A DNA stretch of 52,678 bases. Origin: Klebsormidium nitens (taxonomy: Eukaryota; Plantae; Klebsormidiophyceae). The notes under the pieces were generated by a model. The model searched no databases. It had not been told where the DNA came from and saw only the letters and a list, made by a program, of their open reading frames with translations. Location: the NCBI GenBank assembly GCA_000708835.1, contig DF237215.1, positions 66,096 through 118,773 on the forward strand, in the 5' to 3' direction. The position numbers and the translations under genes were made by a program. Shown piece after piece: positions 1 to 52,678 of this stretch; within the stretch, counting starts at the first letter, position 1; each line of letters opens with the position of its first letter.

Positions 1-209
1 GACATGCGGAGGCCCGGCCTCTGCGCTCAGGCCGCGCGCGCAACGCGCCCCGCCGCGGCTGCCCCTGATGCTGGTACAGAGCTACAGAGCACTTTCGCAG
101 CTTCCGCAGCTTCTCCCTGTTTGCGAACTTTGCAAAGGCTCAGACTCAGAGTCAGAGTCAGAGTCAGAGACTCGAGAAGGTTCAACTTTCATTGTCAAAA
201 TACATTCCA

Positions 210-2291
210 ATGCCAATGGCGGCCACCACCCTCAACCGGGTTGCAACTTTCCCCTGGCTCCATTGTAAAGCAAACAGTACCACCCCTGCATCAACCTGCC
301 TCACTCTAGTGCATCATCAAGTCTGCGCTAGGAATTTGCCAACTCCAGAGAGCACCCAATCGCGGCGGCCGTTTTTTGAGGGATCTTATCAATCGTTCTG
401 CTCGTCCCGTGTTCTTACAACCATAGCGCACCCGCAAAGTAGCAGGGAAGTTTCACACGTGCGTGCAATTGCAAATGTTGAGGAGAGAGTGGATGCTGTG
501 GCGAGCGAGGAACAAAAGAAGACGCTGATCAAGGTGTGCGGGGTGACTTGCCCCGAGGACGCAGTGGTGGCGGCTGAGGCGGGCGCTGACCTCATTGGAA
601 TGATTATGTGGTCGGGGTCCAAGCGCTATGTCACGGTTGAACAGGCAAGTGTTCTTTTCTGCTCTTTCATCCCTTCGAAGAAATGAATCTGTTTTCAACA
701 GTGAACTTGGGAACTTTGGGAACTTGCAGCTCACCAGACGCGTCGCAGGCTGACATCATATGTAATTGTAGAACCTTGCACCTATTCCTGCTTGTTAAAG
801 AAAGTCCAAAGCTGCAGCGGCTGGAACCCCCATCACTGCAAAGAAAATTGCGGTCTCCTTTCGTTAGGAGTCTTACTGCAGATGAGAAGAACTGCTTCCC
901 TCAAACATGCCGGTGCTATCAACAGGCTAGGTTCCGTCATTCTTCTGTGCTCATGCAAACCATACTTCAATTTTCATTGTTTTGGGATCAACGTCTAAGC
1001 CGGTGCCTGGATAGGATTCAGGCCGTTGGAATTCTTATTTTCTGAACAATCTATGGTACGGAGACTGGTGATGAACATATGGCATCGGGAAGATTTAAGA
1101 GTGCTCCTGAACATTGCCCCCCTACATCACCATTGCAGGGGTCTTTCACCACTTTGAAACAGGGAGCTCCTTGTAATCGAACATTTCCTTGAGTCTTTTA
1201 TTCAACAGACTTGGGACTGGCAACCAGTCCATCTTCTTCTGACCCTTCTGAGTGATTGCCTCTCGGTCTTCTTTCTCACATCTCCAAGTGATTGCTTACT
1301 TGTGTAGTGTCCTCCTTCAGTTCTTGCCCTCGAGGTTTCCCCATAGGAGTCTTTCCACTCTCTGGTTATGGTAGCAGCTCAATCTCATACCCTGCCAGAA
1401 AGTGAATTTGGTTTGTAACATGTCATTGAGCTCTGCTTTTTGAGGATCTTTTGAATTTATTGAGGATCTCATATTGGCACTTTCCCCTTGCAGGCAGCTC
1501 AGATTTCGGCAGCTGCAAGGAAACATGGCGCCGAACCCGTCGCCGTCTTCGTCGACGGCACCGCCGCTGAAATCATCGACGCTTGCACGGCCGCTGACAT
1601 CAGCATCGCGCAGCTACACGGGGACGAGGCGCGGGCCGCGCTCGAAGAACTCCCTCCGAAACTGAAAGTAGTGTATGTTCTGCACGCGGAAGCGGACGGC
1701 ACAATTCGAACGCCGCTGCCGGCGTCTTCGGACGCAAAGGCTTCAAACTCGACAGCATTAGAGTCCAACCTAGTTCGGGCAAGGTTGCCCGTGGAGTCAG
1801 GGGCTACTATTCTTGACCCGCAGCCAAAAATTTTGGAGGGGGAAGTCCGCAAGAGGCTCTCTGATCCGGGCGCAGATTCGGAGGATAATGCGAGATCAGG
1901 AATTGACCGGATGCATGCTGAGGCATCGGGAGCAGAGGCGAGATCAGAAACGGGTGGGAATGAAAGTCGAGATTCTGCTAGCCGGGGAGCTGAAGTGACT
2001 TCAAGTAGAGCAGCAACCGTTGAGTGGCTGTTAGTTGATGGAGTATCAGCCGGCAGCGGAGAAACTTACGACTGGACAAACCTGCGGTTACCGCAGGGTT
2101 TGAGTAAACGGGGCTGGTTGTTGGCCGGGGGTTTAGACCCGACCAATGTTGCTGCGGCTTTGGGGGCCGCTCAACCGGACGGGGTAGATGTGGCGAGTGG
2201 AGTGGCGGGATTGGATAAGATCAGGAAGGATAAAGCAAGGGTCGAGGCTTTCATCCAAGCTGTCAAGTTGGTGGCGATTTCGACCACATAG
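210..2291 (+). CDS. PAI: Phosphoribosylanthranilate isomerase (TrpF) with a probable plastid transit peptide; exons 210-644 and 1494-2291, ~410 aa
   Basis: Motifs LIKVCGVT, GADLIGMI, AQLHG, WLLVDG..GSG..YDW, WLLAGGL and PDGVDVASGV. The splice joins RYVTVEQ|AAQISAAA in phase 0. The ORF-track start at 192 is TTG; the first in-frame ATG is at 210. Confidence 0.95.
645..1493 (+). other. GC-AG spliceosomal intron of PAI
   Basis: Donor CAG|GCAAGT at 645 and acceptor tttccccttgcag| at 1493. This junction keeps the TrpF alignment in frame. Confidence 0.85.
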
Positions 2292-3403
2292 CAAAGATTA
2301 TTGCGATTTGCAGCAAGCAGCTGCCCCGTGGGCAATCGGACAGCTCTTCCAAGGAAGTTTCTTCTATAAACCAAAAACAATTTTTATAACACAATGTTGT
2401 CAATCAATCTTATCAGTGTTGTCCGCTGGGCCCACCGTGACGTTATCCACCAAGGCAACATCATATGTGCGACAGCAGTGACCGCGCCGCGCTACGTCTG
2501 TGCAAAAAATAAACGTGAGACTGTCCGAACATGATTCGATATAAACCCATATTTTGACCTGGCTGGCATGTGATTGTAAGCCCGAAGCTATAGTCAATTT
2601 ATGAACGGTTGAGTTCATGCATCTATACACATTTCAATTTTCAGTCCACCCGGACAAATAGCAATTCTGACATTGCCTATAGGTATACCATTGAACGCTG
2701 CGCAGTATCGATGTCGACTTGGGGGCTCCACATCTAGCTGACCGGCCTGCATGCTTGTGTACATATATAACGTTATTGATTGTTTAAGTTGGGGCCGGCA
2801 TGCCAGCGAAAAGCCTGTGATTGAGCAATCCTGGCAACTGGAGCCTGTGACAACACTTGTCAACTGATTGCATACATGATCATCGAACCGGCGAGAAGAG
2901 CTTAAAGGGAAGTCTACAAGCATGTGCAGCGGTGAGCAAGTCGGATAGATGAACAGTTCCGAGTGCCCTTTACATTCGTGAGAGCAATTGATCTGTGGAT
3001 TTCTACAAACCAGCTAGGTCTTTCGTACACTACAATCCGCTATGAATTTTAGGTAAGCTGGCATTTTCTTTATGTATATTGTGCTGGTGTCGCGTAAGAA
3101 CGCCCAATAGTTCGAAGAAGAATGTCGATCGGGTCATTGAATGGGACTGCTTATTGCAGCTCCACCGGACCATGCCCCCACCTTACTATCCTGCGGTCAG
3201 CATACTTCTAGTGGTGTCGACAGACACAGTTTGGGGACACTAAGTATAGCATCAACACGCAATTTATATGCCTTATGTGAATCTTTTAGAATTGCCACTT
3301 GTACTGGTTTAACGCTTCATACACCACTCTTACTTCCGACGAAGAAACTTGACGCTGCATTGACGCCACATACTGGCAAACCCTGACCCTTCGCAGACAC
3401 CCA

Positions 3404-6400
3404 TCAGAGAGTGGACGAGTCATACGAGGCGTCTAGGGCCGCTAGCAATCGACGATGTAAAAATGGATTGCTGCTCGCGATGATTCCTCGGTCCAAGCCC
3501 ATGAGGAACCGCCCCCGCGAAAAGTCGAGCGGTCGGCCCCCAGCGTCCGTCACAACACCCCCGGCCTCTTCGACGATAAAGCAGCCGGCTGCATGGTCCC
3601 AAATCTGGAAAACCGGCATGGCGAAGTTCTAAAAGAGATGATTTTACGTCGTTCTGTCTGCAAACGACCACTTCACAAGCCTTTTGGTGAACCGGTTTCA
3701 AGTCAAGCATTAATGCCGTCGGTTATCACAGACCCAATAGGAACTAGAGATCAGAAGAAAGTTCTGGATACCCCCTTTTCGCAGCTGAGGTCTGCTCGAT
3801 CAGACTTGCTTGCTAAGTGCGGCGAAAAAACAGACAGTGGCGTTTGGATGCAATAAACCCTTGCAGTCCACGTGTCTTTTGAAGCATTTCAAACGTTCCT
3901 TTTATGCGACTTCTCAACCGCTGTCTATGCAAACATACTTCTCTAGAATAGGTTTAGTAAGCTCAAGTTTAATAAGAACGAAGCTTGCACAAAAACCTAA
4001 ACCGGAATAATCACCCGCTCCGCACCCATACCCACCCTAACCACCATATTAACCCTACCCGTCCCACTTCTAAAACTTGAGCTCACTAATCGCAATCTAT
4101 AGAACAATCATGCAAACGACTGGTGGGATGCCCGAGATCTGACACAAAGCCACCGAAAGTCAGAACACCATCCGCCCACCTTCTCTTTGTAGTCCCCTCG
4201 TGCAAACTTCATGAAGATCTCCGCATCCCCCTTCGCCAGCATCCCATATTTCGCCATGCTATAAGCGCGCAGCGGCGCCGTGCTTATCCCCAAACCCTGT
4301 GCTAACCCCGCGGTTAGGCTCTGGTTAGAGTTCGCTTTCTCGACCGGTTCGCAGAAGGTCGCCTGCGCAGGGTCCGTGACTGGCGAAACGAATGCGCGCA
4401 TTGCTTGGGCGCGCACGCTCTCGAGGGTGACGTCAGCGGAAATGAGGGGCTCCGCCCAGGCGCCATCGCCGCCCTTACGAGCCCGGAACACTATGCCCTG
4501 CAATGCGGGGTTAAGCTTCATCACTAAAGCGGGGTAAAATAAATCTCTTCTTGACTTTTGAAGGAGACCGCATGATTTTCATCCAAACAATTTCCGGTCG
4601 CTGTTTCGGTATTCTTAGACATAAAAAGGTTCAGTGCTGAACGGCTGTTTCGTTAGAATCTACATCACACAACTCGGTTGGAAACAGTCAGCATCTCCGC
4701 AAACCTGTTGCCTCGACACATCACTTTTCAACAGCCTTGAGGGATCGGTCGTGACATGAGAGATTGTAGGAATGGAAAGTCGCAAGTTGATTACCAAAGA
4801 GCCGGTTGCTCAAGCATGACTTTGATTTGCACTTGTCGCTTCTCATTGGAGCTTCGGCTAGTGGAGGCGAGTGGCATAAGTCGCCCGCTTGAGCAAGACT
4901 TTGATTTGCACTTGTCGCTTCTCATTGGAGCTTCGGCTAGTGGAGGCGAGTGGCATAAGTCGCCCGCAGAAGTCATTTCAGCAGATTACGTTGCCGTTTT
5001 ACGTTGGCACCCCGTCACCAAATGAAACCCCCTCGCAGCTTCCGCCTGCCGACGACAAATCTGGACGAGCAATCAACGAAAAAAGTGCGCCGAATTGCTG
5101 TGGTATAAGAGTATGATAAAACAAATGGTCCATGTTGGAGAAGTCATCAAAAGCGGACGGGTCTGCTCTCAATCCCGTCGGATCGTGACCGTCCAACAAA
5201 CGATCGCCCAACCGAATTGATGACACAAAGCCATGCAGCTGTTTGCGCATTTAACTTGTCCCCCTCGAAAATCTGACTCTCGCCGACAAAACCCTTTTCG
5301 CTTGAGAAAACCAGCTAATCGAATTTTGCACCGTAAGAAAGGCTCGCGGCATTAGGGGAGGTCAGCAACATTGACGCAAACAACTGTAATGCAAGCGGTG
5401 AACGAGCTAAACGGAGCCCAAACCCCCCACCTTGTGCCACAACCCCTTCTCCGGCGGGAAGAACGCCTCCGCGGCCCGGTAAAACCGGTGCCCGTACCGC
5501 ATCCACTCCTTCCGCAGCGGCAGGTTCGGACACCCCAACACGCCCAGAACCACTTCCCCCTGATCCACCAACGCCAAAGCCACCGCATACTGGTCCCCCC
5601 TCACAAATCCGAGCGTCCCATCTACCGGGTCCAGAACCCAGAACCGCCCCTTCTTCCCCCCTTCGTGCGCTCCCCGGTTGATCGCTTTTAGGACGTCGAT
5701 TGTGGAGAGGGGTTCCGAGGGCACGGGAAGACCGACGAGGGGCGAGTTCGATAGGCAGTCATTCACGGCGTCAACAACTTTGCGGAGAGTGGGCATCTCC
5801 TCGCGGCCTCGGAGGGCTTCAGAGGATTCTTCGGCGACCATTGAGAGCGGCTCTTGGGGAAAGGCCTCGGAGAGGATGTAGCTGATGACGGCCTGGACTC
5901 CATAGTCTGCAAAAGAGGATCGGTTTTGGATTTCAGTCTACCTGTTTGGCAACGCAGATTCGTAAGTACTCGTTGAACGGGGTGCTCGAAGCAGGATGGG
6001 GCTGTGGACACGTCTGCAAACAAGGTCCATGACCATTGGGAGCGGGTCCCGTGGAAAAGGCCTCGAAGAGGCTGTAGCTGACCACAGCCTGGACACCGTA
6101 ATCTCCGAGAGGACTGAGTTTGTGTCTCAGATTAGAAGTAGCCTGCCTGCTCTCCTGCTGCAGTTTCAACGGACTTTTGAGAAACAGTTTGCGGGTGTGG
6201 ACAGGTCTGAAAACAAGACTCGTGAGCAGACTGTCAATGAAACTCTTGTAAGCTTTTGAGGCGGAGGAGGTTTCCGAGAAGGTGAGCAACAAAGTTCCAA
6301 GCGAAAACCACATGGACCATGACGGAATCTTGGAACGAGGTGGTGAATGAGCTGGATAGGGAAGAATGTTTTGTGAGCGACTCAAAGCAAACAACTACCA

Positions 6401-8078
6401 CTGGTACTTGAGCTCATTGACGATTACAGAATGGAATTCATCCTATCTAATCATCCTCGCTCAGGATGATTCCCTCACATCCCACTTGCCCAAGTTGAAA
6501 GCTTGCAGCGATGTGAACACCGCCGACACCAACTGAGCGCCGCTTCGTCAGAGATCTGCTTTCAGGAGAAAGTAGGTTGCTGAAGCGGTTACATGCACTT
6601 TCAAAAGAAGTAGGAAGAGCCCTCACCAGCGATTGTAACCAGGGACTGGTCCTTCTTCAGCTTTGCTTGCTCTCGATCCCGCAGGATGTCTCTCTGAATC
6701 CGCTGACTCAGCAAGCACGCGAGGTGGACTGCGTACGTTGCCACCTGGCAGGCCAAAAACTCAACTTTCAAAAATTTTAGGCGTGGCTTTGGCTCAAGTT
6801 GTCGAGGATTGAACAAAACAGAACTTGCATATTTTTTCAGCCTTTAGATTGAGACTCCATTGAGTTTCCTCAGGCTTGCAGAATCCTTTGGGGCACGTGA
6901 AGAGCAAACATAATGCAAGTCCAAGCCGCTGGTTGGGAAATCAGCTGTTGTTCTGCTGTGCGCGGTGTCACCCACTATCTCAATACGTCGACATAACATT
7001 CGATCAACATCTGCAACCAAAGATTCAGGGCTACACAACGAGGGGAATTGCAGGTAGGAGCAGAAGGAGGGGCTCGAATACTTGTTGCAATTGTCACCAG
7101 CAATCGCCCAAAAGGCACAGTCGTAGCACTTGTCTCAGATGTTCGACAGTGATTGGCGTTCTGCATTCAGTGACAAGCTGTGCTGATCCTGCGGACGGCT
7201 GTTTCAATTGAGATTCACAATGCTGATCCATCATTTGGTCGGATCATGAACGAAACCGAAAACAAGACAGGTTTGTGTGCGCATGACATGATCTATGATG
7301 ATGTCCCGAGAGTGACTGTTTTGTGTCACAGCTTGTGCACTGCTCTTACCTCCAGTTCCCTTACATATTCTTGATCCCCCCGACTCAACCCTCTCTCGTC
7401 CGCTTCCCTAACAGAAAATTCTGCTGACGTTGTAGTCCCTGGCTCCTTCGTAGGATCTTCCCTCTCACTTCTCGCATTGCTGGAGCTCTCTGCTTCCGGA
7501 TATGTCGGGTCAGCTTCAAGCTCCTGTGACGTGATCCCCCGACCATTTGATTCTGACTCAGACTGCGACGTTGAGGCTGCTTCCTCTACTTGTCTGGGTG
7601 GCAAAGCGTTGGCGGCTTCAGTGTCTGGCACCGCAGAGTCCGAGGAAGCTGCAGCATTGTCCTGTATCAGGACAGAGTCTACGGGGCTTTGTTGTGCTTG
7701 GGCGGTTCTGGGCCCCGTACCCTTCTGTGTTTGCTGTGGATTGCTACCCTGGGCACTTCCAAACTTTGGATTCCTCCACCCACATTCTGCAGATCTAAGA
7801 TCACCAGAGGAATTCCAGTAGCTCCTGACGCTGCCCAAAACAGGGTCTAAACGCGGGGTTTGCTTGCAGGAGTTTGCTAGTTTCCTGCTCCTTTGCGCCA
7901 CGTTTTGGGAGAGAAAGCCTGTTTTAGTTCGCCCTAAAACTAAACCGCTGCTTGCAAACCCTGATCGGGTGCCCCGGACTTGCCCCACAACTTTCCGATT
8001 GAATGCTGTGCTCAGTGTGGATGCATCCGCAAAGTCTAGTTTGCCTATCAGGCAGCGCTCCCTCAACAGCACCCTCAT
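3404..8078 (-). CDS. AHL: HAL2/SAL1-family 3'(2'),5'-bisphosphate nucleotidase (AHL-like); exons 8078-7350, 6744-6627, 5906-5431, 4497-4180, 3604-3404, ~613 aa
   Basis: Motifs VTIA|DYGVQA, MVAEES, FWVLDPVDGTLGFVRGDQYAVALAL, VLGVLGCPNLP, FCEPVEKANS, YSMAKY..LAKGDAEIFMKFAR..YKEK|IWDHAAG. All junctions are GT-AG and phase-consistent. Confidence 0.9.
3991..4065. repeat. Copy A of a dispersed ~75-bp C-rich/G-rich repeat, in AHL intron 4
   Basis: aaaaacctaa...cgctccgcacccatacccaccctaaccaccatattaaccctacccgtccc matches the reverse complement of 41362-41437 and, more weakly, 46325-46375 and 46943-47020. Confidence 0.75.
4806..4967. repeat. Perfect 71-bp direct duplication (4818-4888 / 4897-4967) with a 10-bp inverted repeat around the first copy
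   Basis: Unit gactttgatttgcac...ataagtcgcccgc occurs twice with period 79. ttgctcaagc (4806-4815) is the reverse complement of gcttgagcaa (4887-4896). Confidence 0.9.
6031..6102 (-). pseudogene. Diverged, frameshifted intronic duplicate of the 5' part of AHL exon 3
   Basis: Reads AG|DYGVQAVVSYSLFEAF versus the real exon AG|DYGVQAVISYILSEAF 196 bp downstream. A +1 frameshift precedes the DPLPMV / EPLSMV match. Confidence 0.8.
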
Positions 8079-8725
8079 TGTGAGGGCCCTGTGGAATTGC
8101 ACCACAGATCTAAAAGAAGGAATGGATCAGATCCTGCCTCGATATCCGAGGCAGAGGTAAAAGGGTTTAAGCAATACCTAGTACGTCAAACAAAAGGAGC
8201 CTGGAATATACACCAGCTGTACTGCAAGCTCGCCACCGACTTCATGACCTAAAGGAGAAGGAAAACTTTGCGGCGGTGAGGGGTTTCCACAAAGCCCAAT
8301 GAGATCAGGCGTAATGCTCGCTAAGGTGAGCTGCCCTGATGTTGACTGGCGCTGCTGCCAGCCTGCTGCGAGGAAGGCTGAATGAAGAGGAAAGCCAGCG
8401 ATGCAGCATGGTGAAACTTGAACTTGAGTTTGACAAGTTGAAGCTTCGAAACGGATGCACTGCATCTATGCAGCATGACATCACCTCCCGCCAAAATTTG
8501 AATCTTGAAGCTTGCTAGCGCACTGCAGCAGGACAACAGCTGGTGATACAGCCTACAGGGGCTGTAGCTAGGGGCAGTGATCAGCGTTGCAGAACGTCTT
8601 ACTAAGGGCGCTTCAATGTTCACAAAGAGGGTCAGATGCAGACGGCTTGTTGCTTGGTCGCATCTAGCTGCTGATGTCAACCAAGACGTACAGCAAAGCA
8701 GCGGAGAGCACAAGGAGTGAGCAAA
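8079..8725. promoter_or_regulatory. Short divergent intergenic region (probable bidirectional promoter) between AHL and MSH7
   Basis: Head-to-head ATGs at 8078 (-) and 8726 (+). Promoter activity is inferred from position only. Confidence 0.4.
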
Positions 8726-11700
8726 ATGGCACAACGATCCATGCTGTCTTTCCTGTCCAAAAAACCCACGGAACATGGTGGTGAAGAAGGGAGGAAGCGA
8801 AAGCGGCGCGAGGACGACGAGCCTAAGTTGACCGTGACGATGCAGGCAATTGCGTGGGATGCTGGGGTGCAAAGGAAGGAAAGCGGGACTCTTTTTGGAC
8901 CTAATGGTCAGGCCCACGCCCAACCAGGCCAGAAGTCTAGTGCAAGGGGAAAGGAAGTAGAGCCTGATTCCCCAGCTTTGTTTGACGGGGTTGGTTCTGG
9001 ACTAAAGCCAGCGGGTGAAAGTCAGGAAAATGGTGGGGAGGTACTGCATGTGTACAAGAAGAGACCCAGGAGCAGTAAGGCGGGATCTGATGCAGGAGAA
9101 GATGGCGCAGCAGCTGTGGGAGTGGTAGAAGGGAATGCAGAGATTGATGAGAAGGAGAGGTTGAGGAAGAGGAATCGGTTGTTGCAGTCAGTGGGGGCGG
9201 ATGATTGCGCTGGCCCGCAGCAAAGCGCGGCGTGGCAAGAGGCGGCTGCCAGGTTTGACTGGCTGGACCCAGGTATGGAATAGACACTGTTAGGGTTTTC
9301 AAATTTGATGCCCAAGGTCCTTGAGAAGAAAAGATATGTTGCTCAGCGAAACCTTTGCAATCGAATGGTGCATTAGCAAGGCAACTGAAAATCTCAATCT
9401 AGTCACAGAATTGCTAGTCCAGCTCCAAGGCTTCTATGAATTTCAACGGTTTTTACTGGCTGGATCTAAGATCAGATAGACGGTCCAGAGTGTCGAGGTC
9501 ATTCCCCTTTCGAGAATCAAGGCATTCCAGTTTGAGATACCTGTGCAAGTAAGTATGCAGTACCAAGACATTCTGCTACCAGTAATGCTGTCCATACTGT
9601 TCAGACAAACTTTCAATAATTCGAAGAGACACTGTAGAATGCTGCATCTGGCCTCAGCGATGCCTAACTGCGAGTGTTTCTCTTTTTGAGCCTCCTGGAC
9701 TGATTTGTTCGTTGATTGTTATTTTCGCACACGGTTCATATCCCCAGAGTCTTTCCCTCGCTTTCATGAGCACTCCAATGACTGCTGTTGAAACCATATT
9801 TGTTGAGAAGCCTTCATTCAAGGGGCTTTGAGGCTTTCAATGAAGGTGTCCCACACAGCTCTGGGCATGCTCCACCTAAAGTGCATTCTGGAATGTTGCA
9901 TTTGCAGGCAAGATCCGGGACAAGCAGAACCGGCGACCCGACCACCCTGACTATGATGCACGCACTGTCAGAGTGCCTGACTCAGTGATGCTCAGGCTGT
10001 CTGGCACTCAGAAGGAATACTGGAAGATCAAGCAGGACTACATGGACATTGTGCTCTTCTTTAAGGTCGGGAGCTTCTACGAGCTGTATGAGCTGGATGC
10101 GGAGATTGGAATCAAGGAGTTTGGCTGGAAGTTGACCCTGAGCGGTGTTGGCAAGTGCAGACAGGTTGGTATCTCAGGCTTGCTGAGTTTGTGACACTCT
10201 GCCCACGGAATGGCCCTTGGCTTTAGGGCGTTTCAATTTGTTGACCTGTATTCTTGTTGAAGGTAAGATTGGCAGATCGAGCTGAGCACGTGCAGAAAGT
10301 TCTGGCAATCACAGCCTGAGCATTTTATCAGTTTCATATCACCAGACTACATTGAGGACTTGAACTTATGGTCTTCTTTTCTACAACCTTTTCTCAGTCA
10401 ATTCACCCAGTGAAGACCAATTTACAGGCAGCCGTGGTAACCTCTTTAAAGTCCACCATCACTATGTTGAATTTCAAACGCAACAGATGAGGCAGGTTTC
10501 GTGTTCATCAAACACATCATCCAGATGCCCGGTAAACAGGAGAAAAAGCAGTCACCTTTTGAATGACTTTTTGTTGATGCTTTCCGGGGTCCCTTTTATG
10601 CGAACAGATCTAGACACAGGGAGACAAGTGCACCTAACTCAGGCGTTTGTACAGGTCGGTGTCCCGGCTTCCGGCGTCGACGACGCATGCCGCAAGCTGG
10701 TCGCCCGTGGCTACAAAGTAGGACGCGTCGAGCAAACCGAGACCGGCGCTGAGGCCAAAGCCAAGCGAGGCCCCTCTGCGATGGTCCAGCGGAAACTGCT
10801 GAAAGTGGAGTCCCCCGCACTTTTGGTGGATGAGATCCGGCAACCAGAGGCGGTCCACTTGCTGGCGCTGAGGGAACTAGAGTTGGGAGACCAGGGAAGG
10901 GCAGTTGAGGCAGGGGAGAGGGAGCAAGTTGTAATCGGGTTTGCATTTGTGGACGCGGCGGCCGGGAGGTTTTACGTGGGGGAGGTGCGGGACGATTCGT
11001 CTAGGTCGGCGCTGGGGGCTCTGCTGGCACAGGTGAGGGGACGTGTCTGCACAGATCTCTTTCTCGAAGTGATGCTAAAGCAGCAAAGGCAGAGATACTT
11101 AGACACATGCCATTGGAGAGTGTGCAATTCGGGTGAACAAGGCACGCCCTTCGCAGAAGAAAAGCGGACTGGTGTTTTGTAACGTTAAGTTGAGTCTTGG
11201 CGAGAGCTGGGCGTTGCTTGGGCCCCCGTGTGCCATCTCGACCCTTCTTCTTCTTCCTCAATAGGGCCCCTTGTCAATCTACCTCTGCCGTGTTTGGCTG
11301 GCCTTATGAGAACTTAGACAGACTTCATGACAAAAACCTTCTCTCGAAATCCCTTGCGTTGACCGTACCTGTGAGGCCGCCTGCAGATTTTTGTAAGTAA
11401 TGAGTTGAGAACATAATTGCAATTTACAGATCGTCCGTTTGTTTTGTTTCTAAGGAACTTTGTAATGCCAACGGTTCCCAGTCTACTTCTGGAAAATACC
11501 TGTGCAGTCATACAGTGCACTTGATTCTAACTTTCTTCGGAGTAGCTTACCGCTGGGAGGGGTATTTTTTGCATTTGTTAGTCACATCCTTCTCTTCAGT
11601 ATGTCCTCTACTGCTTAAGCTAACTTGTCTATTGCTTTAGCTAACTTGTCTTCCGCATTAATCCAGATTGCGCCCCAAGAGATTGTGCACGAGCGGCACG

Positions 11701-14700
11701 GCCTGACTGCAGCAACCCGCAAGCTGCTCAAGCGCGCCCCCATCCCTGGAAGCCTTCCGCTGCAACTCACGCCCCTCGACTCGGGGGCTGAGTTCCTCGA
11801 ACCCCCTGCGGCGCTTGCTGAGATTGCATCGAAGGCTTACTTCGGGTACAGCCAAGCAGGGACTCCGTCCAAAACGCACGAATCGGGGAGCAGAGGCCCT
11901 TTGGCTGAAGCTCATGGGGGGGGAGATGAGCAAGATCCGGCGGGAAGTAGCGGACTTGAGGAGCGATCGAGTGGGACAAGGATCGATCCGGACGCAGAAG
12001 CGCTGCTGTCCGGAAACGGTCCGAGCGTGTCCGCACTCTGGGCGCTCATCTGCCACCTGCGCCGGCTCAAAGTGGCCGCCGAGATGCTGCCACGTGGCGA
12101 GCTGTCGTCGTACGCGGTGTACCGGGGATCCCTCCGCCTGGACGGCCAAACGCTGCAGAACCTCGAGCTGCTGCAAAATGCTGCGGACGGCGGCCGGGCG
12201 GGGACGCTTCTCGCGAATTTAGACAGCTGCGTGACCGCGCAGGGGAAGCGGCTCCTGCGCCGTTGGATCTGCCATCCGAGCAGATCGACGGCCCAGATCG
12301 TGTCCCGGCAGGACGGGGTGGAGGAGCTGGTGGCGAGGCCGGAGCTAGCACGGGCTGTGCGGGAAGAGCTAAGGAAGCTGCCGGATCTGGAGAGGTTGCT
12401 TGGGAGGGTTAAGGCAATGGCGTCGGCGCCAGCTGCAATATCGTACTTTGCGGCGCAGACGCACCAGAAACATGTAAGAAAGTCTTCTGTTTTGTAAGTT
12501 GACTTTGGTATCTGGCTCGAGCCCGTTCGACGGATTGCGAATGTCAGTCTGTCGATCTCGGGCGAGTGCCTTTTGCAGACTACTCAGGGGCTGTTAACCC
12601 TTGCACTGGCGGGATTGTATATTCAACCTCCACGAACGAAGCTCGAGCCACTGCTCGTACGAGCTGTTCAAAGTAGGCTGAATCTGCTTGCACAACGGTG
12701 TGATGCTGTAAAACGAAGTTCCCGGTCATAAGAACGCAAGTCTCTGTTGCGAACGATTTCAGGATTGTGTCTGTCTGACAGTGGGGTTTAAAGCTTGGCC
12801 GCCTGGAAATGTATGCAACTTGACATGCACGGACAACGATACGGACCGACCTAAGAGCAGCGCTTCATTGCCTGCGTTTACTTGCTTGACGGACGTTGAA
12901 CACTCTGGAGTCTTTATGGGGTTTGTCTGTTACCTTTGGTGCCTTTTTCTTTCTTGACAGACGACTCGTGCGAAACGGATGAGGCACTACGTCGGGGCTT
13001 AGCCGAGGGCGATGTTAGAGGGACGAAATGCCGCTGGAGTAAACAACTCCGTGCCCTTGCCTTCGCACCTTCCCTGAACATTTTTTGCGTTCCTCTTCCA
13101 GGTCTCCACTTTCTGCGCCACCCTGGGCGGCCTTCAGCAAGCCTGTGCGGCGCTGACGTCACTCCACGCCCTACCGGACTCTGCTCGCGTCATCCTCAAG
13201 CCGTTCATTAGACCGGAAGAAGTCCGGCTCGTCTCCGAGTCCTTCGACGAGCTGACGTCATTCTTCGACTGGCCCAAGCCCGGTGCAAAAGACCGCGCCC
13301 CGAAGCTGAACCTCAAGCGGGCGGAGGACAGTTCGTCCGGTAAGGCGGCGCCCGAAACTTCGGCGGGAAAGCGAGCGTCCAAAAAGGGGAAGAAGGCAAA
13401 GGCGGAAGACGACGAAGATCCTCTCGGCAGAGAAGTGAAGGCGCTCTCGAGAATAGTCGAAGTTTTCGCGGACCGGAGGCTTGCCACGTGGGGTTCGCTG
13501 ATTGGCGAGGCCCTGGCCCGGGTCGACGTTCTTGTCGCGTTCGCAGCTGCGGCCATGGCGGCAGACGGGCCCACGTGTCGCCCTGTCTTCGTGGACAAAA
13601 CCGCACCGGATTTTGCGCCACATTGTGCGCCGGCATCTGAGCGGGGCAGCGCCGCCGGGCTCGGGCCGAGCCTGGCAACGCCCTCGCCTTCGCCCAGGCG
13701 GACGGGCGCACCCCCCGAGAGGGATCCCTCTGCGGGAGGTGACGTCAGCGGGCGAGAATCAATCGGGGACGGGTTGCCGGAGGAGTGTCAGACGCCTGTT
13801 TCGGAGAGCGGATCAGAGCGTCCGAATGGCGGCGCCGTGTTGCAGATTGAGGGTCTGTGGCACCCGTATGCGATTGGGGGCGGTGGGGGCACGTTTGTGC
13901 CGAACGATCTGACTCTCGGGGGACCGAACTCTGGCGCCGACTTGGATACTTCACAGCCACGTGGCACGCTCTCGGCGAGCCCACGTGGCATGCTCCTGAC
14001 GGGCCCCAACATGGGCGGCAAGTCGACGCTGCTGCGCGCCACGTGCCTAGCCGTCATCATGGCGCAGCTCGGGTGCCGCGTCCCGGCGGAGAAATGCTCG
14101 CTCTCCCTAGTTGACACGATCTTCACGCGGCTCGGCGCGAGCGACCGGATCTTTTCGGGCGAGAGCACGTTTCTGGTGGAGTGCAGCGAGGCGGCCAGCG
14201 TGCTGCGGCACGCGACGGCGGACTCGCTGGTCGTATTGGACGAGCTCGGCCGCGGGACGTCCACGTTTGACGGCTATTCCATAGCGTATGCGGTGAGTGG
14301 GTCCTTATGGACCGTTGCTGCGCTGCTCAGGCCGGACCGGAGTTCCGAGCCTATCGCTCTTCACCGGATCTGTGAAGACTGTACTTTTCAGGAGGGATTT
14401 TTGGAGCACAGAAGCTTTGCAAGCTGAGGTCGGAACGGACGGGCTTCATAGCAGCTTACTTGACTATTCACTAGGTCAGATACTTGCAACCTTACCCGTA
14501 TCCAGTTTTGTGGTATTTCAGTGCTTCGTGCGTCTGTCCGATGCATACCGCCAGTGTCCTTGCAGGGACCCGCAAGACTCTCGTTTCATTCTGAATCTGG
14601 CTCAAACAATCTGAATCAACCCAGGCACTCAGCAGAGACCACGATCACTTCGAAACGTGCCCTTTCGTGCAGGTGTCTTCAACGTGACAAAGACCCTCTT

Positions 14701-15558
14701 GTCTGAATCCCGCCCCCTATCGTCCTACCTGTTGCTTGGTTTTTCCGGGCCGATCCCGTCCCGACTGAAAACTACACCACAAGCATTTCCGGTACTCTCG
14801 TCGAATGAAATTCCTGACTCCTATCAGAAACACACGGCTGAAAAAGCATTCAAAACACATTGCAGGTCCTGAAGCACCTGAGCGAGGCGCTGGACTGCCG
14901 CCTGCTCTTCGCCACGCACTACCACCCCCTCACCGCCGAGTTCGCCTCCAGTCCCCGCATCACGCTCGCCCACATGGCCTGCCAAATGCTTCTCGACGGA
15001 GCGCCCAGCAAAACCCCCCGCGGTGACGCCGAAACGCTTGCTGACGTCAGCGCACTCAGTGATCGCCACGTGTCGCTACCAGAGGCGGACGACGACAACC
15101 TGCAGAAGGAGGGGCAGCTGGTGTTCCTGTACAAGCTGCGGCCGGGCCCGTGTCCAAAATCGTACGGCCTCCAGGTTGCCACGTTGGCAGGGATCCCGCG
15201 GTCAATTGTCCGAGCAGCCGCAGCGGCGGCCCGGGTGATGGAGTCGAAACTAGACAGGGCGTTCAGCGGAGCCGGCAGGCGGGGGCTGGAGTTGCCATGC
15301 CGGAAAGAGTCGGCCTCGGAAGACGGGTGTTTCGGACGGCCTTCGGACAGCAGTGGTCGTCTTGATTCAGCAGAGGACGGGTCAGCGAAAGAAGATGCCG
15401 GTTGTGAGAATCTGACGGGAAGCGAGCTGCGTATCGCCCGAACACTGCTTAGGCAAGGTCTAAGTGGCGGCATTGGATCCATGTTAGGGTCCCGGGCGGA
15501 TGAGGAGTCAGCACACGGAAGTCTCGTCCAGACGTGGCAGGAATTGCAGGCCCAGTAA
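8726..15558 (+). CDS. MSH7: MutS homolog 7; exons 8726-9272, 9908-10164, 10655-11032, 11667-12473, 13102-14292, 14866-15558, ~1290 aa
   Basis: N-terminus [14 protein letters not shown]; [27 protein letters not shown]|VG; Walker [13 protein letters not shown]; Walker [14 protein letters not shown]; LFATHY; [10 protein letters not shown]. No Tudor/PWWP is visible and the lever/clamp region is short. All exon phases sum in frame. Confidence 0.88.
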
Positions 15559-16593
15559 AGACGACTCTTCCACGCATCTTGCTAAAAAAACAGATTTGTG
15601 AATTATTACTAAGGGTGCAGGCTGTTGTGCGGTCTCGTTAAAATGGTCTTCAAATCTTGTAGAACTCACGGCACGCATGAGACTGATATTTCAGTGAGCG
15701 GGAGCCCCAGATGCAGCAAGTAAGCGTACATGACCTCCATCATGGCCTGAACATGGAATGCAAGCGAGCAACTTGCTTGCAGAGAAACAACGTTCTTAAA
15801 TGTTCTCTCGCCATAGAGGGAGTTATTGGTAGGTACGACATCGATGCAGGGTGCTCGGACTAGGCGATACTCACTGATCAGTTTCACCACTCGACCCATG
15901 GGCACTCCCGAAGGTATCTTCTCAACATCGAGAGTCTCATCCCCTTCATTAATTGAGTTGTTGAGCTGTTTGAGACAAGTCTCGGTCCTAGTAGGGATAA
16001 GTGTACCATTAGTGAACTATAATATATCTTGCTCGAATGGATGTTAAAAAAGATGGCAATTAATGATCGACGAATTCTCGCTTGATTAGTACGTGTTGGT
16101 GCTATTGTCGCCAGAGCCTGAATGCAGCAATCTGGGGTACTAATTATAACACGTCACTGATCGTGCCGACCGTCACATCTGTGTAGATCATACGTACCAC
16201 GTGATCCACCATCATTGTGTGTTACGTACCAACGAGTTAAGTCCGACTCATTGAATGCATGATACAAGGTCAAAAGCTTGATTAATGTACGTTGCCTATC
16301 TCATGCAACCATCGCAGTACGCAACGAGCTGCTGACACCAAGCTAGACTCACGTACACTCGATCAAACCTTTAAAAGCGACCCAATACTTTTAGTACATC
16401 ACGACGTTTGTCTCAGCCTCGGCAGCTTGAGGTGGACCTGGCATCATCTTTTTCCTTACATCTACCAAATTTTTGATGCTTTGACGCAATATTCTTGGGC
16501 AACACTGTCAAAACCTGAATCTAGCAGAACATCTCCAAGGCCTCTTAGCTGAATTAATTGCATCATATTGGCTTGGAAGTCGTCGAGCTTTTC

Positions 16594-16805
16594 TTGACCT
16601 TTCAAGTTTGGAGGGTGATCACAAGCACGAGGGTGTGCTGACGCCATCATTGACCTCTCAAGTTGGAGAGTAATCACAAGCACGGGGGTGTGCTGACGCC
16701 ATCATTGATCTCTCAAGTTGGAGAGTAATCAAAAGCACGAGGGTGTCATCATTGACCTCTCAAGTTGGAGAGTAATCAAAAGCACGAGGGTGTGCTGACG
16801 CCATC
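16594..16805. repeat. Tandem repeat of ~4 copies of a 55-bp unit overlapping the stop codon of the gene at 16776-21165
   Basis: Unit ttgacctctcaagttggagagtaatca(c/a)aagcacgagggtgtgctgacgccatca starts at 16594, 16650, 16705 and 16752. The third copy has an 8-bp deletion. Confidence 0.92.
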
Positions 16806-19800
16806 GATGACGATGTCAGGGCCGCACTGACCGGGGCAGCATCTCATGGTCACCCCGGCTGCGTTGCAGCACTTGTTCGGCAACGGTCCGAATGGGTCGC
16901 AAAAGTCGTTGGTGCAGCTCTGAAGCGGTCCTGCAAAAGGCAGCATCTTTGCGGGTCAGTGACCGAATTTGAGATAACAGAAAGTTAAGGGCGGCTGATG
17001 ATGTGGAAAGTCCCCCCCGTTACTTTATTACGTCATGTATAGGTGACCACTGACAGTGTTGCTGATCAGTGCATGCGTAAGAGCGACGTCGCAAGCAATA
17101 ACTGTCGGTGTTGTTTGCTCAGTTGTCCCATTAGCATACTGGCCGCATACCTGCCCCTTAGGTCCATCTAAGCTTCTGACAGCAATCGACTGGCCCGGTT
17201 TTCAGCTTTCTGATCTGATGACGTCATGAGCTACCGCCCTGAGGGTTCCTTATCGGTGCCAATATGCCTGTCACTCAGCTTCGAAGCCAGTTCGACCCCG
17301 CTCAAAAAAAGCCATCCGTGAGCCTGAGTCAAAAGCCGAAGCTTGGTCCGAAAGCGCAGATGAGAGCGAAGACGAAGTTTTTTGAAAGACGGGGAAACAG
17401 CATACCGTATGAGAAGAGCAAATGCATTACTCAGACGGCGTCTGCACTATTATTAACCGGCTCAGATTCACTATGGCAGCAAATCTGCCTGTACCTTGCA
17501 CTTCGATAAGGAGCAAGTTTACAATCCTGAACGGTTATCAACCGACTAAACCGGACCTGTTGGAGCAGGAGTTGGCGCAGGGGTTGGAGCCGGAGTAGTA
17601 GGAGCCGGAGTAGTAGGAACCGGGGTGGTAGGAGCCGGGGTAGTGGGGACAGGCCCGGGGGTAGCGCCGCCGCTACCGAAGCCGAGGCATGTTGGGTTCG
17701 TGGTCCCGTCAGAGTTGGGCGTACTGGGGCCGCAGAGACCGGGGCAGCGGAGGCCGAGGGATCCCTCGGAGTTGCAGCACCGGTTGGGAGCGGAGCTGGC
17801 GGTGTCGCAGCGGTCGGCGCAGGTGGAGATAGGACCCGGGGTAGGAGCTGGGGTGGTGGGTACCGGGGTGGTCGGAGCCGGGGTGGTGGGAGCCGGGGTG
17901 GTGTGTACCGGGGTGGTGGGAGCCGGGGTGGTGGGAGCCGGGGTGGTGGGTACGGCCGGGGTGGTGGGTACGGCCGGGGTGGTGGGAACCGGGGTGGTGG
18001 GAACCGGGGTGGTGGGAGCCGGGGTGAAAGTCGTGGGCCCGGGGGTTGGTGCAATCACTGAGCACAAAGCAACGCAGTTGATCAGCTGCACTACCTAGGT
18101 CCACTAAAAGCATTGCATAAACATGGAACATGACCTACGCGTGGAGCAATTTAACAAAGACTGGCTTGAGATGGTTAGCCTGCGTCAGCTGAACAATTAG
18201 CGGCTGTCTGATCAAGTGAAGTTGTTGCATGTGCTTTAATCAGCAGTCATGATCGACAGGACGGATTTGATCTGCTTCAGTGGGGAAGGGAAATCGACGT
18301 CACGCTGAAGTCCAGAAAACGTCAGCCAAAACTCCCAGTGGGCGTGTTGCTTTCAAATGCTGCCACGTACGTTGATTGAAAGCTAGCTTGGGCTCACTTT
18401 TCTGCGGCATCGACATAGCTCAGAATCTGAGGAGCCCTTCATCCAAAAGCATGCCTGCAAAGCCTTCTGCTTGATGCCCAGATCACATGAGTTGCTAAAC
18501 ATTTGGAATCTGAGTTCCAAATGCCACGTCATATCAAGTAAGGTGCGAGCTCACCAATGCTCCTGCCCACAACGTAGACAACTGAGTCAAGTTCGAAGTC
18601 CAGTGCATCCGCTATGGCCAATCTGCATGTATGGAACACAGGAAGGTTTGGCGATATTAATCAGGTTTGATAACCAGACTTTAGTGTGGTTCTTTGACCA
18701 ATAACCGCGTTAAGCCATGCTAAAGCCGTGATTAATACTGCTCGAGTCAGGTTATTGGACACTCAACCAGCACTGAACCAGCCCGTCACCAACTATTTTC
18801 AACCGCCAAAAGTCCCTCATGTGCCACGAAGCACGCAAGTGTTCCAGTGACTTCAGTACAGCCCAGTCAATTTCACCTTAGTGTTGGACCTGGATTAAAG
18901 AGAAGCAGGCAAGATTTAACTGCGGATGTCCACATTCACTGGCCGAGGAGTAGTAGACCTACGTAACATTGATTGAGTGCAAAGACATTCGAACTTCGGT
19001 CCGGCCGGGTTTACGTGCTGCAAGGTTAGTATATAGCGACCAACTCGTAACAGCCGGAGATTTGCTCCCCGTTCCTTCTTCGCTGCTTAGATAAAGATGA
19101 CAACTTGGGCTCGCGCAAGAAGAGCCCAAACACTCTGAGGAGACATGATTGGAGGATTAGATTATTGGGCGTTCATTTACCTGATGTGTACAGTGTCTCC
19201 CATAGAGACGGAGATAGGAGCAGTTGTGAGAAGTCTCGTGTAGCCATCGTACGCAATGTGATGTGTGCTATTGTCAGCAAAGTTGTCCACATACTGTGCG
19301 GCATTGCTGTTAGGATTGACATTGTCGATGGATACGGCCTTTCCATCACTTGCCAGGGCCACGTTATCACGGGGTGTAAAGGCGCCGTTCCCCACTGTAC
19401 CGAAAAGAGAGGCAGCAATCAGATTGGCAGAAAGATGGCTGAAAGCAAATTGTTGCAGACCAGAGGGCTTCTAAAAGGCAGATGATTCAGAAACGGAGGG
19501 CTAGATTGGAGCAGACAAAAGGAACACGTGATGTTGAAGAATGTTTGCTTGACAAAGCGGACGGGAAGCAGACAAAGTATAGGGGAGGAGAAGGCTAGAG
19601 AATAAGAGAGCAGTGAAAAGAGTAAAGCAGAGTAAGGGGGGGGGGGGAGAGAAGACAGCTTAGATGTGGGTAGTTAAGTAGAACCATTTTGCAGACGGGT
19701 GATTGGCAGGTTACTTTTGAGAGAAACAGAGCAAAGAAATCAGACCCATCCAGATCCAAGATGCAGGGCCCAACGTGACATGCTTCTTAAAGAATTTGTG

Positions 19801-21165
19801 CGCTGCAAATACTGCAGAGAGAAATGAAAAGCAACGTCATGGAGGCTGCAAGTTGAGAACTTGCCTTCGATCGTTGCAGATTGGGTTTCAAGTCCTTGTC
19901 CAATCAGCTTGAGGCAAGACTATTGGATATTAGAGTACAATCATTCAGAAGGGGGAATTGACATATAGCCACTCACAGCCTCTCATACTCACCTTGTAAC
20001 CGAGAATCATCGAAATATGATTGGAACTCACCTTTCACAAAGAGCGCAAAGATGTCATTGAATGCGTCGACATACTCCAAGTACTCTTCCGACCCAAACA
20101 CATATTGGAATGTGAGCTGGCCATTGCCTTGTGCGGTCCCTTTGAAGTCCAGGATCGAGGCATCATTGGTCGTGCCATTGTTGATCTGGCTCAACAATGA
20201 GTCTCCAGGTTCGCCATTGATTGTAAAGCTGCTCTCCGCGAGGTTCTCGGTCTCAATGGACAGTTCTCCAGAGCCACACGTCAGCACCACTCCGCTGGAA
20301 ATGCCATATTCAGAGTTCAAGGCGTGCGAGCCGTCGAGTTGGAAGATGCCGGAAGCAGAGGTTGCCCCCGTATACACAACGGAAGACGCATCAACAGCGA
20401 GGAGACTGTTGGCTCCGACAAGAGTCGTGGCCAGACCTGGAAGAGTAAAACGGGCTCAATGTCAGATTAACTAGGGACACACATTGACACTATCAGTTCT
20501 TGTTACGTAAATAAGCAGGCGTAAAAGGGGTCTCAGTGTCCAGATCTGGCAGGTACACAATTGAAGGCGACACACGCAGGTGACATCAGCCTTCTAAGCG
20601 GATTGTGCTCAAGGACAGACTCTGTAATTCTACTTTGTCGAGGCAAAATGTCAAACTTCTCTGAGCTGCATGGTAGTCGGAGACTGCATGAATCCCTTCA
20701 GGAAAGAAAGTCTGCTTACGTATGACAAGAAGTTTACAAGGTGCGCTTATTGCTTATTGATTCTGTTGTCAGGATGACGTCAGATTAAATTACAAGCATC
20801 CGACTGGTTTGGGATTTGAGAGCTGCACATCGTGTGAATAGATGTAGGCAGTGTCTCACAAGCAAGCCTGCACGCAAGTGTCTCATAGATGACACACCGG
20901 CAGTAAACCTACCCAAAGCATCGGTAGCCTCCACAAACGAGTTGGCCAACAAACGGCGCTCAGCTCCAGTGCTCGTCCTCAGGATGGTCGCCTTTTGGCG
21001 TGCCGGCTGAATCAATGTTGCCTTGCCAGCGCCGCTCGCTATCTCGCTCAGGGGTCGCATGCCAAGCGCAGTTTCGCTAAGAAAGACGAGAATCAACAGG
21101 AGAACATACGAAGCCACCATAGCTGAGCTGGAGATCCTCGCGGTGGACAGCAGAGAGGGCGCCAT
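16776..21165 (-). CDS. Secreted protein: signal peptide, RRLL, choice-of-anchor L-like domain, PTTPA stalk, Cys module, stalk, Cys module; exons 21165-20913, 20436-20032, 19394-19181, 18622-18555, 18057-17557, 16930-16776, ~531 aa
   Basis: Hydrophobic VLLLILVFLSETALG; FQYVFGSEEYLEYVDAFNDIFALFV; NVAL..DGKAVSIDNVN; IAYDGYTRLLT; HIR|LAIADALDFELDSVVY. Phases 1,1,2,1,1 give one open frame. The exons at 18622 and 16930 are not in the ORF track. The last donor (GTCCGG) is weak. Confidence 0.82.
17560..18040 (-). repeat. Coding 15-bp repeat encoding PTTPA/PTTPV pentapeptides in two blocks flanking a Cys module
   Basis: Repeated ccggggtggtgggag on the + strand; translation PTTPVPTTPAVPTTPA on the - strand. 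Confidence 0.9.
19636..19647. repeat. G12 homopolymer in an intronic purine-rich tract
   Basis: Seen directly in the sequence. Confidence 0.9.
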
Positions 21166-22424
21166 TGATGTTGGTGCTCTACTTGTGCTGCAAGCTAGGA
21201 ATCATCAAGCTGGGCCCCTGGAAATGGCGCTAGATCTTTCGAGGAAGCAAACCCACTTGTCCAGATTCATCTTCAAAAATGCTCTCGGATTACTCTTCAA
21301 GCGAGCTGCTGAGACTCAGAGAGTACATTAGGTATATTGTATACGTACTACGAATGGAACTGGAAAGAATCGCCCTGCACTAAGGTGTCACATGTATCGT
21401 ATGCTGCACATGGTGTCCTTCAGCCCCGAACAGCTACCGGTAGTCACTTGCGCCGGCGGCGTGCGCCAATTGGCTGCCATGCAGTGCACTGAGACGGTAC
21501 GGTTACCGGTAGCTGCCAGTGCACGTGGCCGCCGCCCTCCGCCTTGCCGGCGGCAGCCCGGGGCTACATATCTACCGTACTACGTAGTACGCACGGTACA
21601 GGTAACAGGTTACAGCCTGAGGGCCCAGGCCCCTACTACGGTACGGTTACCGGTATACCAACGACGGAGTTCTGACATCGTCGGCTCCCAGGCCGACTGT
21701 TCTCCGGTCAGGATCGGCTGGACCTCTGAACCGGTCGGCTTGTGCGATCAGCCAAACACCTGATGATTCTAGCTGTCGGCTTTTCCGCCGACGCCCCTCG
21801 GTTGAGTCGTCGGCTGACGTTTGCCCGGTGTGACGGCTCGTGTCGAGCACTGATTATTATACGAACGTTGCAATTAGGGCCGGCGATCGGACTGACGGCA
21901 CTAAGTCCCACTGCACGGACAGCCCGCTATTTCCGGTAAGTCGGTTCAGGGATGCCCTCAAGCTGCCAGTTGGTAGTCCGATTGACTGAACCGTAATTTC
22001 CGTCCAGTCAACCGGTACGGAAGATCCGACCACACGCAGCTTCCAGTCGAAAGAATCTCAGCAGTGAGCACTGAGCAGGAGTCAGGACTAGGACTCGGGA
22101 GTCGGGAGTCGGGAGGATGCAGGGCACAATTTCGCGGGATCGCCCAATCCATACGTCGGCCCTCGGGCTGTGACTTGTGATGCGCAACCCCCTTTTTAGG
22201 GCGCGGGGCCGGCCTCCATGCGCATTGAGACTGAGTCGTGTCCGGACTCGCTCCTCAAAGATATTAGGGCATAAGTTGTGGGGTTGCTTACTCTGCAGTA
22301 CGTGGTGGCGCAGCGCCATTGGGTATTCGACCTTAGCGTCAAACAGGGTCAGTGAAAGGTCGGTCAAGCTAGTATATACGACTTGGCGACTGTGGGCCGA
22401 GGGCTTTGCCATCTCTCTCGTGCA
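21166..22424. promoter_or_regulatory. Divergent intergenic region between the two Cys-module genes, CpG/GTAC-rich with internal repeats
   Basis: Head-to-head ATGs at 21165 and 22425. An exact 18-bp repeat lies at 21494 and 21638 and a perfect 16-bp palindrome at 21576-21591. Regulatory role is inferred. Confidence 0.4.
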
Positions 22425-25400
22425 ATGGATGCCTTTAATGCAAGGAGCTGGACTTTCTGGATGGGTAGACTCCCTTGCTGCCTCCTCTCCTGCTTCCTGA
22501 TTTTTCTGCAGTCAGCCGTGCTCCTTGCCGGGTTTAGTGTGGCTACTGACAACGGCAAAGTGATCATCCTGGAGGATAGTGTGATTGGAAATATTGGCTC
22601 TTTGGAAGCTCAAGCAGTCATCAAGGCTGGCTTCACTCCTGACATTGTCAATGCCACAGTATGGGCCACCATGACAACTGCACAATTTGAGGCCTACCGT
22701 GGAATCTTGATTGGAGATCCAGGATGTTCTTTGCTTGCAAAAGGTGAGTCCGAGGTTGGAGTTGTGGGATTAAATACCCTGCCTTCTCCATCGGCCAGGT
22801 GTCATATCTGCCTGCTGCAGGTACTTCAATGACGTCATATTGACATGTAATTATGTCCATGGTGCAATTATGCATGATCGTCCCCTCAGGCCAGAGGGCT
22901 TTACTGACCAACCTTTAGCTGGCCCTACTGTTGGCAGCCAGTGCAAAATCTCTGTGAATGCATTGAACTGCCAGCTTGCTTGCCAAAGCTGCTTGGTGAG
23001 TAGTACAATCCTGTTCTCGCAAGATTGCCAGCTGCATCTGCAATTTTGATGAATTACTGACCTGCAAAAGTATAGCCCGTCTTGCTTTTGAAGCTTACGC
23101 ATATGATTGCCGGTTGCAGCTGCCGACTTTCCCCTATATTTCAACTATGGGGAGGCGGCCATAAACAACGCACCCACCTGGATCGCTGCTGTCACTGGAA
23201 ATATCCTCATTGTTGGGACAGACCCAGCCTACCATTACAATGAGGGCAGGACAGGAGCCAAAGTCCTGATTGAGAGTGGCGTTGCCTTTGCAATATCCAG
23301 CTCAATGGGAACGGGGGCCTATATCTGCCTGTCCTGCTCTGGGGGTGCAGGTCCTGATTATGAGAGTTGGCTGAGCAACTTTGGAGGCACGTGGAAGCTC
23401 CGTCAGCCAGACTGTGACTCCACAATCACAATATGTGAGAATCAAAACTTCGAAACTTGTAGGACTCATGAAGATCTTGAGATATGTGAATCAGACTTGT
23501 ATTCTTGTGGAGTCATGCAGTCTTTGAAAGGATGAATGGCCAGGGCTGCAATGCAAACCTTGCATATGGAGCAAGGTCTTTGCTGGATATATCTTCGATG
23601 CAACGCAGGATCCTACCAGTACCTCGGTATTGCCTCTGTTTGCTTTGGCATCTCCAGTAAACAGATTAGAGTGTCCCTGATTCAGCAGTGACAAGCATGT
23701 CGACTATTTCTTACAGTGGCCACTCATCCAGCCCTTTCCAACCTCACAAGCGCCGACCTATCCGACTGGCAGTGCTCCTCCCACGAGACCTTCGAATCCT
23801 TCAACACAGAAAGGTTCTTGCCACTGGCAAAAGCCAGCGACAATGATCTGCCCTACATTGTTGCCAGTGGACAAAATCTCGCTGCAATCAGTCCCCCGTT
23901 TCCACCTCAACTCCAGCCCCCTCCACCTTACCCCCCACTCTTCAATCCTCCACCACTTGGCTCTTTCCCTCCTGCAAGTTTACCCCCTCCGTCTACCACC
24001 TCTGCCTCGAGTACGAATGGTGAGTAGGAAGTGGGAAGTCTTGAACTGCACAACATGCTGCTCTTTGCGTTGTATTCTGCTTGCTTACAAGTCACCTCAA
24101 GTTGATACTGGAAACGTATAACACACTGCCTCCAGCTTTCATTGATAGGCATTGGTTGAAGCTTGACTATTTACCAGTACGTGTAAGATCGAGATTAAAC
24201 TGCCCTTTTGAGCTGTTGTTTCTTTGTTCCTTGCCAGCTCTTGAGCGTTGCAACGTCCCCTGTGACCCTTACTCCAGCCTTCCTAACCGCTGCTGTGATG
24301 CTGAGGGCCTTCTTGGCATATGCTGCCCTGGCGCTTGTGGAAATACGGTGGCCTTATCAGGAGGGGGGTCAGTTGCTACTTGTTTGGGCCCTGGTGGGGC
24401 CTCCCCTATCAATTATCCTTCGACAAGTCCAAGCATTCCGCCACTAAACCCGACAGAGTCCCCTTCCCCAAGCGGGACGCCTGCTCCAACAGTGAGGAGT
24501 AAGTCAAGTACTGGTCGCAATGCTTCTGAGTTTGAAGTCTGAATAGAGGGCTATTTAAGGTTCAACTTCGTGCTACTGCACCATCTTCTTTCAGCATTGT
24601 ATTGTGCTCGCGCACTGTGTTTGGAGCGTGTGTTTGGAGCAGAACATTACTAAGAATCTATGAAACCCATTTCGAGTCATCATTACATGGTATCGATCTG
24701 GAACGCTTTGTCTGCACAGGTGAACTCCAGCGCTGCAGTGATCTGTGCCCTGACGCCAATTTCCCTAATCGTTGTTGCGATGCCGTTGGACTCTCAGCTG
24801 TATGCTGCCCCGCCCAATGCGGTGATATCGTCTCTTTGCCGGGAGGAGGGTCCGTTGCAACGTGCCAGGGCTTGGGAGGGACCGTCCCAACCTTGACATC
24901 CCAACCACTTATACCGACTCCTTCGAACACCCGTGGCACAGATGGGCCAATTCTTTTTCCATTTCAATTTTGCGACCCAGATTCCGACTTTCCAAATCGG
25001 GTGAGTTGCTTACTTTTATGACTAGGTGATTGATGTCGAGACGAGTTCAAACCGAGACTTTCCAGGCTCTCAGTGTCGGCGTTTTCCTCATCGCCAAACC
25101 CTGACGCTTCTTGATTGTCTAGAGAAAAGCACACCAATCAATCTTTCTGGGGACGTTCTTAGCGTCGATATGACCAGATCTACTGCATGCCACCATGACG
25201 TCTTGAAGAAAGTCGGTTCGAAAAGAATGTAACTGATGCCGATGAAAACAAGGGATTTGCCTTCCGTCCAAGAAAACAAAGCTTTGTAGACCATCGTGAA
25301 GCCACAACTTCTCCATAAATTTATCAATCATCTTCATGCAGCCCAGTCCCTTTCTGCGGCAGCAATAAGCTTCTGAAGCTCGTTGCCTAAGGGGTTCGGC

Positions 25401-28400
25401 TATTTGTCCAGAAGTTTCTAGAACCATGCAACTGACTCTCGTTGGACATCTTGAAACACATGTACATCGTCTGTTGAAAGGGATCTGTTCATTCATTGAA
25501 GACGTTGGAAGTCTCAGAGCTTTGGCATGGCAATTTCTAGTCTAACCAGGCGTCAATCTCCGAACTGGCCACGACGCCACCATTCATACCAGTGCCTAAC
25601 TAGACTGGTATCCTCCTTTTTGCAGTGCTATAACGTAGACGGCTCCAGCTTTACCTGTTGTGGCCAGGAAAGCTGCCGCACAGGTCCCGCCAGTGCTATT
25701 CCTCTCTGCGCTAACGGCCTTCCCGGAGTGACACCTACCCAAGCGCCCGGTATCCCCAGTCCGAGCCCCAGTACGACAAGCTCAACCCCCAGCACTACGA
25801 GCCCACTAACCCCGAGCCCAACACCCGGCACCCCCGAGCCGAGCGCAACTTCTTCTAGCACTCCAAGCCCGACCCCAAGCACTACCAGTCCAACGCCCAG
25901 CATGACAGTACCGAGCCCAACGCCAAGCACCCCAAGCCCCACGACCAGCAGTCCAAGCCCGACCCCAAGCACACCGAACCCCGTTTCGAGCACCACAGCC
26001 CCGACTACCAGCACACCCACTCCTTCCCCGAGCACTACTCCGAGCACTCCGGGCCCCACTTCAAGCACCCCGAGCCCAACTCCCAGCACTCCTAGCACTC
26101 CGAGCCCGACCCCAGGCACTCCCAGTCCAACTTCCAGCACTTCGAATCCCACGCCAAGCCCCCCGAGCCCAGTCCCAAGCACCCCGAGCCCCACGACCAG
26201 CACCCCGAGTCCGACCTCAAGCACCCCGAGCCCACTTCCGAGCACAACAGCCCCCATTACAAGCACACCGACCCCTTCTCCGAGGACTACTTCGAGCACT
26301 CCGAGCCCAACGCCAGGCACAACAGCCCCCACTACCAGCACACCGACCCCTTCTCTGAGCACTCCGAGCCCATCGCCGAGCACACCAAGCCCGGCCACAG
26401 GCACTCCGAGCCCAGTCCCAAGCACCCCAAGCGCCACGACCAGCACACCGAGTCCGACCCCAAGCACACCGAGCCCCATCCCCAGCACAACAGCGCCCAC
26501 TACCAACACCCCCACTCCTTCGCCAATCACACCCAGCCCTACGCCGAGTACACCGAGCCCAAAGCCAAGTACACCGGCTCCCAGCCCCACTACACCGAGC
26601 CCTACTTCGACAAGCGCAACAGGTAAGATATGACGACTTGTTCGTAGTGCAGACTACCATTCGATTGATCGAAATCCGTACTCAATTTGTCTCGTGATTG
26701 GTCAGGTTGCATTCGAATCAACTTGAAGCCAGCCTTGCAATGGCGTTTGATCATTGATTCGATCTGGTTGCGCTGATTTACAGTAGTAGCCCTCGTAGTA
26801 GCAAGATAAATCGGTTTGAGCAGTTCCAATAACACGATATCGAAACGGGAAGATGTGCCAATGCTCGTCTATCCGAGACTGAATTCAGATGTCAGATGAG
26901 TTGATTAGAAGCGGTTTGAGATATTTGCTAAATCGATCTCGAAGCTCCTATGTTGATACACAGCTAGCGGCCACCGTGTATCCACGAGCAGTTGCTGAGC
27001 ATTTATAGTTCGTGGCGAGTCGTTAGAAACAGATTGGAGTGCCCACTTGTCTGAGGAGGTTTTCAACTTTCATATGATTGTGATTCGTGTCTGTTGCCCA
27101 CAGTCCCGTGTACAAGCCCCTTACAGCCCCAAGCATCACTCAGAAGGAGAGTGCTGGTGGTATTATCCAGAGTATTCAAGGAGACGGCTATTGTGGTCTG
27201 TCAGACACCGTACCCGCGGATATCCCACCAGAGTATTTCGACGTCTCTTATGCCATCGACTTTTACGGGAGAAATGTCGATGATGCCGCGCCAGGGGAGG
27301 TTTTCAGCTACACAGTGAAGGTGTCGGGGCCCTATTTCGAGGCTCTTCTCGAGGTGAACTCGGTGACAAATGTTATCACGTTCCAAGTGGAGGGGGCTAC
27401 GGTCCAGATCGATGCCACTACCGGCGATATCCTGGATCAACGCGACGCACCGGCATCGGCTGAAAGCGGCGGACGCAAATTGCTGGCTGAGAGCAAAGAA
27501 CTTTCGCCACCCTGCGCAAAGAGGGAGGCAACATGCACCGGGGTGACGTCGTTCCAGACAGCGACGCTTTGCCAGGGTATCACTAAGACGTCTCTCTTGA
27601 AAACGGCCTGCGCCAAGGTTGCAAGCTTCTTTCGATCGAGAGTGCCGAAGTTGCCCCCGACAATCCTGGATAACTTGTGCAGCTTTTTGGTGGACACAAC
27701 AAAAAAAGGATGTGAGAAAGCAATCGACTGTGAGACGTACGGGCTAGGGTGAGCGTTTTTACTGCCTGTACTAGTCATTTCCAATCGTAACTCGTAGCCT
27801 AGTTCTGCATGTCCAGACTCCAGACAAAACCTTCTGAGCATTGACCCTTCTTCAGAGCTGACCGTATCGGTCAGATCCGCATAGTAGTGCAGCTGGGGGT
27901 CTTCAAGCTGTGGAGTTTCTTTTGGTCACGTGCATCTCTGCGAAGGTCGACCCTGACACCTGATCAAAGTTTGGTTCTTGAAGAGCCTTTCTTTCGGTTG
28001 GATGTGCGAGTTCTTTCTAGAACCCGTTTACTGATCATCAATCTGCTCCATCTAGTAATGGAGCGGACTCAGGGGACTCGAGAGACGTGCGTGGTTTCGT
28101 CTTTGCTCAAGAAAGACAAACTTGCGCTGGTTTATCCATACTACTTGAACTTGAAGTACTCGCATGAAGCTTTCCGAAACAATCTGGCTGTTGAGAACTG
28201 CTTATATCAAGTCTGCCGTTGTGGTCTTGTCGACTGATTGTTCTTGATCTTCGTGTCTGCAGGACTTGTTGCAACTTTACACATTCATGTGCCGACTTCG
28301 ATTTCACATTCTCGGGGTCCTTCGACCAGTGCTTGATTGATTGCGTACAGATTGCCACTGATTGCTGCACAAGCGTCCCACTGCCTCCTGTCGCGGTTCA

Positions 28401-28452
28401 GATATGCATTAACATCAACTACAGTGCTTGTACACCTGAATGCGTTTGTTAA
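22425..28452 (+). CDS. Large secreted modular protein: signal peptide, bacterial-like unknown domain, poly-Pro linker, 3 Cys modules, ~290-aa Ser/Pro/Thr stalk, acidic domain, RKLL, 18-Cys tail; exons 22425-22743, 23120-23434, 23717-24019, 24238-24498, 24720-25000, 25626-26622, 27127-27748, 28263-28452, ~1095 aa
   Basis: Hydrophobic [18 protein letters not shown]. All eight exons join with GT-AG sites in phases 1,1,1,1,0,1,2 and form one open frame ending CTPECVC*. Confidence 0.8.
25735..26622 (+). repeat. Coding Ser/Pro/Thr repeat (PSTPSPT..) with higher-order STTAP(T/I)T(S/N)TPTPS units
   Basis: Translation of exon 6 of the gene at 22425-28452. Confidence 0.9.
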
Positions 28453-29674
28453 ATCCGTTTAAAGGAACGGCCGGGACTGTAGTTCAGAAGCAAGTGTGAT
28501 TAATAAGGGGGTTTCGGTCGCGTATACGTACGATTATGTATTTGCTGGCGGCCCGTTCTACTCTGGGTTTGTAAATTTTGCATCAGTGTTTAACGTGAAA
28601 TTTATCAGACAATATTTAGAAGAACACAACCTCATAGGCAAATAGATGGTTCATCGCATTGGACAATAAGACGCAGATTGCCCGTCAGATTGTCTTCCCG
28701 GCCACTCGCTGGAGTATTGAGCATATTCTATCATGACGCCTAGGACCTTGAGATCTGACACACGAGCTGACGTCATTGCGACTGCCACTCAAACCGACAA
28801 GCCAAATGCAAACGGTGACCGCGCCACGCGAGCTCAAACGGGCAATATCCAGTTCGTTCAATGGTACTCGATCAATGATGTGTAGCGCGCGCGCGGTCCC
28901 AACGCACATTGCTCCGAGGCTCAGATATTCAAGCGAAAAACGGGCGCGCTCTTTCAAAATGCAACTCTCGATCGATTGGCTAAGGTTGAAGACAGATCGA
29001 CCTCGCATCCAACGCTTGTTAACGGGGGAAGCTACTAGCGTCTGGAACGTACTAATTAATGATTTAATATGCAGCCTTTTGCAATCTAAATTAACCTGTT
29101 GCTGGTTGGGGATGCAAAAACGATTACGGGTAGTGAAACATATAACAACAATAGCCGAAAAATCCATGATCGCCGAACAACCTCCGACCTTAAACAACTT
29201 CATGAATTGCCCACATCATTCGTCTTGATGTTACTGCGCACAAGCATTCAGTTGGACTGGTCGAAGGAACACAAGCGTTGAATGTCAAACTAAGCTCTCT
29301 ACCCTGCATCGGTCTTTCAGCTTTGCTAGCTTTGCGTATACTACCTCTAGCTACGACTTGCATGAATGATGGCTAGAGAGCGTGATTATGGGCTAATTAC
29401 ACACAAAATGTACGATCATCTGGCTACGTTCTTACAATTGGCTCTACCTAAGAGCCTACGCCGCTCCTTATTGTCACGTATATACTTCACCCTAAAACGT
29501 GCAGTGACATTGGCCCACCGGTCACCTTGTCCAGTACTATTCCCTTTGACTTCTAAGTATACACATCTAATCAGATACTCTTGCACAACTTGATCCACGA
29601 CACCACCCCTCTGGCCGAGTATCTTAAAGGCACGTATGCCACGCCGCTGCTGCGACCTGTGGTCTTAGGAGGAC

Positions 29675-32600
29675 CTATCGGTCTTTGACCGTTGCTACCT
29701 TGGAACGCATGATCAAGAAGCAGACCCTGCAGGATTGACCAGTTGCGGCAATCAGGATGCGAAACTTCCAGAACGCGGACGGGTTGAAAGGGACAGCAGA
29801 AACCTGTCCACCTCAACCCACCCCGGTATGCAGAAATGAGCTCTGATGGTCGATAATCGTCCGACGTCTGATATGCGATCGGTAAGTCGGAATGAGCAGA
29901 AAAGCGCAACCGATCACAGAAGCTCTACAGGATCGAGGTGAAGGACCCGACGGAAATCTTCTTAAAGAGAGCCACAAAGTGCTTCGGTCTTTTCGGGTTG
30001 ACCGCCTTGAACTTTTGGAGTCGAGCTAGATGAAGCACGTCATCAGCATTGGATGTCCTGACAATTCTGGAAAGACTGGGCAAGGCAAGTCTACGGCCTT
30101 CCCCTTTACATCCGTCTACTTTGTCGCAACATTGAGCTAAGTGCAGCGGATCTAGTACGGACCTAAGGGCCCAACACTCAACCGCCCGAGGACTGCTGTT
30201 CCTCTAAAGTCAGTCGGGTTCTTCAGGACTTGAGAGCTCACCAGAAGATTGAGAGCACGTTGGCGAAGAGGACGCGCAGCTGCGGGGGCAGGAAACTGTA
30301 GTTGATGAACGCGACGAGCGGCCACAGCTGCGAGGCGACAGAGAAGGCTCAGCTGGTATCAAATCTGGCTGAGATATCCGGAGTCATCGGTCATCAAGAT
30401 CAACGAGGTGGCTTCAAATAAGATCACCACAATCGTCGTCTATCGGACAGGACAAAGAAGTGCTGAAATGTCTTCAGTCGCCTGCTGCCAGACGGTTCAG
30501 ACGGTCTTGAAAGGCTGAACTCCTGTAGCGTCGAGTTAGCGAAGCCAACCACAGTCCTCCACAGATCCCTGCTTTTCTTGCTATCTTCGGTTCTTTCGTC
30601 ATGACCGCGACCGACTTTTCCAGAGAGAGTCGCTTCCCGATCTGCCAGGACCGCCAAAGAACTGGCCAAAGGGTTGGTGCTTTGGAGAGAAGACAACACA
30701 GTGCAGCGGACCTACTGTTGAACACTTCTAGCTTCGCCTCCAATAACAGACTCGTATCAAGCGGTCCCACATCGGTAAACTACAAACACCTGAAGTCCTT
30801 GACGGGCAAGTGGGTTCTTACATTTAGAAAAAAGGCATTGATAAGCGGCCATGATAGATTGCTGTCTACCGAGACATCACTCGACTGCAAGACATCCCTG
30901 TAGCTCCCTTCCTTTTTGAGACACCCTATTTTTCTTACAAGCATGACAAAGCCTTGAGGAACGATGAAATAGGAACTCGGACGGAGCTTCTTGGGTGACG
31001 TCAAAAGATGGCAAGGCGGTGATCCGACAAAATGGCGATTACCCAAAGTTCCGAAACACCTTTCGGGGTAGCTTTTAGTAACCGACTCGAAAGAGGACAA
31101 CACGTGTCGGAAGTAATGGACTAGCGGTGCAACTCCGGCAAACCTGCGCTATGCCTCCACTTACTGTTGCGCCCGTATGTGAAGTGTTCAGATCGCACGC
31201 CTTTCTTAGACGAAGTGACATCAAGATCGGCTTCAAGCGAAAAGGCGGTAGGTCGCAAAACCGCCAACGTGGCAACTGACCCTAAGCTTGGGTAGTCAAG
31301 TTTGATATTGGCCAGGCTGAAATATCAGAGAAGCACTGCTGTGAGGAAGCACGTGGCCAGTCCGGGTTGACTTCAAACTCCTCAAATTTTCATCTCAATC
31401 CTTTCACGAGGCGAAGGCCTCGCTTACCTTCCAGCCCTGCTTCTGAACGCCCCAGTAATCTCTCCGCACTTTTGCCTTGGTCGCGGCCCAGGTCAGACCT
31501 GCAGAAATGGGATCGTCGTTCTCTGTGGTCAACAGACTGACCGTTGACACTTGAGATCCAACAGCGGCAGGATGTCGGCTTCTCTGGACTCTTGGAAGAA
31601 TGCGGTTCCTAACCAGGAGAAGAACAGAACGCGCCTATACGGAACAGAGAATGACAACTTGGGCAAGAACAGACTCGACTTGATTGCCCTTAGTCGAGAA
31701 ATCAAACAATCGGTACTCTCGTAGCAAAGAACGGTGTCCTAGCTCTGTTGGACCATCGGACCCATTCGATACACAAGGGTGTATGTACAAGAGCTTCAGT
31801 GTACGAGATATTGAGGTTCTAGCTTACGAGCCTCGGATGATTCAGCTAAGGCCTAGGTATCCGATTCAACAGACAAACGGCAGTGTCGTCATGTGTCACA
31901 GGATGTCACAAGCATTTCTCATTTCTCAATTTCCTGCATTTACGTAAACCATGATTGCAACAAGTTAACAGAAAGCCGTTTACAAAACGAGATTGACATG
32001 TTTTAGAACCAGGGCTGCGCCAAAGTTGAGCCCTTCTACTGAGCCCTTCTACCAGTGAATCGTTCTAGAATGTTGCAAGGGGCTCCACACAAACCCTGTA
32101 AGAATGACAAAACGCTCTCAAACGAAGAAGGCCGTACCAGTAGACGTCATCCACATGGCTGGGTATCTCAAAAGTGTGTCCGCTTCAAGAACGACCCCAC
32201 AGCAATCCTTCAATTATCAACGATTGAGGCTGGGTACCTAAACAGCATCAATTTCCCAAACCAGAGTATCTCATTACAGGTACAGAAGGAGGCCTCCTCC
32301 CTTACCTTCGACCACGTACGCCCGGTACGTCAGGATTGCGAGGTTGTACATGACGCCAAAGGTGAGCTGCTCAACCACGACCTTTTGGATGACGGTGGAC
32401 GGGTCCGTTTTTGCACCAAAGACCCGGTCCATGATCTTGTGGAAAAAATGGTATGTCGGACCGCCGAAGCACAGCCCGTAAACCTGAGGAGGGTCAGCTG
32501 AAAGTGGTCACTTCTGAAAGGACGGAACATGGGACAATGCCAATGTCAACTCATGCACACAGGGGAGACAAGGCTTCTGTGTTGCCAAATGTTGGCAGAT

Positions 32601-33464
32601 GATACTGTTCACGGCAATAACTACCCGCCAGCCAGCTAGCTGGGGCACTGCCCAGATCCCGGACTCAAGCACGTCTTTCAGGTTCCACATTGATGGCAGT
32701 ATCTGAATGAAATTTACCAGGTTCTGCGCAGTCCGCCTTGTGGTGGGTCAAAACCCATACAAGCTTTTTATGGACTCAGAAGCAGTTGGGTGCTGGACCA
32801 GCTGCCAAGTTACCAACACTGTCTCAGCTTACTACCTGGAACAGATCGTAGAACCAGGCTGATAAAAGGTAAAAGGCTGGTGGTCCCCAAATCAAGAAAA
32901 AACACTCGCAAACGCAAAACCTTGGCAGCTTTCTGCGAACTAGACCAGCATCGTTTTGGTGATACCAAGATCAATGTTTAGATGATGAGACATCTTTGCA
33001 AAAGAGATTGGTCTCGCAGCTCACCGCCATGAGGGCACTCTTCTTGGGCTGCAGATGCTTTGCGCCCCCCATCTTCTGTGCCAGGACATCAGCTACCGCT
33101 GCTAGCGTGCCTGATGTTATCGCCTGAGGGCATTGAGGAGCACATGATGTCAGGAGTTCATCAATGTAAACACCCAGCTGGGGTGTGTTGATCCTCAAAA
33201 GAAGAGCCAATCTGCCGCAATTACATTCTGTGAGTAGAGTCAGTCTATGAAATATGACGATGGTGGATCGATGATTATCTGCAATCAAGCTACTAATACT
33301 CATGTGAAACAGGACACCTGCTTTGAGATCAGAAAATCAACGACTTGTGCCCCACGCTTATACTGCATGCACCGGCATTGCTTGTCACTTACCTTCGTGA
33401 TCAAGGGCCGCTTGCCCAAAGAATGCAAGTATCGCTGCCAGGCGACCACCAAAAGCGTCCCCAT
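29675..33464 (-). CDS. PMP22: PMP22/PXMP2/Mpv17-family membrane protein; exons 33464-33393, 33123-33025, 32483-32306, 31498-31428, 30327-30242, 29726-29675, 185 aa
   Basis: WQRYLHSLGKRPLITK|AITSGTLAAVADVLAQKM..|VYGLCFGGPTYHFFHKIMDRVF..TVIQKVVVEQLTF..|GLTW..YWGVQKQGWK|LWPLVAFINYSFLPPQLRVLFANVLSIFW|VCFL. Exons total 558 nt in frame; most are not in the ORF track. Confidence 0.88.
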
Positions 33465-34193
33465 AATTGATTCCCGCAATGCTATTCGCCAACACACAAA
33501 AATTGGTGAGGAAACTGGAAGCTCTGGCAATTGTTCGTTTGCACGCAGGCAAGCAGAGAGAAAAGTGTACAATTAGTAGCCAGTTTTACCCAGATGCTAA
33601 TGAGCAGCACCTCTAGCAACCAGAACCGTGCGACAGCCGCCCGTCTTCCTCCAAGCTAGGCTTTTCTTCAAGGCTTGCATGCTCTTGCCAGTGTTGGTCA
33701 GCTTGCGAGGTCGGCCTGCTTTGACACATACAGCGGCAATCTTTTCTAGAGGACAATTGGAAATAAATACAATTGAGGTGGAAATGCAGAGAGCCGGTTG
33801 AGAAGCTGACGGTTGACGGTCATATGGCTCTGCTTAGAGCAGATCGCGTTACGCTGCTGCTATTTATTGACGGAACGTTACAATCTTTGCGAGCGCTTGC
33901 CCTACAGTCTCGCAGAATCTTGCGGGACAAGACGGCACCGCCCAGCGTGACGGTGCTCACGATTGTTGCGGTAGTGTTTATTTTCCACGATTAGTTTGCA
34001 GTTTGCAAAGTATTTTGGACGAATATGGCAGAAAAAGGGCAGAATGAGGGAAGAAAATGCCGTCTGTCAACATGAAGGTGTGAGGAAGCAAGGGGGAAGG
34101 GCAGGGCCGCTTGCTTGCAAGCTTTCCAGGCCATGTCAGGCCAAGTGAAAGGGTGAACCACAATTTTAACCCGGAACCGGTTGCCATCGCAGG
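33465..34193. promoter_or_regulatory. Short divergent intergenic region between PMP22 and the CCDC57-like gene
   Basis: Head-to-head ATGs at 33464 (-) and 34194 (+). Function is inferred. Confidence 0.35.
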
Positions 34194-37100
34194 ATGGCGT
34201 CTCCTTTGCAGTCTGAGCAGCTCAAGTACTCGTCTGAACCCCTGCAACATCACATGTCAGGACTTGACTCCAATGGAAAGACATCCCTCCTACAAGACAG
34301 TGATTCATTTGTGACTCCGCCCAGGAGACGTTCAGCAAAGGCAGGAGCCACCCCCTACCCTGACGTCAGGAAGCCCACACCACGTTCGGAGGTGACATCA
34401 GCAAGTCCATTGAAAGGGGAATTGGCTGGAGTCAGGACCGTTGCAATCCCGGTGATGCAAGGCATCAAAGTGCTGATTGAGGAGAAGGAGAAGGAGCTGA
34501 CTGCGCTAAGTGAGCGGCGGGTCAAGGGGGTGGAGGCGCAGGCAAAGTAAGAAGGCTGCTCTGGGCCTCTACAGTAGCTTTGCTTCATCAAACGCTGGAA
34601 CAAGAATCTGTTGCTATCTGCATTGTGGGCAAGGTTTTCAATGTTAATACACTTATGCACTCAAAGAGATCAGCGTAAGAATCCACTTGCCTCTAGCATG
34701 CTGGCTGCTGGAGCCCAAATCTCTGCCACAATATTGAGACTACGACAACCAAATCAAGGGTCTTCCTGCTGTTTCCGCTGTAATAGTGTGTTGTGAGCCC
34801 CTTGTTGCTTTGAAACGGCTTGAACAAGACCATTCGCAGTTCATTCGCAACTTGAAGGCTGCTGTCTTGAGACAAGCTTCTTGCTTTACTGTCTTCGTTG
34901 ATCATTGAATGCTAAACGAACTGTCAGTCCAACCACCACACCAACTGGGGACTGTTCCAGCCAACCCCTTCAGATTTCCCTGGAAGGCTACTACTCTGCA
35001 ATGAACGCAGTCACTTCAGATAGTATCTGAGCCCCTATCTCCCATCCCCCTTCATCACCGTCAGTGGTGGGCCGTTCTCAGTACTTAACCCCTTTGTGGC
35101 CCTTCTAAGCGAACAGTTCCAACCCATGCTTTTAGCGGTTTCGTTTGGTTGCTTGCCCTTCTCTGCAAGAAGCTGGCAAGTACCTCCTTTCCCCCTCAAT
35201 CAGACCCTGTTCATAACTCTTTCTAACCCACCTCTCTTCTCAACAGGAGCCTGGCAGAAGATCTGCGCAGGAAAGAAGCCGAGATTGCCACTCTGCAAAG
35301 TCAACTCTCCCAACTTACTTCCGACTTCAAGTACAACCTGAAGCTGCTTGACGAGAGGGATGCAGAGCTTGAGAAACAGGACCAAGAACTGTTGGCATTT
35401 AGAAAGAGTGTTGCGGGTTTGGAGGCGCAGTTACATGAGGTTCGCAGGGGAGAGGGGCAGTGGCGGGAGGAAGCGGAGCGGATGCGGCAGAGGGTGGAGG
35501 AAATGGAGGAGGCAATCGGGGCGTATCAAGAGGTGAGCTGGCAAAGTCGTTGGTTTGTTGCTTTTGCGGGTTTGTGGATAATGATACGTCGAGCTGTCAT
35601 AGAACAAAGCAAGCTTGGTCCGGTTTCAAGGAGAAGGATGGCAAGAAGTGAGTGGGATGAGCGACTATGCGGTCTGGTTAGTATGCTTGTCAGCAGTCTT
35701 GCTTCTGATTCCTCAGCTTTATGGTATTTTGTCTTACTTCATTTTGTACTGGATGGATTGAGAGAGAGAGAGAGAGATAAGGAGTGCCAGTTCGTGAGGG
35801 TTTGAACACAAAGCTGTGAAGTTGCTTTCTGGTGCAAGACATGGTCGATTCCCTTGCCAGTCTTGAGGGTGCCACGTGGGGCCTTATGGTTCATGATCAA
35901 ACTCGAGTTGCTGGACGCTTCTTCGACGATTGGGGGAATGTGCAACAGGGATTGGGGTTCTGATGCAGGTTGTGATGGGATACATGACCAACCTAGAGAA
36001 TGGAAATGCTCAAAAGCGGACTGGAATTCCGCAAGGCACAGAAAGAGCAAAGAAACTACAAAGCTTACACACAGTCTTGAAGAGGGTGATGTAATAATGC
36101 AGGTCGTGGGCACGTGCGCGACTCGCTAGACAAAGAGAGTGTACGATATCAGCAGTGCACCCAAGAAGTTGCGGCAACCCAGTACCAAAGACAAGGTGAC
36201 AAACCATCAGATATTTTCTGTTCGCCTGATCCAGGTCGTGGCAAAAGTCCGTGACCAGCTAGAGGACGCCAAGCGCCTGCGCGACGAGGAGGTTGCGAAA
36301 CAGGCTGCAGAGACGGGGGTGCTCAAAGCGCACCTAGGGGAATTGAACGCTCAGCACGAGGCAGACGTCGAGGCGGCCGTTCAAAGAGCGGAGGAAAGCT
36401 TTCAGGCCGAGAGAATTGCGACGGAGAAACGGGTCTCAGAAATGCGGAGCAAGTTGGAAGAGGGGGAGAATCGGAGACGGGAAGAAGTGCGCAGTTTGCA
36501 AGCCGAAGTGGAGGTGGCTAGAAATAAGGGGAACGAGCGGGTTGCGGAGGAGAGGGAAAAGGGGAAGCGGGAAGTGCAGAAGGTGCAGAAAACGGTGGAC
36601 GAGACGAGCGTCCGGCAGTTGAAACTCGAAGAAGAGCATAGGACGAAAACCGAGCTGCTGCGGAAGCAACTAGGCGCGGAGTACCAGGCGGCGCTACTGA
36701 GGCTGCAGAAGGAGCACGGTGCTGACGTCAGCGCGCGCGTGCGCGCTTTCGAGCGGGAGCGCGAGGCCCTGGAGCGGCAGGCGGGGGCCTGGGAGGAGGA
36801 GCGATTGACACTGGCGGCGCGGCTGGAGGCTGCGGAGAGGGAGGCGCGCGGCGCCGGTGTCAAGTGGGAGGAGCGGGTGCGGGCCTTGCAGGAGGAACGG
36901 TGAGGTGGCCTCAGTAGATGTTTGTCTGGGAGGACACGAAGGATTTGATTTGCACACCGGAGGGTGTGTATTGTGCAGCGGACATTTCAGGTGTTTGTAT
37001 AGCAAGAAGGGAATCATTGGCGTCAGGGGGGCGTTCGCGGCATGACCTTTTTATCAGCTTATTAAAAATAAGCTAGGAGTTTTGCGTTGGGCGAATGTCG

Positions 37101-40100
37101 CCGAGCCACTCGGCGTCTATGGCAAATCAACCTCTCCTGGACCCGCTGCCCGTACATGTCTTGCTTTTGAGTATCTTTCACAGGTGCAACACTCCGCGCT
37201 GCTGAATCATAAACCATAAGCACCCGCTCAAAGCGACCCCTCTTTTCAACAGGAAGCAAGGCGAGCAGCAGACGCAAGCGCTGCAGGCCCGCGTCACGGA
37301 GCTGGAAGGGCTGACGTCAGCGCAGTCTGCGGAGCTAGAAAACGCGCAGCGGCAGTCGCGCATGCTGCAGGCCCTCGTGGACGATCTTCACGCGGCGCTG
37401 CAGGCGAAGGAGGAGGCGACACGTGGCCTGCAGAAGCGGCTGGACGAACTAGAGGTGAGGAGCAAGTCGAGCCCTTTCGTTTTTTGATCCGTTTGTTCTT
37501 CCTCGGACATTTTGGTTTTTGGTTCATTGTCCGTCTTCTGAGACCTGCCTGTTTACGACAAGCATGACGTGTTCTGAACGCAGACTTTCAGGAGTAAACA
37601 GAGAGAACGGAGCAGTCCCCGGCTAAGCCTTTGACTGGGTAAGCGTTATTGGACTTTCTTTTGTGACTTTTGGATCTTTTGAACTGGGTTCTAGGAAACG
37701 GCAGCACTGTTCCTGGCCGTTGTTTACGCAGTTGAACAGGGTTCAAACTCGGACGTGTCAAAAGAAACCTCTAAACGGGGTGACCCTTTTGATGGAGGAC
37801 GAAGAAGACTTGGCAGACGGTTCAGCAGACGGTTCAGCAACTTCATTTTCGGACGGCATTCGGACGGGTGCTTGCCCGTCTGATATGAGCGCCAGAATCT
37901 TGTCCACTTCGTTCGTTTCTTGACACAGCCGTACGAGCTTTCAAAAAGCCATTCTGAAAATTTCGGCAGGCCAGGCCAATCCAGAACCCTCAAACCCTCT
38001 CTGCAGGGTGCCAACGTGGCCGCCGTCGCGGCCCTGGAGCGCGACAAAGCAGAGGCCGAGGCGTCCTTACGTCAGCAGCTGCTGGGCGAGTACGAGGCCA
38101 AGGTCGCGGAGCTTCTGGACGCCCTGCGGACGATGGAAGAGCACGTGGCGTCCGAATCGGACGCCACGTCGCAAAAGTTGGCGGAGCAGGTCGAAGCCCA
38201 CGGGAGAGAAGTAGAAAGACTGGAAGGGCTGTTGGAAGGGAGCCGGCGAAAGGTTGAGGGGTTGGAGATTGAGTGTCGAGAAGTGAAGGAGGAGCGGGAG
38301 AGGGAGAGAGACGATGCGCAGTTTGTGAAGAGCACGTTGGCGGCGCGGGACGCGGAAGTGGAACTATTACGGGGCGAAGTGGAAAGCATCCAGAAAGAGG
38401 TGGAGAATCTGAGCGAGGAGCGGACGGTTCGGACGCAGGAAGAGAAAGTTCGGACGGAAGAGGCGTCCGCGCTGCGTGTGGAGCTGTCCGCACGAGAAGC
38501 GGAAGTGGTGCGGCTTGCAGAGATGCTGGAGAACGCGCGGCATCAAGCCGAAGGCTTAGGATTAGAGGTCGCGCAGAACGACGGTTTAGGGTTTGGAACC
38601 GCGGGCAGGAGCGTCGGAGGATTTGGGGGTTTGGGCGCCGACGGTTTCGCGCTGGTACGGAAGTTGGCCGCCGAGAACGAGGAGCTTCGGAGGCGATTGC
38701 TGGGCGCAGAGGCGACGACGCCGAACGCAGTTCCAAACCCGGGGGGGTTAACGGACGGGCCGGGAGCACACGAAGGGTTACTGAAGTCGCGGACTGTGCG
38801 TCGGTATTCCAGAGACGAAGTGCGGACGGTCTCTGGTTTTGCGGACGGTGAAGAAGAGTCGCGTGGGGGCGAGCTTGGGCAACGAGAGGGTTTGGAGGAA
38901 CCGGGTTTGGGGCGCCTTGGTTTTGGCGAGCAGGGTTTTGTGACGGACAGTGGTCCGCCAATGGGGCTGCAGGTTGACCCGCGCCGGTCTTCTTCTCCAG
39001 CGATTGCGAAGCTCCAGCAAGAGATGCGGGCAGTGAGGCAAACCGTTGCGGCTCTGCGCTCGAGCCACGTGGCAGCTGTGGATGCAATCTCTTCGGATGG
39101 GCGACACGTGTCGCATGCTGAGGGCGATTCTCAAAGCCGGGAAGCACGAAGAGCTCCAAGGCCGCCATTCGCGGACGGCCGCAATTTCGATACGTCTGGG
39201 CCAATGGAAGAGTTGGCGACGCTTCGAAACGAGCTTTTGGCGCTGGGACTGGAGGTCACGGCCGTTAGGGACGCAAGGGAAATATCGAGCAGACCGGAAC
39301 GGGAGGACACGGAACCGGATCCGACAACGGATTCCGATCTGCATGCACTCGGCAACGAGCTACTTCAGCTTAAGGCTGTGGTGCAGAGCTTGGCCGCTCC
39401 AGAAACTGGCCGAACGCGGGTCGAGGCGGGGGACCGGAGAAACGTTTTCCGCGAAGGCAAGAAGAGTGAGAACCAAAGTGGGCAACGGGCAGCGCAAACC
39501 GACGCTGTGACGATCGGTGTACTTCAGCAGATGAAGGAAAGCGTGGCTGCGCTGAGAGCCGAAGTCGCCAGCCTGCAGCGAGCAGAAGTTGGTGCTGTGG
39601 GACGGCAGCAAGTCGATGCACCGTTTGCTAACCCGGTTGCGGGTTTGGTGGGCGAGTTCAGGGCAGGGGTTAACCCCGGCCGGTTAAGCGAACCGACCGA
39701 GGGGTTTTCCGGGGGCTTCGGGACCCCAATCGCATTGACAGGAAGGGATGCGCATCTCAACGGAGAGGCGTTAAAATTGCGTCAGCAGGTGACGTCAGCG
39801 GGGACGGCTGCTGATGTGGCCGCCCTGCAAGAGAGCGTCGCCCAGTTGACGCGCGACCTGCTCGCCTTGAGGTCAGGAGCCGCACCTCTCGGTTCCGGTT
39901 CCGGTTCCGCCCACGGAGTGCAGCAGCTTGTCACCAGCGGACTGACAGGAAAGGCGAGTGGCGGGCAGGTTTTCGCTACAAAGGCGGGTGAGGTTTGGAC
40001 CGAGGGTGAGGAAGCGCGGAACGACCTCAGGGGACCGGAACGGAATAGTCCGATGCTTGTCCCGTCCGAGCTTCTTCAACGAGAGATTGCGGAAGCGCAG

Positions 40101-40733
40101 GCGGAGCTGGCTGCCCTCAGGAGCGGAAGCAAGGCTTTTCCGGCCTTAGGAACGGAGCGGGACAGGCCGGAATCAGGGAGCGGACTCGTGATTGAAGGAA
40201 TGGAAGTCAGCAAGGAAGGCCGGTCTTCAGTGCGGTGGGCGGACGGAGAGTCCACGGAAGGCGTCGAGCCGTCTGAACGAGTTTCCCAGGAAGCCACGGG
40301 GAATAGCGTTTGGGGAAGTCACCCCGGGCAGGCGAGGGGGATCCCTCGGGGGCCTTTGCTGACGTGGACCGACTTAGCGACCTGTCTGGAGCACAGCGAA
40401 AACGAACCGGGCAGAGAACGCTTCGTTCTAGTGGAGGCAGCGAGTGTTGGCAGCGGCCGAAATGGTGCATCCGTGCGTGCAGCGCAGCGCGTGCACTCGG
40501 TTGAAAAATTGCTAGTCAAAAATGCGAGAGAAAATGCATACATTTCAAGTAAACCGTTTAGTTACAGTAAGAAGTGGGGGCAATCCAGCGGGACGGCTCC
40601 CCTTAGAACAGCAAAGTCAGCGGCTGAAGTGCCGCCACATATAGCTATAAATGCGGCGCATAGGAAAGAGAAGCAGAACAAAGTCGGGGATGCCCCAAAA
40701 CTGAACCGAGCAAACCCGACAACCCTCTTTTGA
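34194..40733 (+). CDS. Long coiled-coil protein, CCDC57-like at the N-terminus; exons 34194-34546, 35247-35532, 36235-36899, 37253-37454, 38007-40733, ~1410 aa
   Basis: LIEEKEKEL.AL..RR and SDFKYNLKLLDERDAELEK resemble the recalled animal CCDC57 motifs (LL.RKEEEW.ALQ; EDF.YNL..L.ERD.ELERYD). Heptad-rich E/R/A/L sequence; phases 2,0,2,0 are consistent. Confidence 0.75.
35760..35777. repeat. (GA)9 microsatellite in an intron
   Basis: Seen directly in the sequence. Confidence 0.9.
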
Positions 40734-41320
40734 GGTCGCCTCGAAGTAAGTTGCGTTGTAAATTTGACTCGAATCATGGAGTCTGAGCTTCGTTCCATTT
40801 TAGACAGTGCCAGGTTGACGTCATCCCTGGTCACAGGCCCTACATAGACGGCTGCCAACCGGTTGCGCACCAACTTGTACACATGTTATACTTAACTGTA
40901 CATCCCGATTGCTGTGAGCTCAAGTACGGTAGAGAGCACACGTACAAAAAGGACCTCAAGCTAAGCCGTTTCTCCAACAAGGGTGCACACAATCGATCAT
41001 AAGCCCCCACGTACGAAGCATGCGCGCCACTGCAGCGCATTGGGCTCGGATTATATACATTTGGCGTAGCTAGGCATTGAAGCATGTCATTGCATACAAG
41101 CCGCCCACGTCATGCCATGCACGCAAGAGTTTATAGCGTCAAACGGTTGGAGGACGGAGCCGGGAGAAATCGTCGAGCAACAGTTTAAATGCATTATTGA
41201 GCAGCAATGGATAGAGTAGGTAACGAAGCACGATTTATTCAGGACTCAGGAGTCAGGCGAGGTCCGACGACCGTGCGGCGTGTACCCGTCGTAAGTTTCC
41301 CGACTCTGGTGCATGACGCA

Positions 41321-41495
41321 AGTGTGCCCTAACCGCGGTGTGCCCTAAGATAGGCACCCGGGGGACGGGTAGGGTTAGCTTGGTGGTTAAGGTGGGTCGG
41401 GGTGCGGAGCGCGGGAAGCTCAAAAGGTTAGGTTTTTTATAGTTTGTTCGGTCGGGGTCTACGGATCTTAGGGCACACTGCTCTTCGGGCACACT
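41321..41495. mobile_element. 175-bp MITE-like element with 31-bp terminal inverted repeats
   Basis: Left arm agtgtgccctaaccgcggtgtgccctaagat versus the reverse complement of the right arm agtgtgcccgaagagcagtgtgccctaagat (27/31). The interior is copy B of the dispersed repeat. No clear TSD. Confidence 0.7.
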
Positions 41496-42543
41496 ATCTA
41501 GAGTTACCAGTATGGTACGGGATAGGTACCCCTGTCACGGTGGCCCGCCCCGTGACGTTCGGGCAGATAATTTGCCCAACATATTAGCCTGTTCACAACA
41601 GTATCCTGACTTACGTAACCCCGGGGTTACCGCAGAATTGCTACATACGCATCAGAGGCGAATCCAAGCTAGGTAACTCGAGCTATGTAACTAACCGCAT
41701 GTAGCGCCGGCCTAACTTTTTTTACGCCAAGCCAGGCACTATCCATGTTGTATAAACCGGGAGCTTCTATATCACGACCATCAAACAGCATGCAATTGCC
41801 CAGTATGATGAAAATTGTTTCCGGAATTGAAGTAACTTATGCCACTGAGCATGCAGCATTATTCCATAACAGTGAGAAGTGCAAGCACGTCTCACATGAG
41901 TGGAGATAGGTTTGAAAAACCGAAAAAGAGAGCAGAGCTGCCAGTGCCAGAATGATGTACTGTAAGCAGCTAGATACTGCACAAATGATCCAATGAAATC
42001 TCCATTCTAACGGGGACAAGTCCAGGGGTCTCAGGAGCTTGAATCCTACTCTGCCACAAGGTAACTGACTTAACTGTGTCCTGGCCGTCACTGCTCCTAT
42101 ATGTGCCAAAGCCCCCCAGAACAGCAGACGAGGAGTACGAGGAGGATCACTCTGCAAACATCATGCCATGATACTCAAAAGATGTGCGGCAAAGAAGCAT
42201 GCAAGGCACGTTAACTTGAAGTTTTTGTCCCAGGTGTATGAGATCACACGAGCACCGGCCGGCCCCCAGGCATACGTATTACCGTACCTACTTCCGAGTC
42301 GTACATACCTAGTGCATACCGTACTACAGCTGCTTTGCAAGCTGGCCGGTACCTGCGCTATTCCCGGTACCCTGCATAATTCGCTGCTCAGTGCTGACTC
42401 AGAACTCTGTGCTGAGCAGTGAGGATCCCCCCCAATTCTGCCCGGTATGGCCCCGGGCGATTGCGTACCAGCCGCGCCCGTACCCGGGGCGTTGTCTCGG
42501 CTGTGCAAATGTCGACATAAGGAAGCCCGTCACCCGACTGTCC

Positions 42544-42905
42544 GTGTTCACAAAACTTTGCGTGTGCACACTTTCAAAAGGGATCTTACCCGTACTGCCA
42601 TTCTGATTCGCCCCCAAAGCTCGCGAATAATTATTTTCAAACTTTTTAGGATTTCGCACCAGCCAAACGAGTTTAAATCTATTTTCGTTCTTGCCATTTT
42701 TACTGCTAAAATAGCTGTTTTTGGCTTTCAACTTTTCGCACCGGGCACCAAATAATTTTCGGGAATTTTCGCCGAGGCTGAAAATATTTATCTTTAGGCG
42801 AATTCACAATGGCAGTACGGGTAGTAGTAGGTATACCGGTAATATCTTTGCAGACAGCCAAAGCCAGAATCCATTGAAAGTGTGCACACGCAAGATTTTG
42901 AACAC
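42544..42905. mobile_element. Outer MITE-like element with ~27-32-bp TIRs, interrupted by an inner MITE
   Basis: caaaactttgcgtgtgcacactttcaa (42551-42577) versus ttgaaagtgtgcacacgcaagattttg (42874-42900), 25/27 inverted match, extendable by gtgtt/aacac. Confidence 0.7.
42589..42821. mobile_element. Inner 233-bp MITE with TA target-site duplication (Tc1/mariner-like)
   Basis: TA|cccgtactgccattctgattcgcc ... ggcgaattcacaatggcagtacggg|TA with an AT-rich interior. Confidence 0.7.
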
Positions 42906-43120
42906 CCCATGCATTAAATGCATGATGCAGGGCCTAGACTCCTGAGCCCTGTGCCTGAGCCCACACTGCACAGGCCCCAATCGAACAGACTGCTAGACGA
43001 AAGAGGGCAGTAGGTATTCGAATCAAGGCAAGTCAAATCTGGACAAAGAAGTCATACGCGCATTTAGGTAGGTAGTTTGAACGCCTCGGCCATGGGATAC
43101 TTGGCAATACTCCTCGCAAC

Positions 43121-46100
43121 ATGGCTTCCTCCCCGCCCTGCCGTCTGCAAGCGCTACGAGGGCTGGCCCTCGTGACACTCCTAGTCCTGCAGCTAGGGCA
43201 AACCGCATCCGCATTGAACTCGCGGATAGCGTCCGTGGCAAGCTCCAGGCGGTTGCTGCAGGCAGGCGCAGGGCCCAATCGTGAGCACCTTCGCTTTCGA
43301 GACTTTTCCAGGCCGTACTTGCTAGTTTGTCAAGTAGAAAGGTGGACTCCAACATAGTCCCAGCATTGCTTCTGGTCAATGTGCATTCCAAATGCGTTTC
43401 TTGGTTCATATATATAAGAATGAGTGGCGTCCTGATTGCTGCTAGGTTTGATAAGTAGCTTTCTGAAGGCCCTCCGCTCGTGTGAACGACAAAGAGTATT
43501 TTGGATTAAGAAAGCTGGCGAGCAGGTCCCCCAATACTTGCATGCCACAACTGCAGTTTCAGCGTCTGCAAAGTTGAGAATTTTGATTTTTTGGGGGTCA
43601 GCAGCTTGTGTCTTGAAGTCTCGTCTTTTCCTGTCCAGGCAGTATCTTCGCTATGGAATGTAGATGTGTATGTAAAGGAAGCACAGGAAATGTTAGCATT
43701 AGTGATGTGATCATGTCATCACAAATGACCAGGTCTAGGATTATGGTCCTGGTGTTCATTGCATCAGTTATATGCAGAATACAGGAACAGTCTATCGTTC
43801 ACAACCCGACAAGTTAGATACTTATGTCACCGCTAAAAGAGCTCCAAGGTATTTTGTCAAGGGTCCCCTGACTGGACCAAGTGGAAATGCTTTTAGCAAG
43901 GCAGTCTTTCTGTTATCTGAGGAACTCACTTTCATCGCCTCTACTGTGCAGCGCTCTGCCCCGACGCGGCATTTCCAAATCAGGTAACGTCCCGACACAC
44001 GCTTCAGCAGTTGCATCATTTTTGCTGTCTAGCAAGCAAACTTTGTTGAGAAGCGAGCGCCTCCCCCTCCTCTTTCACAGCCTAATGCCATCCCCACATT
44101 TCTGTACCAGTGCTACAATCCTGCCGGCAGCTCGTACGTCGGCTGCCAAGGGTCATGTGGCGCCTCCGTCAACAACCAGGCCACATGCGCTGACGGCATT
44201 CAAGGGCCTACAAGCAGCACCCCCCCTGCTTCGACTACTCCAAGCAGCGCCCCCCCTTCCTCCACACCAAGCGCCACCCCCCCTTCTTCTACACCAAGCC
44301 CCACCCGCCCCAGTGGCCCCGCTCCTAGTCCTGCACCCGCCCTCCCAAAGCCAACACCGGCAGGTGATATTGGTCGCTTTGTTTGACCAGTGCTTTCCCT
44401 GATTGAGGATCAGGCATAAAGCCACTCTGTACCTGAGGGATAGCTTGTTTTGGACAGCTGCAGGCAGGTTCATATCTTCCACAAACGTGGACAAATTTAA
44501 CCAGAGCGGAACTGAGATGTACATTTGAGCAAGGAAGGAGCAGCCACCTGTGCATTGTATTGCGATTGTCTGAGAAAACCCGTTTGAGTGAGCTGGGAGT
44601 ACGGATCATGATTGAGGAGATGCTTCACCAGTGGTCAGGTAGAAGAGAGCTCCTTGAAGCAGGCCCCATTCACTGCGCATTGAATGTGTCGTTCCCTTTT
44701 TCAGAGAAGCCACCTTTGCCAAAGTAGGCCCCCTTATCTGCAGGTGGTGCGCCAAACTGTCCTTCAGGCCCTTTCCGGAACGCATGCTTCACTCCAAGCG
44801 GGGACGCCTACCTTTGCTGCTCGAGTGCTGGGTGCGGTCCTTCCAACCAAGCCAGCAATACTGCCTCCTGCGCTGACAACAAGTACCTTCCCATTGTCCC
44901 TGCAATCTATACCTTTGGTGAGACTTGACTTCTGCGACTTGACAGTCAAGAGCCACACCTTTCTGGAAGTGAACTTTGAAAAGGACATGAACTTTTCCGA
45001 AGGAAGATGTCAGAAAATGCTTTGGAAGGGGCAACCTTAATGCCTCTCTTTGTATGATTAGCCAGGCCTTTCTATGTCACGCATCAAACACGTACCACAG
45101 CTGATAAGCTTCTAAGGGCCAGGCTTGCTACTTAGTCTCTGAGTCTGCTGGAACGAAGTAGATTAGAGGCACACTTTCTTTATTATCTTCCTGGAATGCG
45201 GATCTGGTTTGCCTACGAGTGGAGGAAGTTCTTCCAAGCCTCCATCTTTGCCTCGCACAACGCCATGCCTTGTACCAGCAAGGGCAGTCTCAGGAAAGCC
45301 AGGTTACTCCTTGATCAGCGGGTTGTCCATGTGTTCCATGCTTTGGCGGGAAGGTAGTGGCTTGGGCTGATTAATTCTTCTTAACTTCGACCAATTTTGA
45401 TTGGAATGCATGTCACACTTGAGTCTTTCAAGTTAGGTTTCGAGATTGTCTCGTCTTATAGTGCTGGCCTTGCTTTCAAGTTGCTTGCTGGCTTGAGTTT
45501 GAACAGTAGCTCGACACGAATTAGTTCAACCTCCTGTCCACAATCATCAGATTCCACCGTGACCTTTGGTTCAGATTGGTAGCGTAGAAGGATGAACAGA
45601 AGTCTTAAGGAAGTAGAACGCTGAGAAACAGACTTTGCAGCAGCCGTTGCTTGACAAAAAATGTCGCGCTGTAAGTGATCCACAGCTGACCACTCTTTCA
45701 TCGGTGGAATCGACCTCACACGGAGCACAACGGGCTAACCAATTCTTTTCCGTGTGCAGGGGACTCTTTGGTGGACGTAGGCAATGGCCCGTATCTTGGC
45801 AATGGGGATGGCCTCCCCTTCCCCCCAAGCCCGCCTTATTTCCCGTAAGCTGGCCCCACAATGATTGATATCAAAACACATGTCGTAGCTTCTAGCAGGT
45901 TCGGAAGGCTTCTAGCTCTGCCTTGACGTAAAATAGAACTCTGTGTCACTTCATCGATTCCTTCTGGATGAGGATGATGGAGGGTGGTCATTTCCGAGCT
46001 TAAAAGACCGGCTCTACTACATGCCGCAAACGAATTCGAAGCCGCTGGCAAAGGGGTAAGAGCAGGGAGGCACTGTGCTCAAATCCACGTCCCACTTGCT

Positions 46101-49100
46101 CAATGGCACAGAACAAAGGAACCCTTAAACGCTTGGCATACTTAAGGAAAGGCTCCGCAGCAGAATAGCCAGAAGTTTGGGGCTCCGCCTCAAAAATGTA
46201 TGCACAGGAGGCCGACAAGTATCCACTTCTCTTTCCTCTGCAGAGGAAACTCCTATTTACTAGGTAGGATAGTTCCGGTTAAAAATCGACAGCTACTGGG
46301 GTATAGGGTAATCTAAATCTTGTACCGCTCCGCAGCCGTACCCTTCCTAAACCCAAATCAACCCCACCCGTTCCCCTGGCCATGACCATATCCTACATAG
46401 CTCTTTGCACAGGAGAAAAGCACATCTAACCAGGCTTGGGTTAGATTCTCTTCTACCGGTTAATGCTGGTCAGATGGTCAAGAACGCGCCATGTAGCGAG
46501 GTTTGGTTAGGAGCGAAACAGTCCTGTTATGCTGCCTAGTAAACTACAGACCTATTTGCAGGAACCGCTTCTCAAATGGCCCCGTCGTGGTGGACTACAT
46601 ATCCGAGTACCTAGGCCTACCGTTCGTTCCCCCCTTCTTGCAACCAGGCGCGAACTTTTTCCGGGGGGCCAACTTCGCCACACAGAGCAGCGGCGCACTC
46701 AACACGACTGGCCCCCCCGGAAGGGTGCTCCCGTTGGCTGCACAGGTGAAAAGAGATTCCGATGCTCGGGGCCGTTGATTCTGTCCCCATCATTTCTACT
46801 TTTGTTGGCTTCGCTTTGACACCGCCTTGTAAAGAATACCGCAGAGAGTGTTGCTTCCCATGCTTGATGCTTGATGTATCTCCGTTCTATGAACAATAAA
46901 CTGTGTGCATAGTAAGGTCTTTGTACCAGGCAAAGACCACTTAAAGGCCTAACCCAAACATTCACGCGTGTCACACCCAAACCGACCCTGAGTACCTCCA
47001 GGTTAACCCCTCCCGTCCCCTTCGCTTATCTTTCATAGAATCAAAACCTTCTCAAGGCCTGTGAGTGCGCCCGGGTTATAGCAGGATGGATCACGCCTGT
47101 GTTAGTTTTCTGCTTTGGACACAGAGGAGCTATTGAATAAGCAGGCTTTGGCGAATCCTACAGAGACCAGCCCTGATTTGGCGGCAGCTATTGCACTCTG
47201 ACGAAGCCAACGAGTCGTCTGCTGTCGTCTGCTCAGGTCGGCAGGCTCTTCCTCGAGTTGAGAGCCAACGCCGCGGCTTTCTACGCAACGCCGGGCGCAC
47301 CGTCAAATCCAAACCCACCCTTCCCCCCGCCGTCCTCGTTCCCCGCCTCCCTGTACGTCATTGTCACGGGCGGAAACGACTTCGGCGACTTCGCCGGCAA
47401 CGCGACGCAGTTCCAGGCGCTGGCGACTGCTTACGTCACCCAGATTGCCGCGAACATCCAGGGTGCGCCGGGGCTGCCAGAGACGTCCTGTCTAACGTGT
47501 TGTCTGAGCACTTCGCATCTTTCTCCCTCTCTGCATCTTTCAGAGAGCATCTCATCTCTGAGCATCTCTCGCCCCATCTTGCATCTCTTTCTCGCATCTC
47601 TGTCTGAGCATCTCTTCGTCTCGAGCAACTCTCGCATCTAAGTTTTGACTGTCGCTTGTTCGTCTTGTGTGCTTCTATATCGTTCGGGTTTGAGAGAAAA
47701 GTTTTGGAGTCATGCAGCCCTTTGTTTCGTTTGCTAGCTGTGCGTTCCGATCATGACCGAGTGTGGCTGCTTTGCGCCTCCCTTGTGTGTGAGGGAGCAC
47801 AAAAGCAAGCACTCACCCAGTCTAAACGGCCTGGAGGGCCCTGTTTCTAGTTCGCTGCACTGTTTCCAGTCTGTGAAAATGCACGTTCGCTTTTTGCAGT
47901 CCGATTCCTCGTACAGCTCGCCTCAAATGAAAGTATCATTTGGCAAATTCGTCGTTGTCTGTGAGCGGCACTTCCTTAGTTGCCCTCACGAAGTTGCATC
48001 TGCCACCCCTGCTTCAAGCCCTTGTTTTGGCTTTCTCCGTGCCTTTCTTCGTACAACATTCTTTGGGGTCTGCCTAGTTGGGTAAGTTTCTCGTTGCCGC
48101 ACATCGCAATACGCACTAATACATGCACTAATACTTTCTGGTGGGCTCCAAAAGAGCTGAATCGGACACGCTTGTCTACACCGTCTCCAGTCCTTTTCAA
48201 GATTGCGCTTGACTGGTCAAAGTCACACTTCGATGCGAATTGCAGATGGTGTTTTTGCCGAAACGTCAGAACATCTTTTGGAACTTGATCCATCAAAGCA
48301 AACATCTCTTCCAGCTTCCGTTCCGACCGAGCGAACGTTCTTGTTGGCCGCTGGTGATGCCCGAGCTGCCAATAACGTGCTGAACGATGCACGAAGCCGA
48401 TTTCCGGCCCAATCAGAAGCTAACCCTTTCCTCTCGGCAGACCCTCTACCTGGCTGGCGCGCGCGTGTTCCTCGTCAGCAACCTCGCCCCGCTCGGCTGC
48501 CTCCCGACCGTCCGCAATTTGTCTCCGGACGCCAGCTGCAACGTCCAGGTCAATCTGGCAATCGCGGGCGTTAATGCCGCCCTCAAGAGCGCTCTGGCTC
48601 AGCTGCGGGGGGCTCTACCGGGGGTCACCATTCTGGAGCTCGACTTGTTTGCTGTACTGGCAACGCCGCTGAACGTGCCCGGTAGGCTGCCCCGACCACT
48701 CTTTCCTGGCCCGTCAAAATTTTCCCTTTGAAATCTTTGTTTATCTCCCTCGCAGAAGGATGCTTGATGGAAGCGATGAATCCTACGCAGGTCGGACAAG
48801 GTGCTGCAAAGTGTTCCTCGATCTTTGAGCGATTTACTTGGTCTGTGCACGACTAGCTAGGTGCAAATAAACGAACAAAGTGCACGCCGTGCCGGATCCC
48901 AAGCTCTCCAACCGTATTGAAAGAAAGTCTTGGAAGCGCGTTGCTTTCCGTCACATCAAGCAGTACCCGTGCGGTTCTTCGCGTTTGCGTCGGACGTGCC
49001 TTGCATCCTTGGGCCTCTTATCTCCACCGTCTGGCCGTGGGTTTCATTTTTCTTCTGGTCGCTCTGAGCCCCAAGTCTCTTCTTAGAAAGCCTGCGCAAT

Positions 49101-49374
49101 CAGCTAGGAATCGTTTTTCCGATTCATTGCAGGCGTCACCAATTTCGGCCAAGCGTGCTGCGGGGCGGGCGGCCCCGCCAATACCGCAATCTTCTGCGCT
49201 TTCCCCGGGTTCACGCTTTGCTCCAACCCCGAAAACTACTTCTTCTTCGACGGCCTCCACGGGACGACTCAAGTGGCTGCGGCGGTTGCGAACGAGGTCA
49301 TCAACGGGAACTCCTTTGTTGCGCCGTCGAATCTGTATCAGACGCTGGTGGCGCCGAAACTAGGCGGCAAGTGA
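43121..49374 (+). CDS. Secreted GDSL (SGNH) esterase/lipase with an N-terminal RRLL, two Cys modules and an S/P/T linker; exons 43121-43280, 43952-43983, 44111-44363, 44744-44917, 45760-45844, 46562-46745, 47237-47461/2, 48441-48681, 49133-49374, ~531 aa
   Basis: IYTF|GDSLVDVGN, RFSNGPVVVDYI, GANFA, YVIVTGGNDF, LY.AGARVFLVSNLAPLGCLP, ACCG, YFFFDGLH; catalytic Ser, Asp and His are present. One junction (47462/48441) is off by 1 nt. Confidence 0.82.
46325..46375. repeat. Copy C of the dispersed C-rich repeat (GDSL gene intron)
   Basis: ccgctccgcagccgtacccttcctaaacccaaatcaaccccacccgttccc aligns with 4015-4065. Confidence 0.6.
46943..47020. repeat. Probable copy D of the dispersed C-rich repeat (GDSL gene intron)
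   Basis: aaaggcctaaccc...cgcg...caccc...ttaacccctcccgtcccc has anchors colinear with copies A and B but is more diverged. Confidence 0.45.
47504..47640. repeat. Pyrimidine-rich intronic minisatellite built on GCATCT
   Basis: About 7-9 GCATCT-like cores within 140 bp. Confidence 0.75.
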
Positions 49375-50037
49375 TGTATCTATCGGCGTCTTAGAGAGCA
49401 AGCAATAATGAGGCCCACGAGTGCCGTACTTTCGATTTTGTCAAAGCTGCAAATCCAACTAGAACATAAGAGCTGAGAGAGAGGGTTCCGGACGCCCAAG
49501 TTGCTTTTGAGGGTTGGGTCAACTGTTATGCAGGAGTTCCTCTTGGCATCAATGGATTATCATAATCTTTGAGCTGGGACATGGTCAAGAGTGCAGCACT
49601 TTACTGATATTGCCTGTAGCTAGTAGTTTCCTCGCCAGTAGTGGATAGGAAAAGACAAGTAGCACAAATTCGGGCTACGCCGAAGACAAGTCGGACATCC
49701 TCCTACATCCATCTTTCAGCCAGTATCAGCAACTAGCACGTACACTCTAGCGTTTTACCAAAATTCTTGTGATCTTACTGCACGCAATTACGACAGAGGC
49801 AGATCAAACCCAGTGCTCGGTACGATTGGGTCTCTAGCCAGATTCATCAAAAAGGTCATGCAGGCCTTTTTTATCTCCTTCCCAGACATCATCATGGGCC
49901 CGCAACCTCCTTGAATGGGCTATTAAGTCGTTCCGTCTTTGAGCGCTTCGGCACACCAGAGTGTGGCGAGCACGATGATTATGGAATCAAACATAACATG
50001 TCCTTGCGCGAATATATACACAGGGAACTTTCGCCGC

Positions 50038-50275
50038 TAACCAGACTCTCTAACCAGGCCCTAACCAGACATGGTTAGCTCGCTAACCATACTTTGGATG
50101 CTTAACCAGACTCACCCACCGCCTGGTTACGGCTAACCAGGGTCTGGTCGGGAGTAGCCAGAGACTGGTGTCTCGTAATCAGAAACTGCTTACACGCGAC
50201 CAGGTCTACAAGGACCCTGGTTAATGGAACCAGAGTCTGGTTACAAGTAACCAGGTTATGGTTGCGGGTTAACCG
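50038..50275. repeat. Array of TAACCAG/CTGGTTA motifs in both orientations
   Basis: Roughly 15-20 exact or near-exact motif copies in ~240 bp, counted by eye. Confidence 0.8.
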
Positions 50276-50835
50276 ACAGCCACTATCTGGTCGAGGACAA
50301 ACGGGCCCTCAACCAGGATCCGGTTTCTCGTTGCACGATTGCAACCAATCTCCGGTGCGGACTTACCAGCCTGAAGGGCATGTGCTTGGTCCAAGTGGTG
50401 TCGGACCGACCGCGCTGCGCTTCGACCGGGCTGTTCGGACAGCCGGGGGCACGAGCGGGGCACGAGCCGGCCGGGGAAGCAGGGGAGTTGCTAGTCGTTG
50501 GCCGCCTTGGTGAACGTACTGGTCGGAGGCATGGGCCCTCAGGTGAACGCACTCGTGCCCGGGGGCTAATTGGCAGCTAGCAGGGTGGTTCTGCCTCTGC
50601 TCGAGGGATGCGGGGTCGTTGAAAAGGACCACGCTCTAAGCTCACACCATGGTAGTCACTTCTGTTGATCAAGACACATAAGAGCAACGAGTAAGATAGG
50701 ACTCGAGACATATTGTACTGTGATCTTCAGTTCTTGTCTGACACGCTCTTGGCAGGAGAAAGTCTGCACAAGTTTTGAACGCACACGATCGTCGTGGTCC
50801 GGAAAGTGATCAATCTTATCGAGTCCCCCTTGCAG

Positions 50836-51540
50836 GGCCTGTTCCGAGCCCCTCAAGACGAGTCACAAGACGCCGAAGCACGGTCTGATCTACCACGCCT
50901 CGTTCATTGAGCAGGCTCCGCCCAAGTACAAGGGCAGATTCTCGTATCTTCGCGGCCAAGTGTATGCTGTCCATTAGGGTGGATGCGCTGGGGGAGTCGG
51001 CCGATGCCACGATTGGGATGGAGAACAGGTGAGGGGTCTTTTCATTCTGGGTCAGTTTCACCAACTTGCTTAGATCGTCAGCCACGGATCAGCACTCCGG
51101 TTGTGTCAAGTCAAGGCGTCCGTTGCGAAGTGATTCAGTGGCAGGAAGCGGTTCGCACAGCCAGTGCCGATGGATCGTGTGAGTTCGGCCCGAAAATACA
51201 CCACGTACTTAAGAATCTGCTACTGTTCAAGGTCCGTTCAGCCCCGTTGAAATCGCGATGAGGTCGAGAGCGCCAAAAGGTGGTCTATTGTGTGCTCCTG
51301 TGCGTTCGGCTCGGGCAAAGCCATTCTTCTTCTCAAAGTTCTTTGAGAAGGAGACGGAGAATCGAAGAAGTACATTCCGAAGATTAATTTCTGAAGGGGA
51401 AGAGAGTTGGAGAAAACTTCATGCCTTCGTCTCCTCAGGCATAAGCTTGGTGGAATCGACGGTTGCGGCAGCTGAAGGGCAAGGCTGACGGACGGTGGAC
51501 TATTGGGAACAACTAGTCCGCCTCCAAGTACGATGCCATC
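50836..51540 (+). pseudogene. NOP58: Frameshifted two-exon fragment of a NOP58/NOP56-family (box C/D snoRNP) gene
   Basis: With frameshifts it reads AG|.LFRA/LKTSHKTPKHGLIYHASFIEQAPPKYKGR/SRIFAAKCMLSIRVDALGESADATIGMENR|gtgagg, then at 51439 AG|..VES/RLRQLKGK. This matches the recalled NOP domain C-terminus (ALFRALKT.H.TPKYGLIYHAS..G.A.PK.KGKISR.LAAK..LAIRVDALG). Not in the ORF track. Confidence 0.8.
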
Positions 51541-52678
51541 ATGCCAAGAGGAAGCCTGGCGCAGAGCGCTCCTGACGGCAGCAAAGGTCAGCGTGACGTC
51601 GTCACCTCGTTGGGATCTGCCTGCATCTTTCTGAAGACTGTGCCCGGGTTCCGTCGTGAGGCGGAACGTAGGGTTGTCCGAAGCTTGCTTTCTCTTTTGA
51701 TATCCTGCCAGGAGTGGAACAGCCACTTCCTCTATTGACTTCCTGCAGAGGTTGGGAAGTATGGAAAGAAAAGAGCGCCAGGTCCCCAGCAGATGCTGGC
51801 GTCTATCTAAAATTTTCAAATTGCATTCCCCCCCGACTCAAAGATCTGGTTGCTCAAGCAAGTAAGATGCCGTCGAGGTGAGCACTTATGATTCTCAAAG
51901 CCGCAAGCATGAATTCAACGGTCCCAGCAAATGGACTGCCAAACTTTGCCTCCGGCCCATCCGGCCCAGGAGTTATAAGGATTATAACCCTGACACATTT
52001 GTTCTGCTCTTTCTGTTGTGATCAGTTTTACAGCCGCCTGTCGTGTGTCGTTCACCTTTCCACTCAATCTGTTTGCCACTTAGAGGGGACTGCTAGGCTT
52101 TTGTGAGTCGTTCCTCTTCTGAGTAAGCACTATATACTCGTAGCTACGGTTCCGCCCGTTTCGTTTGCGTAGGTATGTCGAGGTCAGAACTCGGCGGCGT
52201 TTCGTTTGAGATTGAGGTCAGAAGTTGGTAGACATACCAGAGCCAATCCAAATGCTGCCTCTCAGATTCATGGTCAACAAAATAAGCGGGCCTTTTGCCC
52301 TTCTTTTGCAGATTCAAAAGGCAGAACCTATCAACCATTTGATCAGATATTTGTACTATAACGAGTGTATCGAAGTGCTTGTTCTTATGCTCTGATTGCC
52401 CGTTGTGTAGATCAAAGGGAGTCAACGAAGAGCTCCATGCTGAGATCCAGAAACAGAAGGGCAAGCTGATTCATTCGACTCGCACGATTTGGCCACCGCA
52501 ATGAAGGTGAGATGCAGCGACTCCAACTACTTTTACCGTTGAGCTATACATATAGAGTAGAAGCAACAGCCACAGAATCCAGGTGCTTAAAACAGTGCCA
52601 GCCGAACGGACAAACGAACGTTTTCAACGGCATGTCTCCATGCCTATTCACAGGGCGTTTCTGCAGTCAACCGGGCCT

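Follow-up and report, generated by a model that had tools for sequence, protein, structure and literature searches.

A 52,678-nucleotide stretch of the genome of Klebsormidium nitens (contig DF237215.1, positions 66,096 to 118,773; hereafter, the window) encodes seven copies of a small cysteine-rich module in three neighbouring genes. The copies appear to represent an undescribed, mobile family of extracellular modules restricted to Klebsormidium. With slightly better than even confidence, I take the module to be most likely a non-catalytic binding module, similar to carbohydrate-binding modules (CBMs), that anchors proteins to the cell wall or the extracellular matrix.

An earlier note on this DNA had claimed the seven copies from the sequence, and all of them were recovered at the same positions by six-frame regex search, translation, HMM search, and RNA contigs. 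Five copies (G4a, G4b, G5a, G5b, and G6b) lie in uninterrupted ORF segments and have the sequences quoted in the note. The other two, G5c and G6a, are each interrupted by a phase-0 intron, whose position in the module is identical in both. With an HMM built from the five unsplit copies, a search of the window in six-frame translation scored these training copies at E-values from 1e-15 to 1e-25. The HMM also detected one half of each split copy, the first of G5c and the second of G6a; the latter was absent from the training set and matched at 44033–44383 (E 1.6e-4). Beyond the module copies, nothing scored below E 0.1 in the 52.7 kb. All seven copies have a Pro/Thr/Ser-rich flank on at least one side, in agreement with the stalk noticed earlier beside each copy. 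The cysteine count is odd in two copies; G4a has seven (RC for CC) and G6a has five (GC for CC), and both lack the same Cys. The pairwise identity among the window copies is 28–62%, while G5c is 58–60% identical to P0013/P0005 on other scaffolds, and G5a and G4a are 62–64% identical to P0009 on another scaffold. On these values, recent local duplication was rejected as the source of the seven copies.

The G5 gene (KFL_002660140, forward strand) is transcribed, and its splicing keeps all three modules in frame, as revealed by RNA contigs and the spliced translation. Exons 1–3 (22425–24019) encode a signal-peptide-like N-terminus, an unnamed domain of about 230 aa without a match in Pfam or NCBIfam, and a Pro-rich segment; their translation is identical to P0001, a match of the profile search described below. 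The RNA joints are 22743/23120, 23434/23717, 24019/24238, and 24498/24720. The eight-Cys copy G5a (24249–24383; 83.3 bits by HMM, also found by regex and RNA joints) is in the exon 24238–24498 together with the subsequent Pro/Ser linker, and the eight-Cys copy G5b (24734–24865; regex, RNA, and HMM) is in the exon 24720–25000. The first half of G5c (24971–25000) ends at the phase-0 intron with the donor CGG/GTGAGT. Its second half (25626–25709, ending with PLC) is of the six-Cys type, is present in RNA, and scores 23.5 bits with an HMM that is biased to the eight-Cys form. The two halves are joined at 25000/25626 (GT..AG) in RNA contigs of four runs, exactly as the earlier note proposed. A Pro/Ser/Thr stalk of about 300 aa follows as a continuous ORF (25710–26621), and RNA contigs span 25625–26622 gap-free and without internal joints.

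The G6 gene (KFL_002660170, forward strand) encodes a GDSL esterase, and its deposited protein is P0006. Exon 1 (43121–43280) has a signal-peptide-like start (MASSPPCRLQALRGLALVTLLVLQLGQTASA). The first half of G6a (CPDAAFPNQ, 43957–43983) is in a 32-nt micro-exon (43952–43983), which ends at a phase-0 intron at the position equivalent to that of G5c. The second half (CYNPAGSSYVGCQGSCG...ATC) is at 44111–44188. The intron sites of G6a are canonical (GT/AG). When spliced to 44111, as the earlier note had it, G6a scores 43.2 bits over its full length with a family HMM excluding G6a, versus 27.5 bits for the deposited acceptor 44081. A Pro/Ser/Thr linker (44189–44365) lies between G6a and the six-Cys copy G6b (44758–44871; regex, 54 bits by HMM), which is immediately upstream of the GDSL domain. 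The GDSL/SGNH esterase exons span approximately 44872–47640, with the block-I motif GDSLVDVGN at 45759–45785. Residues 213–393 of P0006 match Pfam PF00657 (E 3.8e-14), which bears out the GDSL esterase as a module partner. The 3′ part of the deposited G6 model looks like a retained intron. The deposited models of both G5 and G6 conflict with RNA or family evidence.

The G4 locus is on the reverse strand. Its choice-of-anchor L domain (18555–20455) is in three exon pieces (20455–19976, 19470–19181, and 18622–18555) and was identified with NCBIfam NF038133. Profile positions 5–128 score 96 bits and positions 126–196 score 39 bits; positions 194–218 score 17 bits (E 0.003), which is under the cutoff but collinear. 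The join 19181/18622 is GT..AG and in frame. A putative exon (17557–18057), which is not in the deposited annotation, is underlain by a continuous ORF of 182 aa (18094–17549) and encodes Pro/Thr linkers (TPAPTTPVPTTP repeats) that flank G4a on either side. G4a (17687–17821; regex, translation, and 70.3 bits by HMM) is of the eight-Cys type with one Cys lost. The putative last exon (16779–16930) carries G4b (16782–16916 from first to last Cys; eight-Cys; ORF, regex, and 78.6 bits by HMM) and then a stop codon. The joins 18555/18057 and 17557/16930 have canonical splice sites (GT..AG for the latter) and are in frame. The deposited G4 model (287 aa, about 18853–21120) ends before the last choice-of-anchor L piece, and both module copies lie outside it in unannotated ORFs.

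The G4 module exons have next to no RNA support: the same studies that contain 0.6–0.95 of the sampled words of the G5 stretch contain only 0.00–0.10 of those of 16700–18150. The choice-of-anchor L domain named in the earlier note is upheld as a partner; the transcription of the two copies and their joining to its exons are putative, and the attachment rests only on the in-frame canonical splice sites. The near silence of this locus in the same organism, the Cys missing from G4a, and the unannotated ORFs would fit a view in which some or all copies, particularly the two of G4, are non-functional relics. I regard this as barely credible, because G5 is transcribed with its three modules spliced in frame, the ORFs of G4 are uninterrupted, stay in frame, and have canonical splice sites at their borders, and K. 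nitens and K. subtile both conserve the family. Growth conditions may account for the silence of G4.

How far does the family extend? A profile of the five copies was searched against 1.84 billion (1.84e9) protein representatives, and 17 matches were obtained, 15 of which carry clear modules. The other two, P0011 and P0012, have no module; their scores add up 15–19 weak stretches, and both were set aside as artefacts of repeats. Every labelled match is from Klebsormidium (K. nitens and K. subtile only), and the remaining matches are unlabelled sequences from one JGI metagenome and Logan assemblies (SRA contigs). No family member was found in other streptophytes or in land plants in this search, whose profile is biased to the eight-Cys form; since a lone module of the six-Cys type reaches only about 35 bits, a borderline score in that database, diverged relatives in other algae may be missed. 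Two degenerate DNA patterns, PNQCFNAxGx4CC and CFNAxGx4CCPGQC, had no match in JGI metagenome contigs and 185,579 prokaryotic genomes. These are weak negatives, because both patterns are strict and the first can be interrupted by the intron.

The common form of the module is a 36-aa unit with six Cys residues, C-x9-C[FY]-x9-CC-x3-C-x9-C, and the core consensus is C-D-P-x-S-x2-P-N-Q-C-[FY]-N-A-x-G-x4-CC-x3-C-x9-C. Module lengths range from 36 to 48 aa, and loop lengths are identical in 22 of the 35 database modules. In an alignment of 30 modules, which contains six window copies and leaves out G6a, five Cys residues are invariant, while P, N, G, and the sixth Cys are at least 90% conserved. In most modules, the Cys residues add up to an even number. 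The eight-Cys form that dominates the window (G4a, G4b, G5a, and G5b) is a minority in the family, and the "CG" in the consensus of the earlier note is not conserved throughout it. In the eight-Cys variant, an added N-terminal Cys always accompanies a Cys replacing F/Y; the extra Cys was found in three database copies and two window copies with Cys at the F/Y site, versus none of the 32 database copies with F/Y. These two residues would form a fourth disulfide. The F/Y after the second Cys is conserved in the six-Cys form, and a frequent second aromatic (19 of 32) sits two positions ahead of the CC; the eight-Cys form has neither. The predicted fold consists of two small beta-hairpins that would be tied by disulfides. 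The AF2 model of G5c has two hairpins at moderate confidence (pLDDT 79) and can be superposed, with an rmsd of 1.0–2.1 Å, on AFDB models of other members that are independent of it.

The module was unmatched to any named family, as the earlier note had supposed. At E ≤ 10, the window copies had no match in Pfam-A or NCBIfam. A Pfam scan of the 30 modules gave only sub-threshold matches of two modules to PF11410 and a spurious keratin match. The sole PDB sequence-profile match, ICAM-3 (E 0.11), was dismissed as chance. Foldseek against PDB (both models), the wide VIA-align search, the ESM Atlas by shape, and the Swiss-Prot part of AFDB gave nothing above chance. The module is undescribed in the literature searched on secreted and cysteine-rich proteins of Klebsormidium, its secretome, carbohydrate-binding modules, and knottins.

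Could the module instead belong, as a strongly diverged member, to a known family of small Cys-rich binding domains, such as CBM1, hevein/CBM18, or granulin? The size of 36–48 aa, the CC doublets, the terminal position, and the linker context are alike. Hevein domains (PF00187) are lectin modules, fused, for example, to chitinases; like the module, they are small and Cys-rich, have a CC doublet and a conserved Gly, and occur singly, in tandem, or fused to enzymes. However, the hevein signature C-x4-5-CC-S-x2-G-x-CG-x3-4-[FYW]-C is absent from the module, which has C[FYC]-x3-G-x4-CC-x3-C with the Gly before the CC. Granulins (PF00396) share stacked beta-hairpins tied by disulfides and CC doublets with the module, and in plants they are C-terminal, behind a Pro-rich linker, on RD21-type proteases; unlike the module, they have 12 Cys residues in about 55 aa. 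Granulin models were among the AFDB matches only at chance level (E 3–8, TM 0.33–0.39). Neither the window copies nor any of the 30 modules matched PF00734 (CBM1), PF00187, or PF00396 at E ≤ 10, no PDB profile, Foldseek, or VIA match was found, and the number and spacing of the Cys residues are unlike those of each of the three families. Hence, I consider such a membership very improbable.

The framework is closer to that of knottin-type antimicrobial peptides (PF11410 Antifungal_pept; PAFP-S/Mj-AMP type). They have six Cys residues in the C-C-CC-C-C arrangement that forms the core of all six-Cys modules, with similar loops in the second half; their spacing of CC-x3-C-x9-10-C equals that of the module. 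PF11410 is the only Pfam family with any signal among the 30 modules, its best scores being 17.3 bits (P0009:101–150) and 13.8 bits (P0007:356–394) versus the gathering cutoff of 22. The nearest neighbours of G5a by features in the ESM Atlas are generic toxin-like clusters of cyclotides and spider toxins, with a score of 0.70, which is not significant. P0002, which consists of four full tandem modules and a truncated fifth and nothing else, resembles a polyprotein. Thus, the module could be an antimicrobial or protease-inhibitory defence domain, related to or convergent with these peptides and perhaps released from a precursor. This seems quite improbable to me. The sub-threshold matches cover about 20 residues in two modules only, 28 of the 30 modules (including the six window copies in the alignment; G6a was outside the scan) have none, and there was no knottin among the Foldseek or VIA matches to PDB and the Swiss-Prot part of AFDB. 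Furthermore, the peptides are free, basic, and about 37 aa long, while the module has a longer conserved first loop (DPxSxxPNQ) and is fused via linkers, often C-terminally, to housekeeping exo-enzymes without obvious processing sites, which is unlike a released peptide.

The partner domains speak for the anchoring module preferred here. The layout noticed in the window, a domain followed by a Pro/Thr/Ser linker and a small Cys module, recurs throughout the family with many more partners than the three of the window. Choice-of-anchor L, GDSL esterase, NAGPA, dirigent, and alpha-carbonic anhydrase domains are among them, and LTD is added from the source name of a database match. Proteins found by fold match to AFDB models are named thaumatin-superfamily and alkaline phosphatase D (TM by query 0.57–0.65) and right-handed beta-helix (0.38, weak), while the best matches are unnamed (0.74–0.85). 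The module is C-terminal in two of these fold-match proteins, and 11 of about 20 proteins end 0–2 residues past the last Cys. The full-length models have signal-peptide-like N-termini, which suggests secretion.

Because this layout recurs with so many partner domains, the analogy to CBM1-type modular enzymes is strengthened, and CBM1 (PF00734) is the best functional analogy. Like the module, CBM1 is a disulfide-stabilised unit of about 36 residues that forms the very N- or C-terminal end of many secreted enzymes of unrelated kinds, to which it is joined by Pro/Ser/Thr-rich linkers that are O-glycosylated in CBM1 proteins. The likeness is architectural and does not indicate membership. CBM1 has four Cys residues and a flat face of three conserved aromatics, whereas the alignment shows six to eight Cys residues and at most two semi-conserved aromatics in the module. 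The hosts of CBM1 are fungi, while the module, whose binding is presumptive, is in a streptophyte alga.

The module, usually the last element of the protein, is joined to unrelated secreted domains via linkers that are probably hydroxyproline-O-glycosylated, and some proteins have it in tandem copies and lack a catalytic domain. By analogy to CBM1, it would tether exo-enzymes (esterase, carbonic anhydrase, phosphatase, glycosidase, and dirigent) to a Klebsormidium polymer, either in the wall or in the extracellular matrix, and may stop them from diffusing away from the subaerial alga. The conserved D-P..S..P-N-Q-C-[FY]-N-A-x-G face and the frequent aromatic two positions before the CC are a candidate ligand site. 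Against this reading of the face, just one or two aromatics are conserved, and the eight-Cys variant dominating the window has neither. Thus, the face may be structural, or the variant may bind differently or not at all.

The stalks also allow another reading. In volvocine hydroxyproline-rich glycoproteins, Cys-rich globular heads act in the assembly of the wall glycoprotein network. The module may likewise form a knob on wall glycoproteins rich in hydroxyproline, with a structural or cross-linking role in protein-protein assembly or disulfide exchange and not in polysaccharide binding. Every copy adjoins long Pro/Thr/Ser stalks, such as the one in G5. Proteins such as P0002 and P0003 have little beyond modules and linkers, and the Cys lacking from G4a and G6a would leave a free thiol. 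I nevertheless think this unlikely, since most partners are enzymes and not structural proteins, single terminal modules behind short linkers typify targeting tags, and the Cys number is even in most modules.

A bolder form of the anchoring hypothesis is that the module founds a new CBM family: a knottin-like lectin that arose within Klebsormidiophyceae as a universal tag keeping exo-enzymes on the wall, specific for a characteristic wall or sheath polymer and adaptive on land surfaces, with eight- and six-Cys subtypes differing in ligand or stability. I offer this tentatively, at clearly less than an even chance. If binding is true, the module would define a new CBM family; it would also serve as a probe specific for one wall polymer of Klebsormidium and as an anchoring tag that is compact and compatible with secretion. 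Recognition of the module corrects three deposited gene models in the window and flags at least ten "hypothetical proteins" of K. nitens as secreted modular proteins. K. nitens is a land-dwelling green alga with an unusual wall chemistry, and its genome is a reference for the algal ancestry of land plants. The presence of a genus-restricted module on extracellular enzymes of about ten kinds suggests that this lineage has its own means of keeping exo-enzymes at the cell surface.

Seven copies of the Cys-rich module lie in the window, which is eukaryotic, contains introns and has a GC content of about 52%. Five were recovered uninterrupted by a six-frame regular expression and direct translation: G4a (17821-17687) and G4b (16916-16782) on the minus strand, and G5a (24249-24383), G5b (24734-24865) and G6b (44758-44871) on the plus strand. 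This confirmed the copies and sequences quoted in the earlier note. An HMM trained on these five and run on all six-frame ORF pieces of the window returned them at E values of 1e-15 to 1e-25 and independently picked up one half of each split copy, the second of G6a (E 1.6e-4) and the first of G5c, while no further stretch fell below E 0.1. Thus, the window has seven copies and no more, which is far beyond chance. Since the copies share only 28-62% identity and some are nearer to modules of other scaffolds than to their neighbours, a recent duplication in place was ruled out, and the module has moved from gene to gene over a long period.

Searching 1.84 billion representative proteins with a profile of the five copies (E<=1e-3) gave 17 matches, fifteen of which have clear module copies; P0011 and P0012 were rejected as long repeat artefacts lacking the module. 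P0001 and P0006 are the deposited G5 (KFL_002660140) and G6 (KFL_002660170) proteins of Klebsormidium nitens scaffold DF237215.1, and hypothetical proteins of K. nitens account for the remaining labelled matches. Further members emerged from word-based searches: a NAGPA-type enzyme of K. nitens, a dirigent protein of K. subtile and, in a Logan assembly, an alpha-carbonic anhydrase. The sources of the unlabelled matches are contigs with a GC content near 50%, in JGI metagenome 3300060285 and Logan run ERR10900065. Neither the profile search nor the word-based searches matched a labelled taxon beyond Klebsormidium. Among 2.3 million AFDB fold clusters, Foldseek found the fold only in further UniProt accessions whose pattern points to K. 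nitens (best matches with TM 0.74-0.85 and rmsd 1.0-2.1 A).

No window copy matched Pfam or NCBIfam at E<=10, the family profile found nothing credible among PDB sequences, and Foldseek (PDB and Swiss-Prot AFDB), wide VIA-align and Atlas searches gave chance-level matches only. The claim that the module belongs to no named family thus stood, and literature searches found no description of it. It is judged to be a new domain family of a familiar type, restricted to its genus in these searches; that it is a diverged member of a known family is very improbable. Across 30 modules, the only Pfam signals were two partial matches to the knottin-type antifungal peptide family PF11410, whose scores of 17.3 and 13.8 bits lie below the cutoff of 22. 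The C-C-CC-C-C framework is that of inhibitor-cystine-knot peptides; a knottin-type defence domain is an unlikely reading.

In the 30-module alignment, five Cys residues are invariant, and the sixth Cys, P10, N11 and G18 are at least 90% conserved. The common form is C-D-P-x-S-x2-P-N-Q-C-[FY]-N-A-x-G-x4-CC-x3-C-x9-C, and 22 of the 35 database modules share the same loop lengths; G4a and G6a are both without the leading Cys of the CC doublet. An eight-Cys variant, comprising G4a, G4b, G5a, G5b and one module of P0009, carries an additional Cys four positions ahead of Cys1, and its F/Y is replaced by Cys. Since the two occur together in all five of these modules and neither is found in any of the 32 F/Y database copies, they may pair as a fourth disulfide. 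A second aromatic residue lies two positions before CC in 19 of 32 six-Cys modules. In the AF2 model of G5c (pLDDT 79), the first hairpin, with strands at residues 11-14 and 21-24, carries F/Y on one strand and this second residue on the other; the two could form an aromatic patch.

The G5 gene was assessed by aligning Logan contigs from four RNA runs to 22300-28250. GT..AG joints were found at 22743/23120, 23434/23717, 24019/24238, 24498/24720, 25000/25626 and 26622/27104, and a loose end at 27749 picks up again at 28264. The 625-nt intron splitting G5c is spliced exactly as the earlier note had proposed. From its start at 22425, the spliced ORF encodes in turn a signal-peptide-like segment, an unnamed domain, a Pro-rich stretch, the three modules G5a, G5b and G5c, with a linker after each of the first two, and a Pro/Ser/Thr stalk of about 300 aa; with this splicing, its stop is expected near 27316 (window 25626-27316). 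The 26622/27104 junction, seen in contigs of the four runs, leaves a long downstream ORF (27084-27749; 222 aa, no Met), which runs on at 28264 into a Cys-rich tail, one base out of the module and stalk frame. P0001 gets to its C-terminal domain only because some of the stalk exon is read in another frame, and the internal intron that it uses there is absent from all RNA contigs aligned to G5. The mismatch could reflect a true frameshift of this strain, a minor isoform that escaped detection, or recoding.

G6a is carried by a 32-nt micro-exon (43952-43983) and an exon from 44111 or 44081. With the acceptor at 44111, which the first reading had chosen, a family HMM excluding G6a matches the module over its full length at 43.2 bits; with the deposited acceptor, the score is 27.5 bits. 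The deposited acceptor lies 30 nt upstream (44081-44110, plus strand) and adds PNAIPTFLYQ within G6a; the two AG sites are mutually in frame and might be used alternatively. The deposited G6 protein also resembles translated intron at its 3′ end ('...CLTCCLSTSHLSPSLHLSESISS...'). The G5c and G6a introns are both of phase 0 at the same site, PN[RQ]/C[Y]. Several deposited or metagenome-called family proteins begin or break just before Cys2-[FY], such as '...LEFQ/CFNAPG' (the P0002 N-terminus; P0008). This coincidence points to recurrence of the intron across the family, with truncated gene calls as the result. The modules of loci L001 and L002 have no intron at this site.

The deposited G4 model is a 287-aa choice-of-anchor L protein (about 18853-21120, minus strand), and the module ORFs lie outside it. 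The last segment of the domain profile (positions 194-218 of 219) is found downstream, at 18622-18555. Canonical in-frame joins (19181/18622, 18555/18057 and 17557/16930) would combine choice-of-anchor L, a Pro/Thr (PT) linker, G4a, a PT linker, G4b and a stop. The PT-linker and module ORFs at 18057-17557 and 16930-16779 (minus strand) are open and splice-compatible, and unannotated in the deposited model. RNA runs of the same organism contain just 0.00-0.10 of the module stretch (16700-18150), against 0.6-0.95 of the G5 stretch in the same studies; thus, the putative fusion is rated as plausible only. That the modules are non-functional relics, a reading that mainly concerns G4, is the least probable of those considered.

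G4 (16779-21120, minus strand) and G5 (22425-28460, plus strand) are head to head, about 1.3 kb apart, with G6 15 kb beyond. Elsewhere in K. nitens, the accessions of two other module genes, P0002 (KFL_001660180) and the NAGPA enzyme P0020, follow one another on a single contig. Thus, module-bearing genes tend to cluster. A GC-rich stretch at 36139-40733 (plus strand; 0.56-0.62) with strong GC skew has long ORFs for a Glu/Arg/Ala-rich, coiled-coil-like protein, part of a gene with an annotated 1410-aa product and no relation to the module.

The interpretation in the earlier note is supported in part: the proposed architecture of domain, linker and module holds, as does the lack of a named family. 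The partners are choice-of-anchor L (G4), GDSL esterase, NAGPA phosphodiester glycosidase, dirigent, alpha-carbonic anhydrase, LTD (from its source name), by fold match proteins named thaumatin-superfamily, alkaline phosphatase D and right-handed beta-helix (the last weak, TM 0.38), and several domains without a name. Eleven proteins end 0-2 residues past the last Cys, G6 and P0013 have N-terminal modules, and P0002 has nothing but linkers, four complete modules and a fifth that is truncated. By a crude test, full-length models have hydrophobic, signal-peptide-like N-terminal segments. A small unit that sits at protein ends behind linkers, occurs in tandem and is fused promiscuously to enzymes acting outside the cell bears the hallmarks of a non-catalytic module for targeting or binding. 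The closest functional analogy is CBM1, a terminal disulfide module of about 36 aa joined by glycosylated linkers to many enzymes, although its defining sequence features are missing here. Everything said of function is inferred. The reading ranked first, at somewhat better than even and with the family description included, is that the module would anchor secreted enzymes to the wall or matrix, as the earlier note had supposed; a structural or cross-linking role in a glycoprotein network ranks second and is considerably less likely. For algal cell-wall biology and for the way plants came onto land, the module is of moderate interest.

Follow-up and report, generated by a model that had tools for sequence, protein, structure and literature searches.

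The question raised by this locus is whether a streptophyte alga has assembled mosaic secreted proteins by class 1-1 exon shuffling, which for extracellular modules is regarded as restricted to Metazoa (Patthy 2021, PMC8001218) and tends to be described as an invention of animals linked to multicellularity (PMC8001218). The window, that is the whole stretch of 52,678 nucleotides that we analysed, belongs to scaffold KFL_00266 of Klebsormidium nitens, a filamentous alga that stands near the ancestors of the land plants. Three neighbouring genes in it, here called G4, G5 and G6, encode secreted proteins with a common small Cys-rich module, and a first-pass annotation had read the phases of their introns as a signature of exon shuffling. 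Our answer is that exon shuffling of module cassettes is plausible but not proven, because much of the exon layout is also predicted by the codon make-up of the genes. We give a probability of roughly 0.5 to cassette duplication and shuffling in the classical sense as the history of the three genes. Literature searches turned up no paper that deals with intron phases in Klebsormidium or with exon shuffling in this genus.

The models of the three genes come from a manual reading of GT..AG sites and reading frames, and their junctions are predicted ones (Table 1). For G5 and G6 they were cross-checked against P0001 (GAQ86035.1) and P0004 (GAQ86038.1), public proteins that were mapped back to the window. 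The intron phases claimed before, 1,1,2,1,1 for the gene at 16776 (G4), 1,1,1,1,0,1,2 for the gene at 22425 (G5) and 1,0,1,1 for the first part of the GDSL gene (G6), are reproduced by the manual models, and for G6 the public protein agrees as well.

Public and manual versions differ in two places, the Pro/Thr/Ser exon of G5 and one acceptor of G6. The public G5 model has eight introns against seven in the manual one. Its additional intron (25728-26125) lies within the Pro/Thr/Ser exon and changes the frame in which the rest is read, so that the next intron (26623 onward) is phase 2 and not phase 1; for this intron the junctions 26622^27127 and 26622^27104 are the alternatives. In the Pro/Thr/Ser frame, the donor that closes this exon (G|GTAAGA) is in phase 1. 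In G6 the intron inside the first module ends at 44110 in the first-pass reading and at 44080 in the annotation, which is 30 nt upstream, in frame and in the same phase. The annotated acceptor inserts the residues PNAIPTFLYQ. In the other 31 aligned modules nothing is inserted there, which favours the acceptor at 44110; the splice-site score prefers the annotated one. An alternative in-frame acceptor for the first half of this module, at 43921/43922, would join 43280 to 43922 in place of 43952 and give a C-x3-C prefix like that of G5b, and it scores poorly. Further downstream, the public G6 protein ends early and reads into an intron after 47462; further GDSL blocks are found at 48441-48681 and 49133-49370.

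Could the phase pattern be an artefact of wrong gene models? These discrepancies would speak for it, as would the lack of a retrieved annotated protein for G4 and the unreliability of our home-made exon-chain gene finder. This finder, which combined splice-site matrices with codon scores, was dropped for over-predicting tiny exons or skipping real ones. On the other hand, the independent public models match nine of the 11 introns listed for G5 and G6 (five of the seven in the manual G5 model and all four in G6 agree in phase), the disputed G6 alternatives keep the phase, every junction in the three models has GT..CAG with strong consensus, and the exons of G4 join into one contiguous match to a known domain. 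We consider such an artefact very unlikely. A search for transcript-derived protein fragments across the junctions with residues 1-230 of P0004 matched only the query itself, and one with the G5b exon gave no match.

Table 1. Positions of the three module-bearing genes and of their exons and introns discussed in the text (window coordinates).
Gene	Feature	Position	Strand	Remarks
G4	Gene	16776..21165	-	Manual model; joined frame with a single terminal stop
G4	Exons	20913-21165, 20032-20436, 19181-19394, 18555-18622, 17557-18057, 16776-16930	-	Phases 1,1,2,1,1
G4	G4a exon, symmetric 1-1, 501 nt	17557..18057	-	G4a at 17675-17830, Pro/Thr-rich linker on each side
G4	Terminal exon	16776..16930	-	Phase-1 start, five codons ahead of G4b (16779-16916); ends at stop codon
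G5	Gene KFL_002660140	22425..28452	+	P0001 mapping and manual reading
G5	G5a exon, symmetric 1-1, 261 nt	24238..24498	+	G5a at 24240-24395, then 37-aa linker
G5	G5b/G5c exon, phase-1 start, phase-0 end	24720..25000	+	Complete G5b (24725-24877), linker, first half of G5c (24962-25000)
G5	Intron in G5c, phase 0	25001..25625	+	GTGAGT...TTTTTGCAG; splits FPNR / CYN
G5	Second half of G5c and Pro/Thr/Ser-rich run	25626..26622	+	G5c part at 25626-25718
G6	Gene KFL_002660170	43121..49370	+	Signal peptide, G6a, G6b, GDSL esterase
G6	First half of G6a	43952..43983	+	Acceptor phase 1, donor phase 0
G6	Intron in G6a, phase 0	43984..44110	+	Donor GTAACG; CTAAT branch-point-like motif at ~44083-44087
G6	Second half of G6a and Pro/Ser/Thr linker	44111..44363	+	G6a part at 44111-44197; donor phase 1
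G6	G6b exon, symmetric 1-1, 174 nt	44744..44917	+	G6b (44746-44880) and first GDSL-domain residues

The three genes carry seven copies of the module, named G4a, G4b, G5a, G5b, G5c, G6a and G6b, next to quite different partners. In G4 a signal peptide is followed by a choice-of-anchor L domain spread over three exons, a Pro/Thr linker, G4a, another linker and G4b, which is followed by the stop. The exons of G4 were searched against profiles one by one and not as a joined protein, and the matches to the choice-of-anchor L profile NF038133 continue from exon 2 (profile positions 5-128, 96 bits) through exon 3 (126-196, 39 bits; both scores are above the cut-off of 27) to exon 4 (198-218, E=0.027). 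G5 encodes a signal peptide, an N-terminal region without assignment that contains intron 1, G5a, G5b, G5c, about 300 residues rich in Pro/Thr/Ser and a Cys-rich C-terminal region. The catalytic part of G6 matches the GDSL/SGNH esterase family PF00657 with 53.8 bits against a gathering score of 23.6 and contains the motif FGDSLVDVGNG.

The module itself is about 40 residues long and has six or eight Cys residues. Its consensus reads C-D-P-x-S-x2-P-N-Q-C-[F/Y/C]-N-x2-G-x4-C-C-x3-C-x8-12-C, with an extra C-x3 in front in the eight-Cys variant, and a Pro/Thr/Ser linker normally follows. Searches of Pfam and NCBIfam, the hevein or chitin-binding type 1 families included, matched none of the copies. 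The best hit of a PDB sequence search had E=0.35, Foldseek with a low-confidence model of the module (pLDDT 66) gave nothing at E < 1, and the protein atlas gave no usable result. Credible relatives number only about 14 among 1.84 billion representatives. The module is an undescribed, lineage-restricted family without a Pfam entry, and the window serves to define it.

The module is present in at least ten different architectures, and the K. nitens genes concerned include at least KFL_001660180, 004060070, 000460100, 008230020, 001810160, 000760015 and 001030160. In addition to the partners in the window, it is combined with a dirigent-like domain (L001), with a protein named LTD (P0011) and with other unrelated N-terminal regions; it can be N-terminal, internal or C-terminal, and tandem copies occur. 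A scan of metagenomes with the eight-Cys alignment gave 115 pattern matches and no confirmed one, and a scan with the six-Cys alignment gave a single locus of 1.3 kb, L001, which encodes a single-exon dirigent-like protein with the module at its end. Read directly as one open reading frame, L001 has no intron inside or in front of its module, and the same applies to the metagenome proteins P0005, P0007, P0015 and P0017 if they are taken as uninterrupted ORF calls. In the module tree the eight-Cys copies from G4, G5 and P0009 fall together (91%) despite their different host proteins. The adjacent modules G5a and G5b come out as sisters (98% bootstrap), which is consistent with a tandem exon duplication; this duplication is well supported. 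On extracellular enzymes the module may be an appendage that serves in binding or anchoring.

These observations suggest how the three genes may have been built. Phase-1-bounded cassettes of a module plus its linker would have been duplicated in tandem, as from G5a to G5b, and exchanged by recombination among neighbouring genes, which would have joined the module to unrelated extracellular domains such as choice-of-anchor L, the N-terminal region of G5 and the GDSL esterase. The recombination events would have been located in introns. G5a and G6b do lie on symmetric 1-1 exons, as had been reported, and the exon of G4a is of the same kind. Introns are found at both ends of the cassettes G5a, G4a, G6a and G6b and are missing at the boundary between G5b and G5c, where G5b shares an exon with the first half of G5c. 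Five of the seven modules start 1-5 codons past a phase-1 acceptor. The 3' boundary of the G6b cassette falls 4-5 residues into the GDSL domain, where intron 4 of G6 (phase 1) splits the Gly codon of FGDS in the GDSL motif. The choice-of-anchor L domain of G4 also has a phase-1 intron on either side, with intron 1 ahead of profile position 5 and intron 4 behind position 218, and contains introns 2 and 3 (phases 1 and 2). Comparing introns with each other by BLAST gave chance-level matches only and no shared DNA similarity.

How unusual is the predominance of phase 1? Twelve of the 16 introns in the three genes are phase 1, against two of the 14 background introns taken from elsewhere in the window (Fisher p=0.0013), although the 16 include introns related by descent and duplicated modules are non-independent observations. 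The statement that the inter-domain introns are almost all of phase 1 goes too far in the term inter-domain, as several of these introns lie within domains. The 14 background introns belong to MSH6, PRAI, SAL1, a coiled-coil gene and the catalytic part of the GDSL gene. Conserved peptide anchors delimited the stretch in which each junction was picked, and the splice score ranked the candidates. The GDSL junction after 47462 had no GT/GC..AG solution and was omitted, and SAL1 contributes a single junction of low confidence because of a duplicated DYGVQAV exon. When we restrict the comparison to the three genes, all eight cassette-flanking introns are phase 1 against four of the eight others (Fisher p=0.077), with one of the cassette-flanking ones (26623 onward) being phase 2 in the public model. 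The phase-1 excess is gene-wide and has no specificity for module boundaries.

A reason for this could be the composition of the genes. If introns were gained independently at splice-consensus sites (G|G, AG|G), they would mostly fall in phase 1 in secreted proteins rich in Gly/Ala/Pro/Thr/Ser, the module could have spread by in-exon duplication, gene fusion or unequal crossing-over in coding DNA, and the phases would be uninformative on shuffling. The proto-splice motifs differ sharply between the two gene sets: AG|G occurs 24/26/10 times in phases 0, 1 and 2 of the module genes and 132/38/51 times in those of the background genes, which puts 43% of these motifs in phase 1 in the former and 17% in the latter, and for CAG|G the shares are 60% and 21%. 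With 43-60% phase 1 to be expected from the coding sequences of the module genes alone, the excess beyond composition is weak, and how far it exceeds chance depends on the null chosen: the observed 75% is above the 43% expected from AG|G (binomial p=0.0098) and compatible with the 60% from CAG|G (p=0.17). Furthermore, at nine of the 12 phase-1 introns the interrupted codon starts with G, the choice-of-anchor L domain, with its phase-1 and phase-2 introns, is known from bacterial proteins and would have been without introns in a bacterium, and the modules of the metagenome relatives read as uninterrupted. The same reasoning has been put forward for linkers and signal peptides (Patthy 2021, PMC8001218). 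Composition explains less well why AG stands on the exon side at only about five of the 12 phase-1 junctions, why the acceptors of five modules are tightly clustered just upstream of the first Cys, and why G5a and G5b resemble a clean duplication of a symmetric exon. That composition alone accounts for the phases, with the module spread by such other routes, seems to us possible, if somewhat doubtful.

For shuffling as the history of these genes, the phase-1 predominance is a permissive condition and not proof in itself, and is largely set by a composition rich in Gly/Ala/Pro/Thr/Ser and poor in Lys/Glu/Gln. Features that would allow shuffling are there: the module in unrelated secreted proteins, module starts just behind a phase-1 acceptor in five of seven cases, three symmetric 1-1 exons and the sister relation of G5a and G5b. 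What weakens the proposed signature is that the phase-1 excess is not boundary-specific and largely compositional, that no intron separates G5b from G5c and that metagenome relatives read as uninterrupted.

A shared phase-0 intron in G5c and G6a (FPNR|CYN and FPNQ|CYN) had been taken as a further mark of shuffling. Both introns indeed lie at position 15 of the module profile, behind the donors CGG|GTGAGT at 25001 and CAG|GTAACG at 43984, but the two modules are not sisters in the tree, a G5c+G6a clade not being rejected by the AU test (p=0.099, with only 41 columns). G5c groups with P0012_26 and P0007_8 (91% and 84%) and G6a with G6b and P0003_a (82% and 76%), and G5c is 40% identical to G6a compared with 51-54% to its neighbours in the tree. 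This raises the question whether the intron was gained in parallel at one site instead of being inherited from a common ancestor. Of the two nearest relatives of G5c, P0007_8 is unbroken there, provided that its protein is an ORF call without interruption; the phase-0 intron is also missing from G6b, to which G6a is sister, and the two introns show no similarity and a fivefold difference in length. Common descent is favoured by the identical position in profile coordinates, by the identical codons TTT CCA AAT directly before the donor and by the exon side of the junction (CGG|T in G5c, CAG|T in G6a), which makes a poor proto-splice site. We regard a parallel gain as quite possible, while placing it below an even chance.

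The architecture of a binding module, a glycosylated linker and an enzyme is found in the cellulases of fungi with CBM1 and in the hevein-domain class I chitinases of plants. The K. nitens proteins resemble these in having a short Cys-rich module, a Pro/Thr/Ser linker and a catalytic or other extracellular domain (GDSL esterase, dirigent-like). They differ in that the module matches neither hevein nor CBM1 nor any solved structure, be it in sequence or in fold, and can be placed N-terminally, internally or C-terminally, sometimes in tandem. The hydroxyproline-rich glycoproteins of volvocine algae, such as the pherophorins and GP1, are variable combinations of rod-like stretches rich in Pro and globular domains that contain Cys. 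Like them, the proteins described here are extracellular proteins of the green lineage with Pro-rich stretches and Cys-containing domains, but they belong to another lineage, have other globular domains and show no detected homology to them. Descriptions of the pherophorin and GP1 families do not usually include an analysis of intron phases.

The wider idea that K. nitens has built part of its secreted proteome with its own orphan Cys-rich modules, by the class 1-1 exon-cassette shuffling that is seen as a hallmark of animals, appears to us rather unlikely. If true, it would be a clear second and independent case of class 1-1 shuffling, outside animals, and would show that such shuffling follows generally where secreted proteins have intron-rich genes. 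Such a case would also offer a system for separating composition, in the form of phase-1 proto-splice sites in linkers, from actual shuffling. Unlike the class 1-1 modules of animals, this one is an orphan without a Pfam family, and it is hosted by a streptophyte alga. In the three genes examined, one pair of modules has no intervening intron, two modules have an internal phase-0 intron, and the phase-1 excess over compositional expectation is weak. What the K. nitens genes share with the animal modules of the EGF, kringle and fibronectin type (Patthy) is a small disulfide-rich extracellular module in unrelated secreted proteins, with flanking introns of phase 1, symmetric 1-1 exons, linkers rich in small residues and signal peptides.

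The association of a small cysteine module with phase-1 introns, which the first-pass annotation had read as a signature of exon shuffling, is real in all three genes. Two of their proteins were identified by exact look-up in Klebsormidium nitens: P0001 as GAQ86035.1 (KFL_002660140, gene G5) and P0004 as GAQ86038.1 (KFL_002660170, the GDSL esterase gene G6), both on the same 118,773-bp scaffold. G4 and G5 are arranged head to head, 1.26 kb apart, and a further 15 kb separates the end of G5 from G6 on its downstream side. Between G5 and a coiled-coil gene, ~5.5 kb (28600-34100) hold no convincing long coding frame. As read from the translation, all three genes begin with a hydrophobic N-terminal stretch resembling a signal peptide.

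Genes, modules and introns, in window positions, with intron phases of the background genes
Feature	Position	Strand	Phase	Basis
G4 gene	stop codon 16776-16778; start 21165 or 21120	minus
G4 introns	20437-20912, 19395-20031, 18623-19180, 18058-18554, 16931-17556	minus	1, 1, 2, 1, 1
G4a	17830..17675	minus		profile search
G4b	16916..16779	minus		profile search
G5 gene (P0001)	22425	plus
G5 introns	22744-23119, 23435-23716, 24020-24237, 24499-24719	plus	1	by eye + P0001 mapping
G5 intron	25001-25625	plus	0	by eye + P0001 mapping
G5 last intron	27749-28262	plus	2
G5a	24240-24395	plus		profile search
G5b	24725-24877	plus		profile search
G5c	24962-25000 + 25626-25718	plus		profile search
G6 gene (P0004)	start 43121	plus
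G6 intron 1	43281-43951	plus	1
G6 intron 2	43984-44080 (public) or 43984-44110	plus	0
G6 intron 3	44364-44743	plus	1
G6 intron 4	44918-45759	plus	1
G6a	43952-43983 + 44111-44197	plus		profile search
G6b	44746-44880	plus		profile search
MSH6-like			1, 0, 0, 0, 0	background
PRAI			0 (GC-AG intron)	background
SAL1-like			0 (low confidence)	background
Coiled-coil gene			2, 0, 2, 0	background
GDSL catalytic part			2, 0, 1	background

We read the junctions of the three genes by eye; P0001 and P0004 were then mapped to the DNA by script, requiring GT/GC..AG and exact translation. The phase lists claimed for the three genes were reproduced exactly in the by-eye models, and all 17 introns have GT and CAG with strong consensus. 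Profile searches used single exons. Exons 2, 3 and 4 of G4 cover positions 5-128, 126-196 and 198-218 of the NF038133 profile, which supports those junctions. A complete choice-of-anchor L domain, of a family defined on bacterial proteins, lies on three exons of an algal gene (18555-20436, minus strand), with introns at profile positions ~127 and ~197 and at the C-terminal edge. A 55-bp tandem repeat (16594-16805, ~4 copies, 84% matches) spans the last codons and stop of G4 and continues into the 3' flank; the repeated unit therefore includes the stop as well as the end of module G4b.

The two models of G5 differ at the Pro/Thr/Ser exon. The by-eye model reads it in one frame up to a phase-1 donor at 26622/26623, with the acceptor at 27126/27127; the public model splices out 25728-26125 (398 nt), after which it translates what is left of this repeat as a His-rich peptide in a different frame, with a phase-2 acceptor at 27103/27104. 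The acceptor score prefers the public site (5.9 vs -2.2 for the by-eye site); the uniform repeat speaks for a single frame throughout. All three frames are open at 25728-26630, where the public peptide is rich in His, Pro and Glu, so an annotation artefact or a genuine frame change is possible. The public G6 protein reads into an intron at its end (region 47462-49370); the later GDSL blocks (LYLAGARVF... and ...FFDGLHGT) are encoded by exons 48441-48681 and 49133-49370, and no GT..AG pair offers an obvious solution for the junction after 47462.

When the window was translated in six frames and searched with the module profile, exactly seven copies and no relics were found. The core over 32 aligned modules is C-D-P-x-S-x2-P-N-Q-C-[F/Y/C]-N-x2-G-x4-C-C-x3-C-x8-12-C, and an additional Cys pair (front C-x3-C; CC behind PNR) is present in G4a, G4b, G5a, G5b and the relative P0009. 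Pfam and NCBIfam gave zero matches to any module. A five-module profile, run against 1.84 billion representative proteins, recovered 16 proteins; two are repeat artefacts and the others come from K. nitens or JGI metagenomes. The AlphaFold model has low confidence (pLDDT 66) and one small beta hairpin, and neither Foldseek with this model nor a PDB sequence search returned a match. Pro/Thr/Ser linkers join the module to the choice-of-anchor L domain, the GDSL esterase, several uncharacterised domains and, in the metagenome locus L001, a dirigent-like domain; from these architectures the module may act as a binding or anchoring appendage. In L001:468-1118 a single ORF combines the dirigent/allene-oxide-cyclase-like domain with one terminal 6-Cys module, a further host architecture and one without introns.

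G5a (261 nt) and G6b (174 nt) do lie on symmetric 1-1 exons, as had been proposed, and so does G4a (501 nt). For G5a, G5b, G4b, G6a and G6b a phase-1 acceptor is found 1-5 codons upstream of the first Cys, with the linker behind the module in the same exon. No intron separates G5b from G5c, whose first half shares the exon of G5b, and the G6b exon extends into the GDSL domain, its donor splitting the Gly codon of FGDS. The choice-of-anchor L domain has phase-1 introns at both edges and one phase-1 and one phase-2 intron inside. G5a and G5b are adjacent sisters (98%), 62% identical, each beginning 4-5 codons past a phase-1 acceptor, as expected if a symmetric exon was duplicated in tandem. Modules of the 8-Cys type from G4, G5 and P0009 form one group (91%) despite otherwise unrelated host proteins. 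This sisterhood and this cross-protein group argue positively for duplication and transfer.

The internal intron of G5c and G6a was likewise borne out: in each module the break falls at profile position 15, in phase 0, right after the residue following Pro-Asn (donors CGG/GTGAGT and CAG/GTAACG). The public G6a acceptor, 44080, inserts PNAIPTFLYQ where the other 31 aligned modules have no insertion; acceptor 44110, chosen in the first-pass annotation, restores the invariant P-N-x-C spacing and has a CTAAT branch-like motif ~24 nt upstream, but its matrix score is poor (-0.8 vs 10.3 for 44080). The phase is 0 with either. In the best module tree (41 columns) G5c and G6a are not sisters: G5c groups with P0012_26 and P0007_8 (91% and 84%), single modules of related proteins, and G6a with G6b and P0003_a (82% and 76%). 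Constraining G5c and G6a as a clade is 8.9 log-likelihood units worse (AU p=0.099, same 41 columns). G6b lacks the intron, and P0007, among the nearest G5c relatives, has no break at that point (taken as an uninterrupted ORF on a metagenome contig). No sequence similarity links the two introns, of 625 and 127 nt, or any other intron pair. The intron may have a single origin, with descent and several losses, or may have been gained in parallel.

For a local background we turned to other genes of the window, where conserved peptide anchors on either side served to place each junction. The best PRAI-like junction is a GC-AG intron (CAG/GCAAGT ... TTGCAG; region 645-1493), and in the second exon a long low-complexity insert sits within the TIM-barrel region; in the SAL1-like nucleotidase gene (5410-6394, minus strand) two adjacent stretches each encode DYGVQAV[I/V]SY..., which could reflect exon duplication or an alternative exon. 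Phase 1 accounts for 12 of 16 introns in module genes versus 2 of 14 in the background (Fisher p=0.0013). The module-gene introns are not independent, because duplicated modules inherit theirs. The excess is gene-wide, with phase 1 in 8/8 cassette-flanking introns (those around a module and its linker) and 4/8 others of the same genes (Fisher p=0.077).

The claim that phases exceed background holds against local genes and is weaker against proto-splice expectation, counted on joined coding sequences with real junctions left out. By phase, AG/G counts are 24/26/10 for the module genes, a phase-1 share of 43%, and 132/38/51 (17%) for MSH6 and the coiled-coil gene taken together; for CAG/G the phase-1 shares are 60% and 21%. 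Against an expectation of 0.43 the observed 12/16 gives p=0.0098, against 0.60 p=0.17. Nine of 12 split codons begin with G (Gly, Ala, Val). For Klebsormidium, our limited literature search found no paper dealing with intron phases or exon shuffling. Exon shuffling is a plausible origin of this layout but is not demonstrated, as composition accounts for much of the phase-1 excess. Patthy's explanation of class 1-1 predominance likewise invokes Gly-rich linkers and signal-peptide regions (PMC8001218).

Follow-up and report, generated by a model that had tools for sequence, protein, structure and literature searches.

The window, a 52,678-nucleotide stretch of Klebsormidium nitens DNA, carries on its minus strand the gene KFL_002660130, which encodes a choice-of-anchor L domain and is represented by a public protein of 287 aa (GAQ86034.1). 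Its scaffold in K. nitens is 118.8 kb long, and its eukaryotic neighbours there include an intron-bearing MutS/MSH6-type gene and an Mpv17/PMP22 gene. No further gene is annotated between KFL_002660130 and the MutS gene. The features of the locus are as follows, exons 5 and 6 being putative.

20913-21120, minus strand: exon 1, placed by tblastn with residues 1-70 of the public protein; transcript contigs at 20963-21246.
20032-20436, minus strand: exon 2, N-terminal two thirds of the choice-of-anchor L domain; transcript contigs at 20032-20118 and 20045-20303.
19395-20031, minus strand: intron 2, 637 nt, GT..AG, interrupting the domain; transcript-backed.
19181-19394, minus strand: exon 3, middle of the domain with the NVAL, VSIDNVN and YDGYT motifs; transcript contig at 19263-19394.
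18853-18890, minus strand: alternative terminal exon of the public KFL_002660130 model, from the public protein, tblastn and the annotated span.
18555-18622, minus strand: exon 4, last strand of the domain with the motif LAIADALDFELDSVVY; an exon of the initial annotation, absent from the public model.
17557-18057, minus strand: putative exon 5, a PTTP[AV] stalk, Cys module 1 and a second Thr/Pro stretch; unannotated publicly.
~17821-17680, minus strand: Cys module 1, within exon 5.
16776-16930, minus strand: putative exon 6, Cys module 2 and the stop codon (16778-16776).
24234-24898, plus strand: two more copies of the Cys module, in a divergent head-to-head neighbour gene.

Translation of exon 1 starts in the public model at the ATG at 21120, with a second in-frame ATG upstream at 21165. 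The exon encodes the first helix of the domain and, ahead of it, a signal peptide predicted by inspection (a hydrophobic core followed by A-L-G), and ends in phase 1, followed by GTAGGT. Exon 2 contributes the motifs FQYVFGSEEYLEYV and FNDIFALF, and exon 3 ends in phase 2 before GTAAAT. A transcript contig from run X1 connects 20032 with 19394 and leaves out 637 nt, the CT..AC ends of which on the plus strand are GT..AG on the coding strand, so intron 2 at least is truly spliced. Exon 4 has an acceptor after ...catgcag and a donor at GTGAGC. Splice analysis places the bounds of the initial annotation on such junctions, 18555 being the last base of exon 4 and 20436 the first base of exon 2, and the peptides quoted there are present in the minus-strand translation. 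The public terminal exon adds the tail SNTKVKLTGLY and a stop, cutting the domain near HMM position ~196. With exon 4 regained, the locus would correct a truncated public gene model.

The identity of the domain was assessed by scanning each exon singly against the NCBIfam model NF038133, which has 219 positions and a curated cutoff of 27 bits. Exon 2 matches HMM positions 5-127 with 96.1 bits (E 1.9e-27), exon 3 positions 130-196 with 39.6 bits (E 3.7e-10), and the 36-aa piece from exon 4 positions 194-218 with 17.2 bits (E 2.7e-3). Exons 2-4 cover the full length of the model colinearly, on one strand and in genomic order, and three such near-contiguous pieces amount to a match far beyond chance. 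GAQ86034.1 already has a precomputed assignment to Pfam PF26766; the family was seen only through NCBIfam and this precomputed entry, the Pfam-A set searched being without the model. In an alignment of 46 domains, K. nitens keeps all invariant columns and the motifs F-x-Y-V-F-G-S-E-E-Y-x-E, F-N-D-x-F, V-S-I-x-N-V-N, Y-D-G-x-T, and L-A-I-A-D-x-x-D-x-x-x-D-S. Exon 4 fits the consensus hIKLAIADxxDxxxDSxVF, in which the D/D/D/S columns are at least 90% conserved across the 46 sequences. The domain assignment made initially is thereby confirmed. A tblastn search found no second copy (paralogue) of the domain in the window, a PDB sequence search with exon 2 gave nothing meaningful, and no paper turned up when the literature was searched for the gene identifiers, for PF26766 or for 'choice-of-anchor L'.

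Most of the family is prokaryotic. A representative protein search returned 3371 matches, and at least 577 prokaryotic genome loci encode the family in Bacteroidota, Pseudomonadota, Actinomycetota, Cyanobacteriota, Acidobacteriota, Verrucomicrobiota, Planctomycetota, and two archaeal lineages. Among the matches listed, only the protein itself exceeds 50% identity, no orthologue above 45% was found, and identity to bacterial members is at most ~48% and mostly 33-44%. The prokaryotic loci reach no more than 47% identity to K. nitens in the best segment and no more than 42% near full length. No named plant, chlorophyte or streptophyte homologue lies among the best 120-150 matches listed (length windows applied), and word searches of collections including nr, UniRef, EukProt, and MMETSP likewise showed none. 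A metagenome scan for close relatives of the public protein found none. A match in Hexamita inflata (P0003, E 1.5e-19) was rejected as spurious, an internal tandem repeat having aligned to a 32-residue stretch. Bacterial relatives carry PEP-CTERM, Por_Secre_tail, CHU_C, PKD, SprB, Calx-beta, OmpA, and Big_9 behind the domain.

Although the top sequence matches are prokaryotic proteins, contamination is excluded. The spliced contig confirms a GT..AG intron, three introns break the domain, intron-containing eukaryotic genes stand on either side on the same scaffold, and the GC content of the gene resembles that of its surroundings. Bacterial contamination or mis-assembly in the algal genome consequently has a negligible probability. 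The earlier argument from introns and plant-type neighbours is borne out by the splicing of intron 2 and by the eukaryotic MutS/MSH6-type and Mpv17/PMP22 genes.

Exon 5 holds 11.4 copies of a 15-nt period encoding P-T-T-P-[AV] (17850-18026) and a second Thr/Pro array of 3.9 15-nt units (17586-17644); no Met is encoded in the exon itself. Its phase-1 donor at 17557 is compatible with the acceptor ...CTTTTGCAG at 16931. The six-exon model totals 1551 nt, with consistent junction phases, and its four long open segments stay in a single frame series. One of its five introns has transcript backing, and the other four have canonical GT..AG ends and compatible phases. This arrangement suggests that exons 4-6 are part of KFL_002660130, with the stalk and Cys modules joined in frame downstream, and that the likeliest full product would be ~516 aa. 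It is distinctly unlikely that the real product is the public 287-aa protein or a head-only one, with the stalk and Cys modules downstream belonging to a separate unannotated gene or to non-functional remnants. The public annotation does end at 18853, and if the exon 4 donor were unused a stop 8 codons on would yield a head-only protein; the public terminal exon, however, removes the most conserved C-terminal strand of the family, which exon 4 brings back. Positions 16000-18550 have no transcript coverage in the runs used, but coverage in these runs is very thin everywhere (depth 1-3). Exon 5 also has no in-frame Met ahead of its repeats, and every junction phase fits a canonical GT..AG intron with the open segments sharing one frame series.

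The joined product is the basis on which the bacterial anchor was initially said to be replaced by an HRGP stalk and Cys modules. Searches of exons 5-6 with Pfam and NCBIfam found no PEP-CTERM, Por_Secre_tail, CHU_C or LPXTG signal, and a Thr/Pro stalk and Cys modules follow the domain in frame, so this much of the statement stands. The name HRGP, however, is a label by composition, denoting repetitive Pro-rich glycomodules, and the joining is predicted from splice sites and phase. The stalk is probably O-glycosylated and extended. Plant HRGPs (AGP/extensin chimeras) are likewise secreted chimeras with repetitive non-contiguous Pro (TP, AP, VP), as in AGP-type glycomodules. In contrast to these, the K. 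nitens protein lacks the SPPPP extensin motif, and a GPI signal was likewise not seen; PT-rich linkers are also found in bacterial proteins and not just in plant HRGPs.

The Cys modules follow the pattern C-x3-C-x7-9-PN[RK]CC-...-CCPxxCG-...-C. The copies share 37-50% identity with 13 invariant columns, and the neighbour gene that carries two of them is publicly annotated as a 970-aa protein without a Pfam domain. No match to the module was found in Pfam, NCBIfam, PDB sequences or the Atlas, and exon 5 had none in Pfam or NCBIfam. An AF2 model of the module has a pLDDT of 62.8, too poor for a structure search. A likeness to hevein (PN-x-CC-[SN]-x-x-G) was rejected, as the aromatic sugar-binding residues are missing and there is no profile support.

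The N-terminal head gave an AF2 model with a pLDDT of 90.7. Compared with ten Atlas clusters carrying PF26766, the TM-score by query is 0.77-0.85 over 187-207 residues, and the models of the closest bacterial Choice_anch_L clusters reach 0.82-0.85 over ~200 residues. Atlas clusters with a matching fold are 98-100% Bacteria; one cluster with PF26766 is labelled 63% Eukaryota. The head is predicted to be a β-jelly-roll of ~215 residues in which conserved Asp, Glu, and Asn are abundant. Foldseek against the PDB returned nothing with E <0.2. In a wide VIA-align search the top solved matches were carbohydrate-binding and MAM-type jelly rolls at Z 4-5, and the best value of 5.0 reflects a generic jelly-roll likeness that does not justify transfer of function.

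In the phylogenetic tree, K. nitens falls within an eight-row clade (UFBoot 98 / SH-aLRT 95). Its immediate sister group comprises P0123, P0076, P0011, P0015, and P0007 (UFBoot 100 / SH-aLRT 75), and the next branches are P0126 and P0193, which come from gene-dense prokaryote-type contigs. The K. nitens terminal branch measures 1.78 substitutions per site, a length at which the placement may reflect long-branch attraction. A cyanobacterial (endosymbiotic) origin was rejected, the cyanobacterial members sitting in a separate clade of the tree. Three of the sister rows are each a lone gene on a 1.6-1.7 kb contig, with non-coding flanks of 60-520 nt and 190-290 nt and microsatellites; judged by this contig shape, the sister contigs look like eukaryotic transcripts. 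P0123 and P0007 have a signal peptide, the domain, and a Cys-rich tail, and P0015, also with a signal peptide, ends directly after the domain. In P0270, a 366-aa MMETSP transcript protein, the signal peptide and the domain lead into a TP/SP stalk and a tail rich in Cys, and its general layout matches that of the K. nitens protein. These four match NF038133 with E 1e-44 to 2e-66. The Cys-rich tails of P0270, P0123, and P0007 differ from the PNRCC module, and identity to K. nitens is 32-41%. An AU test did not reject a single clade for all eukaryote-like rows including P0270 (p = 0.10).

Taken from the sequences, the head is likely to be ultimately of bacterial origin, acquired directly or through another eukaryote. 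The initial annotation described a bacterial-type domain and a domesticated horizontal transfer. Its first point fits the family at large but not the closest tree neighbours, which resemble eukaryotic transcripts. Its second, as regards a transfer, is favoured by the overwhelmingly prokaryotic relatives and by the bacterial-context sequences within the 98/95 clade, but a direct step from bacterium to alga is less secure, the nearest five rows being eukaryote-like. Domestication, meaning a function under selection, would be a further assumption. Given these sisters and the design of P0270, the transfer may not have passed directly from a bacterium to Klebsormidium. One older transfer into some protist or alga, after which the domain spread between eukaryotes or was lost patchily, is possible if somewhat doubtful. 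It is in keeping with three of the immediate sisters being lone-gene contigs without bacterial anchors, and it agrees with the architecture of P0270, the AU test, and the 63% Eukaryota cluster. Nonetheless, the eukaryotic nature of the sister contigs is read from contig shape alone, MMETSP cultures are not axenic, all eukaryote-like rows are long-branched, with long-branch attraction possible, and their identity to K. nitens is no higher than that of bacterial members.

Vertical descent of an ancient eukaryotic family, lost in nearly all sampled lineages and involving no transfer, is highly improbable. The existence of eukaryote-like relatives is compatible with it, and both the length of the branch and the presence of three introns speak for a lengthy stay in a eukaryotic genome. 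Against this, named plant, chlorophyte or other streptophyte homologues are missing from the best 150 of the 3371 matches and from the collections named above, the family is spread over many bacterial phyla and two archaeal lineages, and the K. nitens clade sits inside this prokaryotic diversity, its next relatives being bacterial-context sequences.

Taken together, we hold with moderate confidence that KFL_002660130 is a nuclear spliced gene for a secreted wall or matrix protein of ~516 aa with a head-stalk-Cys layout and a head that is ultimately bacterial. In this protein the signal peptide would direct secretion, and the N-terminal head would be followed by the Thr/Pro pentapeptide stalk and two small disulfide-rich 'PNRCC' modules. 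Bacterial choice-of-anchor L proteins (NF038133/PF26766), such as Nostocales PEP-CTERM and Bacteroidota T9SS/CHU_C proteins, resemble it in the domain, its motifs, the full HMM length, and the predicted fold (TM 0.85). In both, the domain is N-terminal behind a signal peptide and makes up the distal portion of an extracellular protein built from modules. The bacterial proteins end in a C-terminal PEP-CTERM, T9SS or CHU_C signal, often behind a PKD, SprB, cadherin-like or Calx-beta spacer. The alga differs in having no PEP-CTERM, T9SS or LPXTG signal, three introns within the domain, the Thr/Pro pentapeptide stalk, and orphan Cys modules. It would retain the head-spacer-base topology with spacer and base as eukaryotic parts, and the domain seems to have been re-engineered with a eukaryotic stalk and Cys modules. 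Following a probable horizontal transfer from bacteria, direct or via a eukaryote, the head may have gained three introns and been joined to modules shared with the neighbour gene. The product would be a cell-wall or extracellular-matrix component in which the stalk keeps the head off the wall and the Cys modules tether or cross-link. The head may act in binding, with a glycan or surface polymer as the likeliest ligand and Ca2+ possibly involved. This binding role is a guess, as the likeness to carbohydrate-binding modules is weak (Z ≤5, Foldseek E >0.2) and no family member has a tested function.

The Klebsormidium genome is key to work on green-algal terrestrialisation, to which the uptake of genes from soil bacteria is debated as one contributor. 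The locus offers a contamination-proof case of a prokaryote-dominated surface domain in a spliced algal gene and a tractable experimental handle on a family of several thousand members. As one gene, apparently lineage-restricted and with its Pfam tag already public, it is a useful lead and no surprise. More speculatively, Klebsormidium, the MMETSP protist, and the eukaryote-like transcripts might form a hidden eukaryotic branch of the L family in which a bacterial adhesin head was captured once and repeatedly rebuilt, a reading we put forward tentatively and consider rather less than probable. Sorting signals would then have been swapped for Pro-rich stalks and lineage-specific Cys-knot bases, the Klebsormidium base would derive from exon shuffling with the neighbour gene, and the protein might help this terrestrial streptophyte alga to adhere to surfaces or to make contact with bacteria.

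Eukaryotic proteins with the CAA domain, a different family unrelated to L, present a similar theme, with a bacterial 'choice of anchor' head in a secreted wall or adhesive protein that has no bacterial anchor. As in K. nitens, the head adjoins Pro/Thr/Ser-rich or Cys-rich regions; function has been demonstrated for CAA but for no L member. CAA occurs in the Jonah cyst-wall lectins of Acanthamoeba, which bind cellulose (PMC6541295). It is also found in the Trailins of diatom adhesive trails, for which horizontal transfer was proposed, and was reported to be structurally similar to ice-binding proteins (10.1101/2023.03.06.531300).

The choice-of-anchor L domain proposed by the initial annotation is borne out by profile matching. 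The peptides that it quoted are present in the minus-strand translation of exons 2 to 4, and each of these exons, scanned singly, matches the NCBIfam model NF038133 'choice-of-anchor L domain' (219 model positions, family cutoff 27 bits). The modelled gene and its matches are as follows.

21120-20913, minus strand: exon 1, ends in phase 1
20436-20032, minus strand: exon 2, ends in phase 1; 96.1 bits, E 1.9e-27, HMM 5-127
19394-19181, minus strand: exon 3, ends in phase 2; 39.6 bits, E 3.7e-10, HMM 130-196
18622-18555, minus strand: exon 4, ends in phase 1; 17.2 bits, E 2.7e-3, HMM 194-218
18057-17557, minus strand: exon 5, ends in phase 1
16930-16776, minus strand: exon 6, stop included

As the three matches are colinear and almost abut along the model, the domain is real, far beyond chance. 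The local Pfam copy has no model for this family; the precomputed annotation of the public protein includes PF26766 Choice_anch_L. That protein, found at 100% identity by a HMMER library search with exon 2, is the 287-aa hypothetical protein KFL_002660130 (GAQ86034.1) of Klebsormidium nitens on scaffold DF237215.1 (118,773 bp). The six exons total 1551 nt, or 516 codons plus stop, and the domain itself is split by three introns. Individual exons or the public 287-aa protein served as search queries.

Exons 1-3 are partly covered by transcript contigs from three runs whose species label matches that of the DNA. One contig joins 20032 to 19394, skipping 637 nt with GT..AG on the coding strand, which confirms intron 2 and the existence of a spliced product. 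The remaining introns were assigned from canonical sites and phases. Neighbours of KFL_002660130 include an Mpv17/PMP22 gene and the following two genes.

~8700-15600, plus strand: MutS/MSH6-type gene, intron-split over several exons, with MutS domains I, II, III and V (public annotation 1290 aa)
22383-26633, plus strand: head-to-head neighbour gene, divergently transcribed, publicly 970 aa with no Pfam domain

The spliced contig and these neighbours, including the intron-split MutS/MSH6-type gene, exclude bacterial contamination, as had been argued from introns and gene context. A transcript contig of run X3 also matches 49 nt of intron 3 (18664-18712) with 3 mismatches before continuing into unrelated sequence, and this segment probably represents a dispersed repeat or MITE-like element. 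The intergenic upstream region common to both head-to-head genes contains the 18-nt element ACGGTACGGTTACCGGTA twice exactly, 144 nt apart, and a 72% third copy (21425-21655). Elsewhere, long coiled-coil-type open frames rich in Glu, Arg and Ala (254 aa and 937 aa) occur at 36139-40733 (plus strand), within the most GC-rich part of the window (up to 62% GC).

The extended gene differs from the public model, in which exon 3 is followed by a different terminal exon.

18853-18890, minus strand: public terminal exon of KFL_002660130, with its acceptor at 18890 and its end 11 codons on

The public model appears to be mis-terminated, with the conserved last strand of the domain lost. Exon 4 encodes L-A-I-A-D-A-L-D-F-E-L-D-S-V-V-Y and is accepted on homology, because it fits the conserved last family motif h-I-K-L-A-I-A-D-x-x-D-x-x-x-D-S-x-V-F, where the three Asp and the Ser are kept in >=90% of the 46 domains aligned. 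The annotation of GCA_000708835.1 lacks exons 5 and 6, and the public model omits ~229 downstream residues, which comprise the stalk and two Cys modules. Exon 5 lacks its own Met and is phase-compatible with exon 4; exon 6 is phase-compatible with exon 5 and preceded by a good polypyrimidine acceptor. We infer that exons 5-6 are joined to exons 1-4; transcript coverage is thin, with no reads over exons 5-6. If the exon 4 donor were unused, translation would stop after 8 more residues.

A 15-nt tandem repeat encoding P-T-T-P-[AV] opens exon 5 (11.4 copies, 17850-18026), and a second, shorter array lies at 17586-17644. Two ~48-residue Cys modules, one between the arrays and one after, follow the pattern C-x3-C-x7-9-P-N-[RK]-C-C-x3-G-x5-(C)C-P-x2-C-G-...-C. 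Two further copies of this PNRCC module are found in the divergent neighbour gene.

24249-24400, plus strand: PNRCC module
24734-24880, plus strand: PNRCC module

The copies share 13 invariant columns at 37-50% identity. Searches of Pfam, NCBIfam, PDB sequences and the ESM Atlas found nothing matching the module, and its AF2 model is too weak for use. As it recurs in the neighbour gene, it defines a small family, either local or specific to the lineage. The K. nitens gene carries no bacterial sorting signal, and the suggestion that a Pro-rich stalk with Cys modules takes its place is correct as anatomy. The 'HRGP' label for the stalk holds in composition only: it is Pro-rich with non-contiguous, AGP-like Pro, but has no SPPPP motif. 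The neighbour gene combines an unrecognised N-terminal region, a PPPP-rich stretch, the two modules and a Ser/Thr/Pro-rich tract of >300 residues (25527-26633). At 16594-16805, a 55-nt unit repeated in 4 tandem copies (84% matches) runs from the last exon 6 codons into the 3' flank; the stop codon and the last Cys of module 2 fall in its first copy.

An AlphaFold2 model of public protein residues 60-276, from a 46-sequence alignment, is confident (pLDDT 90.7, pTM 0.87) and superposes on predicted models of bacterial Choice_anch_L clusters (TM 0.77-0.85). Among solved structures no convincing relative was found (Foldseek E all >0.2). The best VIA-align Z was 5.0 for CBM4, followed by CBM61, MAM, GH16, PL7 and CBM51 jelly rolls (Z 3.5-4.7), a level that may reflect only a common beta-sandwich arrangement. 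The conserved positions of the 46-domain alignment are dominated by loop Asp, Glu, Asn and Gly residues, a pattern suggestive of metal-stabilised loops in the head domain. As a working mechanism, we infer that the head would bind a ligand or glycan while carried on the stalk and tethered at the base by the Cys modules; no family member is known to have a tested function, and a literature search found no paper on the family.

Bacterial members typically have the domain at the distal N-terminal end, with PKD, SprB, Calx-beta, TSP3 or He_PIG/DUF11 modules after it and PEP-CTERM, T9SS or CHU_C signals at the C-terminus. OmpA is adjacent in some, and N-terminal to the domain in certain proteins. 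In contrast, the relative P0126 has the domain at its C-terminal end, after cadherin-like/Big_9 repeats. The alga would rebuild the bacterial head-stalk-base topology from a stalk and Cys modules of its own. Precedent for eukaryotic use comes from CAA, a separate 'choice-of-anchor' family unrelated to L. CAA domains are found in Trailins, diatom adhesive proteins for which bacterial transfer has been proposed (10.1101/2023.03.06.531300), and in Jonah lectins, cellulose-binding proteins of Acanthamoeba cyst walls (PMC6541295).

The family is largely prokaryotic. A representative search returned 3371 relatives at E <=1e-3; among the matches listed, only the K. nitens protein itself exceeded 50% identity, the next reaching 45%. 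Scanning one genome per prokaryotic species confirmed at least 577 of 600 candidate loci, in Bacteroidota, Pseudomonadota, Actinomycetota, Cyanobacteriota, Acidobacteriota, Verrucomicrobiota, Planctomycetota, Cloacimonadota and two methanogen-related archaea. Identity of the listed loci to K. nitens was at most 47% in the best tblastn segment and at most 42% near full length. A metagenome scan found no close relatives of the K. nitens protein. Word-index searches, one of which accepted lengths of 237-754 aa, gave no orthologue and no named homologue from plants, streptophytes or chlorophytes among the matches listed. P0270, an MMETSP transcript protein, is a true family member (E 2e-66), in which a signal peptide precedes the domain and a TP/SP stalk and Cys-rich tail follow it. 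Among Atlas clusters that contain the domain, one is labelled mostly eukaryotic. A Hexamita inflata protein (CAL6111636.1, 960 aa), built of ~11 near-identical repeats of 86 residues, was rejected: its E of 1.5e-19 against exon 2 is a repeat artefact, the match running only through a short repeated stretch. Automated HGT screens should guard against this false positive.

In a 75-row tree (IQ-TREE, LG+C20+F+G4 PMSF), K. nitens lies on a long branch (1.78) with P0123, P0076, P0011, P0015 and P0007 as its sister group (UFBoot 100/SH-aLRT 75). Adding P0126 and then P0193, whose gene-dense contigs hold typical prokaryotic neighbours, completes an 8-row clade (98/95). This falls inside a 36-row clade (95/94) with Actinobacteria, Acidobacteria, Planctomycetes and archaea; cyanobacterial members are placed elsewhere. 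Since several rows are long and compositionally odd and the bootstrap had not fully converged, long-branch attraction may have shaped the tree. The prokaryotic bulk of the family, the isolation of the algal gene among known green-lineage sequences and the bacterial genes in its wider clade make an ultimate bacterial origin by horizontal transfer the best reading, and a reasonably probable one. The transfer put forward by the initial annotation is favoured to that extent, but the nearest sisters include probable eukaryotic transcripts: P0015, P0123 and P0007 are each the sole gene of a 1.6-1.7 kb contig that has microsatellites and long non-coding flanks. The tails of P0123 and P0007 are Cys-rich, while P0015 ends just past the domain. 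An AU test did not reject a single clade of all eukaryote-like rows including P0270 (p = 0.10). Klebsormidium may have obtained the domain straight from a bacterium, or may share with other eukaryotes an older acquisition. Its three introns, together with the long branch and the fusion to modules of the host, point to long residence in a eukaryotic genome.
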